Source: Botryllus schlosseri (lineage: Eukaryota). From it: a stretch of 64,000 nucleotides of DNA. The DNA lies in assembly GCA_051294905.1 (NCBI GenBank), contig CM119372.1:10914001-10978000 (forward strand). Direction: 5' to 3'. Made by a program: the position numbers and the translations under genes. Of the stretch, positions 1 to 64,000 are shown one piece after another. The notes beneath the pieces were generated by a model. That model searched no databases. It saw only the letters and a list, made by a program, of their open reading frames with translations, and had not been told where the DNA came from. Position 1 is the stretch's first letter. Each line of letters opens with the position of its first letter.

Positions 1-60
1 GTTGACATGGTGTTGTACTCAACTGTACCGCACGCAATATCCTAACTAAAGCAAGACTGC

Positions 61-285
61 GTGAACATTGGCTCTTATATCAAGAAGAACATGATGAAGA
101 ATTGTGATGTGGACGACAACGTCAGAATGAAACAACGCGGTATGTCACCAGCAGTGTACGCACGACTTCAGTGTTGCCAGTCAACAACTGCTGCTGTCGA
201 ACGTTCTTTCTTCATTCTTGGCAAGCTACTTAGTAAGGACAGACACTTTCTACTCAAGAATATGCCTTTCGCTGTACTACAATAA
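61..285 (+). pseudogene. Probable DNA-transposase C-terminal remnant (hAT dimerisation-like)
   Basis: Peptide QSTTAAVERSFFILGKLLSKDRH resembles the hAT C-terminal motif (TS..VERSFS...L...R); short, no ATG context. Confidence 0.4.
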
Positions 286-467
286 ATTTTAAATATTTTC
301 ACCATAATGCGTGATGTAGCCTAACTACTGGAATTCTTCATAGGTCCAGATTTGTAGAAATAAAAAAAAATATGTAAAAATTTGTCAGTTTTTGAGTGAA
401 AAAAGTTTTCTCAGGCCAAACCAATTCGTAATGACAGACAGTTCCAACCAGAAATGAAGATAAGTAT

Positions 468-1119
468 TAGGGGTTGTGTGAACGTGAGGTTCACGTTCAC
501 TACATGTAGGCAGCGAAACATGCTTATTCAACCATTCACTGGAATTGATACCGTTCTCTGATTTAAAAAATCTAGCAGGTATACGGGACCAGGGTCAATA
601 CTGACTTCATATGCGTATTGTATCATAAAAAAATCCTTGTAATTGCGGAGTTGGCTACTGCTGTGTAACTTGTTAATGGGGTAATATCGGTAGCAAGAAT
701 AGAAACCCGTTTTACACTCTGCTCAATGTCAACGTAGAAATACTCAGACGCCGAATGCCTTGTCCGGCCTGGCCTAGACTGTTGAGGCGTAAGCTTATAT
801 CCCCTTGCAAGTCCTCGTCGAAACTGTTGGCAAAGCGACGGAAGATATTGATTTTATGGAATTATTATATCATTTGATTGCCCCATTTGATACATTTGGC
901 GACGTTTAAAACGTCAGCATTGTGGCATTATGTGGCCCGAGTCGTCGCTAGGCATCGTGCACATTAATATAGGCTATCACTTCATTGAAATGTAGGGTTG
1001 GAATTAGCAATATGACGTCACGTGACGTCATGAGGTTCACGTTTGCGTTCACACAGAACCTTTCAAAACGGATCGCGTTCACACGAACCTGAACCTTTCA
1101 GAGGTTCATACCATCCCTA
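468..1119. mobile_element. MITE with imperfect TIRs
   Basis: Begins TAGGGGTTGTGTGAAC, ends GTTCATACCATCCCTA; subterminal GTTCAC/GTGAAC motifs; interrupts a repeat also seen inverted near 3400-3530. Confidence 0.5.
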
Positions 1120-1303
1120 GAAGTAGTAGACGTCAATTTTAACATTATGAGCGGAAACAGCGAATTTACATACATGAGGTCACAACTTTGTCAAAATTAA
1201 GTTTTTTAAGGTCAGAAAACGTCAAAATTTTGATTTTTAGGTCCAAATCTTCCGGCTTTTAGGTATGTGACATTGAGAGTTCGTGCTATTGTATCATGTA
1301 GAA

Positions 1304-2370
1304 CAGGGGTCACCAACCCGGTGCCCGCGGGCCCCAGGTAGCCCGCGGGGACTAGATGAGTAGCCCGCGAGCCCATTCTAAAAATAGGTGGAATAGCAGC
1401 ATTTACCAATGTTCGTCAGATTATTACCAGTGAGCTTTTAAATATATAGATTGATTGATTCAGCTATTCTTGTTCCAAACACACTAACATGTAACTTACA
1501 TATATAAACACTTAAAAATATCTTCAATTACAATAAGTGATATATAGATGTATGTGATAGAATCACCAGAAATTCCAAGATACGGCGCATTGCCTATAAA
1601 GGCGACATGACGGAATGCCGTCCACGGTCTTCTTGAAATGGTAGGGGGTTCCGTTGCGATAGCTCGACGACCAGGACAATGCCAAAGTAGTAAACAATAT
1701 TACTATTCGGAGTCAGATAGCCGTGAAGTACTAGCAGATTTTCGATATCTGTATACCCATTACATATTGCATCTTTTGGCACAGCTTGTTTCTGTTACAC
1801 TCAACGCAGTTTGATATATCATTGATATATCATGTTTCTAACTTTCTGTAATCGTTGCTGCTGTCCGGTATAATGAAATCTTGTAATTTCTGGATGCTGA
1901 ACAGTTGGAGATTGAAATTGTAACACTACAAAATGACCCCCATCTCAGTCTGCATCAAACGTTTGGTGCATTGTTGATACGGAAAAGTACAGTGGTGTAT
2001 GCGCAGCAGCTATGAAGAATGCAAGCGTCTATGGTTCAACTTATCGTTGTGAATCAGCCTTTTCGGACATGAACTTCATCAAAAACAAACACAAAACACG
2101 CTTAATTAATGCACATCTGGAACACTCACTCAGAATTGCAGTGTCAAGTTAAATACCAGAGTGCAGCGCACTAGTTGATATCATGCAATGCCAGGCTTCC
2201 CACTGACTGCTATAGAAACAGATCACATGATGCCCAGGCCTGCCCAGTGCTACGAATATCAAAGCGGAAATTAAGTGTGGTGCGGGTAAACGGCGGGAGT
2301 AAACAGTAGCCCGCCGCTTCAATCATTAGCCAAAAGTAGCCCTCGGTTGCAAAAAGGTTGGTGACCCCTG
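1304..2370 (+). mobile_element. Non-autonomous hAT (Charlie/Buster-like) element with transposase remnant
   Basis: Perfect 15-bp TIR CAGGGGTCACCAACC; 8-bp TSD ATGTAGAA at 1296-1303 and 2371-2378; 2021-2152 translates as ASVYGSTYRCESAFSDMNFIKNKHKTRLINAHLEHSLRIAVSS (Buster/Charlie C-terminus). Confidence 0.9.
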
Positions 2371-2801
2371 ATGTAGAAGCTAAGCTAGCGACGAATCATA
2401 TGTTTCCTACGTAGGGTAGACCGGGAACAATTGTAACACTTTTTGTATTTTCTAACATTACGTGTCTTTCTCATGGAGATTTCATTTCCAAAGTTTAGTA
2501 TAAATAAAGAAGCCAACAACTCGATAGTTGATTTAAAAACGAAAATGGAACTCAATCAACAATCAATCATGGAAATTCTAGGTCTCGAAAATCGCCGCTC
2601 AAATGTTACAATTGACCCGTACCCAGGGGCAATTGTACCACCCTTGCGGGGCAATTATAACAGTGTTATTTATAACTAAAAATAAACCAAATGAACAACG
2701 AGAACGGCAGCACAAATTATAATATTGCAGCAAACTAAAGAAAGAGACGTTTGAACGCTTCCAGGCTACGCCCCATCGCATTTATGCCATCTGAATGCAG
2801 T

Positions 2802-2804
<3 letters not shown>

Positions 2805-2834
<30 letters not shown>

Positions 2835-3108
2835 TGATATTCTTTTTCGCCTGCACCATCGAGATGCTTTGACGACGGAGTTGCATTACGGCCGCGAGGT
2901 CATCTGGTCTGCGTCCCCGTTTTTTTCTCCGCCATGCTATCCGTGATTGCTGAGCGCCTAGCAGGATAGGTGCGGATACCAATTTTCGAGTCTTTGGTAT
3001 GACCCGGCCGGGGATCGAACCCACGACCTACCGATCGAGAAGCCGGACGCATAACCAAGCCATTACACTATCTCGCTCGGCAGTATGACCCTGAGTGTCT
3101 TGTTCGTG
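2805..3108 (-). mobile_element. tRNA-derived SINE (Meta/MESC-domain-like) with (TC)n tail
   Basis: Minus strand: tRNA-like head with B box GGTTCGATCCC, then GGTCATACCAAAGACTCGAAAATTGGTATCC...GCTAGGCGCTCAGCA, then microsatellite tail; flanking duplication ATGCAGTAGA at 2795-2804 and 3109-3118. Confidence 0.75.
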
Positions 3109-3544
3109 ATGCAGTAGATAAATGGTTATACCAACATATGAATAAAGACATTCAGTATTGATAACATATTGTAACGGGGCAAAAGTAACAGAGTGTTACA
3201 ATTGCCCCTGACACGCTCGACCATGATTAGTGTCTCAGTATGGTACCTTCCCGGCGATGCAAGTCCTAGTTTTTCTATCATCACGGTAGACGTTTCAAAT
3301 TTCATACAGGCCGCGGGCCGCATGAATTCAATGGATTTAAAATAGGCCTCACAGTTTAGTAATCACTATGGCGATTTTTTGACATATAAAACGAAAGATT
3401 TTGACCTAAAAATCAAAATTTTGACATTTTAACCTTGATAAACGAAATTTTGACCAATCGTATGAAAATTAGGTGTTTTCCCACATAAAGTTAGAATTGT
3501 ACTAGTTATCTTCATTTCTGGTTGGTACTGTATGTCCTTACGAA

Positions 3545-3727
3545 CAATGTTCCCTCTAAGCTGCGCACGTGCGCAAATGCGCAGTGCTGAAACGGTCTCT
3601 GCGCACAGAAAATCTACGCTGCGCACAAAAAATCAGAAGTGATGTTTTTTTTTTCATAGTTGTTGCGCACTGTTGTCCAATGGACCACGCAGGCGCGCAG
3701 ATTCGTGAAAATTAAGATGGAACATTG
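3545..3727. mobile_element. Short MITE (CAATGTTCCC TIR family), copy 1
   Basis: TIR CAATGTTCC...GGAACATTG with TGCGCA-rich interior; second copy at 9677-9870. Confidence 0.7.
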
Positions 3728-4365
3728 CCAGGGCCAAATAGTGTTATCACTGAAGTCTGAAACCGAGGTACAAGTGCGCCCCGCAAAGGTAACTATTGCG
3801 CTCCGTGAAGAAATGAGAGTTCACAATCACCTGCGCCTCACGGAAGATATTTTTTTAGTATGTCCTCGTACACGTGAGCGATACTGATATCATTTCAATA
3901 GCGCATTATTTTCTGGGAATGGCGAAATAATATGGTTTAACAAAGTTATAAATAACAATGGGCTAGCTCGAAGTTAATCTGCGAGAAACTAACGAATGAC
4001 AGTCTTCTCCGCGTGGCATGAACATTGCGTAAGATTTACTCAGGACCGTAACTTTCGCACCCCAAACCCCCCAATTGGAGGGGCCAAGCTCGAAGGGGGT
4101 TCAAAATTATTTCGAGAATCAACATAAATCATGGTGTATTTTTTGAAATTTTTCAGGAATTTTTTTTCGCGCTACGCGCGTTTTATTATTGTAAGATATC
4201 TGATTATTGGGTACCCTTTCCCAACAAAAATTAGGCATGATTTGTAGAAATGGGCAGTTGGGCGTCGGTCGTTACCACATCATGACGCGCCAAGACATAT
4301 GAAGCTAAAGGCTATGTAACATGCGAATCCAAGAAGTGCGCCAGAACGATCAGCAGCGAGAAAAC

Positions 4366-4622
4366 TGTTATGTTCGCGCATTTACGTTAAGTGTTGTTCA
4401 TCTCCTAATTTCTTTAGGACTAGTAATTACCGCCAATCATTATTTCCTCGTGTGTCGTGCTTGTATTTATACCCTGTGTTCTGTTGTCTCGTGGTCTTTC
4501 ATTCAACTGAACTCTGGATCGTGTCGCCTGTCGTAAAGTCATACTGCTGTTAATATATACTGATTTCATATTGCAACCTCGTCGTATTGAGTTATTGTTC
4601 GAACAAGATCAAGAACATAACA
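4366..4622 (+). repeat. 5' LTR (257 bp)
   Basis: Termini TGTTATGTTC...GAACATAACA (10-bp inverted repeat, TG...CA); homologous LTR at 27323-27571. Confidence 0.85.
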
Positions 4623-4624
4623 AT

Positions 4625-4644
4625 TGGTGTCAGAAGTCGGATTC
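4625..4644 (+). promoter_or_regulatory. Primer-binding site complementary to tRNA-Leu 3' end
   Basis: TGGTGTCAGAAGTCGGATTC, 2 nt after the LTR end; near-complement of eukaryotic tRNA-Leu ...GAATCCCACTTCTGACACCA. Confidence 0.8.
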
Positions 4645-4672
4645 ATAGTTATCTCTGCGACGAAGATAAAGC

Positions 4673-5470
4673 ATGGAAGAAGGTATACTGAAGCTGCTCG
4701 AAAAGCAGCAGGCAATGATGGCGAGTCTACATGAAACGATGGAACAGCAAAAAGCACAGCATAAAGAAGAAATGGCGCAATTAGCGCAGAGGTTGAGTCC
4801 CGGTACGTCAACATCTGAAGCTACCGCTCCCAAGTTTGATTCGTTTGTAAAATCGAAGGAGAAATGGGACCAGTATCTGCAACGATTCAACCATCACCTA
4901 GCAATTTACGGCATTTCCAACATGGAGAAGAAAAGAGCGTGTCTACTCTCATGGGTTGGACCTGAAACGTACTCGCTCCTACGTAATTTGTTTGGTGCTG
5001 CTGATGTCAGTGTGCAAACCTTCGACGCGTTGACTGAGAAGTTGTCCACACACTTCAAGGACTCAATTCATGTGCAAGCTGCCAGGTACGAATTTTACAA
5101 TTGCAAAATGCAACCGGGACAATCGTACGCCGATTGGATCGCAACTCTACGCGGAATCTCCAAGGATTGCAACTTCATATGCTCAAGAGATGGCTGTGAT
5201 CAAAGCTACGTTGATGAGCTAATGCGCGATCTCATCATTAAAGAAACGCCGCACGCGGATGTGAGACGGCATTGTCTAACACAAACCAATCCATCCCTTG
5301 ACGACGTTCTCAAAGTAGCTGCAACATACGTGAGAACGCTGGAAACCGATAGGGTTATCCAGGGCGAGAGTAACGGTAAAGATACTTCCATCGTCAACAA
5401 AATGACTGGAAGCTATCAGAAGGGGAAAAACCTTCCAAATCCAACCAAGGCAACTTCCCGGAAAGACTGA
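4673..5470 (+). CDS. Retrotransposon Gag
   Basis: 265-aa ORF after the PBS with gag-like motifs (WDQYLQRF, ARYEFYNCKMQPGQSYADWIATLR); zinc knuckles CSRC...H...C and CQKCGRKGHIKPVC follow in a shifted frame (5476-5574). Confidence 0.85.
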   Translation: MEEGILKLLEKQQAMMASLHETMEQQKAQHKEEMAQLAQRLSPGTSTSEATAPKFDSFVKSKEKWDQYLQRFNHHLAIYGISNMEKKRACLLSWVGPETYSLLRNLFGAADVSVQTFDALTEKLSTHFKDSIHVQAARYEFYNCKMQPGQSYADWIATLRGISKDCNFICSRDGCDQSYVDELMRDLIIKETPHADVRRHCLTQTNPSLDDVLKVAATYVRTLETDRVIQGESNGKDTSIVNKMTGSYQKGKNLPNPTKATSRKD

Positions 5471-5568
5471 AATCCTGCAGCCGCTGTTTCATCGATCACC
5501 AGAGAAAAGACTGTCAATATCGACATTCAGTATGTCAAAAATGTGGTCGTAAAGGTCATATCAAACCT

Positions 5569-7869
5569 GTGTGCATGTCCAAACCTAGTATCACGCAACA
5601 GGTCACATCCGTCAATTTCTGCTCAGTGCCACTCCTCTCCTTCGACATCGATCAACTATATCGACGCGTAGGAAACCAGCTCTGGATCAACTCCAGCATC
5701 AACGGCATTCCGTTGCCGACACAGTGGGACACTGGTGCACCCTCCGCCATGGTGGGATTGACTGGGTACAAAACTTTGGGCTCTCCGAAACTCTCAGCAT
5801 ACCATTGCTCTTTCGTAGCGTATGGCGACAAGCCACTGAAAGTGAAAGGTATTTGCACTGTAAGCGTGCAGGTGGGTTCTGAAGTTCGAGTTGGCTTAAA
5901 ATTGGTGGTTCTCGACGAACACCGGGGGCAAAACATTTTTGGTCTCGATTGGAGCGATGCTTTCTTCATGACCGCTAAGGGGACGTCTGCTTTGGATGCA
6001 ATTTCCTCGCAGATGGTCAAATCGCAATCATGTAATACTATTGACATTTCTGATTCGAACGACAAATTGGTAGCTTTTCAGTCCAAATTTCCCTCCGTTT
6101 TCTCTAATGTATTAGGACGATGCACCAAGACAACGGTGACAATTCACTTGAAACCTAATGCCAAGCCCGTATTTAACAAGCCACGTCCCTTGCCGTTTGC
6201 AAGGCAAATCGCTGTTCAAAACGAATTGGATAGATTAGTCAATCAAGGTATTCTCGAACCAATCAATTACAGTGATTGGGCAGCACCAATTGTTGCCGTC
6301 ACTAAATCAAATGGATCAGTACGCATTTGTGGTGACTTCAAAGCATTGAATCAACAGATTCAGATAGATCAACATCCCCTGCCCTCCTTAGATGAAATCC
6401 TTCACAAGTTACAGGGTGGTTGTATTTTCACGAAAATTGATCTTGCCGATGCTTATTTTCAGCTAGAATTAGATGATGATGCGAAGAATTTGTGTGTCAT
6501 CAACACGCAATTCGGTCTATTCCGTTATCGACGCATGTGTTTCGGAGTCGCATCTAGTCCCGCAAATTTTCAACGCTGTATTGATGCCATGATCGCCGGC
6601 TTACCCGGTGTTGCTAGTTTTATCGATGACATAATCGTTACTGGCATTGATGAACGCGACCATTTTCGCAACTTATCGCTACTCTTTTGAGCGCCTCACC
6701 GAATACGGTTTCACCGTCAACTTCGCTAAATGTGAATTTTTCAAAAGTAGTATCGAGTACCTTGGTCACATAATCGACAAGGACGGCAAACGCCCGTCTA
6801 ACAAATCCGTTGAAGCAATCAAACAGTTGCCTAAACCTCAGGATGTTCGCCAGCTACAGGCATTCCTGGGCAAAATCAATTATTATCGCGCGTTTATTCC
6901 TAATTTCACGAATAAAGCCGCTGCCTTGTACCGTCTTCTTAAAAGACGCGGAATTCATTTGGAATACGGACTGTGACGCAGCTTTTCGCATTCTCAAAAA
7001 CGACGTAATCGACGCTACGCAGTTAGCTCATTATGATGTAAACAAGCAGCTCATTTTGTCAACTGATGCTTCTCAATTCGGAATCGGCGCTGTCCTCTCA
7101 ATTGAGCACAATGGCGAAGAGAGACCGATCGCACACGCGTCGAAAACGCTTTCCGATTCGCAAAAATCCTACTCTCAAATCGAGAAGGAAGCTCTGTCAA
7201 TCATTTACGGAGTCACTAAATTTCGTCAATTCTTGTATGGTAGAAAATTTACGCTCGTAACGGACCACAAACCGCTTTTAGCTATTTTCTCGCCAGACAA
7301 GAAAATTCCCGTGATTACAGCGCAACGCTTACAGCGATGGGCACTAACGCTCATGGCTTACCAATACGATATTCGCTATAAACCGACTAATCAGCACGGA
7401 AACGCCGACGGTTTATCTCGCCTACCAAAGGGTCCAGACCCTGAGTTTGACGAACTGGAAATTCGTGAAAACGCGGAGATCGTTCACGCTATTAATATGG
7501 CATTCGATGGCTTACCGTTAACTCGCAATGAAATTCGCGACGCGACGCTGAAGGACAAAACCATGGAACTAGTGAAATTATCTGTCACTCATGGTAATTG
7601 GAATCCAAAGACGCACATTGATGATATTTCTTGGTTTTCGACTCGCAAACATTCGCTCTCTCTGCACGAAGACATAGTCATGCTCAATATTGATGGTTTT
7701 CAGCGCGTAGTAATTCCGCAGTCACTTCGCTCGCGAGTCTTATCATTGTTGCACGAAGGACATTGGGGTATCGCGAAAATGAAGCAGATGGCTCGACGTT
7801 GCATCGCATGGCCTTCCATTAACCGCGACATTGAAAATCTCGTTAAGAGTTGCGACGCTTGGCGTAAGG
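5569..7869 (+). pseudogene. Frameshifted pol (protease-RT-RNase H-integrase N-terminus)
   Basis: Protease WDTGA; RT motifs SDWAAPIV, RICGDFK, KIDLADAY, FGVASSPANFQ, FIDDII; RNase H TDASQFGIGAVL, YSQIEKEALSII, TDHKPL; integrase LHEGHWG; frameshifts near 6690 and 6945. Confidence 0.9.
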
Positions 7870-9637
7870 CAGAGGTCTCAAACACGCGGCCCGCGGGCCG
7901 CATGCGGCCCGCCAGAGCATTTTGTGCGGCCCGCGACGACATTTTAGATTTTTAATAATTTGAAAATATTTTAGTGTCACATATATCATTTCATGTTATA
8001 AAGTCAAAATCCCCTCTTAAATTGCCCCGAAAGTCTGAAACAATTCATCAAACTTCACTATCACATCAATTGCTAACGCCACCATGCAGTGGAAGATTCC
8101 CTATTTCGCCACATTTCCAATTCATGATGACGAAACCTGACCCTTAGACGATTCGTGACTGAAATTTGTGAGTTGGACTTGGACGCGACCTTTCTTAGAA
8201 TTACTCAGACTCGGGCTAACTCGATTCAGTGATATCTAGATATCCCTGACTCGATGGCAAAATGAAGATGACTCGAGTGGACTCGGAGTGACTCGGAATG
8301 CCGTGAATTTGTTATAACCACGGGAGCATTAAACTAATCGCGTATCAGCGGAATAGTAATAGATCAGAAGGTCGCAGCTTGGTATTTCGCTAACTAAGCA
8401 AGTAGGTATGGCAACCATTGGCAATCTGTCAGTTACATCTTTGGTCGCTAAACCATGTTATTAAGGCCACTTACGGGTACTGACCAGGGCTGGGCACAAT
8501 GATTCGAGTACTCGAATCTGAATCGAGTAGTAATTTTAATGATTCGAGTCGAGTAGTAAAAGACGATTTTTTCGAGTACTGAAAATATACGCTCCTCGCA
8601 ACTGAAAGTTAATTTACTAACGAGAATTATAGTTTTGATACTATTTTCCACTGTGGAAGCCTTGAAACCGTGATTGGCCGTGTCGCATCATACCAGACAT
8701 AGTACAAAGCAACGAACGTTACTGGAATAACATATTTCCGAAATCATGATCACCTCACAACATTTTCTAGAAGTGCAATCAAATCGGTATAATCAAAAAA
8801 ATACCAAAGTATCTTTACTGTGACGGATAACAGGCATTATGTTCCTTGCGGTAGTATAAAAGGTACATATTTGAAATTTGACATAGTACATTCTGTTTTG
8901 ACGTCATAATGAGCGATATTCGATTACTCGACTCGACTCGAAGCGTTATACGTGATTCAGAATCGAATCACTTGGGTACTCGATTTTGCCCAGCCCTAGT
9001 ACCGACTACCGAGTACCGTAGTGGTACGCTCCAACGATGTAACAACAATGGGCCGTTCGGCGTTCCGACATTTCAATCATTAGGACACATTCATTAATAT
9101 ATTAATATTATATTTATATTTGTTTCTGCTCCTATATTTGAAGATATTTGTCCATGAGATTAATAGCCTATTTATCAGAAGTATACCCGAATCCTGGATT
9201 GGATTTACAATGCTCAACCTAAAAATGTTTTGATATCAGATCAGTCTCTATTATCAATCTGTTAAATTCAAAATATTCATAGTAGCTGCAAAATTATAAC
9301 CCGATAGATTTTATGATGGCATTATGCATTTGTCCGCCCATATGGTGTCGGTACGGTACTTGCTGCTGGAAAACTATCTCCTCGTAAAGCTGGATCTTGT
9401 GGCATCCCTAGTCGTTTTCCAAGCGCCTCGGTCTTGGCATAGTCTGGGCCATTGAACGTCAAGGCAATAGGCTCGTTCATGTCAACTAACTCTCCAACGA
9501 CCAACAGCAACAACAATACTTTTAAACTGTAATCAATTTTATCATTCAAAATGTTTTAATAAGCGTACTTATGAAATATTAAATCAGGTTGCGGGCCACA
9601 TAATATGACGTCGCGGTCCGCGTGTTGGTGACCCCTG
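7870..9637 (+). mobile_element. hAT-type MITE region (CAGAGGTCTCAAAC family) with nested insertions
   Basis: Left end CAGAGGTCTCAAACACGCGGCCCGCGGGCC shared with 12074 (minus) and 28692; a hAT-like right end GTTGGTGACCCCTG at 9637; TSD not clean, so the two ends may not belong to one element. Confidence 0.55.
8485..8998. mobile_element. hAT-like MITE
   Basis: TIR CAGGGCTGGGCA.../...TGCCCAGCCCTA; TSD GTACTGAC vs GTACCGAC (7/8); CTCGA subterminal repeats. Confidence 0.75.
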
Positions 9638-9676
9638 GCCTAGGCGATGTAAAGAGGAGGCATGCACATTGCACAC

Positions 9677-9870
9677 CAATGTTCCCACTAAGATGCGCAA
9701 CGAACGCAATTGCGCAGTGCTGACACGGTCTCTGCGTACAGATAATCTAAGCTGCGCACAAAAAATCCGAAGTGATTACTCTTTTTTAGTCGTTACGCAC
9801 TGTTGTCCAAGGGTCTGCGCAGTGAGTTGGCGAGTGTGCGCGGACTCGTCAAAAATTAGAGGGAACATTG
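9677..9870. mobile_element. Short MITE (CAATGTTCCC TIR family), copy 2
   Basis: Colinear with 3545-3727; ends TTAGAGGGAACATTG. Confidence 0.7.
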
Positions 9871-10504
9871 GTCACAAGGCTCCGCGTCACCAGTCAATCT
9901 CCCTATTTTAGTTTTGACTCGAGTCATTTTCAATTCACCACCGAGTCAAGTCCGAGTCCAAGTCATTGCGTTGGCTGCTCAGTTTCTAATAGAAGTCTTA
10001 TTAAACCTACTTTTTATAACTCTGTTTGGTTATATCGAACGGTTTGTATTTATAATATACTAATTTTCCTCACTTTTAGCAGTTTCTGATCGCATTGATG
10101 ACTCGAGTCGGACTCCAGTCATTACAACCCTGCTGAAAACCATGACTTTTTGAAAGTCAGTCAATTTTGAACAACCCTAACATACGCGGAAAGAGTTCAT
10201 TCGTTTTCCACACGAGATCTGAATGCATTTATTACCGACCATAAGCAAACCGACGTTTCCTAGATAAGGCAACTGCTGAGTCGCAGTCATCACGAAAGAA
10301 AACGTGCTTGAGCAACGAAATATGAGAGTTTTCACCTGTTCGAGAAGAGTCGAGCGTGATTGGTAAATGTGTGAAGTATTTCAATACACTTCACATGGTC
10401 GGATTGGTTGTATATCGCCTCACAATCTCCAGTGACAGTACAATTACTACAGGGAATCTTTTATAAAGAAATTGAATTGCACAGGGGCTAAAAGTGGAAC
10501 ACGA

Positions 10505-10782
10505 TCAAGACCGAAACTTGACTCTAATCTTAGGTTTATGAATGGTAACGCAGTCCGACCTTTGTACATTATCAGTGTCTACTGTGGTTGATTCGAAGGG
10601 ATCATGGAAAAGTTCTTGCATACTGGCACCTGCTATTTTTGAATTTCTAGTAACGGGTAAGGGGCCTTTGAAGTCCGTTTGCTGGCCTGGTTTCAAATTG
10701 AATAATTTCAATGTTTTGAACATATGCTCCGAAGCCTTTGCAGTCACCAGCAAATTTGGTTTTGACGCATTCTCCAGTATTC
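10505..10782 (-). CDS. RPUSD4: RPUSD4 exon 6 (terminal)
   Basis: Acceptor TTTTACAG, phase 1 matches exon 5; open to TGA at 10505. Confidence 0.7.
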
Positions 10783-13700
10783 CTGTAAAATTAACAGACC
10801 GATCAATGAAAGTTTGTTCTCAAGATGCTAGCTGCGTAGCACAATTGAACGAAAATGATGTCACATTAATTATTGTGAATTCACGCTTGGCACAAAAAAA
10901 TCACATTTTAAAATATTTGAATAAATTGTTGCTGTACTTAGCATAGCTGCTGTAGATTAGGCCATATGTAGACTTACCATATTTTGGAAATCTAAAAAGA
11001 GGACAATTTTTCAGAAATTTGAGGCTTGCTAAACCGGAGAATTCTCAAAAATCGGTGAATTTTCCCCACTTTGTGATCGGTTGATCGATTGAATAAAAAA
11101 AGGTCAACTTTCCGCTCAGAGCTCAAAATACTGTTTTTCTCTCCGAAATAACCGCCGGAGCGTCACTTCTGTGCTAATTTGCGGCATATCACTCGCATTT
11201 TGCCCTAAATTTTCAAAAAAGAGGGCAAAATCTCAAAAAAGAGGACAACAGGGCGTCCTCCGAGGACACTTTCAAAAATATCAAAAAACAGGACAAATCC
11301 TCTTAAAAGAGGACGTATGGTAACCTTACTGTAGACACCATGCGAGAGTAAAAATGCATCAGGACATCGTAAAAGCTGTTGCGTTATAATATTGCAGCTA
11401 GCGGAAATTTGACGTTAAAGGTAGAATATTTTAGAATTTTAGAAATATTAATCAGCTGATATCAGAGCATTGGAGCATACTCCTGATAACAAGGCTATTG
11501 TTTGTTTGTTTGTTTTGGGGTATTCATGGTGTTTGTCGACTACTATGGTCATTTACAGCAGGCCGATATTCTTATTTTCCGTAACTGCCGACTCATAGCA
11601 CGGACCACCTCTGGGCTTCTGTTAGACACCGCTGACGCGGATGAGGTGGCAAGGAAGAGCCTAGGTAAATCTCTAACACTTAGGTATCGGAAGTCGGACT
11701 CGAACCCGCGCCCATTGGTGTTGCAGCTATTGATCATGATCTACCTATGCCGAATTAAATCAGTGTTAGATTTACCTTTGAATACGGGGACAGATCTAAA
11801 ACAACTTGAATATAATGATTACTGTGCCATAGCAATAGAAATGTTCAATCGCCGAAGTATTCAGTGATCCTCCTCCACTCAATGGTAACTTTTGAAAGTG
11901 ATGTAATAGTGAAGTTTGATGAGTAGTTTCAAGCTTCTGGGGCAAATTTCCAGTTTCATAATAAAAAATTGATGTATGACAATTAATTATTGTCGAATAC
12001 TTCGAAATCCCAAATACGGTCGCGGGCCGCTGAAAATGGTCTCGCGGGCCGCAGCCGCGTGTTTGAGACCTCTGCTCTATTATATATTTATTATATCCAA
12101 AAATATGCATAAAACATTCTGGAGATCTGACAGTGGTTCTAACCTGGAATGATAATCTCTTTCAGATGCAGGTGCATACCCAAATCTCGGGTACGAGTTG
12201 CCTTCATGTTGAACAATTTAAGTAGAGTCTTCGGAAGTCTTTGAGGCAGCAGTTTTTGAGGATTGGAGTATTTGTGGTCGCCAAGTAATGGACAGCCCAG
12301 TGCTTCTGATGCATGGACACGAATTTGATGTTTCGCACCTAATTGAAAATGCGTTGCAATTGTAGATGAATTAGATTTCAATGAGGATTTAAAACCTGTA
12401 ACACCTTAGAGAAGCTGACCCACAACACTCGAACACTTACTCGAAACAGGCTGGAATTCCACAAACGCTAAACCCTGATTGGCATCCATTACACGGTAGT
12501 AAGTTGTAGCAGTGGTTGAGCTTCGGTGTGAGGCTTTAACAATTTTCCCAGTTTCTTGATCCAGTCTGAATCCAACGTGAAACATCACCTCATTAGAAAA
12601 TACAAGTTTTGAGGAATGGTCTATTACCTATTAGTCTACCTTTGTTTTGGACATAATGTCATTCGAGTATGAGCTTTCATATTCAACACAGATTCAATGT
12701 GTCGCTCTGCCAAAGGAATATCGATGAAACCTTCCCGAGGAGTAGGAAGTCCAACACACACGCCCCTGCAATAATATGCTAAATTACTTTCGGTGTATCA
12801 GATTAGACAGCAATTGCATTGTGCACAAAATTCTAGAACATGTTGTAGACTCAACAGTGGAAAAAAGAGGATTTGATTTGAATTCTCCCACTGTAATGTG
12901 TGACTCCCTGGACCAAAGAGTTTTGACAGCTCCCAATAATCATACCAACCGAATTAGTAAGTTTGTCATGAATTCACAATCAGAATGCGATGGCCTTGGA
13001 AGCCTTCAATCTAGTTATATAACTAGAAAGATTTTTTTACATGTCAAAAGAAGTCAAAATTCGATCAAAATCGCAGCGTTAGGTAAAAAAAATGTCGAAA
13101 TTGTTGACCAAGTTGAAACTTTTTTGCAACCAGTATCTCGTTTGTATCGTAAAAGTGTATCGTAGATTTTGAACTGTCGGTGAACTTATCATTTGACATT
13201 TTACAGATAGTAGCCTACTTTATAGGCCAAGGGTCGGCAAACCTCGGCACGCGTGCCATTTGTGGCACGCGAGATGATTTTTCATGGCACGCTAAATGAT
13301 TTGACGAACACGTTGGAAAACATGTCACATAAGTTGTCACAATTGAAAAAGGTAAAATTATTTGATAAATCAACATAATGCAGAGCAGGTTCAAGTTACC
13401 CTAGACATATTTTTCGCGCTGTGCACGATTTACCATGACATAATTTTGTGATTCTGGGAAACCGACAAAAATATATATACGGCAACCTAATATCGCAAGA
13501 AACCGTTCCGATGCTTTAGTCTAGGAGTGTGCATGTGCAGTGTGCACTGTGTAGCCTGTGGAATCGCGAATATTTTATAGGAACAGCATTTTGGTCCAGG
13601 GCATTTTCACGATATGACAGTGCTCTTCAATAATTTTCGTCGTGGTACACCCTTCTAACGTTTACTCAAAACTCGAACACCCTTGACACAAATTCCGTAG

Positions 13701-16700
13701 TGAGCCTAATTTATGGGTGTTCAGTGTTCACTATGCAACCTTTGCAATTCACGGACATATTTCATTTACATACATAGCAGCATATAGGGCCGGATCTCAG
13801 CAGAGAGTCGTCATGACCCATCTGGACGATAAATACTCATGTTAAATTGGCGGAACTTCGCACCGCAGAGAGCTGTTTGAGAGTACCGCTTTTAGAGTAG
13901 CTCAGATGGTTAGGCGGCTGTTTCACGATTACAGCGATATATTGGGTGTCGGTTGAAATCCAGCGGGTTCAGATTTTATGAACTTTTTTCTAAATGCATC
14001 AACATTCAGACCTGAGGCCGGCCGCGGGAGGAGGGTTAACAAGTGAATGGCTGAAAGTCTGCAAAAAAAGTTATTTTTGAATACACAACACATACTCAAG
14101 ACACCGATATTTTGACATCTACTGGTATTTTATTTCACTTACTGAAAAATAGTGATTCAATCTGGGCTTCGATATAGGAGTCTGATTCAAACCGATTGTG
14201 ATTCAATTTTGTCGTCCCCAGTGTTGGTTTGGTACATGGTATCAAGGTCAAAACGGCTATAGTATGTAAAAGACAGCTCACCAATACTTTCTGCGTACTT
14301 TTTGCTGTCGGAATAGTGTCATCACATCCCGGGATAGATCTTTGTTAGTGGCGCATACAACCACACCACTTGTTCCTTTATCCAAACGGTTGCATAATAT
14401 CAGTGGAATTGATGTATTCAATCCAAAGATCATTTTGGAAAGAACAGGCAAACACGAACGCATGTTCGCTTTTCCATAAATTCCTGAATAAGAGGATGAA
14501 TGAATATTAAGGGAAAACACATCTTCAATATAGATATATTACAGCAGGGAATTTGTGCCCTGGACTGACATTTGCGTATCCAACTTGAATGCATATAATG
14601 TGGTTCGAAATCAAGTTTTAACGAACATAAGTGTAGCCTACTTCCCTAAATTATTAATTTGAGTCAAGATTAACTCAATTTTAGAATATGGAAGTTTCAA
14701 ATGGACACCACCCTATATGACCAAGACATCATTCAATTCTTACAACTAACATAGACTAGTCAGTGTATGGCAGGGGTGGCCAACCTTTTCGACCAAAGGG
14801 CCACATGAGATTTACGAACCATTGCGCGGGTCACTTGGATGTTGATGACATTATATTAGTCGTCCGATAGGAATGAACCAGAAATGAAAAGTCAGCGTGC
14901 ATTGATGTTCTAGCGAAGAGTGAAAATTTCGCAAGGATAATAAATGAATTCAGTCAATAACGTTGTTGCTTGCATATGCTCTGGTTCGGCTCTGTATATC
15001 GCTGGACTGATTTGGCAAGGACATGATTATTAGGCGCTTGGACATATCAATATTGAAGGTTTCGGTGAACATGCGTCTATCATTTTGTGGCAAGACTTCA
15101 TCGGCGACGATCTTTCTACGAGTAGACAGTAGACACGCGAAGTTGCATGTTGGACGACACGTTCTTTCAAAATTGCAAGTTAGACTCAACTCTGGAGAGG
15201 GTACCAATACTAAAACGAAACAATCGAGCGATAATAAATCACATGAAATTTTAAGAAAAATTTCAAATCAAATAAATCTGTCGCGCGAAATAATCTACTT
15301 TATGGCCATATAAGAATATTTACGAAAATGTGGCCGGCCTCTGGCTACACTGATGCGTCGGAACTGATATGTTAGCCATCAACATCCCAGATTATACGGT
15401 GAGGCTAACCAAACATTTGGTTGGCCTTTCAAATTCACAATAAATTACCTGGGTAATTATTTTTCTGATAATATAATTAATTTAGAAAATGACCTTGTGG
15501 ACCACTCAAAGCCTTCTTGCGGGCCACGGGTTGGCCGCCCCTGGAGTATGACATTGTCTTTTCTTTCGATTGGTTAATATAGTAATAAATTAACCCCGAA
15601 CCCTAACATCTCTAAGCAAATAGTGGGGATAAAAGGTCTTTGCAGAATGATTCATTACTATGGCTGAGCAAAATCAAGTAGGCTACCTCACAAAGTCACT
15701 TCCATCTCAGGTGTGCGACAAATCTTTTATGAATTTTGCAGAAGAACTGACAAGTGACAAGGATATGCGAGTCTTAAATGGCTACCCCCCAATCCCCTCA
15801 TCCTATTACCGTAATTTTCCATGTATAATGCGCAAAATTTACACGATTTTTTGCCCTAAAATCGGGGGGTGCGTATTATACATGGGAACAACACGCTTGA
15901 AAAAAATCTCCCTCGATAAAAAAACTTGAAATCACACCTTCCTTCATGTTTGTTTCCAATCGCACATCACTTTCAGCCATCGCGGGTAGTAATTCGTATT
16001 ATAGAGTGTGACGCGCTGCCAATTAAGGGAAGCGTGTTGCTAATTAACGAGAGCCGTGTGCACAATCACGCGATCTCCTGCTGAGTTGGTTTGCCGTTTG
16101 TACGCGAGCGACATGAGGTCAGTAATAGACACTCGCACGCGGCAATTCTCGCCAATTCATCGCGTCAACGACAGGCCCGAACAATCGCATATACAAGAGG
16201 CCATGTGCGAGATATAATCGCTTGCGTAATCAGTCGCATCTCCAACAGACCTGTTGCGCATGACATAACCGTTAGCCAAGGCGCAATCGCATCTGTAATA
16301 GGCATCATGCTCAAGATGTCGGTTCGTTGGCCTAAACTAACTTGCCGCCGGCCTCGCAGGCTTTGGCTGCCATCTACTATCGTTGAGAGACAATACTGTT
16401 AATTGTATAATGATTAGCAATCGCATCTGTAAAAGGTCTCCTCGTGCTCAAGATGTATCGCGCCACCCGCCTCGCAGGCTTTGGCTGCTATCTACTATCG
16501 TTTGAAGACAATCCCGCTAATTGTATAATGATTAGCGATCGTTGTGTAAATGACTGTTCAAGAGTGACATCTCGGAACTATTCATGTACTGAAATGAAGG
16601 GTGCGTACTATACATGGGTACAGGCTTTTTCCCAGAATTTACATGCTATTTTAGGGGTGCGTATTATACATGGGGGCGTACTATACTTGGAAAATTACGG

Positions 16701-18049
16701 TAGTTATCTATACCATCCAGTTGAAGTGGTATCATTGCTGCTAAGATTGAGAGAAACCTGGTCTTGATTCCTGGCCGTTCAAGAATTTTAAACTACAGTA
16801 CGTAGAGGGATGCAAATGCAATCAAAATTATATTGTAATTTGCGTTTTCAAGGCTATGTGAATAAGGCTTGTCTGTTTAACTAACATTAAAAACTGTTAA
16901 CGAGAGACTGCCTGGATTGATGACGAAATGTAGGTAAGTTTGTCAACAATACAACCTTGTTTCATTCGTATGTTTGTATGGACAAGCACATCCATCGCAT
17001 TGACATGCGAAAATGAACATTTTAGTTATTCATAATTTTTTCTAGAGTGCCAAAAGCTGAAAAAGTTTGGGAACCAAGTCACAGAGAATCGCTGCATGAC
17101 TGATCATTCATGATCATGACTCGAATTCATAGTATGTCCCCAGAGTGGAATCGATGGCAACGGCACACGCAACATCACGCGAGCATTTATATATGATCAC
17201 CCGGATTATTGAATTATGCTGACGTCACAAAGCGATACCAGAGTCCAGATCCAGAATAAGGCGCTTGCGCTTTACAACAAACTCAAGCAAGCGTGGCATT
17301 TGCGTAACAGCGCCTGTATACGGTGTAGCCCTAGTCTGGCGACTGGCGTATGCCAGGTCTATTTTAGCACATTGTGTCGTTTAATAAGTAATTCAGTATT
17401 GAATCAGAGCGAAAAATATTTCCGTCACGCAGATGAAATTTTCCAATCACAGGAGAAATCCATCTGTCACGCACAACATGTTGTCGAAAACAACCACCGA
17501 TTCCAGTCTGGGTATGTCCCCATTATGAGATGTAGCCTACAACTAAGCTGGTGAGAAACCAACCGGTAATTAAATGTACTCACCTGTATCATCATGTGCA
17601 GTAACTCCACATGGTTTATTGAAGACGACCAATTCTTTGTCAGCATATATCACACGCTTCCGCAGCACTTTTGAAAGTTGGACGTTATCAAGTTTGTTCA
17701 AATGTTTGGTTACAATTCTTCTGTTAGATTTGGAAGAATCTTTCTTGAACCTCAGATCATTCACTACATTTTGAGCGAGCAGTTTATCTTCCAGCACTTC
17801 ATGTTGTGTACCTAACTCTGTCACTACATTGTTGGTATTGACAGAGCTAGACGAAGATGATCTCCAATCGCCGTATAGGATTTCAGAAGAGAAGGATTTT
17901 CGATCATCGTTCATGCGCCGAGAAATATAAGATAAATAGTCTTCATTTGGTGTCGGCCTACTAGTCTTTGTGTGCTTTAATCGACGAACTGGACAGAGAA
18001 TACCATCACACAGCACTTTCCAACATGAATTTGCATTTCCAGCCAACAT
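10505..18049 (-). CDS. RPUSD4: Mitochondrial RluA-family RNA pseudouridine synthase, 6 coding exons, about 463 aa
   Basis: Exons 18049-17584, 14483-14282, 12765-12640, 12565-12441, 12338-12144, 10782-10505; all GT-AG, phases consistent, total 1392 nt; motifs NKPCG, RLDKGTSG, KYW, HQIRVH, CPLLGDHKYS, MHLH match RPUSD4. Confidence 0.88.
10969..11328. mobile_element. MITE (TTACCATA...TATGGTAAC termini, GAGGAC repeats)
   Basis: Inverted homolog at about 27975-28398; boundaries approximate. Confidence 0.65.
11330..12074 (-). mobile_element. hAT-type MITE (CAGAGGTCTCAAAC family), intronic
   Basis: Reverse complement aligns by eye with 28692-29530; end GTTTGAGACCTCTG. Confidence 0.7.
11501..11725 (-). 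mobile_element. 5'-truncated tRNA-related SINE with (AAAC)n tail, nested in a MITE
   Basis: B-box GGTTCGAGTCC on minus strand; TSD GCTATTG at 11494-11500 and 11726-11732; empty site in the paralogous MITE near 29320; related fragments near 22965-23095 and 29805-29930. Confidence 0.7.
12144..12338 (-). CDS. RPUSD4: RPUSD4 exon 5
   Basis: KHQIRVHASEALGCPLLGDHKYS...MHLHLKEIIIP. Confidence 0.9.
12441..12565 (-). CDS. RPUSD4: RPUSD4 exon 4
   Basis: ATTYYRVMDANQGLAFVEFQPV; donor GTAAGT. Confidence 0.85.
12640..12765 (-). CDS. RPUSD4: RPUSD4 exon 3
   Basis: GVCVGLPTPREGFIDIPLAER; phase 2/2. Confidence 0.85.
14282..14483 (-). CDS. RPUSD4: RPUSD4 exon 2 (catalytic Asp motif)
   Basis: LCNRLDKGTSGVVV...RKYW; acceptor TTCAG, donor GTGAG. 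Confidence 0.88.
14771..15543. mobile_element. hAT-like MITE in RPUSD4 intron 1
   Basis: TIR CAGGGGTGGCCAACC / GGTTGGCCGCCCCTG; degenerate TSD GTGTATGG vs GAGTATGA. Confidence 0.75.
15809..16700. mobile_element. Tc1/mariner-pogo (Tigger-like) MITE
   Basis: TA|CCGTAATTTTCCA...TGGAAAATTACGG|TA; subterminal GGGTGCGTATTATACATGGG repeats. Confidence 0.85.
17584..18049 (-). CDS. RPUSD4: RPUSD4 exon 1
   Basis: ATG at 18049; basic N-terminus; VIYADKELVVFNKPCG; donor G|GTGAG. Confidence 0.8.
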
Positions 18050-18563
18050 AATCGAAATGCTCAGAGCTCAGCACAGCACAACGAATGCCCACTTTACTTT
18101 TGCTTACTTATATTACAGTACTGGATATCTGTATTCTGCAAGCAACTCCAGCAAAATTAGGAACGCCTGGTAAATCGCTCGAATCTTACGGAAAATTATC
18201 ACGATCACGAAGCACAGTCAGCAATATAATAATTGCTTCATTAGGGGCAAGCCATGATGCCACTAGGATATGTTGGAAAAACCCAGATCCTATATTTCAC
18301 TCAAATTTCGGGTCTATTCTCTTATCCACGCCTTATTTACTACCTTACCTCATCCGACGTCACATCAAATATGACGTCATCAACTCACCTCCACCTGAGG
18401 TTATGACGTCTCAATGACGTCACAACCCGCTCGCGCAACTGCTATCCCGCGACTGACCGATATTATAGATAAGTTAGTTATCTATACCGATATTCACGAT
18501 CTTTCATACCGGGCTCAAATTGAGCGAGTTGCGACGTCGAATTGCCTACAGGGTTAGTTCGAT

Positions 18564-19153
18564 TATAGAAATTAAACATGGAACGGCAACGACCGATTTT
18601 GCAGCTTCGTTCCGCTTCGCAGAGGCTGGAGAGGAGAGTGGTTTTGCGTAAGCGACTGTAGGATTTCTGGCAATCCAAAAGCTATCTTCCCGAGCCCAGA
18701 AATTATTGAATCTGGTCTTGATCGAAAGCTACTGTTGCACCGATTCCGAAAATATAAATTAAAATAATGATCAGGCACTGATCCACCTAGAATCTGTCCT
18801 CCAAGTCTGAAATATCGGCATTGTTCAGAACAATCGGGTAACCGCAACACAATGACCGTAACAATGACCCGTTGCGACTCTCCGATTGTTCGAACAATGC
18901 CGATATTTCGACTTTGAGGACGGATTCTAGGTGGATCAGTGCCTGATCATTATTTTAATTTATATTTTCGGAATCGGTGCAACAGTAGCTTTCGATCAAG
19001 ACCAGATTCAATAATTTCTGGGCTCGGGAAGATAGCTTTTGGATTGCCAGAAATCCTACAGTCGCTTACGCAAAACCACTCTCCTCTCCAGCCTCTGCGA
19101 AGCGGAACGAAGCTGCAAAATCGGTCGTTGCCGTTCCATGTTTAATTTCTATA
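18564..19153. mobile_element. Foldback element A (about 280-bp near-perfect arms, 7-bp TSD)
   Basis: TATAGAAATTAAACATGG...CCATGTTTAATTTCTATA; GTTCGAT at 18557-18563 and 19154-19160. Confidence 0.85.
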
Positions 19154-19160
19154 GTTCGAT

Positions 19161-20760
19161 CATATACTTCGTTTCCATGCTCGGCCGACAGTCGGCCGAA
19201 AGGCCATGACGCATGCGTTGTACATGTCGGCCGTGTTTCCATGACCAGGCGTAATCCGACCGTGACTTGGCCGAACTAGGTGGACGAAGCGTTCGCGGTA
19301 AAGTTTTGGGCTTGCTTACTCAGTAATAATTTCATAATAATCACAGGATTGCGATAAAATGACTCGGAAGGAATGAGCCGAGATGACTTGTAGCGGTCAT
19401 TCAATCGAACAACACGCTGTGACCTTGAACACGAAATTCACCCAACATGTAAAATGGTCACGATGAACCAATTGCTTAAAACTAACAAAAGATAAAATAA
19501 GATGGATAAAAGATGAAAATTGGTGGCATATATCTCAGTATGTGGGAGATATAGATATGGGATATCGTGGTCCAATAATTTTGAGCACAGAATAGTAACT
19601 TCTCCAGTAGTCTACCGGTACTGCTGTTTCGTCGTCATGATTCAGACATAAACGTCCAGTGTCGTGTCGATGATTTGCTTACCAGGGGAATGTGAATAAG
19701 TTTACCTAGTTTGTGGTCAAACGGTATAGTTTGTAATGTATCCATGCACCAGAACACAAACCCTCGAATTGTGGCAGCAGCGTATGTGATGAGATCGCGA
19801 AGATTTCGGTAGCCTACGGCTAATTCGTAGCGGTACCGGTACTACTAAATTCCGTTGCGATCATAATTCTTGGTTTCTCAAGGCGTCCAAGAACCGTCCG
19901 GAGTGCAGCCATGGTTAATTTGATACGAAAAGTGTATTGTAAGTAGCGAATACCAATTCGCTAATCGAACACACAGCGCAAGCATGGCCGAAGGGCTAAG
20001 CCGAAGGATTCACTCGATGGCCGACGAGTCGGCCGACGTGGGTGTGCATCACTGTAAATGCGCAACAAAATTCTCTCGTTCGTCGGCCGAGTCTCTCGAA
20101 AATGGGCCCATCGGCCGAGCATGGAAACGAAGTAATAGTGTCCTATAGGATGTCGACACAAGCAAATCTCACGGCTCAGTGAAATTGTATCACGTCACAA
20201 TTTCCATTTGGCTACAGGCAATTTGACGGTCATTTTTCACCGGCTAGCCGAGCATTAAATTTGGTAAAACAGGTATCAATCGAAAGCTTTCTCTGCACTG
20301 ATTACGAAAATATAAATTTTATTCCGCTCGTGGCCCTGGAACTCCCACAATCAGCCTCGAATTTTTCATTGTTATGGAGATTGGCATTGTGACGCAACAA
20401 AGCTGTCTGGCGAAACGAGAGAGAATCTCATGACGCAACAATGCTGTCTGGCGAAACGAGAGTGTAACTCAAGAGAAAAAGGTCCAAAAAGCATTGTTGC
20501 GTCCCAATGCCAACCTCCATAACAATGAAAAATTCAAGGCGGATTGTGGGGGTTCCAGGGCCGCAAGCGGAACAAAATTAATATTTTCGTAATCAGTGAA
20601 GAGTCAGCTTTCGATTGACACCCGTTTTACCAGATTTAATGCTCGGTAAGCCGGTCAAAAATGACCGTCAAATTGCATGTAGCCAAATGGAAATTGTGAC
20701 GTGATACAATTTCACTGAGCCGTGAGATTCGCTTGTGTCGACACTATATTGGACACTATG
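19161..20760. mobile_element. Foldback element C (long inverted arms 20138-20760, 7-bp TSD)
   Basis: CATAGTGTCC...GGACACTATG; GTTCGAT on both sides (19154-19160, 20761-20767); relative at 21025-21696. Confidence 0.8.
19165..20134. mobile_element. MITE B with 24-bp TIR and 3-bp (ATA) TSD, inserted in the left TIR of element C
   Basis: TACTTCGTTTCCATGCTCGGCCGA...TCGGCCGAGCATGGAAACGAAGTA; removing it and one ATA restores CATAGTGTCC. Confidence 0.8.
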
Positions 20761-21024
20761 GTTCGATTATAGCAGGGGCGGGCAACTTCTCCAGTCGGCG
20801 GGCCGGTTATAGGAAAATTAAGTACTTGGCGGGCCGGATTGCTGAATCGATACATTATTCACCCATTTATCCACATATACAAGAAATAAATCGCCTTTAA
20901 TGAATGTATTTTAACGACAGCAATGTCACTTCGAAACCATTTCTCGCCGATAATGACGAGGATATGCTGTGGGTTTGAGAACGGCATTGTCATACAGGCT
21001 CCGCCATGTCAGCTTCTCTCTAAT

Positions 21025-21696
21025 CATAGTGTCCTATATGGTGTGGAAACAAGCAAATCTCACGGCTCGGTGAAATTGGTCTACGTCACACTTTCCATTT
21101 AGTCAAAGGCAATTTGACGGTAGTTTTTGACCGACTTGCCGGGCATTAAATTTGATAAAACGGGTATCAATCGAAAGTTACCGCGGTGCTGGTTGCGAAA
21201 ATATAAATTCTATTCTGCTCGCGGTTCTGGACCCCCCCCCCCAAAAAAAATAATAATAATAATAATAATAATAATAATCAGCCTCGAATGCTGCATTGTT
21301 ACGGAGTTTGGTATTGTGACGCAGCCAAGCCGTCTGAGCTGCTCGGGACCAAGCACGCACGAGAGTAGGAGTGTGAATGCTCATTGCTCAATCGGTTGCG
21401 CAGCAATGGCCAATACGTTTGCCGTTTACTCTGCTCCTCACCTGCTCCCAGACGGCATGGTTGCTTCATAATACAAAACTCCGTTACAATGCAACGTTCG
21501 AAGCTTTTTTGGGGGGGTTCCAGGACCACGAGCAGAACAGAATTTATATTTTCGCAATCAGTGCTGCGGTAGCTTTCGATTGATACCCGTTTTATCAAAT
21601 TTAATGCTCGGCAAGCCGGTCAAAAATTACCGTCAAATTGCCTTTGACCGAGGGAAAGTGCGACGTAGACCAATTTCAAGGAGCTGTGAGATTTGC
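21025..21696. mobile_element. Foldback element of the C family with (AAT)n microsatellite
   Basis: Starts CATAGTGTCCTATA; inverted arms homologous to 20138-20760; right end truncated at the TTAA insertion. Confidence 0.75.
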
Positions 21697-21700
21697 TTAA

Positions 21701-22771
21701 CTCTTTCGACGCCGCGTATCCCCATATGTTCGCTAGAGATTGTCTTCAAAACGCCGCGTATCCCCATATGTTCGCTAAATCGATAGAGAGTATTTTTGTC
21801 TCGAAAATCTGACATGCCGTTTTGCGTCCATGGCAGTCGGGGCATTGTGCGGTAATGAATTCAAAATTCAAGACTTGCTACTAAGAGGCAATTTCGCTGG
21901 ATTACCTGTACGGAATAGTAACTTTATTTGATATATATTTCCACGACGGTAATGATTTTCAACAGATGCCAATACCTAAAGACATTCTACATCATTATCA
22001 CCAATCTTTAGCGACACATCGCGCGTTAAGTTAATATACGGATCTACTGAAGCCACCAAGTCAGTACATGCACTGCGACAACACAGACTTCACACCAATA
22101 TATACGTATTTATTCAAGTTTTTCAAACGTAAAATTGCATCGGGAGATGACGATGACTCAACGGAGACAAATAATGATGTTTTTGTGCAGATCGTTGCTT
22201 GTAATCGTACACAAATGGGCTCCGTCGGTATGTTACTGCGCCTGAAAAACAAACTTGAGTACCGGTACTAGCAGAAGTCAAATTTTCGAGCCATTATTGC
22301 GGATTTGACGTCACAATGATAACCTTGAAGCATCGACGGCCGAAGATCATGTCGGCAGCAGTATTTCACGACGGTTCTGAACCTCCGCATTGCCATTGAA
22401 AAGGAATTAACGATTTAAGGATAATATATTATCAATATATAATATATTAAGAACACTCTGTGAAATTTACAACGTCACAGCTAATCTATAAGTACCATAG
22501 AAACACCAACAAAATCCATACCTTGGCAGCAGCGCGCCTGAAATCAGCCAAACTTCAGTTCGTACCGAAGCCTGTGCTAGCAACACGACAGGATCAATCA
22601 AGGCACGTTACGCATCATTAGATAGATATCGTTCGCGGCTACAATACGGACGTAGGTACGTCTCAGTACCTAAGGTAGCGACGAAGTTACGATCGGTTGA
22701 AATTGGGGTTATTTGGAGAAAATCGCGGCGTTTTGAGGACAATCGCCAAATTTAGCTCGGCGTCGAAAGAG
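21701..22771. mobile_element. piggyBac-like MITE
   Basis: TTAA|CTCTTTCGACGCCG...CGGCGTCGAAAGAG|TTAA. Confidence 0.8.
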
Positions 22772-23381
22772 TTAAGGCATTCGATAAGCCCGGCACCCCA
22801 AATTTACCAAGATATCAATTCATTAGGGCTGAATAGGTGATGAGATGGCGCCGTTGTTTATCTGTGTGGCCTATTTTATCTCGATATTAAATTCATGCGG
22901 ACCGCGGCATCTATGAAATTTGAAAAGTGGCCCGCGACCCGTTTTGAGTTGGCGACTCCTGGCATAAGCGGTGTCTTACAAACGCCTACAAGTGCATGTG
23001 CCGTGCTACATGTCGGCGGTTACAGAATCAAAAATTAGAAATATCGGTCTCGTGTACATGACCATTGTAGTCTACAAACACCATGATTACCACAAACGAT
23101 ATTAGGGTTGAGTACATCGTCAGTGCCGATAATGCAAGTCTTCTCGCTTCGACGAACTTACGCACAAGCTCCACTCGCACGCTGCGCACTCCGCATATAT
23201 GTATAAAATAACGTACAGTCAATAAAATTTGACGTAGTAAGCAAGTAGCGGGGTATCTCGGCCGACTGTAGCCGCGGGCCACATTGCCATATAAGACGGA
23301 AAACTGTCCGCGGGCCGGATCCGGCCCGCGGGCCGTATGTTGCCCACCCCTGGATTATAGAGACTTCGACAGCGACATTAC

Positions 23382-25405
23382 CAGACATGGGGTGATTACT
23401 TCATGAATGTAATCGATTGCGATTACGATTACTTCGGAATCACGCGATTACGATTACGATTACGATTACAGCAAAATCAGGAAGTAGTCGATTACGATTA
23501 TGATTACATTGGAAAAGTAGTCACGATTACTCACGATTACATTTATTTTGCATATTGGTAGTTATATTGGAAGACAATACATGGATTGCGCTGAAAAGGC
23601 CTAATGAGATAACATATTTCTTTAAAACAGATGCGAAATTTGCTTGTTACGTCACAATGCACATATTGCCCATTTTATAAAGGACAATTTATCGCACCCA
23701 ATGATTTGCATTATTGCCAGGTCCATAGCTGCTGCACCCCACATGCTCCAATAGGGTGTGCAGCGTGCTCGGAGGGGACTCAAAAGTATTTCGTGAACCA
23801 ACATAAATTATAGCGTATTCTCGACAGATTTCATTAACTTGAAAATTCTCTTTGAGCTTTGCCATTTAAATGTCTATAGATAGCTTGATTTCGAAGTGCA
23901 AACGTCTCCCCTCAAGAAATAAAGGATGCATAACTCATAGTAATATGCATTATGGTGCCAGTCAATACCGCGCCCCGACACACCAAAAGACATATGCAGT
24001 TTAGGCCAACATGCGACTCTACGAAGTGTGCTATCAAAGAAAGACGTTGGCCGAAATTTGGGGTATGTGTCCATTGTCAATAGCCGCGCTGGGTGGGCGT
24101 GACTAACAGTCCGGTCCTTCCAATCTGAGCCCACGATGCAAATGCCACGCAGGCACCCACAGAGCATTAGACATGACAATTTGTGTGTGCGTCTCACGAA
24201 AGTTTTTCTTTTAGTCTGCTAAGTTTGGGCCACTACAATTTCTTTTGACTATATAACAGACCCGAGGTCACGAATTAACAACATGCACTACAGTAATTAT
24301 TGCAAGAAACCAGATGTTATAATTATGGATTACGCGCCCCCTGCTCTTCAGGTAAGTCTGACCATCGGAGGCTGAGATGGGATTAAAAATGCAATATAAT
24401 GCAATTACCAATGTTATTGACGAAATTAAATCTTCAAGTTAAAAATTGACTACCCTTTGGGGGCCCAAGACCAACGTTTGGAGTGGAGGACGATTTTGCT
24501 GTTTTGATCCAGATTCTAGCTACAACCCACGCTAACATGGTATATACTATAAGCCGGTGGCTATGGCGGCAGGTCCAAATCTTCAGTAAAGAATTGTGAA
24601 ATAGCAATTGACGCCCGTTTGGAGTAGAATAATATGAGAATAAGAGGAGGTGAAAATAAAATTCGGCCTCCAACTTAATACAGATAATGTAATGCAAGCT
24701 GCCATTACGAGAAATGGCAAAAAACGGCGCGGTTTTGATATATATCAGCAGCTGTTGATTTTTTATGCTTTGTTGTGGAAACCGTAATATTTTATTTGAT
24801 GAGTACAAAATTTCAAATCTTTGTCTGGTGTACGTTCGTACCAGCACATAGGCTTACTGCTCGCCAAGCAGCAACGGTCAAATTGCGTCTAACTAAGCAT
24901 AACCAAACATCAATACAAAAGTTGCTATTCTAAACTAGGCAGAGAGGGGATTAATTATCCTGCAGCGAGGTAGTGGCGTCTGAAATATATTGATAACCCG
25001 ATATACTGAACGGTGGGTGTTTTACAATCACACTAATGTACATCGACTATCTATTTACTATAAGTGTGGAATGTGGATACTTCTTACGCAAAGACGAGCA
25101 CAGCTAATAGGCTACTTCTGACGTAATAATGAGCAATGGCATTTGAAAATCAGACGTTTGTGACTCAATAACTGGTATAATATATCTTGCTTGTTAACGA
25201 ATGTTCAGTTTATGTCACAGTCGTCGTACAAATAAAAAGTAATCGTTCTTTCACAAAGAAATCGATTAAATATGCGAAGTAGTCGATTACGATTACGATT
25301 ACTTCGGAATTTTTTCGAATGTAATCGATTGCGATTACGATTACTTCAAAATGCTGTAATCGTCGTAATCGATTACGATTACTAATCGCGATTACCCCAT
25401 GTCTG
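23382..25405. mobile_element. hAT-like non-autonomous element with (GATTAC)n subterminal arrays
   Basis: TIR CAGACATGGGGT / ACCCCATGTCTG; perfect TSD GACATTAC at 23374-23381 and 25406-25413. Confidence 0.88.
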
Positions 25406-25883
25406 GACATTACTACGCTAATCATTGAGTCACCGCCTTGAAACTTGGTACAGTGCTAGATGACAGCATCAAAATATACCATACTAAATCCTGTCACCCA
25501 ATCCGATATGGAACACAGTCAAAATCAACAAAGACCAATGATATATTATACACATACACATATATCTCATTGACAAAGACCAATAGCGACTCTGCCCCTG
25601 CGACTCTGCTGAAGACGGATCGACAATAACAAAGATCTGATCTTAATGGCTACTCCAAGTTGTTTCGACACCTTCCTATCTTTTCATTGTATCGCAGTCC
25701 TGTGATGTTTTGAAACGATGAAAATATTAATAAACCTGATTGATTGATTGATTGATTGAGTCATGAAAGGTATCAGGGCGTGACGGTCACGTGATTTTTC
25801 GAGTGTCCACCTCCACATCACCTTTGAGTACACGCTGGTTACACGGAAAAGGTCCCCTGCTCCAATGATATATATACATATAT

Positions 25884-26832
25884 TAGGGTTACCATATTTT
25901 TGTAAAGCAAATTCCGGACACTCTTTAGCGCCCACTAGCGGATTTTAAAATGAGGTTTCACTCATTAACCGTGAATTTGACGTCACACTGGCAAAGCATT
26001 GTTCATCGACTGTATACACTATACAGGAATGGAGTGGAACATAGGTCATGGATTGGGCCATCTGTAATGTGAGCTCTGGTGATTGCCACTTGCTAGGGTC
26101 TGCTATAGATTCCTCCAGGGGTCAGATAAAATCATCTGGCGGGCCGTGTCTGGCCTGTCAGGATTGTGTTTGGCAGTCCTGCTATACTGTTAGGTCGGTG
26201 GGCTATCTGTATATGTGTTTTAATCAGAACTGAAATAAAATGCACCAGCCGGTTGCACATCCGGTGATTTCACACCTTTATGGTCGCGACCTCATTCCCC
26301 ACTTGAAAATGTTCCGTGGCAAAGGTTAAAACTTGATAACTGATTACTAATAAAATTCAGCTTGCTCAAACTTACTCAAGGCCTGCTGATTACGTCCAAC
26401 ATTATCGTGATCCCCAGATAGAAGTGAACAACCCCAAAACTTGGAACCACTTTCTGTTATTGAAGCATCCAATCGGCCTTAACCAGCTCTAGGAATATAC
26501 CGTTAGCTTATAATTGCGATTCCAATCGGACTTATTTCAGTAAATGATATATTACTTTTGATGGCATTTTTGGAGAGGGTGATGCCGCTGTTGCCCATAC
26601 TAATATCATTATACGTTGCATTAACTCGCGCCCGGCGCGAAGAACAATTTTGAATAGCATAAACCTGCTTGAAAATAATATTGTTTATGTTGATTTACGA
26701 AAAACTTTTGAGCCTGCTTCAAGCCTTCAAAATTCCGGACATTTAGGCATATTTTAGAAATTCATCCCGGACGCAGATTTTTCAGTGAAATTCCGGACAT
26801 GGCCGGAAAATTCCGGACGTATGGCAACCCTA
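25884..26832. mobile_element. hAT-like MITE
   Basis: TIR TAGGGTTACCATA / TATGGCAACCCTA; TSD ACATATAT at 25876-25883 and 26833-26840; TTCCGGAC subterminal repeats. Confidence 0.85.
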
Positions 26833-27322
26833 ACATATATACAATATACATATATATAATTGCCTGCTCGGAGCAAAGAATATAGAAGGACTTCAATGTT
26901 CTTTGGCTCGGAGAGAAACCCATATCGCGATATAATATTAATGAGACAAATTTTGATGTTCGCATTCGCAGTTAAATCTTTTTATTCCTCACAACGTATA
27001 CGCGGTGTTGACGCCAGCATACCTTTATTTCATCCAACCAAAATACATAACAAACGGCAGTGATGGTGGTACAGAAAATATGCATGTACAATATTCGGTA
27101 CCTCTAAAACAAAAGGAACATAGAAATATGCCAACTTATATCATCGTCGGAGCCACTGTTGTATCATATTATAACCGTGTTTAGCCGCCCAATCATCGTA
27201 TTATTTCGAATTCTATATTTTGCGAATAAATTGTAGCTAGAATAGAACCACTATGATCCGTGATGTAATGCAATTGATGTGAGACTGTACCTTAAATTGG
27301 CTCGAACTTTGGCGATGCAATT

Positions 27323-27770
27323 TGTGATGTTCGTGTATTTACGTTTGGTGTTGTTCAACTCTTGATTTCTATAGGACTAGTAATTACCTCCAATCATTAT
27401 TTTCTCGTGTGCCGTGTTTGTATTTATACTCTCGCGTTCTGTTGTCTACTGTCGTTTCGTTTACCTGCACCGTGTCGCCTGTCTTTTAAGTTGTTCTGCT
27501 GATAATATACTGATTTGATATTGCAACCTCGTCGCATGAGTTATTGTTCAAGCAAGATCAAGAACGTATCAATTGGTGCCGGAAGTCGGATTCATAGTTA
27601 TTTCTGCGACGGATATATATCATGGAGTCAGGTATATTGAAGCTTTTCGAGAAGCAGCAGGAAATGATGGCAGAACAACGCGCACCGCACAAGGAAGAGA
27701 TGGCACAGGACAAAGAAGATACGGAGAAGCAAAATGCTCAGCATTAATAAGAAGAAATGGCGCAATTAAC
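27323..27770 (+). mobile_element. Second Gypsy fragment: LTR, PBS and degenerate gag start
   Basis: LTR 27323-27571 homologous to 4366-4622; PBS TGGTGCCGGAAGTCGGATTC; ATG 27622 gives MESGILKLFEKQQEMMA...HKEEMAQ. Confidence 0.85.
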
Positions 27771-28691
27771 GCCGCCAATGTGTCACCAATGTCGACGTGT
27801 ATCTATTTTGTCAATGTCGCCAATGCCGACAATGCCGCCCGCCATTGCCGACAATTCCGACATTGCCGACGATGCCGCTCGGGGGCCGAAACTAGGGTAG
27901 GCCTACTGTATGTAATGACAGTATTTTTGGTGACTCGACTTGAATCAATCTTGGTATTGACTTGACCTGTAGTCTAGGCTAACCATACGTTTTAAGAGGA
28001 TTTGTCCTCTTTTTTGACTTCTTTGAAAGTGTCCTCGGAGGACGTCCTTTTGTCCTCTTTTTTGAAAATTTAGGTCAGATTTAGAGCAAATTGCGAGTGC
28101 CATGCCGTAAATTGGTACAGAAGTGACGCTCCGGAGGGTATTTTTCGGAGCGAAAAACGCTATATTGAGCTCCGAGCGGAAAGATGACCTTTTTTTGTTT
28201 TGTTCTAGTCATCCACCTAGCAATGCGGAGAAAACGGTATTTTGAGCTCTGAGCGCGAAGTGATGACCTTTTTTTTTAGTCAACCGGTCACAAAGTGGGA
28301 AAAATTCACCAGTTTTTGAGAATTCTACTCCAGTTTTGCAAGTCTCAAATTTCTGAAAAAGTGTCCTCTTTTTAGATTTCCAAAATCTGGTAAGCCCACT
28401 GTACTCGAATGACGTGGACTCGAATGACATCGACCAAGTCATGACTCCAGGCTGCATGCGATATTTCAAACTTCACGAGCCGCATTTGGCGCAATCTCGG
28501 CGACGACGAACTAACATATCAAAATATCCAAGTAATTATATTTGCATCTGCTTAGTATATGACAGCGATTTCAAGTCAGCCCTTATCTTTTGACAACTCG
28601 AACCTTGGCACACATCTTCTGAACGTTATGTTTTAGTATTAGCGGATATCAATTAGGTAGGCTATAGGCCTACGCCCATTACGGTTGATAG

Positions 28692-29620
28692 CAGAGGTCT
28701 CAAACACGCGGGCCGCATGTGGCCCGCGAGACCATTTTGTGCGGCCCGCGACGTTATTTTAGATTTCGAAGTATTCGACAATATTAATCTGCCAAATATC
28801 TTGTTTTTTAATTTGAAAATGGAAAGTCGCCCCAAAACTACTCCAGAAGCCTGAAACTAGGCCTACTCATCAAACTTCACTATTACATCTCTTTTCAAAA
28901 GTTACCACGCAGTGGAAGATCAAATAATACTTCGGCGATTGGACAATTCCATTTGTGTGCCTTGGAGTCGACTTATCAAAATACACCAACCAAAACTCTG
29001 TCAACAAAAGGAGTTCGTGTACCACCTAAAAATAGTACATTGATTGCTCTCTCATTCACGAAATTTCATGCTGGTGACGTCATATTTTGTGATACGATTG
29101 TTGATATACAATGTTCTTTCCATTTCTCTACTAGTTGCTGACGATTACCCCTGACGAGTGTCAGCCGAAAATGTTCGGGTTCATTTCAATACGAATATAC
29201 TATTCAATTTCTATTGCTCTGCTGGCACAGTAATCATTATATTCAAGTCGTTATAGATCTGTTCCATATTCGAAGGTAAATCTAACGCTGATTTGATTTG
29301 ACTTAGGTAATGGCATGATCTATAGCCTTGTTATCAGGAGTATGCCCGAAACCCGGATTAGGCCGTACTGCTCCAATGCTCTGATATGAGATAAATATTT
29401 GTAAAATACTAAAATATTCTACCTATATAATTGTGACACGTCAAATTTCGGCTAACTGTAAAATTTTAACGAAACAGCTTTAACGATATCCTGATGCATT
29501 TGTACTCTCGCATGGTATCTACAACTAAATATACAGCAATTGTGCCTAGTTCAGCACGGCCCGCGGCCCCATCAAAAAGTAGGAAATTGGCCCGCGATCT
29601 GACACCCATATTGGCCTAGG
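28692..29620 (+). mobile_element. hAT-type MITE (CAGAGGTCTCAAAC family)
   Basis: Homologous to the 7870 and 11330-12074 copies; right boundary approximate. Confidence 0.65.
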
Positions 29621-30351
29621 CGGTGTAAAGAGGAGGCATGCACACTGAATGAATGTTAAGAAGATAGTATAGAAAAAGAAAGCGACAAGAATAGGGCGGC
29701 ATATCATGAGAAGCGAGATCGATTGGTCAGTCGTGTTCCGGTAATCTTCCACGGTCGCACAAATTTCTATGACCGCTGGTTGGCCATCCCTGGTTTACAC
29801 GAATGACATGGCGAGGAGGAGCCTAGATAAACTTCCAACACATTAGGTAGGAATAGCGAGGAGTCTAGTTAAACCTGCAAACACTTGGGTAGGAATTCTG
29901 GAGCCAACCTCGGTCGGACTTGAACTCGTAACCGAGCGAGATAGTGTACTTTTTGCCCGCGTACCTATACGCCTGGCCGTGTATTTTCATCGCGAATCTT
30001 ACACTGGAATGTATAAAGATTTCGACGTTTATTCAATTCAACGTAAGCCTAAAAATGTAAATAATATGATTAGTTATAAATAATTTGCGTTTGTGGCCAT
30101 GCAATCTTCAGGTATTCCCGTCAAGAATCACGTAGTATGTAGCGAGATGGTCGAAGTACTTGAGTAGCCGAGTGATGAATTTCATGGCTTCAGAATTGGA
30201 GTCGTCTGGTCGAAAAGTTATATCCCATGCAGGGATGACTTGGTCCACGTCATTCGAGTACAGGTCAAGTCAATACCAAGATTGATTCAAGTCGAGTCAC
30301 CAAAAATCCTGTCATTACAGTACCCTAGCTTCGAGCGGCATCGTCGGAATT

Positions 30352-30555
30352 GTCGGCAATGGCGGCATTGTCGGCATTGGCGACGTTGGTGACATTGGCG
30401 ACGTTGGTGACATTGGCGACATTGGTGACATAGCCGACATTGGTGACATTGGCGACATTGGTGACATTGGTGACATTGGCGACATTGACAAAATAGATAC
30501 ACGTCGACATTGGCGACATTGGTGACATTGGTGACATTGGCGACATTGGCGACAT
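30352..30555. repeat. 9-bp minisatellite (GACATTGGY)n within a dispersed repeat
   Basis: About 20 units; shorter inverted homolog with the same flanks at about 27775-27970. Confidence 0.85.
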
Positions 30556-32486
30556 GTACAAATGAAAGACACCCCTGCGGGGCTCAGGTTGAACTATTCG
30601 GAGCCGACCATTTCGGCGACCGGACATATCAATATCTGGAGTTTTCGCCAACCAGGTACTGTTATTATGCGCCGCCGATCTTCTCATTACTGCACTGTGC
30701 CCAGTCGCATGTAGGTAGGTCAGCACTTTATGTATTCATGTGTCCCGGCGCGAACATGCTGGTTGGCTCTGAAATACCTGTATCGCATAGTCCCTCATCC
30801 GCTCGTTGTATACACCTCTACACTAAAGCATCCCAGCGGTCTAACGATGTTTGGCGAAACACGGAATTACCGTTCGTCCAAATATTGCCATTGCAATTAT
30901 ATTAATTTCTGAACCATATTTAAAAATAGGGTGCGGCTGTTACGGCCCCCCTCTCCCCTAGTGTCAGATAAGAGCGTTCCAGTGAAACCAATATTGGACA
31001 AATCTTATCATGATATCACACCAATATGTGTAATACAAGGATCGCTCCATTTTCTTGATCAAGCCATATTGATGTAATGACTATTCGGCGTGCATCGCTT
31101 ATTATTGACTATCGCGCCAACACAATGGCTTCGGATATCTACAATTGTACAATGTACATTGCACAAACTATCCGACGGAGATATCGCAAAGAACGAAAAA
31201 TTGTTTTTGCTACGAGTAATTCATCAAATAGTACATAGCCTACATATTAAAAGATCCCTCTGTTGCATTTGCGAACCAAATTTATACCCTACGCGGCCCA
31301 TACTTTAAGAACCGCTGCTACAAAATAACATCGCATTTCCGATGGAATAACTATGAATTCATGTGTGCATCTCAAAATCACCGTCAAACCTGCATCGCGA
31401 TCTCCATAAATTGCCTCGCCGTCTACTGAAACTACCTTCGCTATGAGCACACCTGTCTTAGGCATTCAAATTGTTCATAATTAAATTGTTCATAATTAAA
31501 TAAATATTTAGCACACGTCTATAGTACTGCCTTCCTTAATTATATATTCTAATTCTGTTATTTGACACATTTCACAGTCACGAGATAAGCGACGCGGTTT
31601 TTTGAATGCAGTGTTATATATTTCCCTTCTCATGAGCGACTATAAATTACAAGAACAGAGTGAAAGAAGTACCATTAAGCGCAGCAGTAAATACGGGATT
31701 AATCATATTATATCATCGTCGTGATATTCTACAGTCGATAGGTAGCTATCATTGCAGTGCTTCTAATTTATCCTATCACCATAAATTCACCTGAAATCAT
31801 TGCACGATTATATTAACAAGCGCTGAAGAAGGAGCGTTAGATTTTGGCAAAATATCGCCAAAAGAAACTGAATAGATCTGACATATCCCCATAGTCAGCC
31901 TATTGGAAAATGCATACAATACCACCAAATCAAAAACGATATGACGAAATCCACAAGCCCCTTAGTATGGAAGTCACATTCGAAATTGCTAGGAGAATCA
32001 GATGCGAGAATTAGCAACTAAAAGAGCAGATAGATGAAAGAAAACACATTGAAAACCGTTGAAAGCTTATCGAATTCACTCAGCATCTCATCGCATGGAA
32101 ACTACCAAGCGTATAAGTACGGTTTGCGCCAGCACCGTCACCTCATTTCTTCAAAAGCTCTCAGTTTTTGTCACAGTGTGGATCTTCGGATACCCATGGG
32201 ATCACATTCGTCCTGACAGTGTCATAAGCGCCTTTCCGTTTCCATTGTAATCCTACTATATGCATGCCTGTGAATTTGCATTCTGATTGAACAGGTACTG
32301 TGCGCCAAACCACAGTGTTCTTCAATCCACTTCAAGCATATGAGCGCCAATGGAACATTTGGTGGCATCTCATGGGCCTCCACAGCATTGCCACATTTGC
32401 GGCGATCTCTAAGAGTACAGAACTAAGCAAGGAAAGAAGGGAAATGAAAATTTAAAATGTTCAGTCCGTTTGAATCGATTCGTTGT

Positions 32487-32782
32487 TTATGGTGCAGCAC
32501 ACTGCGAAGATTGACAGGCGCACTGAGTGGCGACTTTGTAAGTGTGCTTCTTGGTGGATCCATCAGGGCATGTCAAGTTGGCAGTCTTGGTTACTGTTTC
32601 GATGGCGGTACAGCAAGTGCACTGTTTCTGGAATGATCCAGTTTCAGACGAGAAGATCGATCCACTAGTACAGCTTCCATGGCACATGGTCATTTCGATT
32701 GGTTCTGTAGATTTACATCCCTCAAATTCGATGTGTTCGCTGAAGTCGACAGTTGGAGCACAACCGTTTGATGATTTTGTTT
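32487..32782 (-). CDS. Terminal exon: C-terminal cystine knot
   Basis: GC...GCKSTEPIEMTMCHGSC...CTCC...LTCPDGS...CAC, then TAA. Confidence 0.92.
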
Positions 32783-35700
32783 CTAAAATAAACTCGGCTT
32801 CAGTTCACTGAACAAGAAAATTTTTCTGAAGTGACATACCGGTTGCACATTTCTGACAGCAACCATCAGACACTATGTCGGTGCACGAAGGATCGATCTC
32901 TGGACAAGATGGAGCGAAACACTCGGTATAAACTTCATTCGTGTGTGGATCAGTCATACACTCGCAAGTCTTGCAAGAGTCACCTTCAAAAACAGAGATA
33001 AGATCATATAAATGAATTGTGAGTAATGTCAGGCATGAGAAAAATTATGATTCTTTGAAACCACACCAAGACGAGATCAGAAAACAGAAGGGCTGGTAAA
33101 ATTCTGTAATCTATATAGGGTAATGTTATCACGGAAACCAGATGAACTGGCTAGAGTCATATCCTTGGGCTCTAATTTAGTCTTTTAATGTCTCCTAACA
33201 TACTTTGCGTCTTGATTGCATCGAACTCACCATCAGGAGACCAAGTCTGTCCGACAGCGTATTGTTTAGAGCTGTGATGACAAACATTTGGCACGCAGTC
33301 TCCACAACACTGTCCAGCAACCGGAACATAAGTGTATCCTGAGCTGCATGTTCCGCATTTAGTAATGGTGCAAGTTGACTCGTATTCTCCCAAAGAGTTA
33401 GGAATGTCGCTGCAGGAGCATTCGTTGCAAACATCTTCCATCCATACGGATCCTGAAAGTAATTAAAATGTTAATTTTACTAATTCGCTCAAGTAGTGGA
33501 TATCTATTCAGACGAGCATAACACCAGTTGGGTACTGCAAAATACCCAAAGGATGCCATCTATATACACTTGTATCTACGAATTGCAAGATTATAGCATC
33601 AATTCTTATTAAACACATAATAGTGTTATACAATAGTTCATGAATCTCTTGTTAAACCAATATCTTTCGCTTTAATTGAAAATTAGATACAACTTGAAAA
33701 TGACGGTTATGCCGGAGATTTCTGAATGCTACATATAAATTTCACGCAATTAATGCCTAGCAGGCGCATCGTAATCGTTTTACTCGAAGTGTTGCTTGTT
33801 GTTATTTTAACAGCGATTCCGCTATGTGATTGTTGGTGGGGCTTTTTATTCATCTGCTAAATGTAAGTCCGTTCATGCCTACCTGGTGCATGTGCAACAC
33901 TGTCAAGGTAGCACATTGGTTCTGGTTCGCATACTCTGTCGACGCATCCACATTCATCTTTGGAATCGGTAGCCTTGTATCCTTCTTTGCATGGTTGTGG
34001 TTCTTTACATTCATTGCATACGCACATGGAAGTTGTGCAGCATTCGTTCACCACATTTTCAGCAAGATGTTTATTGGAAGGACAGGACATTTCTCCGGTT
34101 TCACATGATGCTGACAAAGAACATATAATTACATAATGCGCCGATGTAGATTGATACTATTTGGAACGGATGTTCCACATCCACACGATCGAGCAGTAGA
34201 TATCACCCGTATGCGATGGCAAAGGTTTTAAAACTGATATATTCATCTTGAAATTTAATCGCCTGCAGGTGCTATACGTCTGATAGTAATATGTCAACTG
34301 TACAAAAGTAGGGCAACGTATAAATGTTTTACTCACCATAGTCGCATTCACACTCGTATTCGGGACAGCATCCGTCAGGATTAGTTCTGTGTACTCGTTG
34401 ATAAGATGCGCATTTAGGCATTGCAAGAGAGCAGCTGCTAATATCACAGATACAAGATTCTTCTGCTTGAGTTGGGCAGCACTCCAGTTGACCAGGAGCA
34501 CGCACTTTTTCCTCTGTTTTGAGAAGTCTTTACAAGACAAATACAGAAAATTTAAAGAAAGCTATGACTTAAATGAATAATGTCATGGTTAAATACCTGA
34601 ATCCTGGTGTGGTTGGACAGTAGGTAGTGCTAACAGCCGGACATTGCACAGGATCGCACAGACATTCGTAAACTTCGCAGCAGTCATTCGCGGAGCTTGT
34701 TTTAACTCGTTTGTAACCGCTACCGCAGTCTTGTACGACTGGCGCGCATCTGTCTGGCACGCATCTGCACTCGTAAATTGGACAGCAGCTGCCCGCATTG
34801 GTTACTTCGGCAATTTCACCGCCAGAGCAAGTTGGAATGCCGCTATCTGCGCAAGTAGATCTGTCGCAGACGCATTCGTAAACGACGCAACATCTGCCCG
34901 ATTCAACTGCAGACAGCACATATCCTGCGGAGCACAGTGGTACGTAATAGGCGGGGCACGAGTCTGGTTTGCAGACGCAAGTTGCGGTTGGGCAGCATCC
35001 GTCTGAGTTAACAATCACGAGTTCTTCTCCTTCCTCACAAGTCTGAACGTTAAATAAAAATATTTAGGCATGTTTTGATATCTGGTCATTTGGGAGTGTC
35101 GTGATTGATAAGCGACAGGTTTCATGATATGGTGGAGAACTGAGGAACAGAGAACATTACTCTGATTGTCAACCACAAGAGGAATGCAAGAGGAGTGATA
35201 TTAAGCCGACGATATTTCATTCGCTACCAGGCTATATATCACCCAATAAGGATAGCCATGATGGCATTGCGGGATGTGGCTAATATAGCACGATACCATG
35301 ACAATATTTAATTCTCCGCAAATATATTCACTTCTGCTCCAGTTTTTGTCAGACTTCTATCAAAATATGAGTTCAAAGTCATTTCTCGCCGAGATGAACG
35401 TATTATACATCATTATACACCCTCAATAGCACAGCCAATAAGTCACCAGCTTTAGTCACTGCGATACATGCAATTCATCATGTGCGTAGTATACTTACGG
35501 TGTGAGAGACATCAACGCATGTAGCAGTGTTGCATTCGCATGTGTAAGTCATACAACATCCGCCGGATCCACTTGCGGTTGCAACCAATGTTTCCCCAAC
35601 TTCCAAGCATACTGGTCGAACGACCTCTGGACAAGTCACAGAAGAGCATCTAGTCTCGTGGTCGTCGGGCACGCATTTGTAGATTGCGCAGCATTCTTCC

Positions 35701-38700
35701 TCGTCGGTAACAGTGACGAGTTGCTGTGAAAAATTGACGGCTATATCAAATCCTTTGACGGACATAAGACTTTTACTTACTTCTCCCTCCTCGCATTCCG
35801 GTGCTTCGGGGCAACATACTTGACCTTGGACAACATGTCCATCCGGTTGGCAAGTTGCGACCAGACAAGGATCAGCTTCGACACGCCATTGCTCTCCGAC
35901 CTTTCTTCCAATGTAGGACTCATCCAGACATACTGGACACTCGGATGCATCGACACATTTTCCATCAACGACAACCTGCAATGTTTAGTGCACGCATTAT
36001 TCTCTGCTGACACTGCTATCATAACTACAGTTTAATTGCAAAGAAATATAAATGTAAACCTGACTAACCTTGTCGTCACCACAGAAGCATCCCTCGCTAT
36101 TGAAGGCCACAGAGACACCGTTGTAAGTTTTGAAGTTTTCACAAGTCCTGGCAACATCTGGTCCGCACGCAGAATATGCAGCGCCCTCAACTTCGCATGT
36201 CGAGTACGCGCACAGTCTGGCACTTCTCCATTGTTGGCAAGTACCCGATTTGCTGCATTCAGTCGCATATGCGGCGAGAGCAGAACAGCCCGGCCAGCTC
36301 AAAGCGATTGTTTCTCCGTCAGCAGGCACGTCACAGCCCGCTGTAACTCTAGCACAAGTGTCCAAATACTCAGACGTGTCAACATCACAGCTTGAGAATG
36401 TTTGTCTGAAGATCTAAGAGAGATTCGTAAATTGTGCGCATTGCTCACGGAATGTTGAAAAGTGCATCAATATTTACCTTATTGCAGAAGTCTCTTGATT
36501 CCACGAGAGAGTCGTCGACACCCACCAAAGTATCGGTGAAGCATTCATCTCTTGGGTTCACCAACCAGTGATTGAAGAAGGTCTCGACAGAATCAGATTT
36601 CGAAATCGCCAGGCAATATCCTCCCATCCACAAGTCGTTTGCGGAATCAGCATCGGCCATACCGCAGAGACCCTCCGTCTTACCAGAGAATTTAGCTGGT
36701 ACCGTTATCTCCCAAACATCAGCACTGTTGTCATATTCAAACACGACACCGAGCTTCTTGAATGCAATCGATACTTTCGACGACACTCGGCTGATATCGA
36801 ACGCATTTCTGTTTCCATATAACTGTACATAAAATATTATGATTGTGATTTGCTTCATTGAAAACTGCTGTAATCATTCTACCTCCATATTGCTGCCCAA
36901 AGTGAGTACGCTTGACGACAATTTGTTATTTAAGTTGAAGGAGTCGGTGCAAATGCTGCCTGCATTGCCCGAGCAGTATTTTCTGTTCACAGAAATTTCG
37001 AAGTCCAGTCCGAATATATCTCTTGCTAAGACGTGCGTACACGGGCAAGATCTCGAGAAGCCAGTACCATCAAATGTGCTAATTCGAGCGCTGGCAGAGT
37101 ATCCGGTGCAAGTAACTAGAAAGGAATTTAGCATTATAACAAAATTTACGGTCGTCATTTCACGGAAAATCTGTAAACAATGGATCTCATTCTATGCCGT
37201 CTTCTTCGTGGGGTATCGGTGTGTTTACAAAACCATCTCCAATTGATATAATAAACAGGATATGCTTTTCAAACAATTTCAACCATGTATATTTTTAATA
37301 ATTTCAGCAACCAATTTGATCACTTGAAAACATTGCAAGGTGCGTTACTATGAAATGATAGGATCGGGTCGAGATGAGCAAAGAAGTCCATAGAATCAAC
37401 ACAGTCCTCCTCCGATTGTCTCTTTGTAAAATATATTCAATATATATCACAGATAACACTGATTGTAAGGACCTAAGCTTGTTGGATCTTGATTGCATGT
37501 GAAAAGAGCCTTTAATAAACTATCCGTCTCTTTCAAAAGGGGGTGGATCAAAAATTGCATGCTGGAAGGACCATCGACCAATGTCTCAAACATATTAGAT
37601 ACACTCACAGTCGCATACGTAAGAAGCGCAGCAGCCATTGACATCAAAGACAGCAGTTGGTTCTTTTCCATCTTGGCAAGTGTGAGTTGTTCTCGCGGCA
37701 CACTGTTTGGCTGAGCATATCTGGTTTTGATCTGATTTACATTCGCAAATCAAGCACGAGTCAGTAGCGTGCTCCCAACTGTCTCCAATGTTATGGAATG
37801 TTCCAGATTCGTCAGTGCATCCAAGTTCTGTCGAGTGAAACATTTATAGAACTGGATTCTGGCATATCAATGTGAAAAGTGAGATTAATCCACCGATGTA
37901 TACATCGGAAATATCTCAAAATTTTTGATACGTGGAAATCACAATAACTTACTTTGACAAGTATACACTGTGCAGCATTCTGAACATTCGGTGCTGACAA
38001 GTTTCTCTCCTGCGCCACATGTGACTGGGAGTGGGCATTTCTCTTTTTTACAGACTGAAAAGTACACATTTATTATATGATGAATTTGAATTGTACCCGT
38101 TTATATTCTAGAGTCTAGACAGTAGGCCTGTAGTCAAACATACATCTACATAGCAACTACGACTACCCGGTAACCCAGGCATTATGCAGAGACCGAACCT
38201 GAGCATAAGTACAATACAGTACTACTGATTTTACAAATTCCGATAGAAAAATGCTACATTGGTAGCAATGTAATATCAATATGATAGCTCATATTTACAA
38301 GTTATTGATACCTACAACAATATATCATCAATGCAACGTTAAAAAATAATATAAAGGCGAATACATACCACACTCATAGGTTGGACAGCATTCATCTGGA
38401 TTGGTGGCCACCACTTCTTCGTATTCATGTTCACAAGTTGGCGGTTCGGAGGCACATGATGACTTATCACACACTGAAAACACAACCAATTGGTGTTCAA
38501 TGTTCCCTGCCCTTAGAACCATGGTGACAAAAATCTCCATAGCTCGGCAATATCCAATGTACACTGTACAGTGTAGGCTATAATGGCTTATATTTGTGGA
38601 ATGAGGTTTGCAAGAATGACTGATACAACAATTAGAACACCTCCAAGAAGCTGTTCAATTAGAAAACATATATGATTGAGTACTGCCCTTCTGGGGGTTC

Positions 38701-41700
38701 TCTCCAAATATCAACCTTGCGCTTATCCTAACTGGTTCAGATCTCACATTGATGAAAAATGAAGGTTTGCAAATCGCAATAATTTTGAATTTTGTGGTGC
38801 ATTAGGAGTTCAAAGTTACATGAGAGGTTGAAAATCACATATGTAGACAATGTATGCAACTGTTCATCGGTGATCAGTTTTCAATTGGTACAGCTTGTCA
38901 GGATGGAGTATTCCCAATATAGCTATTATTAGGGCTAATAACACAATTTTAAATTAGACTAAAGACAAACACACATACCACATTCGTAAGATGAGCAGCA
39001 CGTATCAGCTTTCTGAACAAGCATTTCATTGTCGCCACAAGATGGCACTTCCTGGGCAGCACATTCCATTTCTTGACATTGGGATCCCTGAGATGTGCAT
39101 GTGCATTCCTCACAGGTGTCCTCACATACCCATGTTTCACCGAACTGTGATTTATAGAGAGTTACAACAAGATAATGTGACCATTTTATTTCTGCTCGTT
39201 CGTAATATTTAATTAGAGATTACGGAATAGTAGAACCCTTTCAAGGGGAAATTTGATCAAAAATTGTACTCAACATTTACCTCACGGCCTACGCTATTGG
39301 AGTCAATGCAATCTCGAGCCGGCTCACAAACAGGGCAGCAGGAACCAACAGGATAAGAGAGACTTTCTCCAGTCGGGCACTCATTCACTTCGCAAATTTC
39401 AGCAGTGCACTTGACTTCACCGCCAATACAAATGCAATTTTCGCATCCTGCATTTTCTCTCCACACAGACCCGGTCTAAAAATATAAATATTTGAAAGTA
39501 TTGCAAAATACAAGATATGAAGAGAACTTACAGATCGCCTGACTCCATCCCTGATACATGGGCAATCTTGAGCAAACACGCAAGTGTAGCCATCAAAGTA
39601 CTTATCTGCTGGACACTGAGAGTCAGGAATGATTGTAACCCCTGGGCAGATGCCTTCTGATCCAACAACAGCAGTGGCTTTGGCAGCATTCGAAGCCAAA
39701 AGCATATATTTTCCAGTTGCCAAAGAAATATAATCTGAGCCTCTTCCAGATTTGGATGTATCAATGCCAATATCAACAGCTGAATCGACGCCTGCATCGG
39801 CAGAAACATCTTGATCCGATTTGATATTTACGTCAGTATTCATATGTCCATGCGGTCCTGATCCAAACTCGAATTTGAACATAGAATCTCCGAGTAGAAT
39901 AGAAGCCCCAGAAAAGCTATTGGCATGTGCTAATGCTCCACCGCCTCTGACACATTTCTTGACAGGACAGCATGAATGATCATCTACTACCATGCGTTTG
40001 TATTTCGGTGGGCATTGAGCATCACCAAAGGAAGGACATTTGGTAGGATTGCATAAGCACTCATAAGATGCGCAGCAGGAGTCTTTTGACACATGATTGA
40101 GATCCTCGAAGTATTCACACACAGGTGCGGAATGTTCGCATTGCTCTGGATCACAGTCGCTCTTCACTACTCTATGAATGTAGCAACAATCATCAGCCTT
40201 TTCAGATATAACTTTATATCCGATGGGCGCGGATGGATAAGGATCACATTCCTGTTTTTGATTTCTGAAAATAGGAAGGTAATATGTAAAAAAAAGGTAG
40301 GACTGATGAAAATATTATGATGTTAAACTTACTTGATTTCATTTGATTCAGTACATGCAGATACAATACATGGATCCCCATTGCAATACCAGGTTTCTCC
40401 GAAGCTGCGTTCTCTTCCAGTTTCATCTACACATACACTTTGTCCAATTTCGATGGAAATATCATTGTCAAGAGAAACATCAGCTTCAGCTTGGACATTG
40501 TTATCAACGGAAATTGCCACATCAACACCATGGTCGCCAGAATGATCACCGTCCATATTGACGCCGAGTCCCATTGGGCCCATGCCGAATTGGAATCCGT
40601 TGTTTGCGTTGGCGTCTGCAATAGCATCACCGCTTCCGTAGTGAGGTCCTCCGGTTGCGATTGATTTAGCAGCCGCTTTGTTTCCGAGGTTAAGGTTAAT
40701 TCCGCCCATACCCATGTTTGCGAAGAGGTCGCCGTATTGTCCTTTGCCTCCGTCGGTGGTGACATCAACTGCAAGATCGCTATCGACGTGTGCGTCAGCG
40801 ATGGCGAGAGTGTTGTCTGCTACATCGACTTCGACGCCGTGACCGCCAGAATGATCACCGTCCACATTGACGCCGAGTCCCATTGGGCCCATGGCGAATT
40901 GGAATCCGTTGTTTGCGTTGGCGTGTGCAATAGCATCACCGCTTCCGTAGTGAGGTCCTCCGGTTGCGATTGCTTTAGCAGCGGCGTTGTTTCCGAAGTT
41001 AAGGTTAATTCCGCCCATACCCATGTTTGCGAAGAGGTCGCCGTATTGTCCTTTGCCTCCGTCGGTGGTGACATCAACTGCAAGATCGCTATCGACGTGT
41101 GCGTCAGCGATGGCGAGAGTGTTGTCTGCTACATCGACTTCGACGCCGTGACCGCCAGAATGATCACCGTCCACATTGACGCCGAGTCCCATTGGGCCCA
41201 TGGCGAATTGGAATCCGTTGTTTGCGTTGGCGTGTGCAATAGCATCACCGCTTCCGTAGTGAGGTCCTCCGGTTGCGATTGCTTTAGCAGCGGCGTTGTT
41301 TCCGAAGTTAAGGTTAATTCCGCCCATACCCATGTTTGCGAAGAGGTCGCCGTATTGTCCTTTGCCTCCGTCGGTGGTGACATCAACTGCAAGATCGCTA
41401 TCGACGTGTGCGTCAGCGATGGCGAGAGTGTTGTCTGCTACATCGACTTCGACGCCGTGATCGCCTGAATGATCACCGTCCACATTGACGCCGAGTCCCA
41501 TTGGGCCCATGGCGAATTGGAATCCGTTGTTTGCGTTGGCGTGTGCAATAGCATCACCGCTTCCGTAGTGAGGTCCTCCGGTTGCGATTGCTTTAGCAGC
41601 GGCGTTGTTTCCGAAGTTAAGGTTAATTCCGCCCATACCCATGTTTGCGAAGAGGTCGCCGTATTGTCCTTTGCCTCCGTCGGTGGTGACATCAACTGCA

Positions 41701-44700
41701 AGATCGCTATCGACGTGTGCGTCAGCGATGGCGAGAGTGTTGTCTGCTACATCGACTTCGACGCCGTGACCGCCAGAATGATCACCGTCCACATTGACGC
41801 CGAGTCCCATTGGGCCCATGGCGAATTGGAATCCGTTGTTTGCGTTGGCGTGTGCAATAGCATCACCGCTTCCGTAGTGAGGTCCTCCGGTTGCGATTGC
41901 TTTAGCAGCGGCGTTGTTTCCGAAGTTAAGGTTAATTCCGCCCATACCCATGTTTGCGAAGAGGTCGCCGTATTGTCCTTTGCCTCCTTCGGTGGTGACA
42001 TCAACTGCAAGATCGCTATCGACGTGTGCGTCAGCGATGGCGAGAGTGTTGTCTGCTACATCGACTTCGACGCCGTGACCGCCAGAATGATCACCGTCCA
42101 CATTGACGCCGAGTCCCATTGGGCCCATGGCGAATTGGAATCCGTTGTTTGCGTTGGCGTGTGCAATAGCATCACCGCTTCCGTAGTGAGGTCCTCCGGT
42201 TGCGATTGCTTTAGCAGCGGCGTTGTTTCCGAAGTTAAGGTTAATTCCGCCCATACCCATGTTTGCGAAGAGGTCGCCGTATTGTCCTTTGCCTCCGTCG
42301 GTGGTGACATCAACTGCAAGATCGCTATCGACGTGTGCGTCAGCGATGGCGAGAGTGTTGTCTGCTACATCGACTTCGACGCCGTGACCGCCAGAATGAT
42401 CACCGTCCACATTGACGCCGAGTCCCATTGGGCCCATGGCGAATTGGAATCCGTTGTTTGCGTTGGCGTGTGCAATAGCATCACCGCTTCCGTAGTGAGG
42501 TCCTCCGGTTGCGATTGCTTTAGCAGCGGCGTTGTTTCCGAAGTTAAGGTGAATTCCGCCCATACCCATGTTTGCGAAGAGGTCGCCGTATTGTCCTTTG
42601 CCTCCGTCGGTGGTGACATCAACTGCAAGATCGCTATCGACGTGTGCGTCAGCGATGGCGAGAGTGTTGTCTGCTACATCGACTTCGACGCCGTGACCGC
42701 CAGAATGATCACCGTCCACATTGACGCCGAGTCCCATTGGGCCCATGGCGAATTGGAATCCGTTGTTTGCGTTGGCGTGTGCAATAGCATCACCGCTTCC
42801 GTAGTGAGGTCCTCCGGTTGCGATTGCTTTAGCAGCGGCGTTGTTTCCGAAGTTAAGGTTAATTCCGCCCATACCCATGTTTGCGAAGAGGTCGCCGTAT
42901 TGTCCTTTGCCTCCGTCGGTGGTGACATCAACTGCAAGATCGCTATCGACGTGTGCGTCAGCGATGGCGAGAGTGTTGTCTGCTACATCGACTTCGACGC
43001 CGTGACCGCCAGAATGATCACCGTCCACATTGACGCCGAGTCCCATTGGGCCCATGGCGAATTGGAATCCGTTGTTTGCGTTGGCGTGTGCAATAGCATC
43101 ACCGCTTCCGTAGTGAGGTCTTCCTGTTGCGATTGCTTTAGCAGCGGCGTTGTTTCCGAAGTTAAGGTTAATTCCGCCCATACCCATGTTTGCGAAGAGG
43201 TCGCCGTATTGTCCTTTGCCTCCGTCGGTGGTGACATCAACTGCAAGATCGCTATCGACGTGTGCGTCAGCGATGGCGAGAGTGTTGTCTGCTACATCGA
43301 CTTCGACGCCGTGATCGCCAGAATGATCACCGTCCACATTGACGCCGAGTCCCATTGGGCCCATGGCGAATTGGAATCCGTTGTTTGCGTTGGCGTGTGC
43401 AATAGCATCACCGCTTCCGTAGTGAGGTCCTCCGGTTGCGATTGCTTTAGCAGCGGCGTTGTTTCCGAAGTTAAGGTTAATTCCGCCCATACCCATGTTT
43501 GCGAAGAGGTCGCCGTATTGTCCTTTGCCTCCGTCGGTGGTGACATCAACTGCAAGATCGCTATCGACGTGTGCGTCAGCGATGGCGAGAGTGTTGTCTG
43601 CTACATCGACTTCGACGCCGTGACCGCCAGAATGATCACCGTCCACATTGACGCCGAGTCCCATTGGGCCCATGGCGAATTGGAATCCGTTGTTTGCGTT
43701 GGCGTGTGCAATAGCATCACCGCTTCCGTAGTGAGGTCCTCCGGTTGCGATTGCTTTAGCAGCGGCGTTGTTTCCGAAGTTAAGGTTAATTCCGCCCATA
43801 CCCATGTTTGCGAAGAGGTCGCCGTATTGTCCTTTGCCTCCGTCGGTGGTGACATCAACTGCAAGATCGCTATCGACGTGTGCGTCAGCGATGGCGAGAG
43901 TGTTGTCTGCTACATCGACTTCGACGCCGTGATCGCCTGAATGATCACCGTCCACATTGACGCCGAGTCCCATTGGGCCCATGGCGAATTGGAATCCGTT
44001 GTTTGCGTTGGCGTGTGCAATAGCATCACCGCTTCCGTAGTGAGGTCCTCCGGTTGCGATTGCTTTAGCAGCGGCGTTGTTTCCGAAGTTAAGGTTAATT
44101 CCGCCCATACCCATGTTTGCGAAGAGGTCGCCGTATTGTCCTTTGCCTCCGTCGGCGGTGACATCAACTGCAAGATCGCTATCGACGTGTGCGTCAGCGA
44201 TGGCGAGAGTGTTGTCTGCTACATCGACTTCGACGCCGTGACCGCCAGAATGATCACCGTCCACATTGACGCCGAGTCCCATTGGGCCCATGGCGAATTG
44301 GAATCCGTTGTTTGCGTTGGCGTGTGCAATAGCATCACCGCTTCCGTAGTGAGGTCCTCCGGTTGCGATTGCTTTAGCAGCGGCGTTGTTTCCGAAGTTA
44401 AGGTTAATTCCGCCCATACCCATGTTTGCGAAGAGGTCGCCGTATTGTCCTTTGCCTCCGTCGGTGGTGACATCAACTGCAAGATCACTATCGACGTGTG
44501 CGTCAGCGATGGCGAGAGTGTTGTCTGCTACATCGACTTCGACGCCGTGACCGCCAGAATGATCACCGTCCACATTGACGCCGAGTCCCATTGGGCCCAT
44601 GGCGAATTGGAATCCGTTGTTTGCGTTGGCGTGTGCAATAGCATCACCGCTTCCGTAGTGAGGTCCTCCGGTTGCGATTGCTTTAGCAGCGGCGTTGTTT

Positions 44701-47700
44701 CCGAAGTTAAGGTTAATTCCGCCCATACCCATGTTTGCGAAGAGGTCGCCGTATTGTCCTTTGCCTCCGTCGGTGGTGACATCAACTGCAAGATCGCTAT
44801 CGACGTGTGCGTCAGCGATGGCGAGAGTGTTGTCTGCTACATCGACTTCGACGCCGTGACCGCCAGAATGATCACCGTCCACATTGACGCCGAGTCCCAT
44901 TGGGCCCATGGCGAATTGGAATCCGTTGTTTGCGTTGGCGTGTGCAATAGCATCACCGCTTCCGTAGTGAGGTCCTCCGGTTGCGATTGCTTTAGCAGCG
45001 GCGTTGTTTCCGAAGTTAAGGTTAATTCCGCCCATACCCATGTTTGCGAAGAGGTCGCCGTATTGTCCTTTGCCTCCGTCGGTGGTGACATCAACTGCAA
45101 GATCGCTATCGACGTGTGCGTCAGCGATGGCGAGAGTGTTGTCTGCTACATCGACTTCGACGCCGTGATCGCCTGAATGATCACCGTCCACATTGACGCC
45201 GAGTCCCATTGGGCCCATGGCGAATTGGAATCCGTTGTTTGCGTTGGCGTGTGCAATAGCATCACCGCTTCCGTAGTGAGGTCCTCCGGTTGCGATTGCT
45301 TTAGCAGCGGCGTTGTTTCCGAAGTTAAGGTTAATTCCGCCCATACCCATGTTTGCGAAGAGGTCGCCGTATTGTCCTTTGCCTCCGTCGGTGGTGACAT
45401 CAACTGCAAGATCGCTATCGACGTGTGCGTCAGCGATGGCGAGAGTGTTGTCTGCTACATCGACTTCGACGCCGTGACCGCCAGAATGATCACCGTCCAC
45501 ATTGACGCCGAGTCCCATTGGGCCCATGGCGAATTGGAATCCGTTGTTTGCGTTGGCGTGTGCAATAGCATCACCGCTTCCGTAGTGAGGTCCTCCGGTT
45601 GCGATTGCTTTAGCAGCGGCGTTGTTTCCGAAGTTAAGGTTAATTCCGCCCATACCCATGTTTGCGAAGAGGTCGCCGTATTGTCCTTTGCCTCCTTCGG
45701 TGGTGACATCAACTGCAAGATCGCTATCGACGTGTGCGTCAGCGATGGCGAGAGTGTTGTCTGCTACATCGACTTCGACGCCGTGACCGCCAGAATGATC
45801 ACCGTCCACATTGACGCCGAGTCCCATTGGGCCCATGGCGAATTGGAATCCGTTGTTTGCGTTGGCGTGTGCAATAGCATCACCGCTTCCGTAGTGAGGT
45901 CCTCCGGTTGCGATTGCTTTAGCAGCGGCGTTGTTTCCGAAGTTAAGGTTAATTCCGCCCATACCCATGTTTGCGAAGAGGTCGCCGTATTGTCCTTTGC
46001 CTCCGTCGGTGGTGACATCAACTGCAAGATCGCTATCGACGTGTGCGTCAGCGATGGCGAGAGTGTTGTCTGCTACATCGACTTCGACGCCGTGACCGCC
46101 AGAATGATCACCGTCCACATTGACGCCGAGTCCCATTGGGCCCATGGCGAATTGGAATCCGTTGTTTGCGTTGGCGTGTGCAATAGCATCACCGCTTCCG
46201 TAGTGAGGTCCTCCGGTTGCGATTGCTTTAGCAGCGGCGTTGTTTCCGAAGTTAAGGTGAATTCCGCCCATACCCATGTTTGCGAAGAGGTCGCCGTATT
46301 GTCCTTTGCCTCCGTCGGTGGTGACATCAACTGCAAGATCGCTATCGACGTGTGCGTCAGCGATGGCGAGAGTGTTGTCTGCTACATCGACTTCGACGCC
46401 GTGACCGCCAGAATGATCACCGTCCACATTGACGCCGAGTCCCATTGGGCCCATGGCGAATTGGAATCCGTTGTTTGCGTTGGCGTGTGCAATAGCATCA
46501 CCGCTTCCGTAGTGAGGTCCTCCGGTTGCGATTGCTTTAGCAGCGGCGTTGTTTCCGAAGTTAAGGTTAATTCCGCCCATACCCATGTTTGCGAAGAGGT
46601 CGCCGTATTGTCCTTTGCCTCCGTCGGTGGTGACATCAACTGCAAGATCGCTATCGACGTGTGCGTCAGCGATGGCGAGAGTGTTGTCTGCTACATCGAC
46701 TTCGACGCCGTGACCGCCAGAATGATCACCGTCCACATTGACGCCGAGTCCCATTGGGCCCATGGCGAATTGGAATCCGTTGTTTGCGTTGGCGTGTGCA
46801 ATAGCATCACCGCTTCCGTAGTGAGGTCCTCCGGTTGCGATTGCTTTAGCAGCGGCGTTGTTTCCGAAGTTAAGGTTAATTCCGCCCATACCCATGTTTG
46901 CGAAGAGGTCGCCGTATTGTCCTTTGCCTCCGTCGGTGGTGACATCAACTGCAAGATCGCTATCGACGTGTGCGTCAGCGATGGCGAGAGTGTTGTCTGC
47001 TACATCGACTTCGACGCCGTGACCGCCAGAATGATCACCGTCCACATTGACGCCGAGTCCCATTGGGCCCATGGCGAATTGGAATCCGTTGTTTGCGTTG
47101 GCGTGTGCAATAGCATCACCGCTTCCGTAGTGAGGTCCTCCGGTTGCGATTGCTTTAGCAGCGGCGTTGTTTCCGAAGTTAAGGTTAATTCCGCCCATAC
47201 CCATGTTTGCGAAGAGGTCGCCGTATTGTCCTTTGCCTCCGTCGGTGGTGACATCAACTGCAAGATCGCTATCGACGTGTGCGTCAGCGATGGCGAGAGT
47301 GTTGTCTGCTACATCGACTTCGACGCCGTGACCGCCAGAATGATCACCGTCCACATTGACGCCGAGTCCCATCGGGCCCATGGCGAATTGGAATCCGTTG
47401 TTTGCGTTGGCGTGTGCAATAGCATCACCGCTTCCGTAGTGAGGTCCTCCGGTTGCGATTGCTTTAGCAGCGGCATTGTTTCCGAAGTTAAGGTTAATTC
47501 CGCCCATACCCATGTTTGCGAAGAGGTCGCCGTATTGTCCTTTGCCTCCGTCGGTGGTGACATCAACTGCAAGATCGCTATCGACGTGTGCGTCAGCGAT
47601 GGCGAGAGTGTTGTCTGCTACATCGACTTCGACGCCGTGACCGCCAGAATGATCACCGTCCACATTGACGCCGAGTCCCATTGGGCCCATGGCGAATTGG

Positions 47701-50700
47701 AATCCGTTGTTTGCGTTGGCGTGTGCAATAGCATCACCGCTTCCGTAGTGAGGTCCTCCGGTTGCGATTGCTTTAGCAGCGGCGTTGTTTCCGAAGTTAA
47801 GGTTAATTCCGCCCATACCCATGTTTGCGAAGAGGTCGCCGTATTGTCCTTTGCCTCCGTCGGTGGTGACATCAACTGCAAGATCGCTATCGACGTGTGC
47901 GTCAGCGATGGCGAGAGTGTTGTCTGCTACATCGACTTCGACGCCGTGACCGCCAGAATGATCACCGTCCACATTGACGCCGAGTCCCATTGGGCCCATG
48001 GCGAATTGGAATCCGTTGTTTGCGTTGGCGTGTGCAATAGCATCACCGCTTCCGTAGTGAGGTCCTCCGGTTGCGATTGCTTTAGCAGCGGCGTTGTTTC
48101 CGAAGTTAAGGTTAATTCCGCCCATACCCATGTTTGCGAAGAGGTCGCCGTATTGTCCTTTGCCTCCGTCGGTGGTGACATCAACTGCAAGATCGCTATC
48201 GACGTGTACGTCAGCGATGGCGAGAGTGTTGTCTGCTACATCGACTTCGACGCCGTGACCGCCAGAATGATCACCGTCCACATTGACGCCGAGTCCCATT
48301 GGGCCCATGGCGAATTGGAATCCGTTGTTTGCGTTGGCGTGTGCAATAGCATCACCGCTTCCGTAGTGAGGTCCTCCGGTAGCGATTGCTTTAGCAGCGG
48401 CGTTGTTTCGGAAGTTAAGGTTAATTCCGCCCATACCCATGTTTGCGAAGAGGTCGCCGTATTGTCCTTTGCCTCCGTCGGTGGTGACATCAACTGCAAG
48501 ATCGCTATCGACGTGTGCGTCAGCGATGGCGAGAGTGTTGTCTGCTACATCGACTTCGACGCCGTGACCGCCAGAATGATCACCGTCCACATTGACGCCG
48601 AGTCCCATTGGGCCCATGGCGAATTGGAATCCGTTGTTTGCGTTGGCGTGTGCAATAGCATCACCGCTTCCGTAGTGAGGTCCTCCGGTTGCGATTGCTT
48701 TAGCAGCGGCGTTGTTTCCGAAGTTAAGGTTAATTCCGCCCATACCCATGTTTGCGAAGAGGTCGCCGTATTGTCCTTTGCCTCCGTCGGTGGTGACATC
48801 AACTGCAAGATCGCTATCGACGTGTGCGTCAGCGATGGCGAGAGTGTTGTCTGCTACATCGACTTCGACGCCGTGACCGCCAGAATGATCACCGTCCACA
48901 TTGACGCCGAGTCCCATTGGGCCCATGGCGAATTGGAATCCGTTGTTTGCGTTGGCGTGTGCAATAGCATCACCGCTTCCGTAGTGAGGTCCTCCGGTTG
49001 CGATTGCTTTAGCAGCGGCGTTGTTTCCGAAGTTAAGGTTAATTCCGCCCATACCCATGTTTGCGAAGAGGTCGCCGTATTGTCCTTTGCCTCCGTCGGT
49101 GGTGACATCAACTGCAAGATCGCTATCGACGTGTGCGTCAGCGATGGCGAGAGTGTTGTCTGCTACATCGACTTCGACGCCGTGACCGCCAGAATGATCA
49201 CCGTCCACATTGACGCCGAGTCCCATTGGGCCCATGGCGAATTGGAATCCGTTGTTTGCGTTGGCGTGTGCAATAGCATCACCGCTTCCGTAGTGAGGTC
49301 CTCCGGTTGCGATTGCTTTAGCAGCGGCGTTGTTTCCGAAGTTAAGGTTAATTCCGCCCATACCCATGTTTGCGAAGAGGTCGCCGTATTGTCCTTTGCC
49401 TCCGTCGGTGGTGACATCAACTGCAAGATCGCTATCGACGTGTGCGTCAGCGATGGCGAGAGTGTTGTCTGCTACATCGACTTCGACGCCGTGACCGCCA
49501 GAATGATCACCGTCCACATTGACGCCGAGTCCCATTGGGCCCATGGCGAATTGGAATCCGTTGTTTGCGTTGGCGTGTGCAATAGCATCACCGCTTCCGT
49601 AGTGAGGTCCTCCGGTTGCGATTGCTTTAGCAGCGGCGTTGTTTCCGAAGTTAAGGTTAATTCCGCCCATACCCATGTTTGCGAAGAGGTCGCCGTATTG
49701 TCCTTTGCCTCCGTCGGTGGTGACATCAACTGCAAGATCGCTATCGACGTGTGCGTCAGCGATGGCGAGAGTGTTGTCTGCTACATCGACTTCGACGCCG
49801 TGACCGCCAGAATGATCACCGTCCACATTGACGCCGAGTCCCATTGGGCCCATGGCGAATTGGAATCCGTTGTTTGCGTTGGCGTGTGCAATAGCATCAC
49901 CGCTTCCGTAGTGAGGTCCTCCGGTTGCGATTGCTTTAGCAGCGGCGTTGTTTCCGAAGTTAAGGTTAATTCCGCCCATAACCATGTTTGCGAAGAGGTC
50001 GCCGTATTGTCCTTTGCCTCCGTCGGTGGTGACATCAACTGCAAGATCGCTATCGACGTGTGCGTCAGCGATGGCGAGAGTGTTGTCTGCTACATCGACT
50101 TCGACGCCGTGACCGCCAGAATGATCACCGTCCACATTGACGCCGAGTCCCATTGGGCCCATGGCGAATTGGAATCCGTTGTTTGCGTTGGCGTGTGCAA
50201 TAGCATCACCGCTTCCGTAGTGAGGTCCTCCGGTTGCGATTGCTTTAGCAGCGGCGTTGTTTCCGAAGTTAAGGTTAATTCCGCCCATACCCATGTTTGC
50301 GAAGAGGTCGCCGTATTGTCCTTTGCCTCCGTCGGTGGTGACATCAACTGCAAGATCGCTATCGACGTGTGCGTCAGCGATGGCGAGAGTGTTGTCTGCT
50401 ACATCGACTTCGACGCCCTGACCGCCAGAATGATCACCGTCCACATTGACGCCGAGCCCCATTGGGCCCATGGCGAATTGGAATCCGTTGTTTGCGTTGG
50501 CGTGTGCAATAGCATCACCGCTTCCGTAGTGAGGTCCTCCGGTTGCGATTGCTTTAGCAGCGGCGTTGTTTCCGAAGTTAAGGTTAATTCCGCCCATACC
50601 CATGTTTGCGAAGAGGTCGCCGTATTGTCCTTTGCCTCCGTCGGTGGTGACATCAACTGCAAGATCGCTATCGACGTGTGCGTCAGCGATGGCGAGAGTG

Positions 50701-53700
50701 TTGTCTGCTACATTGACTTCGACGCCGTGACCGCCAGAATGATCACCGTCCACATTGACGCCGAGTGCCATTGGGCCCATGGCGAATTGGAATCCGTTGT
50801 TTGCGTTGGCGTGTGCAATAGCATCACCGCTTCCGTAGTGAGGTCCTCCGGTTGCGATTGCTTTAGCAGCGGCGTTGTTTCCGAAGTTAAGGTTAATTCC
50901 GCCCATACCCATGTTTGCGAAGAGGTCGCCGTATTGTCCTTTGCCTCCGTCGGTGGTGACATCAACTGCAAGATCGCTATCGACGTGTGCGTCAGCGATG
51001 GCGAGAGTGTTGTCTGCTACATCGACTTCGACGCCGTGACCGCCAGAATGATCACCGTCCACATTGACGCCGAGTCCCATTGGGCCCATGGCGAATTGGA
51101 ATCCGTTGTTTGCGTTGGCGTGTGCAATAGCATCACCGCTTCCGTAGTGAGGTCCTCCGGTTGCGATTGCTTTAGCAGCGGCGTTGTTTCCGAAGTTAAG
51201 GTTAATTCCGCCCATACCCATGTTTGCGAAGAGGTCGCCGTATTGTCCTTTGCCTCCGTCGGTGGTGACATCAACTGCAAGATCGCTATCGACGTGTGCG
51301 TCAGCGATGGCGAGAGTGTTGTCTGCTACATCGACTTCGACGCCGTGACCGCCAGAATGATCACCGTCCACATTGACGCCGAGTCCCATTGGGCCCATGG
51401 CGAATTGGAATCCGTTGTTTGCGTTGGCGTGTGCAATAGCATCACCGCTTCCGTAGTGAGGTCCTCCGGTTGCGATTGCTTTAGCAGCGGCGTTGTTTCC
51501 GAAGTTAAGGTTAATTCCGCCCATACCCATGTTTGCGAAGAGGTCGCCGTATTGTCCTTTGCCTCCGTCGGTGGTGACATCAACTGCAAGATCGCTATCG
51601 ACGTGTGCGTCAGCGATGGCGAGAGTGTTGTCTGCTACATCGACTTCGACGCCGTGACCGCCAGAATGATCACCGTCCACATTGACGCCGAGTCCCATTG
51701 GGCCCATGGCGAATTGGAATCCGTTGTTTGCGTTGGCGTGTGCAATAGCATCACCGCTTCCGTAGTGAGGTCCTCCGGTTGCGATTGCTTTAGCAGCGGC
51801 GTTGTTTCCGAAGTTAAGGTTAATTCCGCCCATACCCATGTTTGCGAAGAGGTCGCCGTATTGTCCTTTGCCTCCGTCGGTGGTGACATCAACTGCAAGA
51901 TCGCTATCGACGTGTGCGTCAGCGATGGCGAGAGTGTTGTCTGCTACTTCGACTTCGACGCCGTGACCGCCAGAATGATCACCGTCCACATTGACGCCGA
52001 GCCCCATTGGGCCCATGGCGAATTGGAATCCGTTGTTTGCGTTGGCGTGTGCAATAGCATCACCGCTTCCGTAGTGAGGTCCTCCGGTTGCGATTGCTTT
52101 AGCAGCGGCGTTGTTTCCGAAGTTAAGGTTAATTCCGCCCATACCCATGTTTGCGAAGAGGTCGCCGTATTGTCCTTTGCCTCCGTCGGTGGTGACATCA
52201 ACTGCAAGATCGCTATCGACGTGTGCGTCAGCGATGGCGAGAGTGTTGTCTGCTACATCGACTTCGACGCCGTGACCGCCAGAATGATCACCGTCCACAT
52301 TGACGCCGAGTCCCATTGGGCCCATGGCGAATTGGAATCCGTTGTTTGCGTTGGCGTGTGCAATAGCATCACCGCTTCCGTAGTGAGGTCCTCCGGTTGC
52401 GATTGCTTTAGCAGCGGCGTTGTTTCCGAAGTTAAGGTTAATTCCGCCCATACCCATGTTTGCGAAGAGGTCGCCGTATTGTCCTTTGCCTCCGTCGGTG
52501 GTGACATCAACTGCAAGATCGCTATCGACGTGTGCGTCAGCGATGGCGAGAGTGTTGTCTGCTACATCGACTTCGACGCCGTGACCGCCAGAATGATCAC
52601 CGTCCACATTGACGCCGAGTCCCATTGGGCCCATGGCGAATTGGAATCCGTTGTTTGCGTTGGCGTGTGCAATAGCATCACCGCTTCCGTAGTGAGGTCC
52701 TCCGGTTGCGATTGCTTTAGCAGCGGCGTTGTTTCCGAAGTTAAGGTTAATTCCGCCCATACCCATGTTTGCGAAGAGGTCGCCGTATTGTCCTTTGCCT
52801 CCGTCGGTGGTGACATCAACTGCAAGATCGCTATCGACGTGTGCGTCAGCGATGGCGAGAGTGTTGTCTGCTACATCGACTTCGACGCCGTGACCGCCAG
52901 AATGATCACCGTCCACATTGACGCCGAGTCCCATTGGGCCCATGGCGAATTGGAATCCGTCGTTTGCGTTGGCGTGTGCAATAGCATCACCGCTTCCGTA
53001 GTGAGGTCCTCCGGTTGCGATTGCTTGAGCAGCGGCGTTGTTTCCGAAGTTAAGGTTAATTCCGCCCATACCCATGTTTGCGAAGAGGTCGCCGTATTGT
53101 CCTTTGCCTCCGTCGGTGGTGACATCAACTGCAAGATCGCTATCGACGTGTGCGTCAGCGATGGCGAGAGTGTTGTCTGCTACATCGACTTCGACGCCGT
53201 GACCGCCAGAATGATCACCGTCCACATTGACGCCGAGTCCCATTGGGCCCATGGCGAATTGGAATCCGTTGTTTGCGTTGGCGTGTGCAATAGCATCACC
53301 GCTTCCGTAGTGAGGTCCTCCGGTTGCGATTGCTTTAGCAGCGGCGTTGTTTCCGAAGTTAAGGTTAATTCCGCCCATACCCATGTTTGCGAAGAGGTCG
53401 CCGTATTGTCCTTTGCCTCCGTCGGTGGTGACATCAACTGCAAGATCGCTATCGACGTGTGCGTCAGCGATGGCGAGAGTGTTGTCTGCTACATCGACTT
53501 CGACGCCGTGACCGCCAGAATGATCACCGTCCACATTGACGCCGAGTCCCATTGGGCCCATGGCGAATTGGAATCCGTTGTTTGCGTTGGCGTGTGCAAT
53601 AGCATCACCGCTTCCGTAGTGAGGTCCTCCGGTTGCGATTGCTTTAGCAGCGGCGTTGTTTCCGAAGTTAAGGTGAATTCCGCCCATACCCATGTTTGCG

Positions 53701-56700
53701 AAGAGGTCGCCGTATTGTCCTTTGCCTCCGTCGGTGGTGACATCAACTGCAAGATCGCTATCGACGTGTGCGTCAGCGATGGCGAGAGTGTTGTCTGCTA
53801 CATCGACTTCGACGCCGTGACCGCCAGAATGATCACCGTCCACATTGACGCCGAGTCCCATTGGGCCCATGGCGAATTGGAATCCGTTGTTTGCGTTGGC
53901 GTGTGCAATAGCATCACCGCTTCCGTAGTGAGGTCCTCCGGTTGCGATTGCTTTAGCAGCGGCGTTGTTTCCGAAGTTAAGGTTAATTCCGCCCATACCC
54001 ATGTTTGCGAAGAGGTCGCCGTATTGTCCTTTGCCTCCGTCGGTGGTGACATCAACTGCAAGATCGCTATCGACGTGTGCGTCAGCGATGGCGAGAGTGT
54101 TGTCTGCTACATCGACTTCGACGCCGTGACCGCCAGAATGATCACCGTCCACATTGACGCCGAGTCCCATTGGGCCCATGGCGAATTGGAATCCATTGTT
54201 TGCGCTGGCGTGTGCAATAGCATCACCGCTTCCGTAGTGAGGTCCTCCGGTTGCGATTGCTTTAGCAGCGGCGTTGTTTCCGAAGTTAAGGTTAATTCCG
54301 CCCATACCCATGTTTGCGAAGAGGTCGCCGTATTGTCCTTTGCCTCCGTCGGTGGTGACATCAACTGCAAGATCGCTATCGACGTGTGCGTCAGCGATGG
54401 CGAGAGTGTTGTCTGCTACATCGACTTCGACGCCGTGACCGCCAGAATGATCACCGTCCACATTGACGCCGAGTCCCATTGGGCCCATGGCGAATTGGAA
54501 TCCGTTGTTTGCGCTGGCGTGTGCAATAGCATCACCGCTTCCGTAGTGAGGTCCTCCGGTTGCGATTGCTTTAGCAGCGGCGTTGTTTCCGAAGTTAAGG
54601 TTAATTCCGCCCATACCCATGTTTGCGAAGAGGTCGCCGTATTGTCCTTTGCCTCCGTCGGTGGTGACATCAACTGCAAGATCGCTATCGACGTGTGCGT
54701 CAGCGATGGCGAGAGTGTTGTCTGCTACATCGACTTCGACGCCGTGACCGCCAGAATGATCACCGTCCACATTGACGCCGAGTCCCATTGGGCCCATGGC
54801 GAATTGGAATCCGTTGTTTGCGTTGGCGTGTGCAATAGCATCACCGCTTCCGTAGTGAGGTCCTCCGGTTGCGATTGCTTTAGCAGCGGCGTTGTTTCCG
54901 AAGTTAAGGTTAATTCCGCCCATACCCATGTTTGCGAAGAGGTCGCCGTATTGTCCTTTGCCTCCGTCGGTGGTGACATCAACTGCAAGATCGCTATCGA
55001 CGTGTGCGTCAGCGATGGCGAGAGTGTTGTCTGCTACATCGACTTCGACGCCGTGACCGCCAGAATGATCACCGTCCACATTGACGCCGAGTCCCATTGG
55101 GCCCATGGCGAATTGGAATCTGTTGTTTGCGTTGGCGTGTGCAATAGCATCACCGCTTCCGTAGTGAGGTCCTCCGGTTGCGATTGCTTTAGCAGCGGCG
55201 TTGTTTCCGAAGTTAAGGTTAATTCCGCCCATACCCATGTTTGCGAAGAGGTCGCCGTATTGTCCTTTGCCTCCGTCGGTGGTGACATCAACTGCAAGAT
55301 CGCTATCGACGTGTGCGTCAGCGATGGCGAGAGTGTTGTCTGCTACATCGACTTCGACGCCGTGATCGCCTGAATGATCACCGTCCACATTGACGCCGAG
55401 TCCCATTGGGCCCATGGCGAATTGGAATCCGTTGTTTGCGTTGGCGTGTGCAATAGCATCACCGCTTCCGTAGTGAGGTCCTCCGGTTGCGATTGCTTTA
55501 GCAGCGGCGTTGTTTCCGAAGTTAAGGTTAATTCCGCCCATACCCATGTTTGCGAAGAGGTCGCCGTATTGTCCTTTGCCTCCGTCGGTGGTGACATCAA
55601 CTGCAAGATCGCTATCGACGTGTGCGTCAGCGATGGCGAGAGTGTTGTCTGCTACATCGACTTCGACGCCGTGACCGCCAGAATGATCACCGTCCACATT
55701 GACGCCGAGTCCCATTGGGCCCATGGCGAATTGGAATCCGTTGTTTGCGTTGGCGTGTGCAATAGCATCACCGCTTCCGTAGTGAGGTCCTCCGGTTGCG
55801 ATTGCTTTAGCAGCGGCGTTGTTTCCGAAGTTAAGGTTAATTCCGCCCATACCCATGTTTGCGAAGAGGTCGCCGTATTGTCCTTTGCCTCCGTCGGTGG
55901 TGACATCAACTGCAAGATCGCTATCGACGTGTGCGTCAGCGATGGCGAGAGTGTTGTCTGCTACATCGACTTCGACGCCGTGACCGCCAGAATGATCACC
56001 GTCCACATTGACGCCGAGTCCCATTGGGCCCATGGCGAATTGGAATCCGTTGTTTGCGTTGGCGTGTGCAATAGCATCACCGCTTCCGTAGTGAGGTCCT
56101 CCGGTTGCGATTGCTTTAGCAGCGGCGTTGTTTCCGAAGTTAAGGTTAATTCCGCCCATACCCATGTTTGCGAAGAGGTCGCCGTATTGTCCTTTGCCTC
56201 CGTCGGTGGTGACATCAACTGCAAGATCGCTATCGACGTGTGCGTCAGCGATGGCGAGAGTGTTGTCTGCTACATCGACTTCGACGCCGTGACCGCCAGA
56301 ATGATCACCGTCCACATTGACGCCGAGTCCCATTGGGCCCATGGCGAATTGGAATCCGTTGTTTGCGTTGGCGTGTGCAATAGCATCACCGCTTCCGTAG
56401 TGAGGTCCTCCGGTTGCGATTGCTTTAGCAGCGGCGTTGTTTCCGAAGTTAAGGTTAATTCCGCCCATACCCATGTTTGCGAAGAGGTCGCCGTGTTGTC
56501 CTTTGCCTCCGTCGGTGGTGACATCAACTGCAAGATCGCTATCGACGTGTGCGTCAGCGATGGCGAGAGTGTTGTCTGCTACATCGACTTCGACGCCGTG
56601 ACCGCCAGAATGATCACCGTCCACATTGACGCCGAGCCCCATTGGGCCCATGGCGAATTGGAATCCGTTGTTTGCGTTGGCGTGTGCAATAGCATCACCG

Positions 56701-59700
56701 CTTCCGTAGTGAGGTCCTCCGGTTGCGATTGCTTTAGCAGCGGCGTTGTTTCCGAAGTTAAGGTTAATTCCGCCCATACCCATGTTTGCGAAGAGGTCGC
56801 CGTATTGTCCTTTGCCTCCGTCGGTGGTGACATCAACTGCAAGATCGCTATCGACGTGTGCGTCAGCGATGGCGAGAGTGTTGTCTGCTACATCGACTTC
56901 GACGCCGTGACCGCCAGAATGATCACCGTCCACATTGACGCCGAGTCCCATTGGGCCCATGGCGAATTGGAATCCGTTGTTTGCGTTGGCGTGTGCAATA
57001 GCATCACCGCTTCCGTAGTGAGGTCCTCCGGTTGCGATTGCTTTAGCAGCGGCGTTGTTTCCGAAGTTAAGGTTAATTCCGCCCATACCCATGTTTGCGA
57101 AGAGGTCGCCGTATTGTCCTTTGCCTCCGTCGGTGGTGACATCAACTGCAAGATCGCTATCGACGTGTGCGTCAGCGATGGCGAGAGTGTTGTCTGCTAC
57201 ATCGACTTCGACGCCGTGACCGCCAGAATGATCACCGTCCACATTGACGCCGAGTCCCATTGGGCCCATGGCGAATTGGAATCCGTTGTTTGCGTTGGCG
57301 TGTGCAATAGCATCACCGCTTCCGTAGTGAGGTCCTCCGGTTGCGATTGCTTTAGCAGCGGCGTTGTTTCCGAAGTTAAGGTTAATTCCGCCCATACCCA
57401 TGTTTGCGAAGAGGTCGCCGTATTGTCCTTTGCCTCCGTCGGTGGTGACATCAACTGCAAGATCGCTATCGACGTGTGCGTCAGCGATGGCGAGAGTGTT
57501 GTCTGCTACATCGACTTCGACGCCGTGACCGCCAGAATGATCACCGTCCACATTGACGCCGAGTCCCATTGGGCCCATGGCGAATTGGAATCCGTCGTTT
57601 GCGTTGGCGTGTGCAATAGCATCACCGCTTCCGTAGTGAGGTCCTCCGGTTGCGATTGCTTTAGCAGCGGCGTTGTTTCCGAAGTTAAGGTTAATTCCGC
57701 CCATACCCATGTTTGCGAAGAGGTCGCCGTATTGTCCTTTGCCTCCGTCGGTGGTGACATCAACTGCAAGATCGCTATCGACGTGTGCGTCAGCGATGGC
57801 GAGAGTGTTGTCTGCTACATCGACTTCGACGCCGTGACCGCCAGAATGATCACCGTCCACATTGACGCCGAGTCCCATTGGGCCCATGGCGAATTGGAAT
57901 CCGTTGTTTGCGTTGGCGTGTGCAATAGCATCACCGCTTCCGTAGTGAGGTCCTCCGGTTGCGATTGCTTTAGCAGCGGCGTTGTTTCCGAAGTTAAGGT
58001 TAATTCCGCCCATACCCATGTTTGCGAAGAGGTCGCCGTATTGTCCTTTGCCTCCGTCGGTGGTGACATCAACTGCAAGATCGCTATCGACGTGTGCGTC
58101 AGCGATGGCGAGAGTGTTGTCTGCTACATCGACTTCGACGCCGTGACCGCCAGAATGATCACCGTCCACATTGACGCCGAGTCCCATTGGGCCCATGGCG
58201 AATTGGAATCCGTTGTTTGCGTTGGCGTGTGCAATAGCATCACCGCTTCCGTAGTGAGGTCCTCCGGTTGCGATTGCTTTAGCAGCGGCGTTGTTACCGA
58301 AGTTAAGGTGAATTCCGCCCATACCCATGTTTGCGAAGAGGTCGCCGTATTGTCCTTTGCCTCCGTCGGTGGTGACATCAACTGCAAGATCGCTATCGAC
58401 GTGTGCGTCAGCGATGGCGAGAGTGTTGTCTGCTACATCGACTTCGACGCCGTGACCGCCAGAATGATCACCGTCCACATTGACGCCGAGTCCCATTGGG
58501 CCCATGGCGAATTGGAATCCGTTGTTTGCGTTGGCGTGTGCAATAGCATCACCGCTTCCGTAGTGAGGTCCTCCGGTTGCGATTGCTTTAGCAGCGGCGT
58601 TGTTTCCGAAGTTAAGGTTAATTCCGCCCATACCCATGTTTGCGAAGAGGTCGCCGTATTGTCCTTTGCCTCCGTCGGTGGTGACATCAACTGCAAGATC
58701 GCTATCGACGTGTGCGTCAGCGATGGCGAGAGTGTTGTCTGCTACATCGACTTCGACGCCGTGACCGCCAGAATGATCACCGTCCACATTGACGCCGAGT
58801 CCCATTGGGCCCATGGCGAATTGGAATCCGTTGTTTGCGCTGGCGTGTGCAATAGCATCACCGCTTCCGTAGTGAGGTCCTCCGGTTGCGATTGCTTTAG
58901 CAGCGGCGTTGTTTCCGAAGTTAAGGTTAATTCCGCCCATACCCATGTTTGCGAAGAGGTCGCCGTATTGTCCTTTGCCTCCGTCGGTGGTGACATCAAC
59001 TGCAAGATCGCTATCGACGTGTGCGTCAGCGATGGCGAGAGTGTTGTCTGCTACATCGACTTCGACGCCGTGACCGCCAGAATGATCACCGTCCACATTG
59101 ACGCCGAGTCCCATTGGGCCCATGGCGAATTGGAATCCGTTGTTTGCGCTGGCGTGTGCAATAGCATCACCGCTTCCGTAGTGAGGTCCTCCGGTTGCGA
59201 TTGCTTTAGCAGCGGCGTTGTTTCCGAAGTTAAGGTTAATTCCGCCCATACCCATGTTTGCGAAGAGGTCGCCGTATTGTCCTTTGCCTCCGTCGGTGGT
59301 GACATCAACTGCAAGATCGCTATCGACGTGTGCGTCAGCGATGGCGAGAGTGTTGTCTGCTACATCGACTTCGACGCCGTGACCGCCAGAATGATCACCG
59401 TCCACATTGACGCCGAGTCCCATTGGGCCCATGGCGAATTGGAATCCGTTGTTTGCGTTGGCGTGTGCAATAGCATCACCGCTTCCGTAGTGAGGTCCTC
59501 CGGTTGCGATTGCTTTAGCAGCGGCGTTGTTTCCGAAGTTAAGGTTAATTCCGCCCATACCCATGTTTGCGAAGAGGTCGCCGTATTGTCCTTTGCCTCC
59601 GTCGGTGGTGACATCAACTGCAAGATCGCTATCGACGTGTGCGTCAGCGATGGCGAGAGTGTTGTCTGCTACATCGACTTCGACGCCGTGACCGCCAGAA

Positions 59701-62700
59701 TGATCACCGTCCACATTGACGCCGAGTCCCATTGGGCCCATGGCGAATTGGAATCCGTTGTTTGCGTTGGCGTGTGCAATAGCATCACCGCTTCCGTAGT
59801 GAGGTCCTCCGGTTGCGATTGCTTTAGCAGCGGCGTTGGAAGCGGTGATGCTATTGCACACGCCAACGCAAACAACGGATTCCAATTCGCCATGGGCCCA
59901 ATGGGACTCGGCGTCAATGTGGACGGTGATCATTCTGGCGGTCACGGCGTCGAAGTCGATGGCGAGAGTGTTGTCTGCTACATCGACTTCGACGCCGTGA
60001 TCGCCTGAATGATCACCGTCCACATTGACGCCGAGTCCCATTGGGCCCATGGCGAATTGGAATCCGTTGTTTGCGTTGGCGTGTGCAATAGCATCACCGC
60101 TTCCGTAGTGAGGTCCTCCGGTTGCGATTGCTTTAGCAGCGGCGTTGTTTCCGAAGTTAAGGTTAATTCCGCCCATACCCATGTTTGCGAAGAGGTCGCC
60201 GTATTGTCCTTTGCCTCCGTCGGTGGTGACATCAACTGCAAGATCGCTATCGACGTGTGCGTCAGCGATGGCGAGAGTGTTGTCTGCTACATCGACTTCG
60301 ACGCCGTGACCGCCAGAATGATCACCGTCCACATTGACGCCGAGTCCCATTGGGCCCATGGCGAATTGGAATCCGTTGTTTGCGTTGGCGTGTGCAATAG
60401 CATCACCGCTTCCGTAGTGAGGTCCTCCGGTTGCGATTGCTTTAGCAGCGGCGTTGTTTCCGAAGTTAAGGTTAATTCCGCCCATACCCATGTTTGCGAA
60501 GAGGTCGCCGTATTGTCCTTTGCCTCCGTCGGTGGTGACATCAACTGCAAGATCGCTATCGACGTGTGCGTCAGCGATGGCGAGAGTGTTGTCTGCTACA
60601 TCGACTTCGACGCCGTGACCGCCAGAATGATCACCGTCCACATTGACGCCGAGTCCCATTGGGCCCATGGCGAATTGGAATCCGTTGTTTGCGTTGGCGT
60701 GTGCAATAGCATCACCGCTTCCGTAGTGAGGTCCTCCGGTTGCGATTGCTTTAGCAGCGGCGTTGTTTCCGAAGTTAAGGTTAATTCCGCCCATACCCAT
60801 GTTTGCGAAGAGGTCGCCGTATTGTCCTTTGCCTCCGTCGGTGGTGACATCAACTGCAAGATCGCTATCGACGTGTGCGTCAGCGATGGCGAGAGTGTTG
60901 TCTGCTACATCGACTTCGACGCCGTGACCGCCAGAATGATCACCGTCCACATTGACGCCGAGTCCCATTGGGCCCATGGCGAATTGGAATCCGTTGTTTG
61001 CGTTGGCGTGTGCAATAGCATCACCGCTTCCGTAGTGAGGTCCTCCGGTTGCGATTGCTTTAGCAGCGGCGTTGTTTCCGAAGTTAAGGTTAATTCCGCC
61101 CATACCCATGTTTGCGAAGAGGTCGCCGTGTTGTCCTTTGCCTCCGTCGGTGGTGACATCAACTGCAAGATCGCTATCGACGTGTGCGTCAGCGATGGCG
61201 AGAGTGTTGTCTGCTACATCGACTTCGACGCCGTGACCGCCAGAATGATCACCGTCCACATTGACGCCGAGTCCCATTGGGCCCATGGCGAATTGGAATC
61301 CGTTGTTTGCGTTGGCGTGTGCAATAGCATCACCGCTTCCGTAGTGAGGTCCTCCGGTTGCGATTGCTTTAGCAGCGGCGTTGTTTCCGAAGTTAAGGTT
61401 AATTCCGCCCATACCCATGCTTGCGAAGAGGTCGCCGTATTGTCCTTTGCCTCCGTCGGTGGTGACATCAACTGCAAGATCGCTATCGACGTGTGCGTCA
61501 GCGATGGCGAGAGTGTTGTCTGCTACATCGACTTCGACGCCGTGACCGCCAGAATGATCACCGTCCACATTGACGCCGAGTCCCATTGGGCCCATGGCGA
61601 ATTGGAATCCGTTGTTTGCGTTGGCGTGTGCAATAGCATCACCGCTTCCGTAGTGAGGTCCTCCGGTTGCGATTGCTTTAGCAGCGGCGTTGTTTCCGAA
61701 GTTAAGGTTAATTCCGCCCATACCCATGTTTGCGAAGAGGTCGCCGTATTGTCCTTTGCCTCCGTCGGTGGTGACATCAACTGCAAGATCGCTATCGACG
61801 TGTGCGTCAGCGATGGCGAGAGTGTTGTCTGCTACATCGACTTCGACGCCGTGACCGCCAGAATGATCACCGTCCACATTGACGCCGAGTCCCATTGGGC
61901 CCATGGCGAATTGGAATCCGTTGTTTGCGTTGGCGTGTGCAATAGCATCACCGCTTCCGTAGTGAGGTCCTCCGGTTGCGATTGCTTTAGCAGCGGCGTT
62001 GTTTCCGAAGTTAAGGTTCATTCCGCCCATACCCATGTTTGCGAAGAGGTCGCCGTATTGTCCTTTGCCTCCGTCGGTGGTGACATCAACTGCAAGATCG
62101 CTATCGACGTGTGCGTCAGCGATGGCGAGAGTGTTGTCTGCTACATCGACTTCGACGCCGTGACCGCCAGAATGATCACCGTCCACATTGACGCCGAGTC
62201 CCATTGGGCCCATGGCGAATTGGAATCCGTTGTTTGCGTTGGCGTGTGCAATAGCATCACCGCTTCCGTAGTGAGGTCCTCCGGTTGCGATTGCTTTAGC
62301 AGCGGCGTTGTTTCCGAAGTTAAGGTTAATTCCGCCCATACCCATGTTTGCGAAGAGGTCGCCGTATTGTCCTTTGCCTCCGTCGGTGGTGACATCAACT
62401 GCAAGATCGCTATCGACGTGTGCGTCAGCGATGGCGAGAGTGTTGTCTGCTACATCGACTTCGACGCCGTGATCGCCTGAATGATCACCGTCCACATTGA
62501 CGCCGAGTCCCATTGGGCCCATGGCGAATTGGAATCCGTTGTTTGCGTTGGCGTGTGCAATAGCATCACCGCTTCCGTAGTGAGGTCCTCCGGTTGCGAT
62601 TGCTTTAGCAGCGGCGTTGTTTCCGAAGTTAAGGTTAATTCCGCCCATACCCATGTTTGCGAAGAGGTCGCCGTATTGTCCTTTGCCTCCGTCGGTGGTG

Positions 62701-64000
62701 ACATCAACTGCAAGATCGCTATCGACGTGTGCGTCAGCGATGGCGAGAGTGTTGTCTGCTACATCGACTTCGACGCCGTGACCGCCAGAATGATCACCGT
62801 CCACATTGACGCCGAGTCCCATTGGGCCCATGGCGAATTGGAATCCGTTGTTTGCGTTGGCGTGTGCAATAGCATCACCGCTTCCGTAGTGAGGTCCTCC
62901 GGTTGCGATTGCTTTAGCAGCGGCGTTGTTTCCGAAGTTAAGGTTAATTCCGCCCATACCCATGTTTGCGAAGAGGTCGCCGTATTGTCCTTTGCCTCCG
63001 TCGGTGGTGACATCAACTGCAAGATCGCTATCGACGTGTGCGTCAGCGATGGCGAGAGTGTTGTCTGCTACATCGACTTCGACGCCGTGACCGCCAGAAT
63101 GATCACCGTCCACATTGACGCCGAGTCCCATTGGGCCCATGGCGAATTGGAATCCGTTGTTTGCGTTGGCGTGTGCAATAGCATCACCGCTTCCGTAGTG
63201 AGGTCCTCCGGTTGCGATTGCTTTAGCAGCGGCGTTGTTTCCGAAGTTAAGGTTAATTCCGCCCATACCCATGTTTGCGAAGAGGTCGCCGTATTGTCCT
63301 TTGCCTCCGTCGGTGGTGACATCAACTGCAAGATCGCTATCGACGTGTGCGTCAGCGATGGCGAGAGTGTTGTCTGCTACATCGACTTCGACGCCGTGAC
63401 CGCCAGAATGATCACCGTCCACATTGACGCCGAGTCCCATTGGGCCCATGGCGAATTGGAATCCGTTGTTTGCGTTGGCGTGTGCAATAGCATCACCGCT
63501 TCCGTAGTGAGGTCCTCCGGTTGCGATTGCTTTAGCAGCGGCGTTGTTTCCGAAGTTAAGGTTAATTCCGCCCATACCCATGTTTGCGAAGAGGTCGCCG
63601 TATTGTCCTTTGCCTCCGTCGGTGGTGACATCAACTGCAAGATCGCTATCGACGTGTGCGTCAGCGATGGCGAGAGTGTTGTCTGCTACATCGACTTCGA
63701 CGCCGTGACCGCCAGAATGATCACCGTCCACATTGACGCCGAGTCCCATTGGGCCCATGGCGAATTGGAATCTGTTGTTTGCGTTGGCGTGTGCAATAGC
63801 ATCACCGCTTCCGTAGTGAGGTCCTCCGGTTGCGATTGCTTTAGCAGCGGCGTTGTTTCCGAAGTTAAGGTTAATTCCGCCCATACCCATGTTTGCGAAG
63901 AGGTCGCCGTATTGTCCTTTGCCTCCGTCGGTGGTGACATCAACTGCAAGATCGCTATCGACGTGTGCGTCAGCGATGGCGAGAGTGTTGTCTGCTACAT
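32487..64000 (-). CDS. Giant vWF/gel-forming-mucin-architecture protein (5' end outside window), over 9,300 aa visible
   Basis: Giant repeat exon (from beyond 64000 to 40333) spliced in frame to 17 GT-AG exons with consistent phases: 40171-39532, 39475-39281, 39144-38979, 38473-38369, 38054-37953, 37827-37609, 37115-36883, 36822-36478, 36413-36069, 35975-35781, 35723-35499, 35042-34597, 34527-34337, 34110-33883, 33452-33231, 32983-32840, 32782-32487. Confidence 0.88.
32840..35975 (-). CDS. Seven exons encoding tandem vWC-like Cys-rich modules
   Basis: Repeated C..C...CCPxYECxC units; GEQW, GSVW and GQTW vWC starts. Confidence 0.85.
36069..37115 (-). CDS. Three exons encoding vWD-C8-TIL
   Basis: CTGYS...ISTFDG...CPCTHVLA; VPAKFSGKTEGLCG...NDL; CSALAAYATEC...WRSARLC; YSACGP...TC...EGCFC. 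Confidence 0.88.
37609..39475 (-). CDS. Five exons encoding vWC-like modules
   Basis: GSVWRENAGCENCICIGGEVKC, GETWVCEDTCEECTC, GDSWEHATDSCLICEC, repeated CCPxYEC. Confidence 0.85.
39532..40171 (-). CDS. Exon: Cys-rich modules, one diverged repeat unit and a TIL-like tail
   Basis: CDPEQC...CCASYECLCNPTKCP...CCPVKKC, then ALAHANSF...SNAAKATA, then CPADKYFDGYTCVFAQDCPC. Confidence 0.85.
40333..64000 (-). CDS. Giant coding exon (at least 23,668 nt) of 103-aa repeats ending in a vWC-like start
   Basis: Stop-free 7853-aa ORF; ends CVDETGRERSFGETWYCNGDPCIVSAC...EIK at donor AA|GTAAGT; phase 2 matches the acceptor at 40171. Confidence 0.88.
40510..64000. repeat. Coding tandem array, 309-bp unit, about 76 copies
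   Basis: Exact 309-bp periodicity in sequence and ORF track; interior units differ by only 0-2 substitutions, except the rearranged unit near 59840. Confidence 0.98.

What the first reader, a model, noticed from the sequence alone, without database searches (positions are those of the whole stretch)
32487..64000. Giant vWF/mucin-type polymer protein with a non-mucin 103-aa structural repeat in place of the PTS domain
Seen: an exon of at least 23.6 kb with about 76 repeats splices in frame into vWC modules, vWD-C8-TIL, more vWC modules and a cystine knot. Established: gel-forming mucins (MUC2/5AC/5B) and vWF use this C-terminal architecture to dimerise and polymerise, and mucins carry a large central exon of Pro/Thr/Ser repeats. 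Seen: this repeat has only 9 of 103 P/T/S, with G20 A16 D11 N10 V8 H5 and no C, W or R, so it is not an O-glycan bottlebrush. Inference: a mucin polymerisation chassis carrying a silk-like or beta-structured repetitive core, i.e. a possibly undescribed secreted biomaterial protein (feeding net, tunic, adhesive or egg coat) approaching or exceeding 1 MDa per chain. I do not recognise the repeat family.
Basis: partly seen in the sequence, partly recalled or inferred. Interest (0 to 1): 0.92.

Follow-up and report, generated by a model that had tools for sequence, protein, structure and literature searches.

The report
Giant sea-squirt von Willebrand-like protein
A sea-squirt gene built on the same frame as blood-clotting von Willebrand factor and gel-forming mucins carries, in a single exon of about 107,000 bases, some 335 copies of an unknown acidic 103-residue unit, which would make it one of the longest proteins known and a candidate thread of the animal's feeding net.

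Summary
The minus-strand frame is open for 35,815 codons. One exon of 107,393 bases holds about 335 strictly 103-residue units with no indel and no stop. Upstream on the same strand lie D1-D2-D'-D3 (VWD-C8-TIL) exons. Downstream lie VWC, VWD, C8, VWC and cystine-knot exons, eight of whose introns are confirmed by spliced RNA reads. The unit matches no Pfam family, PDB chain or Atlas cluster. It is nonetheless a conserved ~103-residue module in eight database proteins of the same layout, which carry only 2 to 22 copies each. The only named one is "uncharacterized protein LOC445660" of Ciona. It is therefore a lineage-specific hyper-expansion in a tunicate von Willebrand-like gene family. Most likely it encodes a secreted, disulfide-linked polymer of about 3.8 MDa per chain, possibly an endostyle mucus-net filament. 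The tissue, the fold (AlphaFold2 pLDDT 36-40), the true array length and the junction out of the giant exon remain unshown. The homology-supported acceptor is 40264, not 40171.

The parts
40434..64000 (-). In-window part (76.3 units) of the 309-bp/103-aa repeat array. The whole array is 34,471 aa = 334.7 units and continues to about C2:11,057,846, outside the window.
59835..59957 (-). 123-nt in-frame inverted piece inside one repeat unit (unit 270 of 333). It reads as 41 unrelated residues including 2 Cys.
   Evidence: 114 of 123 bases match the unit consensus when reverse-complemented, 44 of 123 forward
40333..40433 (-). End of the giant exon: first half of the fifth cysteine module (VWC-like). 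Donor GTAAGT at 40332-40327.
   Evidence: AlphaFold2 pLDDT is 85-89 for this part only. Aligns to Ciona P0001 residues 3313-3357.
40265..40332 (-). Predicted 68-nt intron (GT..AG). Not covered by RNA reads.
   Evidence: for the sequence. Homology of the flanks to P0001 and to modules 1-4. No reads in 40112-40390.
39532..40264 (-). Exon holding the rest of cysteine module 5, one diverged repeat segment (about 100 aa) and the start of the next Cys-rich part.
   Evidence: tblastn P0001 3347-3643, 35% identity, E 6e-54. The 3' boundary is set by RNA joint 39475/39532.
39281..39475 (-). VWC exon
   Evidence: Pfam VWC E 4.3e-7. Both boundaries come from RNA joints 39475/39532 and 39144/39281.
38981..39144 (-). 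VWC-like exon. The lower boundary is uncertain.
   Evidence: Pfam VWC E 0.0072, below cut-off. Upper boundary from RNA joint 39144/39281. P0001 3705-3761.
37953..38474 (-). Two Cys-rich exons (about 38369-38474 and 37953-38054) with an intron at 38055-38368
   Evidence: RNA joints 38054/38369 and 37827/37953. ORF pieces.
37598..37827 (-). VWC-like exon preceding D4
   Evidence: Pfam VWC2L_1st E 4.8e-4, below cut-off. P0001 3831-3909, 44% identity. RNA joint 37827/37953.
36448..37191 (-). VWD domain of the D4 assembly (two exon pieces) with the GLCG motif
   Evidence: Pfam VWD E 6.3e-5 and 3.8e-6. Motif. P0001 3906-4071.
36000..36413 (-). C8 domain and the following Cys-rich part of D4
   Evidence: Pfam C8 E 1.5e-7. 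P0001 4123-4367, 44% identity, E 2.5e-63.
33882..35984 (-). Four Cys-rich exons (about 35499-35984, 34572-35042, 34332-34529, 33882-34156) with no Pfam hit. They are collinear with the C-domain region of the Ciona protein.
   Evidence: RNA joints 35042/35499 and 33451/33882.
33228..33451 (-). VWC exon
   Evidence: Pfam VWC E 1.9e-7. P0001 4661-4733, 74% identity. RNA joints 33451/33882 and 32979/33227.
32841..32979 (-). VWC-like exon
   Evidence: Pfam VWC E 0.0018, below cut-off. RNA joints 32979/33227 and 32782/32840.
32487..32782 (-). Last coding exon: C-terminal cystine knot and stop codon. The 3' UTR continues below 32487.
   Evidence: Pfam Cys_knot E 5.1e-12. Highest RNA depth of the stretch. 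P0001 4736-4883.

Best explanation
This is a real, expressed, single-copy gene of a sea squirt. It belongs to a tunicate-restricted family of von Willebrand factor-like secreted proteins, of which the only named database member is Ciona intestinalis LOC445660. The protein has the vWF/gel-mucin polymerisation frame. At the N-terminus it has Sushi-like modules, then D1-D2-D'-D3. At the C-terminus it has VWC modules, D4, further C-type modules and a cystine knot. The middle contains neither mucin PTS domains nor vWF A domains. Instead, 139-residue cysteine modules (a VWC plus a Cys-rich half) alternate with segments made of a family-specific module of about 103 residues, rich in Gly, Ala, Asp and Asn. 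In this lineage the segment between cysteine modules 4 and 5 has expanded from the 2.6-4.6 units seen in relatives to about 335 near-identical units, all in one 107,393-bp exon. Inferred mechanism: tail-to-tail disulfide dimers form through the cystine knot in the ER. Head-to-head multimers form through D3 in the acidic, Ca-rich secretory pathway. The chain is stored compact while its roughly 1,680 histidines are protonated and its roughly 3,900 carboxylates are screened. On release into seawater at pH 8 it expands into very long, thin, poorly glycosylated, strongly acidic threads (net charge about -3,200 per chain). The most likely product is the filament material of the pharyngeal mucus net secreted by the glandular zones of the endostyle.
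For: Shown. The open frame is 35,815 codons with no stop. The spacing of an anchor motif is 103 in 325 of 329 intervals and 206 in the other 4, so there is no indel. The array is in frame at both ends with conserved cysteine modules. Splice signals and Ciona homology join the upstream TIL-like exon to the giant exon in phase 0. Pfam finds VWD-C8-TIL, VWD-C8-TIL, TIL and VWD-C8-TIL upstream, collinear with vWF residues 35-1215. Pfam finds VWC, VWD, C8, VWC and Cys_knot downstream, collinear with Ciona P0001 residues 3313-4883. RNA: run X17 gave 425 reads, 3'-biased, with 8 GT..AG minus-strand joints at predicted exon borders and a few reads on the last repeat. Selection: pN/pS is 0.40 between the two main unit types, and variant codons are 91 synonymous, 143 non-synonymous and 0 stop, where 3.7-4.7 stops are expected (P 0.009-0.024). 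Family: 11 database proteins share the layout, and the next hit is mammalian vWF at E 8e-28. An iterated profile finds the ~103-residue module 2-22 times in 8 of these 11 proteins. The cysteine module occurs only in this gene in the 495-Mb genome (5 of 5 hits). Chemistry: pI 4.27, D+E 3,930, K+R 698, H 1,680, no N-glycosylation sequon, S+T+P 8.8%. Literature, passages only: CiVWFL genes are endostyle-specific (PMC8462739). VWF genes mark endostyle zones 2 and 4 in Ciona (PMC13635237). VWF and Muc5a transcripts occur in Botrylloides endostyle clusters (PMC12212465). The shared D1-D2-D'D3...D4-VWC-CK scaffold takes different central modules in vWF, MUC2 and Ci-GFM1 (PMC6109156).
Against: No read crosses the junction out of the giant exon; 40112-40390 has zero depth in 4 of 4 runs. 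Only a handful of reads touch the repeat. Three of the four runs show little or nothing (2, 22 and 32 reads). The tissues of the runs are unknown to me, so endostyle expression of this gene is not shown. The link LOC445660 = a CiVWFL gene is inference only. It rests on a best vertebrate hit to vWF, as for KY.Chr1.1785, and on a contig of 18.3 Mb. Sasaki et al. 2003 is not held. No transcript evidence joins the D1-D3 exons to the gene, and no signal-peptide exon was found. The fold of the repeat is unknown. The pH/Ca switch and the polymerisation steps are inferred from vWF and mucin biology, not tested. A 107-kb array of 92-100% identical units is the kind of sequence that assemblies can get wrong, and I could not check it against DNA reads.
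Confidence: 0.55

Rival explanations
1. The protein is as described, but it serves another secretion: gut or peritrophic-type mucus, tunic matrix, an adhesive or an egg coat, rather than the endostyle feeding net.
For: The tissue of the expressing run X17 is unknown. [quoted passage not shown] At least one, Ci-GFM1, is a gut-membrane component with the same scaffold (PMC6109156, passages). The orthology between Ciona and Botryllus VWF genes is called unclear in PMC13635237 (passage).
Against: The nearest vertebrate relative by profile is vWF, as for the endostyle-specific KY.Chr1.1785. The gene has no chitin-binding, PTS or other domain that would point to gut or tunic.
Confidence: 0.25
2. The array length is not what the animal makes. 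It is over-expanded by the assembler, or is a recent, unstable VNTR allele, or is largely removed from the mRNA, so the working protein is far shorter, closer to the 2,000-5,000 residues of its relatives.
For: Relatives have 2.6-4.6 units at this position. The units are 92-100% identical with higher-order blocks. Coverage of the repeat by RNA is about 1x or less. The array holds an odd in-frame inversion.
Against: There are no N bases in the 204 kb examined. There are 145 distinct nucleotide variants of 333 units, and the longest block of identical consecutive units is only 10 units (3.1 kb), which long accurate reads can span. The two sub-arrays differ by about 14 of 309 bases in an ordered gradient. 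The frame is kept over 103 kb with no stop and no indel.
Confidence: 0.15
3. The array is a non-coding satellite that happens to be open, lying inside or beside a decaying gene.
For: Other frames of the array are also open for up to 3,398 codons on the plus strand, as expected for any 309-bp unit without stops. A degenerate 3-unit fragment lies 4.2 Mb away.
Against: The array is in frame on both sides with conserved cysteine modules, and diverged copies of the same unit are conserved as protein across at least 8 database proteins. pN/pS is 0.40, with no stops and no indels. The flanking exons are spliced and expressed.
Confidence: 0.03

Closest known systems
Ciona intestinalis XP_078495661.1, 'uncharacterized protein LOC445660' (4,887 aa), and ten unnamed database proteins (P0002-P0011)
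   Same: The layout is the same throughout: TIL-like lead-in, alternating repeat segments and 139-residue cysteine modules, then VWC, D4, C modules and cystine knot. Identity is 38% over the N-terminal modules and 25-74% along the C-terminal exons. The same ~103-residue module is present.
   Different: Ciona has 22 detectable units of two alternating types, spread over several arrays. P0002-P0006 have 9-14 in all, and 2.6-4.6 at the position where this gene has about 335. The units here are far richer in Asp, Asn and His. None of these proteins is characterised, and the Ciona model lacks D1-D3.
CiVWFL genes, endostyle-specific von Willebrand factor-like genes of Ciona (Sasaki et al. 2003, Zool Sci 20:1025; known to me only through citing passages in PMC8462739, PMC12212465 and PMC13635237)
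   Same: They are tunicate vWF-like secreted proteins, and the best vertebrate hit is vWF. This is the likely family and tissue.
   Different: Identity of LOC445660 with either CiVWFL gene is not verified. Nothing I could read describes their central repeats or their size.
Human von Willebrand factor
   Same: D1-D2-D'-D3 at the N-terminus and D4, VWC-type C domains and a cystine knot at the C-terminus. It is the next-best database relative after the family.
   Different: There are no VWA (A1-A3) domains. The middle is 35,000 residues of another kind. This protein is about 14 times longer.
Gel-forming mucins MUC2/MUC5AC/MUC5B, and Ciona Ci-GFM1 (PMC6109156)
   Same: The same polymerisation scaffold. 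A very large central exon made of tandem repeats that evolve in concert. Strong negative charge.
   Different: There is no PTS domain (S+T+P 8.8%), no N-glycosylation sequon, no CysD (Mucin2_WxxW) and no chitin-binding domain. The charge comes from Asp side chains, not from glycans.
Titin and PKZILLA-1 (size only)
   Same: The size class is the same. PKZILLA-1 has 45,212 aa and is about 25% larger than titin (PMC10862718, passages). This gene would encode about 38,500 aa or more.
   Different: This protein is secreted and extracellular. It is made almost entirely of one repeated module and is encoded mostly by a single exon. It is not proven at the protein level.

Membership tests
Gel-forming mucin (MUC2/5AC/5B type) | N-terminal D1-D2-D'-D3 assemblies (VWD-C8-TIL) | tested here: met
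   Pfam VWD, C8 and TIL hits in the expected order on the minus strand at C2:11,063,071-11,073,724. Collinear with vWF residues 35-1215. GLCG-type motifs in D1, D2 and D3. That they lie on the same transcript is inferred, not shown.
Gel-forming mucin (MUC2/5AC/5B type) | Central Pro/Thr/Ser-rich, densely O-glycosylated domain | tested here: not met
   S+T+P is 8.8% of the array. The window's unit has 9 of 103 (hand count).
Gel-forming mucin (MUC2/5AC/5B type) | CysD (Mucin2_WxxW) domains interrupting the repeats | tested here: not met
   No such Pfam hit at E up to 0.1 on the 1,067-aa module region. The interrupting modules are VWC-like.
Gel-forming mucin / von Willebrand factor | C-terminal D4, VWC modules and cystine knot | tested here: met
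   Pfam VWD, C8, VWC and Cys_knot (E 5.1e-12). Exon borders confirmed by RNA joints.
von Willebrand factor | Three VWA (A1-A2-A3) domains between D3 and D4 | tested here: not met
   No VWA hit in any of the 41 pieces scanned (17, 22, 2).
Tunicate vWF-like family (LOC445660 type) | Alternation of 139-residue cysteine modules with ~103-residue Gly/Ala-rich units, followed by D4...CK, collinear with the Ciona protein | tested here: met
Tunicate vWF-like family (CiVWFL, endostyle markers) | Expression restricted to glandular endostyle zones | not testable with these tools
   Runs are coded and their tissue is not given. The one read-laying run was used on splicing.
Disulfide-linked polymer (functional class) | Dimerisation through the cystine knot and multimerisation through D3 | not tested
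   Only the presence of the domains is shown. No complex prediction or biochemistry was done.
Silk-like / beta-solenoid structural repeat | A confident beta-rich repetitive fold | tested here: inconclusive
   AlphaFold2 on 4 units without alignment gave pLDDT 39.7. With a 14-row alignment it gave 35.6, with the repeat region below 35. PDB searches by sequence and by profile gave 0 hits. Alternating small/hydrophobic patterns are conserved.
SCO-spondin, otogelin, zonadhesin, FCGBP | Their own extra domains (TSP1/LDLa, AbfB, MAM, FCGBP_N) or many tandem VWD-C8-TIL sets | tested here: not met
   None of these domains appears. There are four VWD assemblies in all.

The most novel reading that the evidence does not exclude
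The animal really makes a secreted chain of about 38,500 residues and about 3.8 MDa, longer than titin. Its core is encoded by one 107-kb exon, as far as I recall several times longer than any coding exon described. This chain is the thread of the chordate pharyngeal feeding net. The roughly 335 copies of a previously unrecognised 103-residue module would act as a length-defining spacer between disulfide nodes, so that repeat number helps set the sub-micrometre mesh. As a rough estimate of my own, 335 compact modules of about 4 nm give about 1.3 um per chain. The smallest ascidian meshes are 0.2 x 0.5 um (PMC8790370, passage).
Probability: 0.15. Interest if true: 0.95.

Novelty: new variant of a known kind. 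Interest (0 to 1): 0.8.

Why it matters
Which proteins make up the mucus net that tunicates and lancelets use to filter sub-micrometre particles is, as far as my searches show, still not described at the protein level. Von Willebrand-like genes are used only as endostyle markers. This locus gives a concrete candidate that is easy to test. It also shows that the vWF/mucin polymerisation frame can carry a third kind of core: a weakly glycosylated, Asp/His-rich protein module instead of glycan brushes or A domains. If the array is real, it sets records for exon length and for secreted protein length in animals. It would also be a natural experiment in concerted evolution under a strict reading-frame constraint. 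A giant, acidic, self-polymerising protein thread is of interest as a biomaterial and for filtration biomimetics.

Tried and rejected
1. Family searches for the repeat all returned nothing. Pfam gave only a sub-threshold DUF3181 hit. PDB by sequence and by profile gave 0 hits. The ESM Atlas gave no usable hit. An exhaustive phmmer of three units against 1.84 billion representatives gave 0 hits at E 0.001. That last blank is not proof of absence. The relatives P0001-P0011 are in the parent collection but are only about 25% identical in the repeat, and they were found only through the cysteine modules.

2. A profile of the repeat (A4) searched among longer proteins found only P0007. The answer itself warns of crowding.

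3. AlphaFold2, both jobs: no confident fold for the repeat. No fold search was run because the models are unusable.

4. Whole-protein MAFFT alignments (A2, A3) scattered the short target over the long relatives and were not used for folding.

5. The look-up of sequencing runs: no RNA holder was listed for 38900-40700.

6. A signal-peptide exon was not identified. Five Met-plus-hydrophobic candidates at 160069-166198 (window-extended coordinates) were unconvincing.

7. Paralogues: the only other copy of the repeat in the genome is a degenerate 3-unit fragment without a gene around it. The cysteine module has no other copy.

8. Linking LOC445660 to CiVWFL failed. The supplement of PMC8462739 gives only mouse and fish best hits. 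Sasaki 2003 is not held. The Botryllus atlas supplements have no VWF entry.

9. Earlier notes of this scan by place, sequence and words gave nothing on this locus.

10. A script to recount the unit's composition did not run, so I counted by hand.

11. Rejected: an RTX or beta-roll reading (no HemolysinCabind hit), and a satellite-only reading (see rivals).

Full report
**1. What is in the window**

- On the minus strand a frame is open from 63998 down to a stop at 40329. It is 7,889 codons long and runs off the window.
- Tandem Repeats Finder reports one array at 40535-64000 with period 309, 75.9 copies, 98% matches and no indels.
- The translation shows a 103-residue unit.
- GC content rises from about 0.41 to 0.55 over the array.
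- The minus-strand pieces below 40329 give these Pfam hits:
  - VWC at 39260-39475 and 33175-33462, plus two weaker VWC hits.
  - VWD in two pieces at 36448-37191.
  - C8 at 36000-36413.
  - Cys_knot at 32490-32804, E 5.1e-12.
  - No TIL hit in this C-terminal part.

**2. The feature is much larger than the window**

- The window is C2:10,914,001-10,978,000 of a 495.5-Mb assembly in 219 contigs. The genome search reported an open frame of 35,815 residues.
- I fetched 140 kb upstream and rebuilt the stretch, which contains no N. The frame is open for 35,815 sense codons, from window-extended coordinate 147776 to 40332.
- The exon itself starts at an acceptor (TTACAG|CCT) at 147725 and ends at 40333. 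That is 107,393 bases: 35,797 codons plus two bases.
- The exon has three parts:
  - A short TIL/E-like lead-in.
  - Four alternations of a ~170-residue diverged repeat segment (1.65 units) with a 138-141-residue cysteine module. Each module is a VWC followed by a Cys-rich half, with 20-24 Cys.
  - From residue 1311 to 35781, an uninterrupted array of 34,471 residues, which is 334.7 units.
- An anchor motif recurs at a spacing of exactly 103 in 325 of 329 intervals and 206 in the other four, so there is not one indel.
- Among 333 units cut in register there are 101 protein variants and 145 nucleotide variants. They fall into two main types that differ at 14 of 309 bases and occupy the 5' and 3' parts of the array.
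- The longest run of identical consecutive units is 10 units.
- One unit carries a 123-base in-frame inversion at window 59835-59957.

**3. Evidence that the array is coding**

- Other frames of a 309-base unit are also open, so openness alone proves little. Four observations do argue for coding.
- First, the frame continues without a break into conserved cysteine modules on both sides.
- Second, between the two unit types there are 6 synonymous and 8 conservative non-synonymous changes, giving pN/pS 0.40.
- Third, among all distinct variant codons there are 91 synonymous, 143 non-synonymous and 0 stops. Mutation alone would give 3.7-4.7 stops (P of none 0.009-0.024). This support is modest.
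- Fourth, and strongest, diverged copies of the same unit are conserved as protein in other species (section 6).

**4. The rest of the gene**

Upstream, on the same strand, Pfam finds VWD-C8-TIL, VWD-C8-TIL, TIL and VWD-C8-TIL.

- These hits are collinear with residues 35-1215 of a mammalian vWF (I kept only minus-strand hits above coordinate 147000).
- The D1, D2, D3 and D4 VWD domains each carry a GLCG-type motif.
- The last upstream exon (TIL-like) ends in phase 0 at a GTGAGT donor. It is joined to the giant exon in the Ciona protein model in just this way.
- Further upstream lie at least three Sushi-like exons without a Pfam hit.
- I did not find the signal-peptide exon.

Downstream, the exons are collinear with residues 3313-4883 of the Ciona protein (hits above coordinate 41000 were left out).

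From these alignments I estimate about 1,200 or more residues before the giant exon and about 1,500 after it. That gives roughly 38,500 residues in all. The giant exon product alone is 3.52 MDa, and the whole unglycosylated chain would be about 3.8 MDa.

**5. Expression and splicing**

- I laid four raw RNA runs of the same species label on 32300-40650.
- Run X17 gave 425 reads. The other three gave 2, 22 and 32.
- Depth falls from about 40 at the 3' end to about 1 at the edge of the repeat. This fits 3' bias on a very long mRNA.
- Eight joints with GT..AG on the minus strand fall at the exon borders I had inferred: 32782/32840, 32979/33227, 33451/33882, 35042/35499, 37827/37953, 38054/38369, 39144/39281 and 39475/39532.
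- A ninth joint, 38474/38981, is non-canonical and I did not use it.
- No read lies in 40112-40390, so the junction out of the giant exon is not observed.
- The donor after 40333 is clear. Only 40264 keeps 31 residues that are conserved in the Ciona protein and in modules 1-4.
- Most reads are 95-99% alike, so the sequenced animals differ from the assembled one.

**6. Relatives**

- Three units used as a query found nothing in Pfam, PDB, the Atlas or 1.84 billion representative proteins.
- The module region (1,067 aa) did find relatives:
  - Ciona intestinalis XP_078495661.1, 'uncharacterized protein LOC445660', 4,887 aa, 38% identity.
  - Two unnamed proteins of about 2,000 aa.
- A profile of these four sequences found 11 family members in all. 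The next hit was a mammalian vWF at E 8e-28.
- An iterated profile started from the unit detects modules with a period of about 103 in 8 of the 11 proteins:
  - 22 in the Ciona protein.
  - 8-14 in P0002-P0006 and P0008.
  - 2 in P0007.
  - None in P0009-P0011.
- Each module has a 78-residue core with alternating small or hydrophobic positions and a linker of about 25 residues.
- P0002-P0006 are single-exon equivalents of the giant exon and end at the same point inside cysteine module 5. Between modules 4 and 5 they have 2.6-4.6 units, where this genome has about 335.
- In this genome the cysteine module occurs only in this gene. The only other copy of the repeat is a degenerate three-unit fragment 4.2 Mb away.
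- Earlier notes of the scan call the genome a sea squirt. My own evidence agrees only in that the nearest named relative is from Ciona.

**7. Fold**

- AlphaFold2 on four units alone gave a mean pLDDT of 39.7.
- With a 14-row alignment (five own paralogous segments and one stretch from each of P0001-P0008; P0009-P0011 were left out because they had no detectable unit), the mean pLDDT was 35.6. The repeat region was below 35, and only the VWC start was confident at 85-89.
- A profile search of the PDB found nothing.
- The fold is therefore open.
- I read three features as pointing to a folded or at least beta-forming module rather than a featureless disordered chain: the unit length conserved across distant tunicates, the alternating patterns, and the fact that native segments always hold 1.65 units. 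This is inference.

**8. How it most likely works**

Shown: the domains of the vWF/mucin polymerisation frame are present, and the core is strongly acidic. It has pI 4.27, with 3,930 Asp+Glu against 698 Lys+Arg, plus 1,680 His. It has no N-glycosylation sequon and few Ser/Thr.

Inferred from vWF and mucin biology (PMC6109156 passages, and general knowledge):

- Dimers form through the cystine knot.
- Multimers form through D3 in the acidic, calcium-rich secretory pathway.
- The chain is stored compact while histidines are protonated and carboxylates are screened.
- It expands on release into seawater.

Here the charge that swells a mucin through its glycans would come from Asp side chains.

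The best lead for the material is the endostyle mucus net. All of the following come from passages only:

- vWF-like genes are endostyle-specific in Ciona (PMC8462739).
- They mark the glandular zones 2 and 4 (PMC13635237).
- VWF transcripts are found in Botrylloides endostyle clusters (PMC12212465).

I could not show that LOC445660 is one of those genes, nor in which tissue this gene is expressed.

**9. Comparison and novelty**

- It is not a mucin in the strict sense, because it has no PTS domain and no CysD.
- It is not vWF, because it has no A domains.
- It is a member of a tunicate vWF-like family that public databases hold only as uncharacterised or unnamed proteins.
- My literature searches found no description of the central module, of its expansion or of the net's protein composition. 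Lang et al. 2016 note only that Ciona has 17 multi-VWD proteins, some with PTS domains (PMC4948705, passage).
- PKZILLA-1 is 45,212 residues and about 25% larger than titin (PMC10862718, passages). About 38,500 residues would therefore exceed titin.
- From memory only: the largest human coding exons are about 17-22 kb.
- I class the finding as a new variant of a known kind. It is remarkable for its size and for a new module family.

**10. Caveats**

- The array length rests on one assembly.
- The junction into the C-terminal exons and the link to the N-terminal exons lack reads.
- The tissue, the protein product and the fold are untested.
- The supplements of bioRxiv preprints were closed and Sasaki 2003 was not available. 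Either could hold a description that I missed.

Noticed in passing
window 4670-7955 (+): Three consecutive open frames with Pfam Retrotrans_gag (weak), RVT_1, RT_RNaseH and Integrase_H2C2 hits. This is an LTR retrotransposon of the gypsy type, broken into at least three frames.
   Followed up: partly
window 59835-59957 (-): A 123-base piece of one repeat unit is inverted in place and stays in frame. It puts 41 foreign residues, including two Cys, into an otherwise Cys-free array. It could be a real somatic or germline inversion or an assembly error.
   Followed up: partly
L026 = C2:15,150,419-15,153,838, repeat at 1426-2352 (+): About three degenerate units of the same repeat (with indels) lie 4.2 Mb away on the same chromosome, with no cysteine modules or obvious gene around them. 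This is a dispersed fragment of the array.
   Followed up: partly
window 30290-30735: A short-period tandem repeat just downstream of the gene is open in all three minus-strand frames. It was not analysed further.
   Followed up: no
C2:11,082,559-11,086,202 and C2:11,091,281-11,092,726 (L019-L020, minus strand): Upstream of the gene lie a long gag-protease-RT-RNaseH-integrase-like open frame set and a separate 482-aa reverse-transcriptase-like frame. They were judged by eye only, with no Pfam run.
   Followed up: no
window 33455 and 38474/38981: In run X17, eight reads carry an A-rich loose end behind 33455. Four reads show a non-canonical TG..CA joint 38474/38981 with one extra letter. Possible causes are alternative processing, internal priming or allelic differences. 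Unexplained.
   Followed up: no
window 32300-40650: Most RNA reads are only 95-99% identical to the assembly (270 of 425 in X17), with many fixed differences. The sequenced animals are genetically distant from the assembled haplotype.
   Followed up: no
window-extended 163215-163490 and 159759-161013 (= C2:11,077,215-11,077,490 and C2:11,073,759-11,075,013), minus strand: At least three Sushi/CCP-like exons precede the D1 assembly. They have no Pfam hit at E 0.001. Whether they belong to this gene is not shown.
   Followed up: partly

Follow-up and report, generated by a model that had tools for sequence, protein, structure and literature searches.

A length-neutral inverted copy in a giant coding repeat array of Botryllus schlosseri as a candidate two-switch template-switch mutation

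We analysed a 64,000-nt window of the Botryllus schlosseri assembly GCA_051294905.1 (contig CM119372.1), in which one unit of a giant coding array of 309-bp repeats has 118 bp replaced by an inverted copy of repeat sequence. In our judgement (probability about 0.6), this copy arose in the animal when replication switched template twice in one recent event. As to its class, it is best read as a template-switch mutation of type 3-2-1-4 with two switches, close to the upper length known for such events. The assembled sequence is confirmed, and the insert is probably also real in the animal, at better than even odds. The insert would be a known type of mutation and indicates no new system or function.

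We compared the insert directly with its surroundings (Table 1). The sequence-only reading had described a perfect 124-bp stem with a 42-nt loop, and indeed the inverted copy is the exact reverse complement of the left arm, far beyond chance; the stem extends neither inward nor outward. It had also stated that 118 bp were swapped for 118 bp with junction matches of 1 bp and 5 bp, which our comparison bears out: against both adjoining units, the differences span 59839-59956, where 80 of 118 positions differ, and two further SNVs lie outside the insert, at 60001 and 60006. A second pairing escaped that reading: the insert is complementary to the right unit as well, at 122/124 positions and over a 19-nt spacer. 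Arms and spacers add up to the repeat period (2x124 + 42 + 19 = 309). The short inverted repeat CGATG...CATCG of the 19-nt spacer is native to every unit. A 13-mer scan of the 64-kb window found no second inverted copy of the 309-bp unit. In-place inversion was ruled out, as reverse-complementing the replaced 118 bp does not yield the insert.

Table 1. Features of the window, with positions counted from its first nucleotide.
Feature	Position	Strand	Description
Downstream host-gene exons (predicted)	32487..40264	-	VWD, C8, VWC and C-terminal cystine knot
Predicted GT-AG intron, 68 bp	40265..40332	-	Keeps the frame between the giant exon and the following Cys-rich exon; collinear with the Styela clava protein
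Giant exon (predicted)	40333..63998	-	About 76 copies of a 309-bp (103-aa) Gly/Ala/Asp/Asn-rich unit, then the start of a Cys-rich segment; 5' end open at the window edge
Matching position in the 15-unit duplicate	55204..55321		Normal sequence
Left arm	59672..59795	+	Normal repeat sequence, 124/124 to the insert; nearest possible donor
Spacer (loop), left arm to insert, 42 nt	59796..59837		Normal repeat sequence
Inverted copy	59838..59961	-	118 new bp (59839-59956) plus junction matches at 59838 (1 bp) and 59957-59961 (CGATG, 5 bp)
Spacer, insert to right arm, 19 nt	59962..59980		Holds the short inverted repeat CGATG...CATCG
Right arm (next unit)	59981..60104	+	122/124 complementary to the insert; has 60001T and 60006T

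The SNVs of the array provide a built-in ancestral state and reveal the type of donor. The insert lacks 60001T and 60006T, a pair present in 6 of 75 units, which rules out the right unit as direct donor. The two SNVs thus point to a left-type donor and to a return one unit further on; as 55 of 75 units have the identical 124 bp, the donor is not uniquely fixed. The flanking markers (96T>C in units 58745 and 59054, and 60001T/60006T) are separated by the same count of units as in a 15-unit duplicate elsewhere in the array, with no extra unit. This duplication is supported by seven unit pairs with common variants and shows five differences in 4635 bp. As claimed from the sequence alone, the duplicate is normal at the matching position, and the shared SNVs are most simply explained if the insertion came after the duplication.

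A template switch, already suspected in the sequence-only reading, fits both the geometry and the 5-bp junction match. When the remaining units and the 15-unit duplicate are used to set the ancestral state, the points 59677, 59794, 59838 and 59957 give the order 3-2-1-4 (mirror 1-4-3-2) with the left unit as donor. The insert is a reverse-complement copy of sequence 42 nt away, and one inverted fragment explains all 80 differences in 59839-59956. In the path that we propose, the growing plus strand would have halted at 59838 (a mirror path would be indistinguishable), its end would have turned back 42 nt onto plus-strand sequence and copied 59795 down to 59672, and the new 3' end, CGATG, would then have re-paired with the template at 59957-59961, at the same motif one unit on. 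Since this re-pairing would fall exactly one unit on, no length would be gained. A match of at least 5 bp has a chance of 0.45% at a random inverted junction in the 309-bp unit; at the first switch of the plus-strand path, homology is limited to 1 bp, which counts against this path. A Ripley quasi-palindrome correction was ruled out because only 38/118 ancestral positions agree with the complement of the donor; moreover, that register ranks 56/309 for prior pairing, and the normal single strand does not fold into the quasi-palindrome pairing.

Type 3-2-1-4/1-4-3-2 makes up 31% of high-confidence human-chimp template-switch events (PMC5453318). In apes, the copied length has a median of 12 bp and a maximum of 128 bp, and 5.5% of the events are length-neutral (PMC7954356); an indel-free variant set includes events of 119 and 125 bp in human VNTRs (10.1101/2021.11.26.470150). 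The two coding cases judged real in one of these human studies led to a premature stop and to alterations of a transcript destined for NMD. As in these four-point switches, a nearby inverted copy here replaces a local segment and yields a perfect inverted repeat, no prior palindrome being needed; the differences are that our insert is near the top of the length range, lies in a coding exon and keeps the frame. The layout also recalls small inverted triplications (SITs), found in yeast rad27/FEN1 mutants and in cancers, whose yeast medians are 160 bp for the inverted part, 148 bp for the arms, 30 bp for the spacers and 6 bp for the junctions (PMC13334657). Indeed, the DUP/IN/DUP arrangement with two short spacers is present (arm/spacer/inverted/spacer/arm of 124/42/124/19/124 bp against 148/30/160/30/148), as are short junction matches (1 and 5 bp). 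However, the two 191-bp flanking copies are not identical, having different bases at 60001 and 60006, and the unit count did not rise: on its return the strand joined the next unit instead of copying the same one again. A pure inverted triplication is ruled out by the 60001/60006 pair, which is common to 6/75 units. Membership in the SIT class would also imply junctions at Okazaki-fragment ends and a dependence on FEN1/Rad27. Re-engagement at the second switch is called unresolved in the SIT paper (PMC13334657), and the exact length neutrality of our insert, if confirmed, would be a small clue to it. In S. cerevisiae, template switching uses short prior inverted repeats and changes up to five neighbouring residues (PMC8604942). 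There too, one switch alters several adjoining codons and can mimic adaptation; here, in contrast, there is no prior repeat, and 40 codons are rewritten in an antisense frame. If reads confirm it, the insert would be an unusually long and clean coding case, with 40 codons rewritten at once against at most five in the yeast survey.

The coding effect was also as first described. The 309-bp period and the frame are kept, the minus-strand ORF 40329-63998 having no internal stop. The insert is read in the codon-to-anticodon antisense frame, with 40 codons changed and 5 of 40 residues unchanged. It contains the array's only Cys (59870 and 59858) and Trp (59900), a point on which the earlier reading was correct; the remaining four Cys and one Trp of the ORF sit in the non-repeat tail. 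The transcript of the insert allele is predicted to form a very stable 124-bp hairpin. One unit in at least 76 would hold the foreign 40-residue stretch, and the allele is probably of recent origin, private or mosaic, and without function. Sequence searches with the repeat and with the chimeric peptide found no relatives, a Pfam scan of the 309-bp unit gave no match, and exact scans of JGI metagenome contigs returned 0 matches to a junction 38-mer or a normal-unit 34-mer. Single-sequence AlphaFold2 on three normal units gave no fold (mean pLDDT 42.9) and was uninformative.

Under random return, exact length neutrality has a chance of 0.5-1.1%. We discarded a figure of 3/34 possible returns being neutral because it was conditioned on the observed junction. 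The neutrality is roughly a 1% coincidence, and it is unexplained: the neutral register shows no special prior pairing (rank 27/61 among in-frame shifts), and zippering in register has no support as its cause, shift 0 ranking 30/181 by identity and 15/181 by stacked pairs. The open frame, on the other hand, is readily obtained in simulations, whose null was built on the majority unit and included no selection. The frame stayed open in 39,345 of 95,481 length-neutral 118-nt replacements (41%), and 635 of the 851 with a junction match of at least 5 bp (75%) were stop-free. Of these 851 events, 614 fell in the codon-to-anticodon phase, 603 of them stop-free. The codons of the unit are rich in purine-N-pyrimidine and do not include TTA, CTA or TCA, which is why microhomologies concentrate in this register and why it is stop-free. 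The open frame is likely a by-product, not a sign of selection. The sequence-only proposal that the replacement was tolerated only because its antisense frame lacks stops is a conjecture, as open frames arise commonly in the simulations with no selection at all. If the event is confirmed, it would illustrate that codon bias is able to preserve the frame in such events with no selection. More tentatively, a fold-back switch in coding arrays of purine-N-pyrimidine codons may return in register on the next unit and write an antisense module in one step, and we may have caught one such allele at birth. If so, the mRNA hairpin could pair with every other unit, and concerted evolution could spread or erase the module.

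It is possible, if on the whole unlikely, that the insert is an artefact: the array may exceed the reads in length, and its assembly may have taken in a mis-stitched path or a single chimeric molecule, formed by polymerase strand switching when the library was repaired or amplified. The sequence-only reading had raised this caveat, which stands, since among the records listed neither junction is bridged in any of four public runs (4/4), none of them metagenome-labelled or with a small share of the sampled words, although contigs drop rare paths and the animals were perhaps others. Run X1 has zero depth over 59818-59835, though error-like contigs of depth 6-35 were kept nearby; normal-unit contigs fully explain the depth of the left flank in run X3 and of both flanks in run X4, and run X24 yielded three partial reads. 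No indexed run has all of 30 sampled words, the best having 27/30 (0.90); junction words should account for about 16% of the words sampled. Moreover, an array of more than 23 kb with more than 99% identity would be hard to assemble, and in one study about 0.55-0.6% of ONT genomic reads were foldbacks (PMC12870357). The foldback artefacts of that study are single turns, filtered by closeness to the read midpoint, and virtually absent from the HiFi data examined; the insert has two junctions, one of them with a 5-bp match, and returns in register, so it does not resemble them and falls outside the foldback definition, which covers single reversals and does not reach a double-switch chimera. Zero indels separate the 75 units compared, which is what an accurate assembly would show. 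Junction matches of 1-5 bp are too short for graph-based gap fillers, which depend on long overlaps. The public runs also carry unit variants absent from all 75 units of the window, so they may not come from the source animal or haplotype. Should the insert prove an artefact, it would be a warning that long-read assemblies of giant coding arrays may include plausible in-frame chimeras.

An improbable origin for a real insert is that the inversion was born in another unit or haplotype, by a hairpin-primed event or as a true small inverted triplication, and then moved by gene conversion with short flanks. The sum of arms and spacers to 309 speaks for this, as does the lowest-energy DNA fold of a minus strand ending at 59957, a self-priming CGATG/CATCG hairpin with a 19-nt spacer (-3.6 kcal/mol), which is a better primer than a 1-bp match. 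The left unit also lacks 85C>T, a variant of its duplicate at 55037 that a conversion tract would erase, but this variant sits at a CpG, is also found at unit 63689 and can thus recur. Conversion further requires two events, and the window holds no second inverted copy. We give very little credence to a selected innovation, either a Cys-x-x-x-Cys/Trp cross-linking site in a secreted polymer or a regulatory hairpin. The VWD, C8, VWC and cystine-knot domains of the host gene, together with the presence of the array's only Cys in the insert, favour the former, and the very stable predicted hairpin favours the latter. Against both, the insert is single among 75 units, has zero substitutions since its origin and was not seen in other runs, and the open frame is the default outcome in simulation. 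In addition, 9 of 28 array SNVs are synonymous (p=0.18), with no significant purifying signal. We found no evidence for a new system or function, and a two-switch replication event remains our preferred reading.

As to the host gene, gene-structure prediction and homology make it likely that the array belongs to a vWF/mucin-like sea-squirt gene, as the 3' portion of a spliced exon. Pfam placed VWD, C8, VWC and cystine knot above cut-off, with matches in 4 of 9 segments scanned; these domains are typical of disulfide-polymerising proteins. All four lie in one spliced gene, as in vWF and gel-forming mucins, the N-terminus and signal peptide lying beyond the window. The main collinear blocks, a Cys-rich, VWD, C8, VWC and cystine-knot region, are 39-75% identical to P0001, a von Willebrand factor-like protein of Styela clava. 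In P0001, too, a Gly/Ala/Asp-rich segment precedes the Cys-rich region; its similarity to the repeat unit is not significant (E 0.094), and it consists of about 200 degenerate residues, whereas the array here is homogeneous and has 76 or more units.

Read as its reverse complement, the insert at 59838-59961 is identical to 59672-59795, from which it is separated by a 42-nt loop; the sequence-only reading had reported this hairpin, and all of its coordinates proved correct. The stem cannot be extended inward or outward. Comparison with both neighbouring units showed that the changed block (59839-59956) replaces 118 bp by 118 bp, and that outside this block the neighbours differ only by two SNVs, at 60001 and 60006. 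The junction matches of 1 bp and 5 bp were also as first described, the minus-strand frame (40329-63998) remains open through the insert, and its two Cys and one Trp are indeed the only ones within the array. The insert alters 40 codons, leaving 5 of the 40 residues unchanged. Overlooked at first was that it pairs with the right-hand unit too (122/124 bases, 19-nt spacer), giving a local layout of arm 124, spacer 42, inverted 124, spacer 19 and arm 124, with one period equal to 2x124+42+19 = 309. A 13-mer scan of the window found no other inverted copy of the 309-bp unit.

With the left unit as donor, the order of the four switch points is 3-2-1-4, or its mirror 1-4-3-2, an order reported for 31% of 794 high-confidence human-chimp events (PMC5453318). 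Ape template switches are described with a median copied length of 12 bp and a maximum of 128 bp, 5.5% of them being length-neutral (PMC7954356); in human, copied lengths of up to 318 bp are reported, and the indel-free set includes VNTR events of 119 and 125 bp (10.1101/2021.11.26.470150). Of random inverted junctions within the 309-bp unit, 0.45% have a 5-bp match, and this rarity favours a junction made by a polymerase. The event acts like a quasi-palindrome correction, yet it is not a case of one, because no near-perfect palindrome existed beforehand (ancestral pairing 38/118, rank 56/309). We infer an origin by replication, together with its strand and its date.

Yeast FEN1 mutants show small inverted triplications of a similar layout, for which medians of 148, 30 and 160 and a 6-bp junction are given (PMC13334657). 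A pure small inverted triplication was rejected: the SNVs at 60001 and 60006 distinguish the two flanking 191-bp copies, and the unit count is no higher than in the 15-unit duplicate, the array segment repeated at a lag of 15 units. These SNVs occur as a pair in 6 of 75 units, among them the duplicate at 55346, and exclude a direct copy from the right unit, even though a minus strand that stops at 59957 folds to a self-priming hairpin on that side. The left neighbour would be the nearest candidate donor; it is not proven, because 55 of the 75 units match the insert exactly.

TTA, CTA and TCA codons are absent from the unit, and its antisense frame in codon-to-anticodon phase is therefore stop-free. 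Purine-N-pyrimidine codons account for 56 of its 103 codons, and identity between the unit and its own complement is 31% in this phase, as against 21-22% in the others. When length-neutral 118-nt replacements were simulated, 39,345 of 95,481 (41%) were stop-free; a junction match of at least 5 bp was present in 851, of which 614 fell in the codon-to-anticodon phase and 635 (75%) were stop-free. Such outcomes being common, survival of the frame is hardly informative on selection. The 28 distinct SNVs of the array (9 synonymous, 19 not) gave p = 0.18 against neutrality. Microhomology-guided returns within 200 nt were length-neutral in only 0.5% of cases (1.1% in the codon-to-anticodon phase), and the in-register pairing of the insert is unremarkable; the exact length neutrality possibly reflects luck plus the noticing of striking cases. 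On the plus strand (45177-55373), the same absence of three codons keeps the antisense frame open for 3398 codons, and nothing there points to a second gene. In 6 units, this otherwise open frame is interrupted by a stop that the linked variants 21C>T/26A>T introduce.

The array, about 76 copies of the unit, extends past the right edge of the window. At its end the frame passes into the beginning of a Cys-rich segment, which a predicted GT-AG intron of 68 bp connects in frame to the next exon. Segments further downstream hit models of VWD, C8, VWC and cystine-knot domains (4 of the 9 scanned) and are collinear with a Styela clava von Willebrand factor-like protein (39-75% identity in the main blocks), which suggests an ascidian source. 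Searches detected no relatives of the repeat unit, and a single-sequence structure model of the repeat gave no fold (pLDDT 42.9). RNA evidence is thin, with 3 partial reads in 12.9 million from one RNA run; other runs gave partial word matches, the RNA nature of most being a guess. The exon after the giant one (39660-39940, minus strand) carries a short Gly/Ala/Asp-rich stretch without Cys, which by eye resembles a shuffled, diverged repeat unit.

At the lag of 15 units, 7 unit pairs have common variants, with 5 differences in 4635 bp. The event had been said to postdate this duplication, and the matching site (55204-55321) is indeed normal; however, what looks like a duplicate may be a pair of alleles assembled one after the other, in which case "postdates the duplication" becomes "heterozygous". 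Further higher-order duplications occur in the array (40823-63998): three unit pairs lie 12 units apart and two pairs 8 units apart.

Part of 59520-59990 is contained in 20 of the 24 sequencing runs listed, the best holding 27 of 30 sampled words; 54 of the 343 distinct words are junction-specific. Four public runs were compared with 59818-59977, whose flanks are short, so that coverage is expected mainly from bridging records. None of the 5 records of X4, all that it has, bridges a junction, and its flank depths are sums of normal contigs (42.4 = 22.1 + 20.3; 44.2 = 17.7 + 26.5). No bridging record was found among the best 8 of 15 in X3, whose left-flank depth is accounted for (4073 = 2421.9 + 1651), nor among the best 8 of 663 in X1, where depth is zero over 59818-59835, the right flank is ambiguous and error-like contigs are retained nearby at depth 6-35. 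X24 gave 3 reads, all partial. These results make a common allele less likely and, should X1 be the source animal, a real template switch too. They are not decisive: contigs drop rare variants, and coverage holes prove nothing. In X3 and X4, a second type of unit makes up some 40-45% of the depth. Its variants 44A>G and 51C>G, which appear in X1 and X3, are absent from all 75 units of the window; this second type may belong to another haplotype or to a sub-array lying outside the window, and X1 and X3 may therefore represent another animal or haplotype than the assembly. A foldback-type artefact from an amplified library is a possible source of the insert, but a poor fit: such artefacts are described as single turns that affect about 0.55-0.6% of genomic ONT reads and are almost never seen in the HiFi data examined (PMC12870357), and a double switch with in-register return suits that type badly.

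If the template switch is real, one unit in 76 or more would gain a more hydrophobic 40-mer with the same net charge and two Cys. The mRNA would contain a perfect 124-bp stem, and base-pairing of the insert with any of the other units could occur as well, which would make editing, small-RNA production or ribosome pausing possible. One-step creation of hairpins by template switches is known (PMC8794818), and such inverted structures are reported to be unstable (PMC13334657), which makes loss by slippage or conversion the likely fate of the insert. The closest protein-level survey reports changes of up to five neighbouring residues (PMC8604942). Among the matches listed from full-text literature, a body that mostly leaves out subscription papers, there was no case in which an inversion had introduced a peptide from the antisense frame into a coding repeat; supplementary event lists could hold comparable cases. 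The mutation type is already known, and the insert is a new, long coding candidate example of it.

Other features of the window are collected in the table. The hairpin and the related nested repeats look like a foldback or MITE family, and the two inverted copies with tandem-repeat ends are possible transposon termini.

Additional features in the window
Feature	Position (strand)	Details
Three overlapping frames	4670-7955 (+)	presumably from a Ty3/gypsy retrotransposon: gag, protease, reverse transcriptase, RNase H and integrase start (motif labels); interrupted by frameshifts
Frame with terminal motif	17570-18067 (-)	motif reminiscent of what we take to be an RluA-type pseudouridine synthase exon
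Hairpin	18564-19153	arms 244 nt, 99% complementary, loop 102 nt
Related nested inverted repeats	20135-21648	more decayed
Element with 9-bp tandem repeats at ends	27781-27974 and 30256-30555	two inverted copies, about 2.3 kb apart
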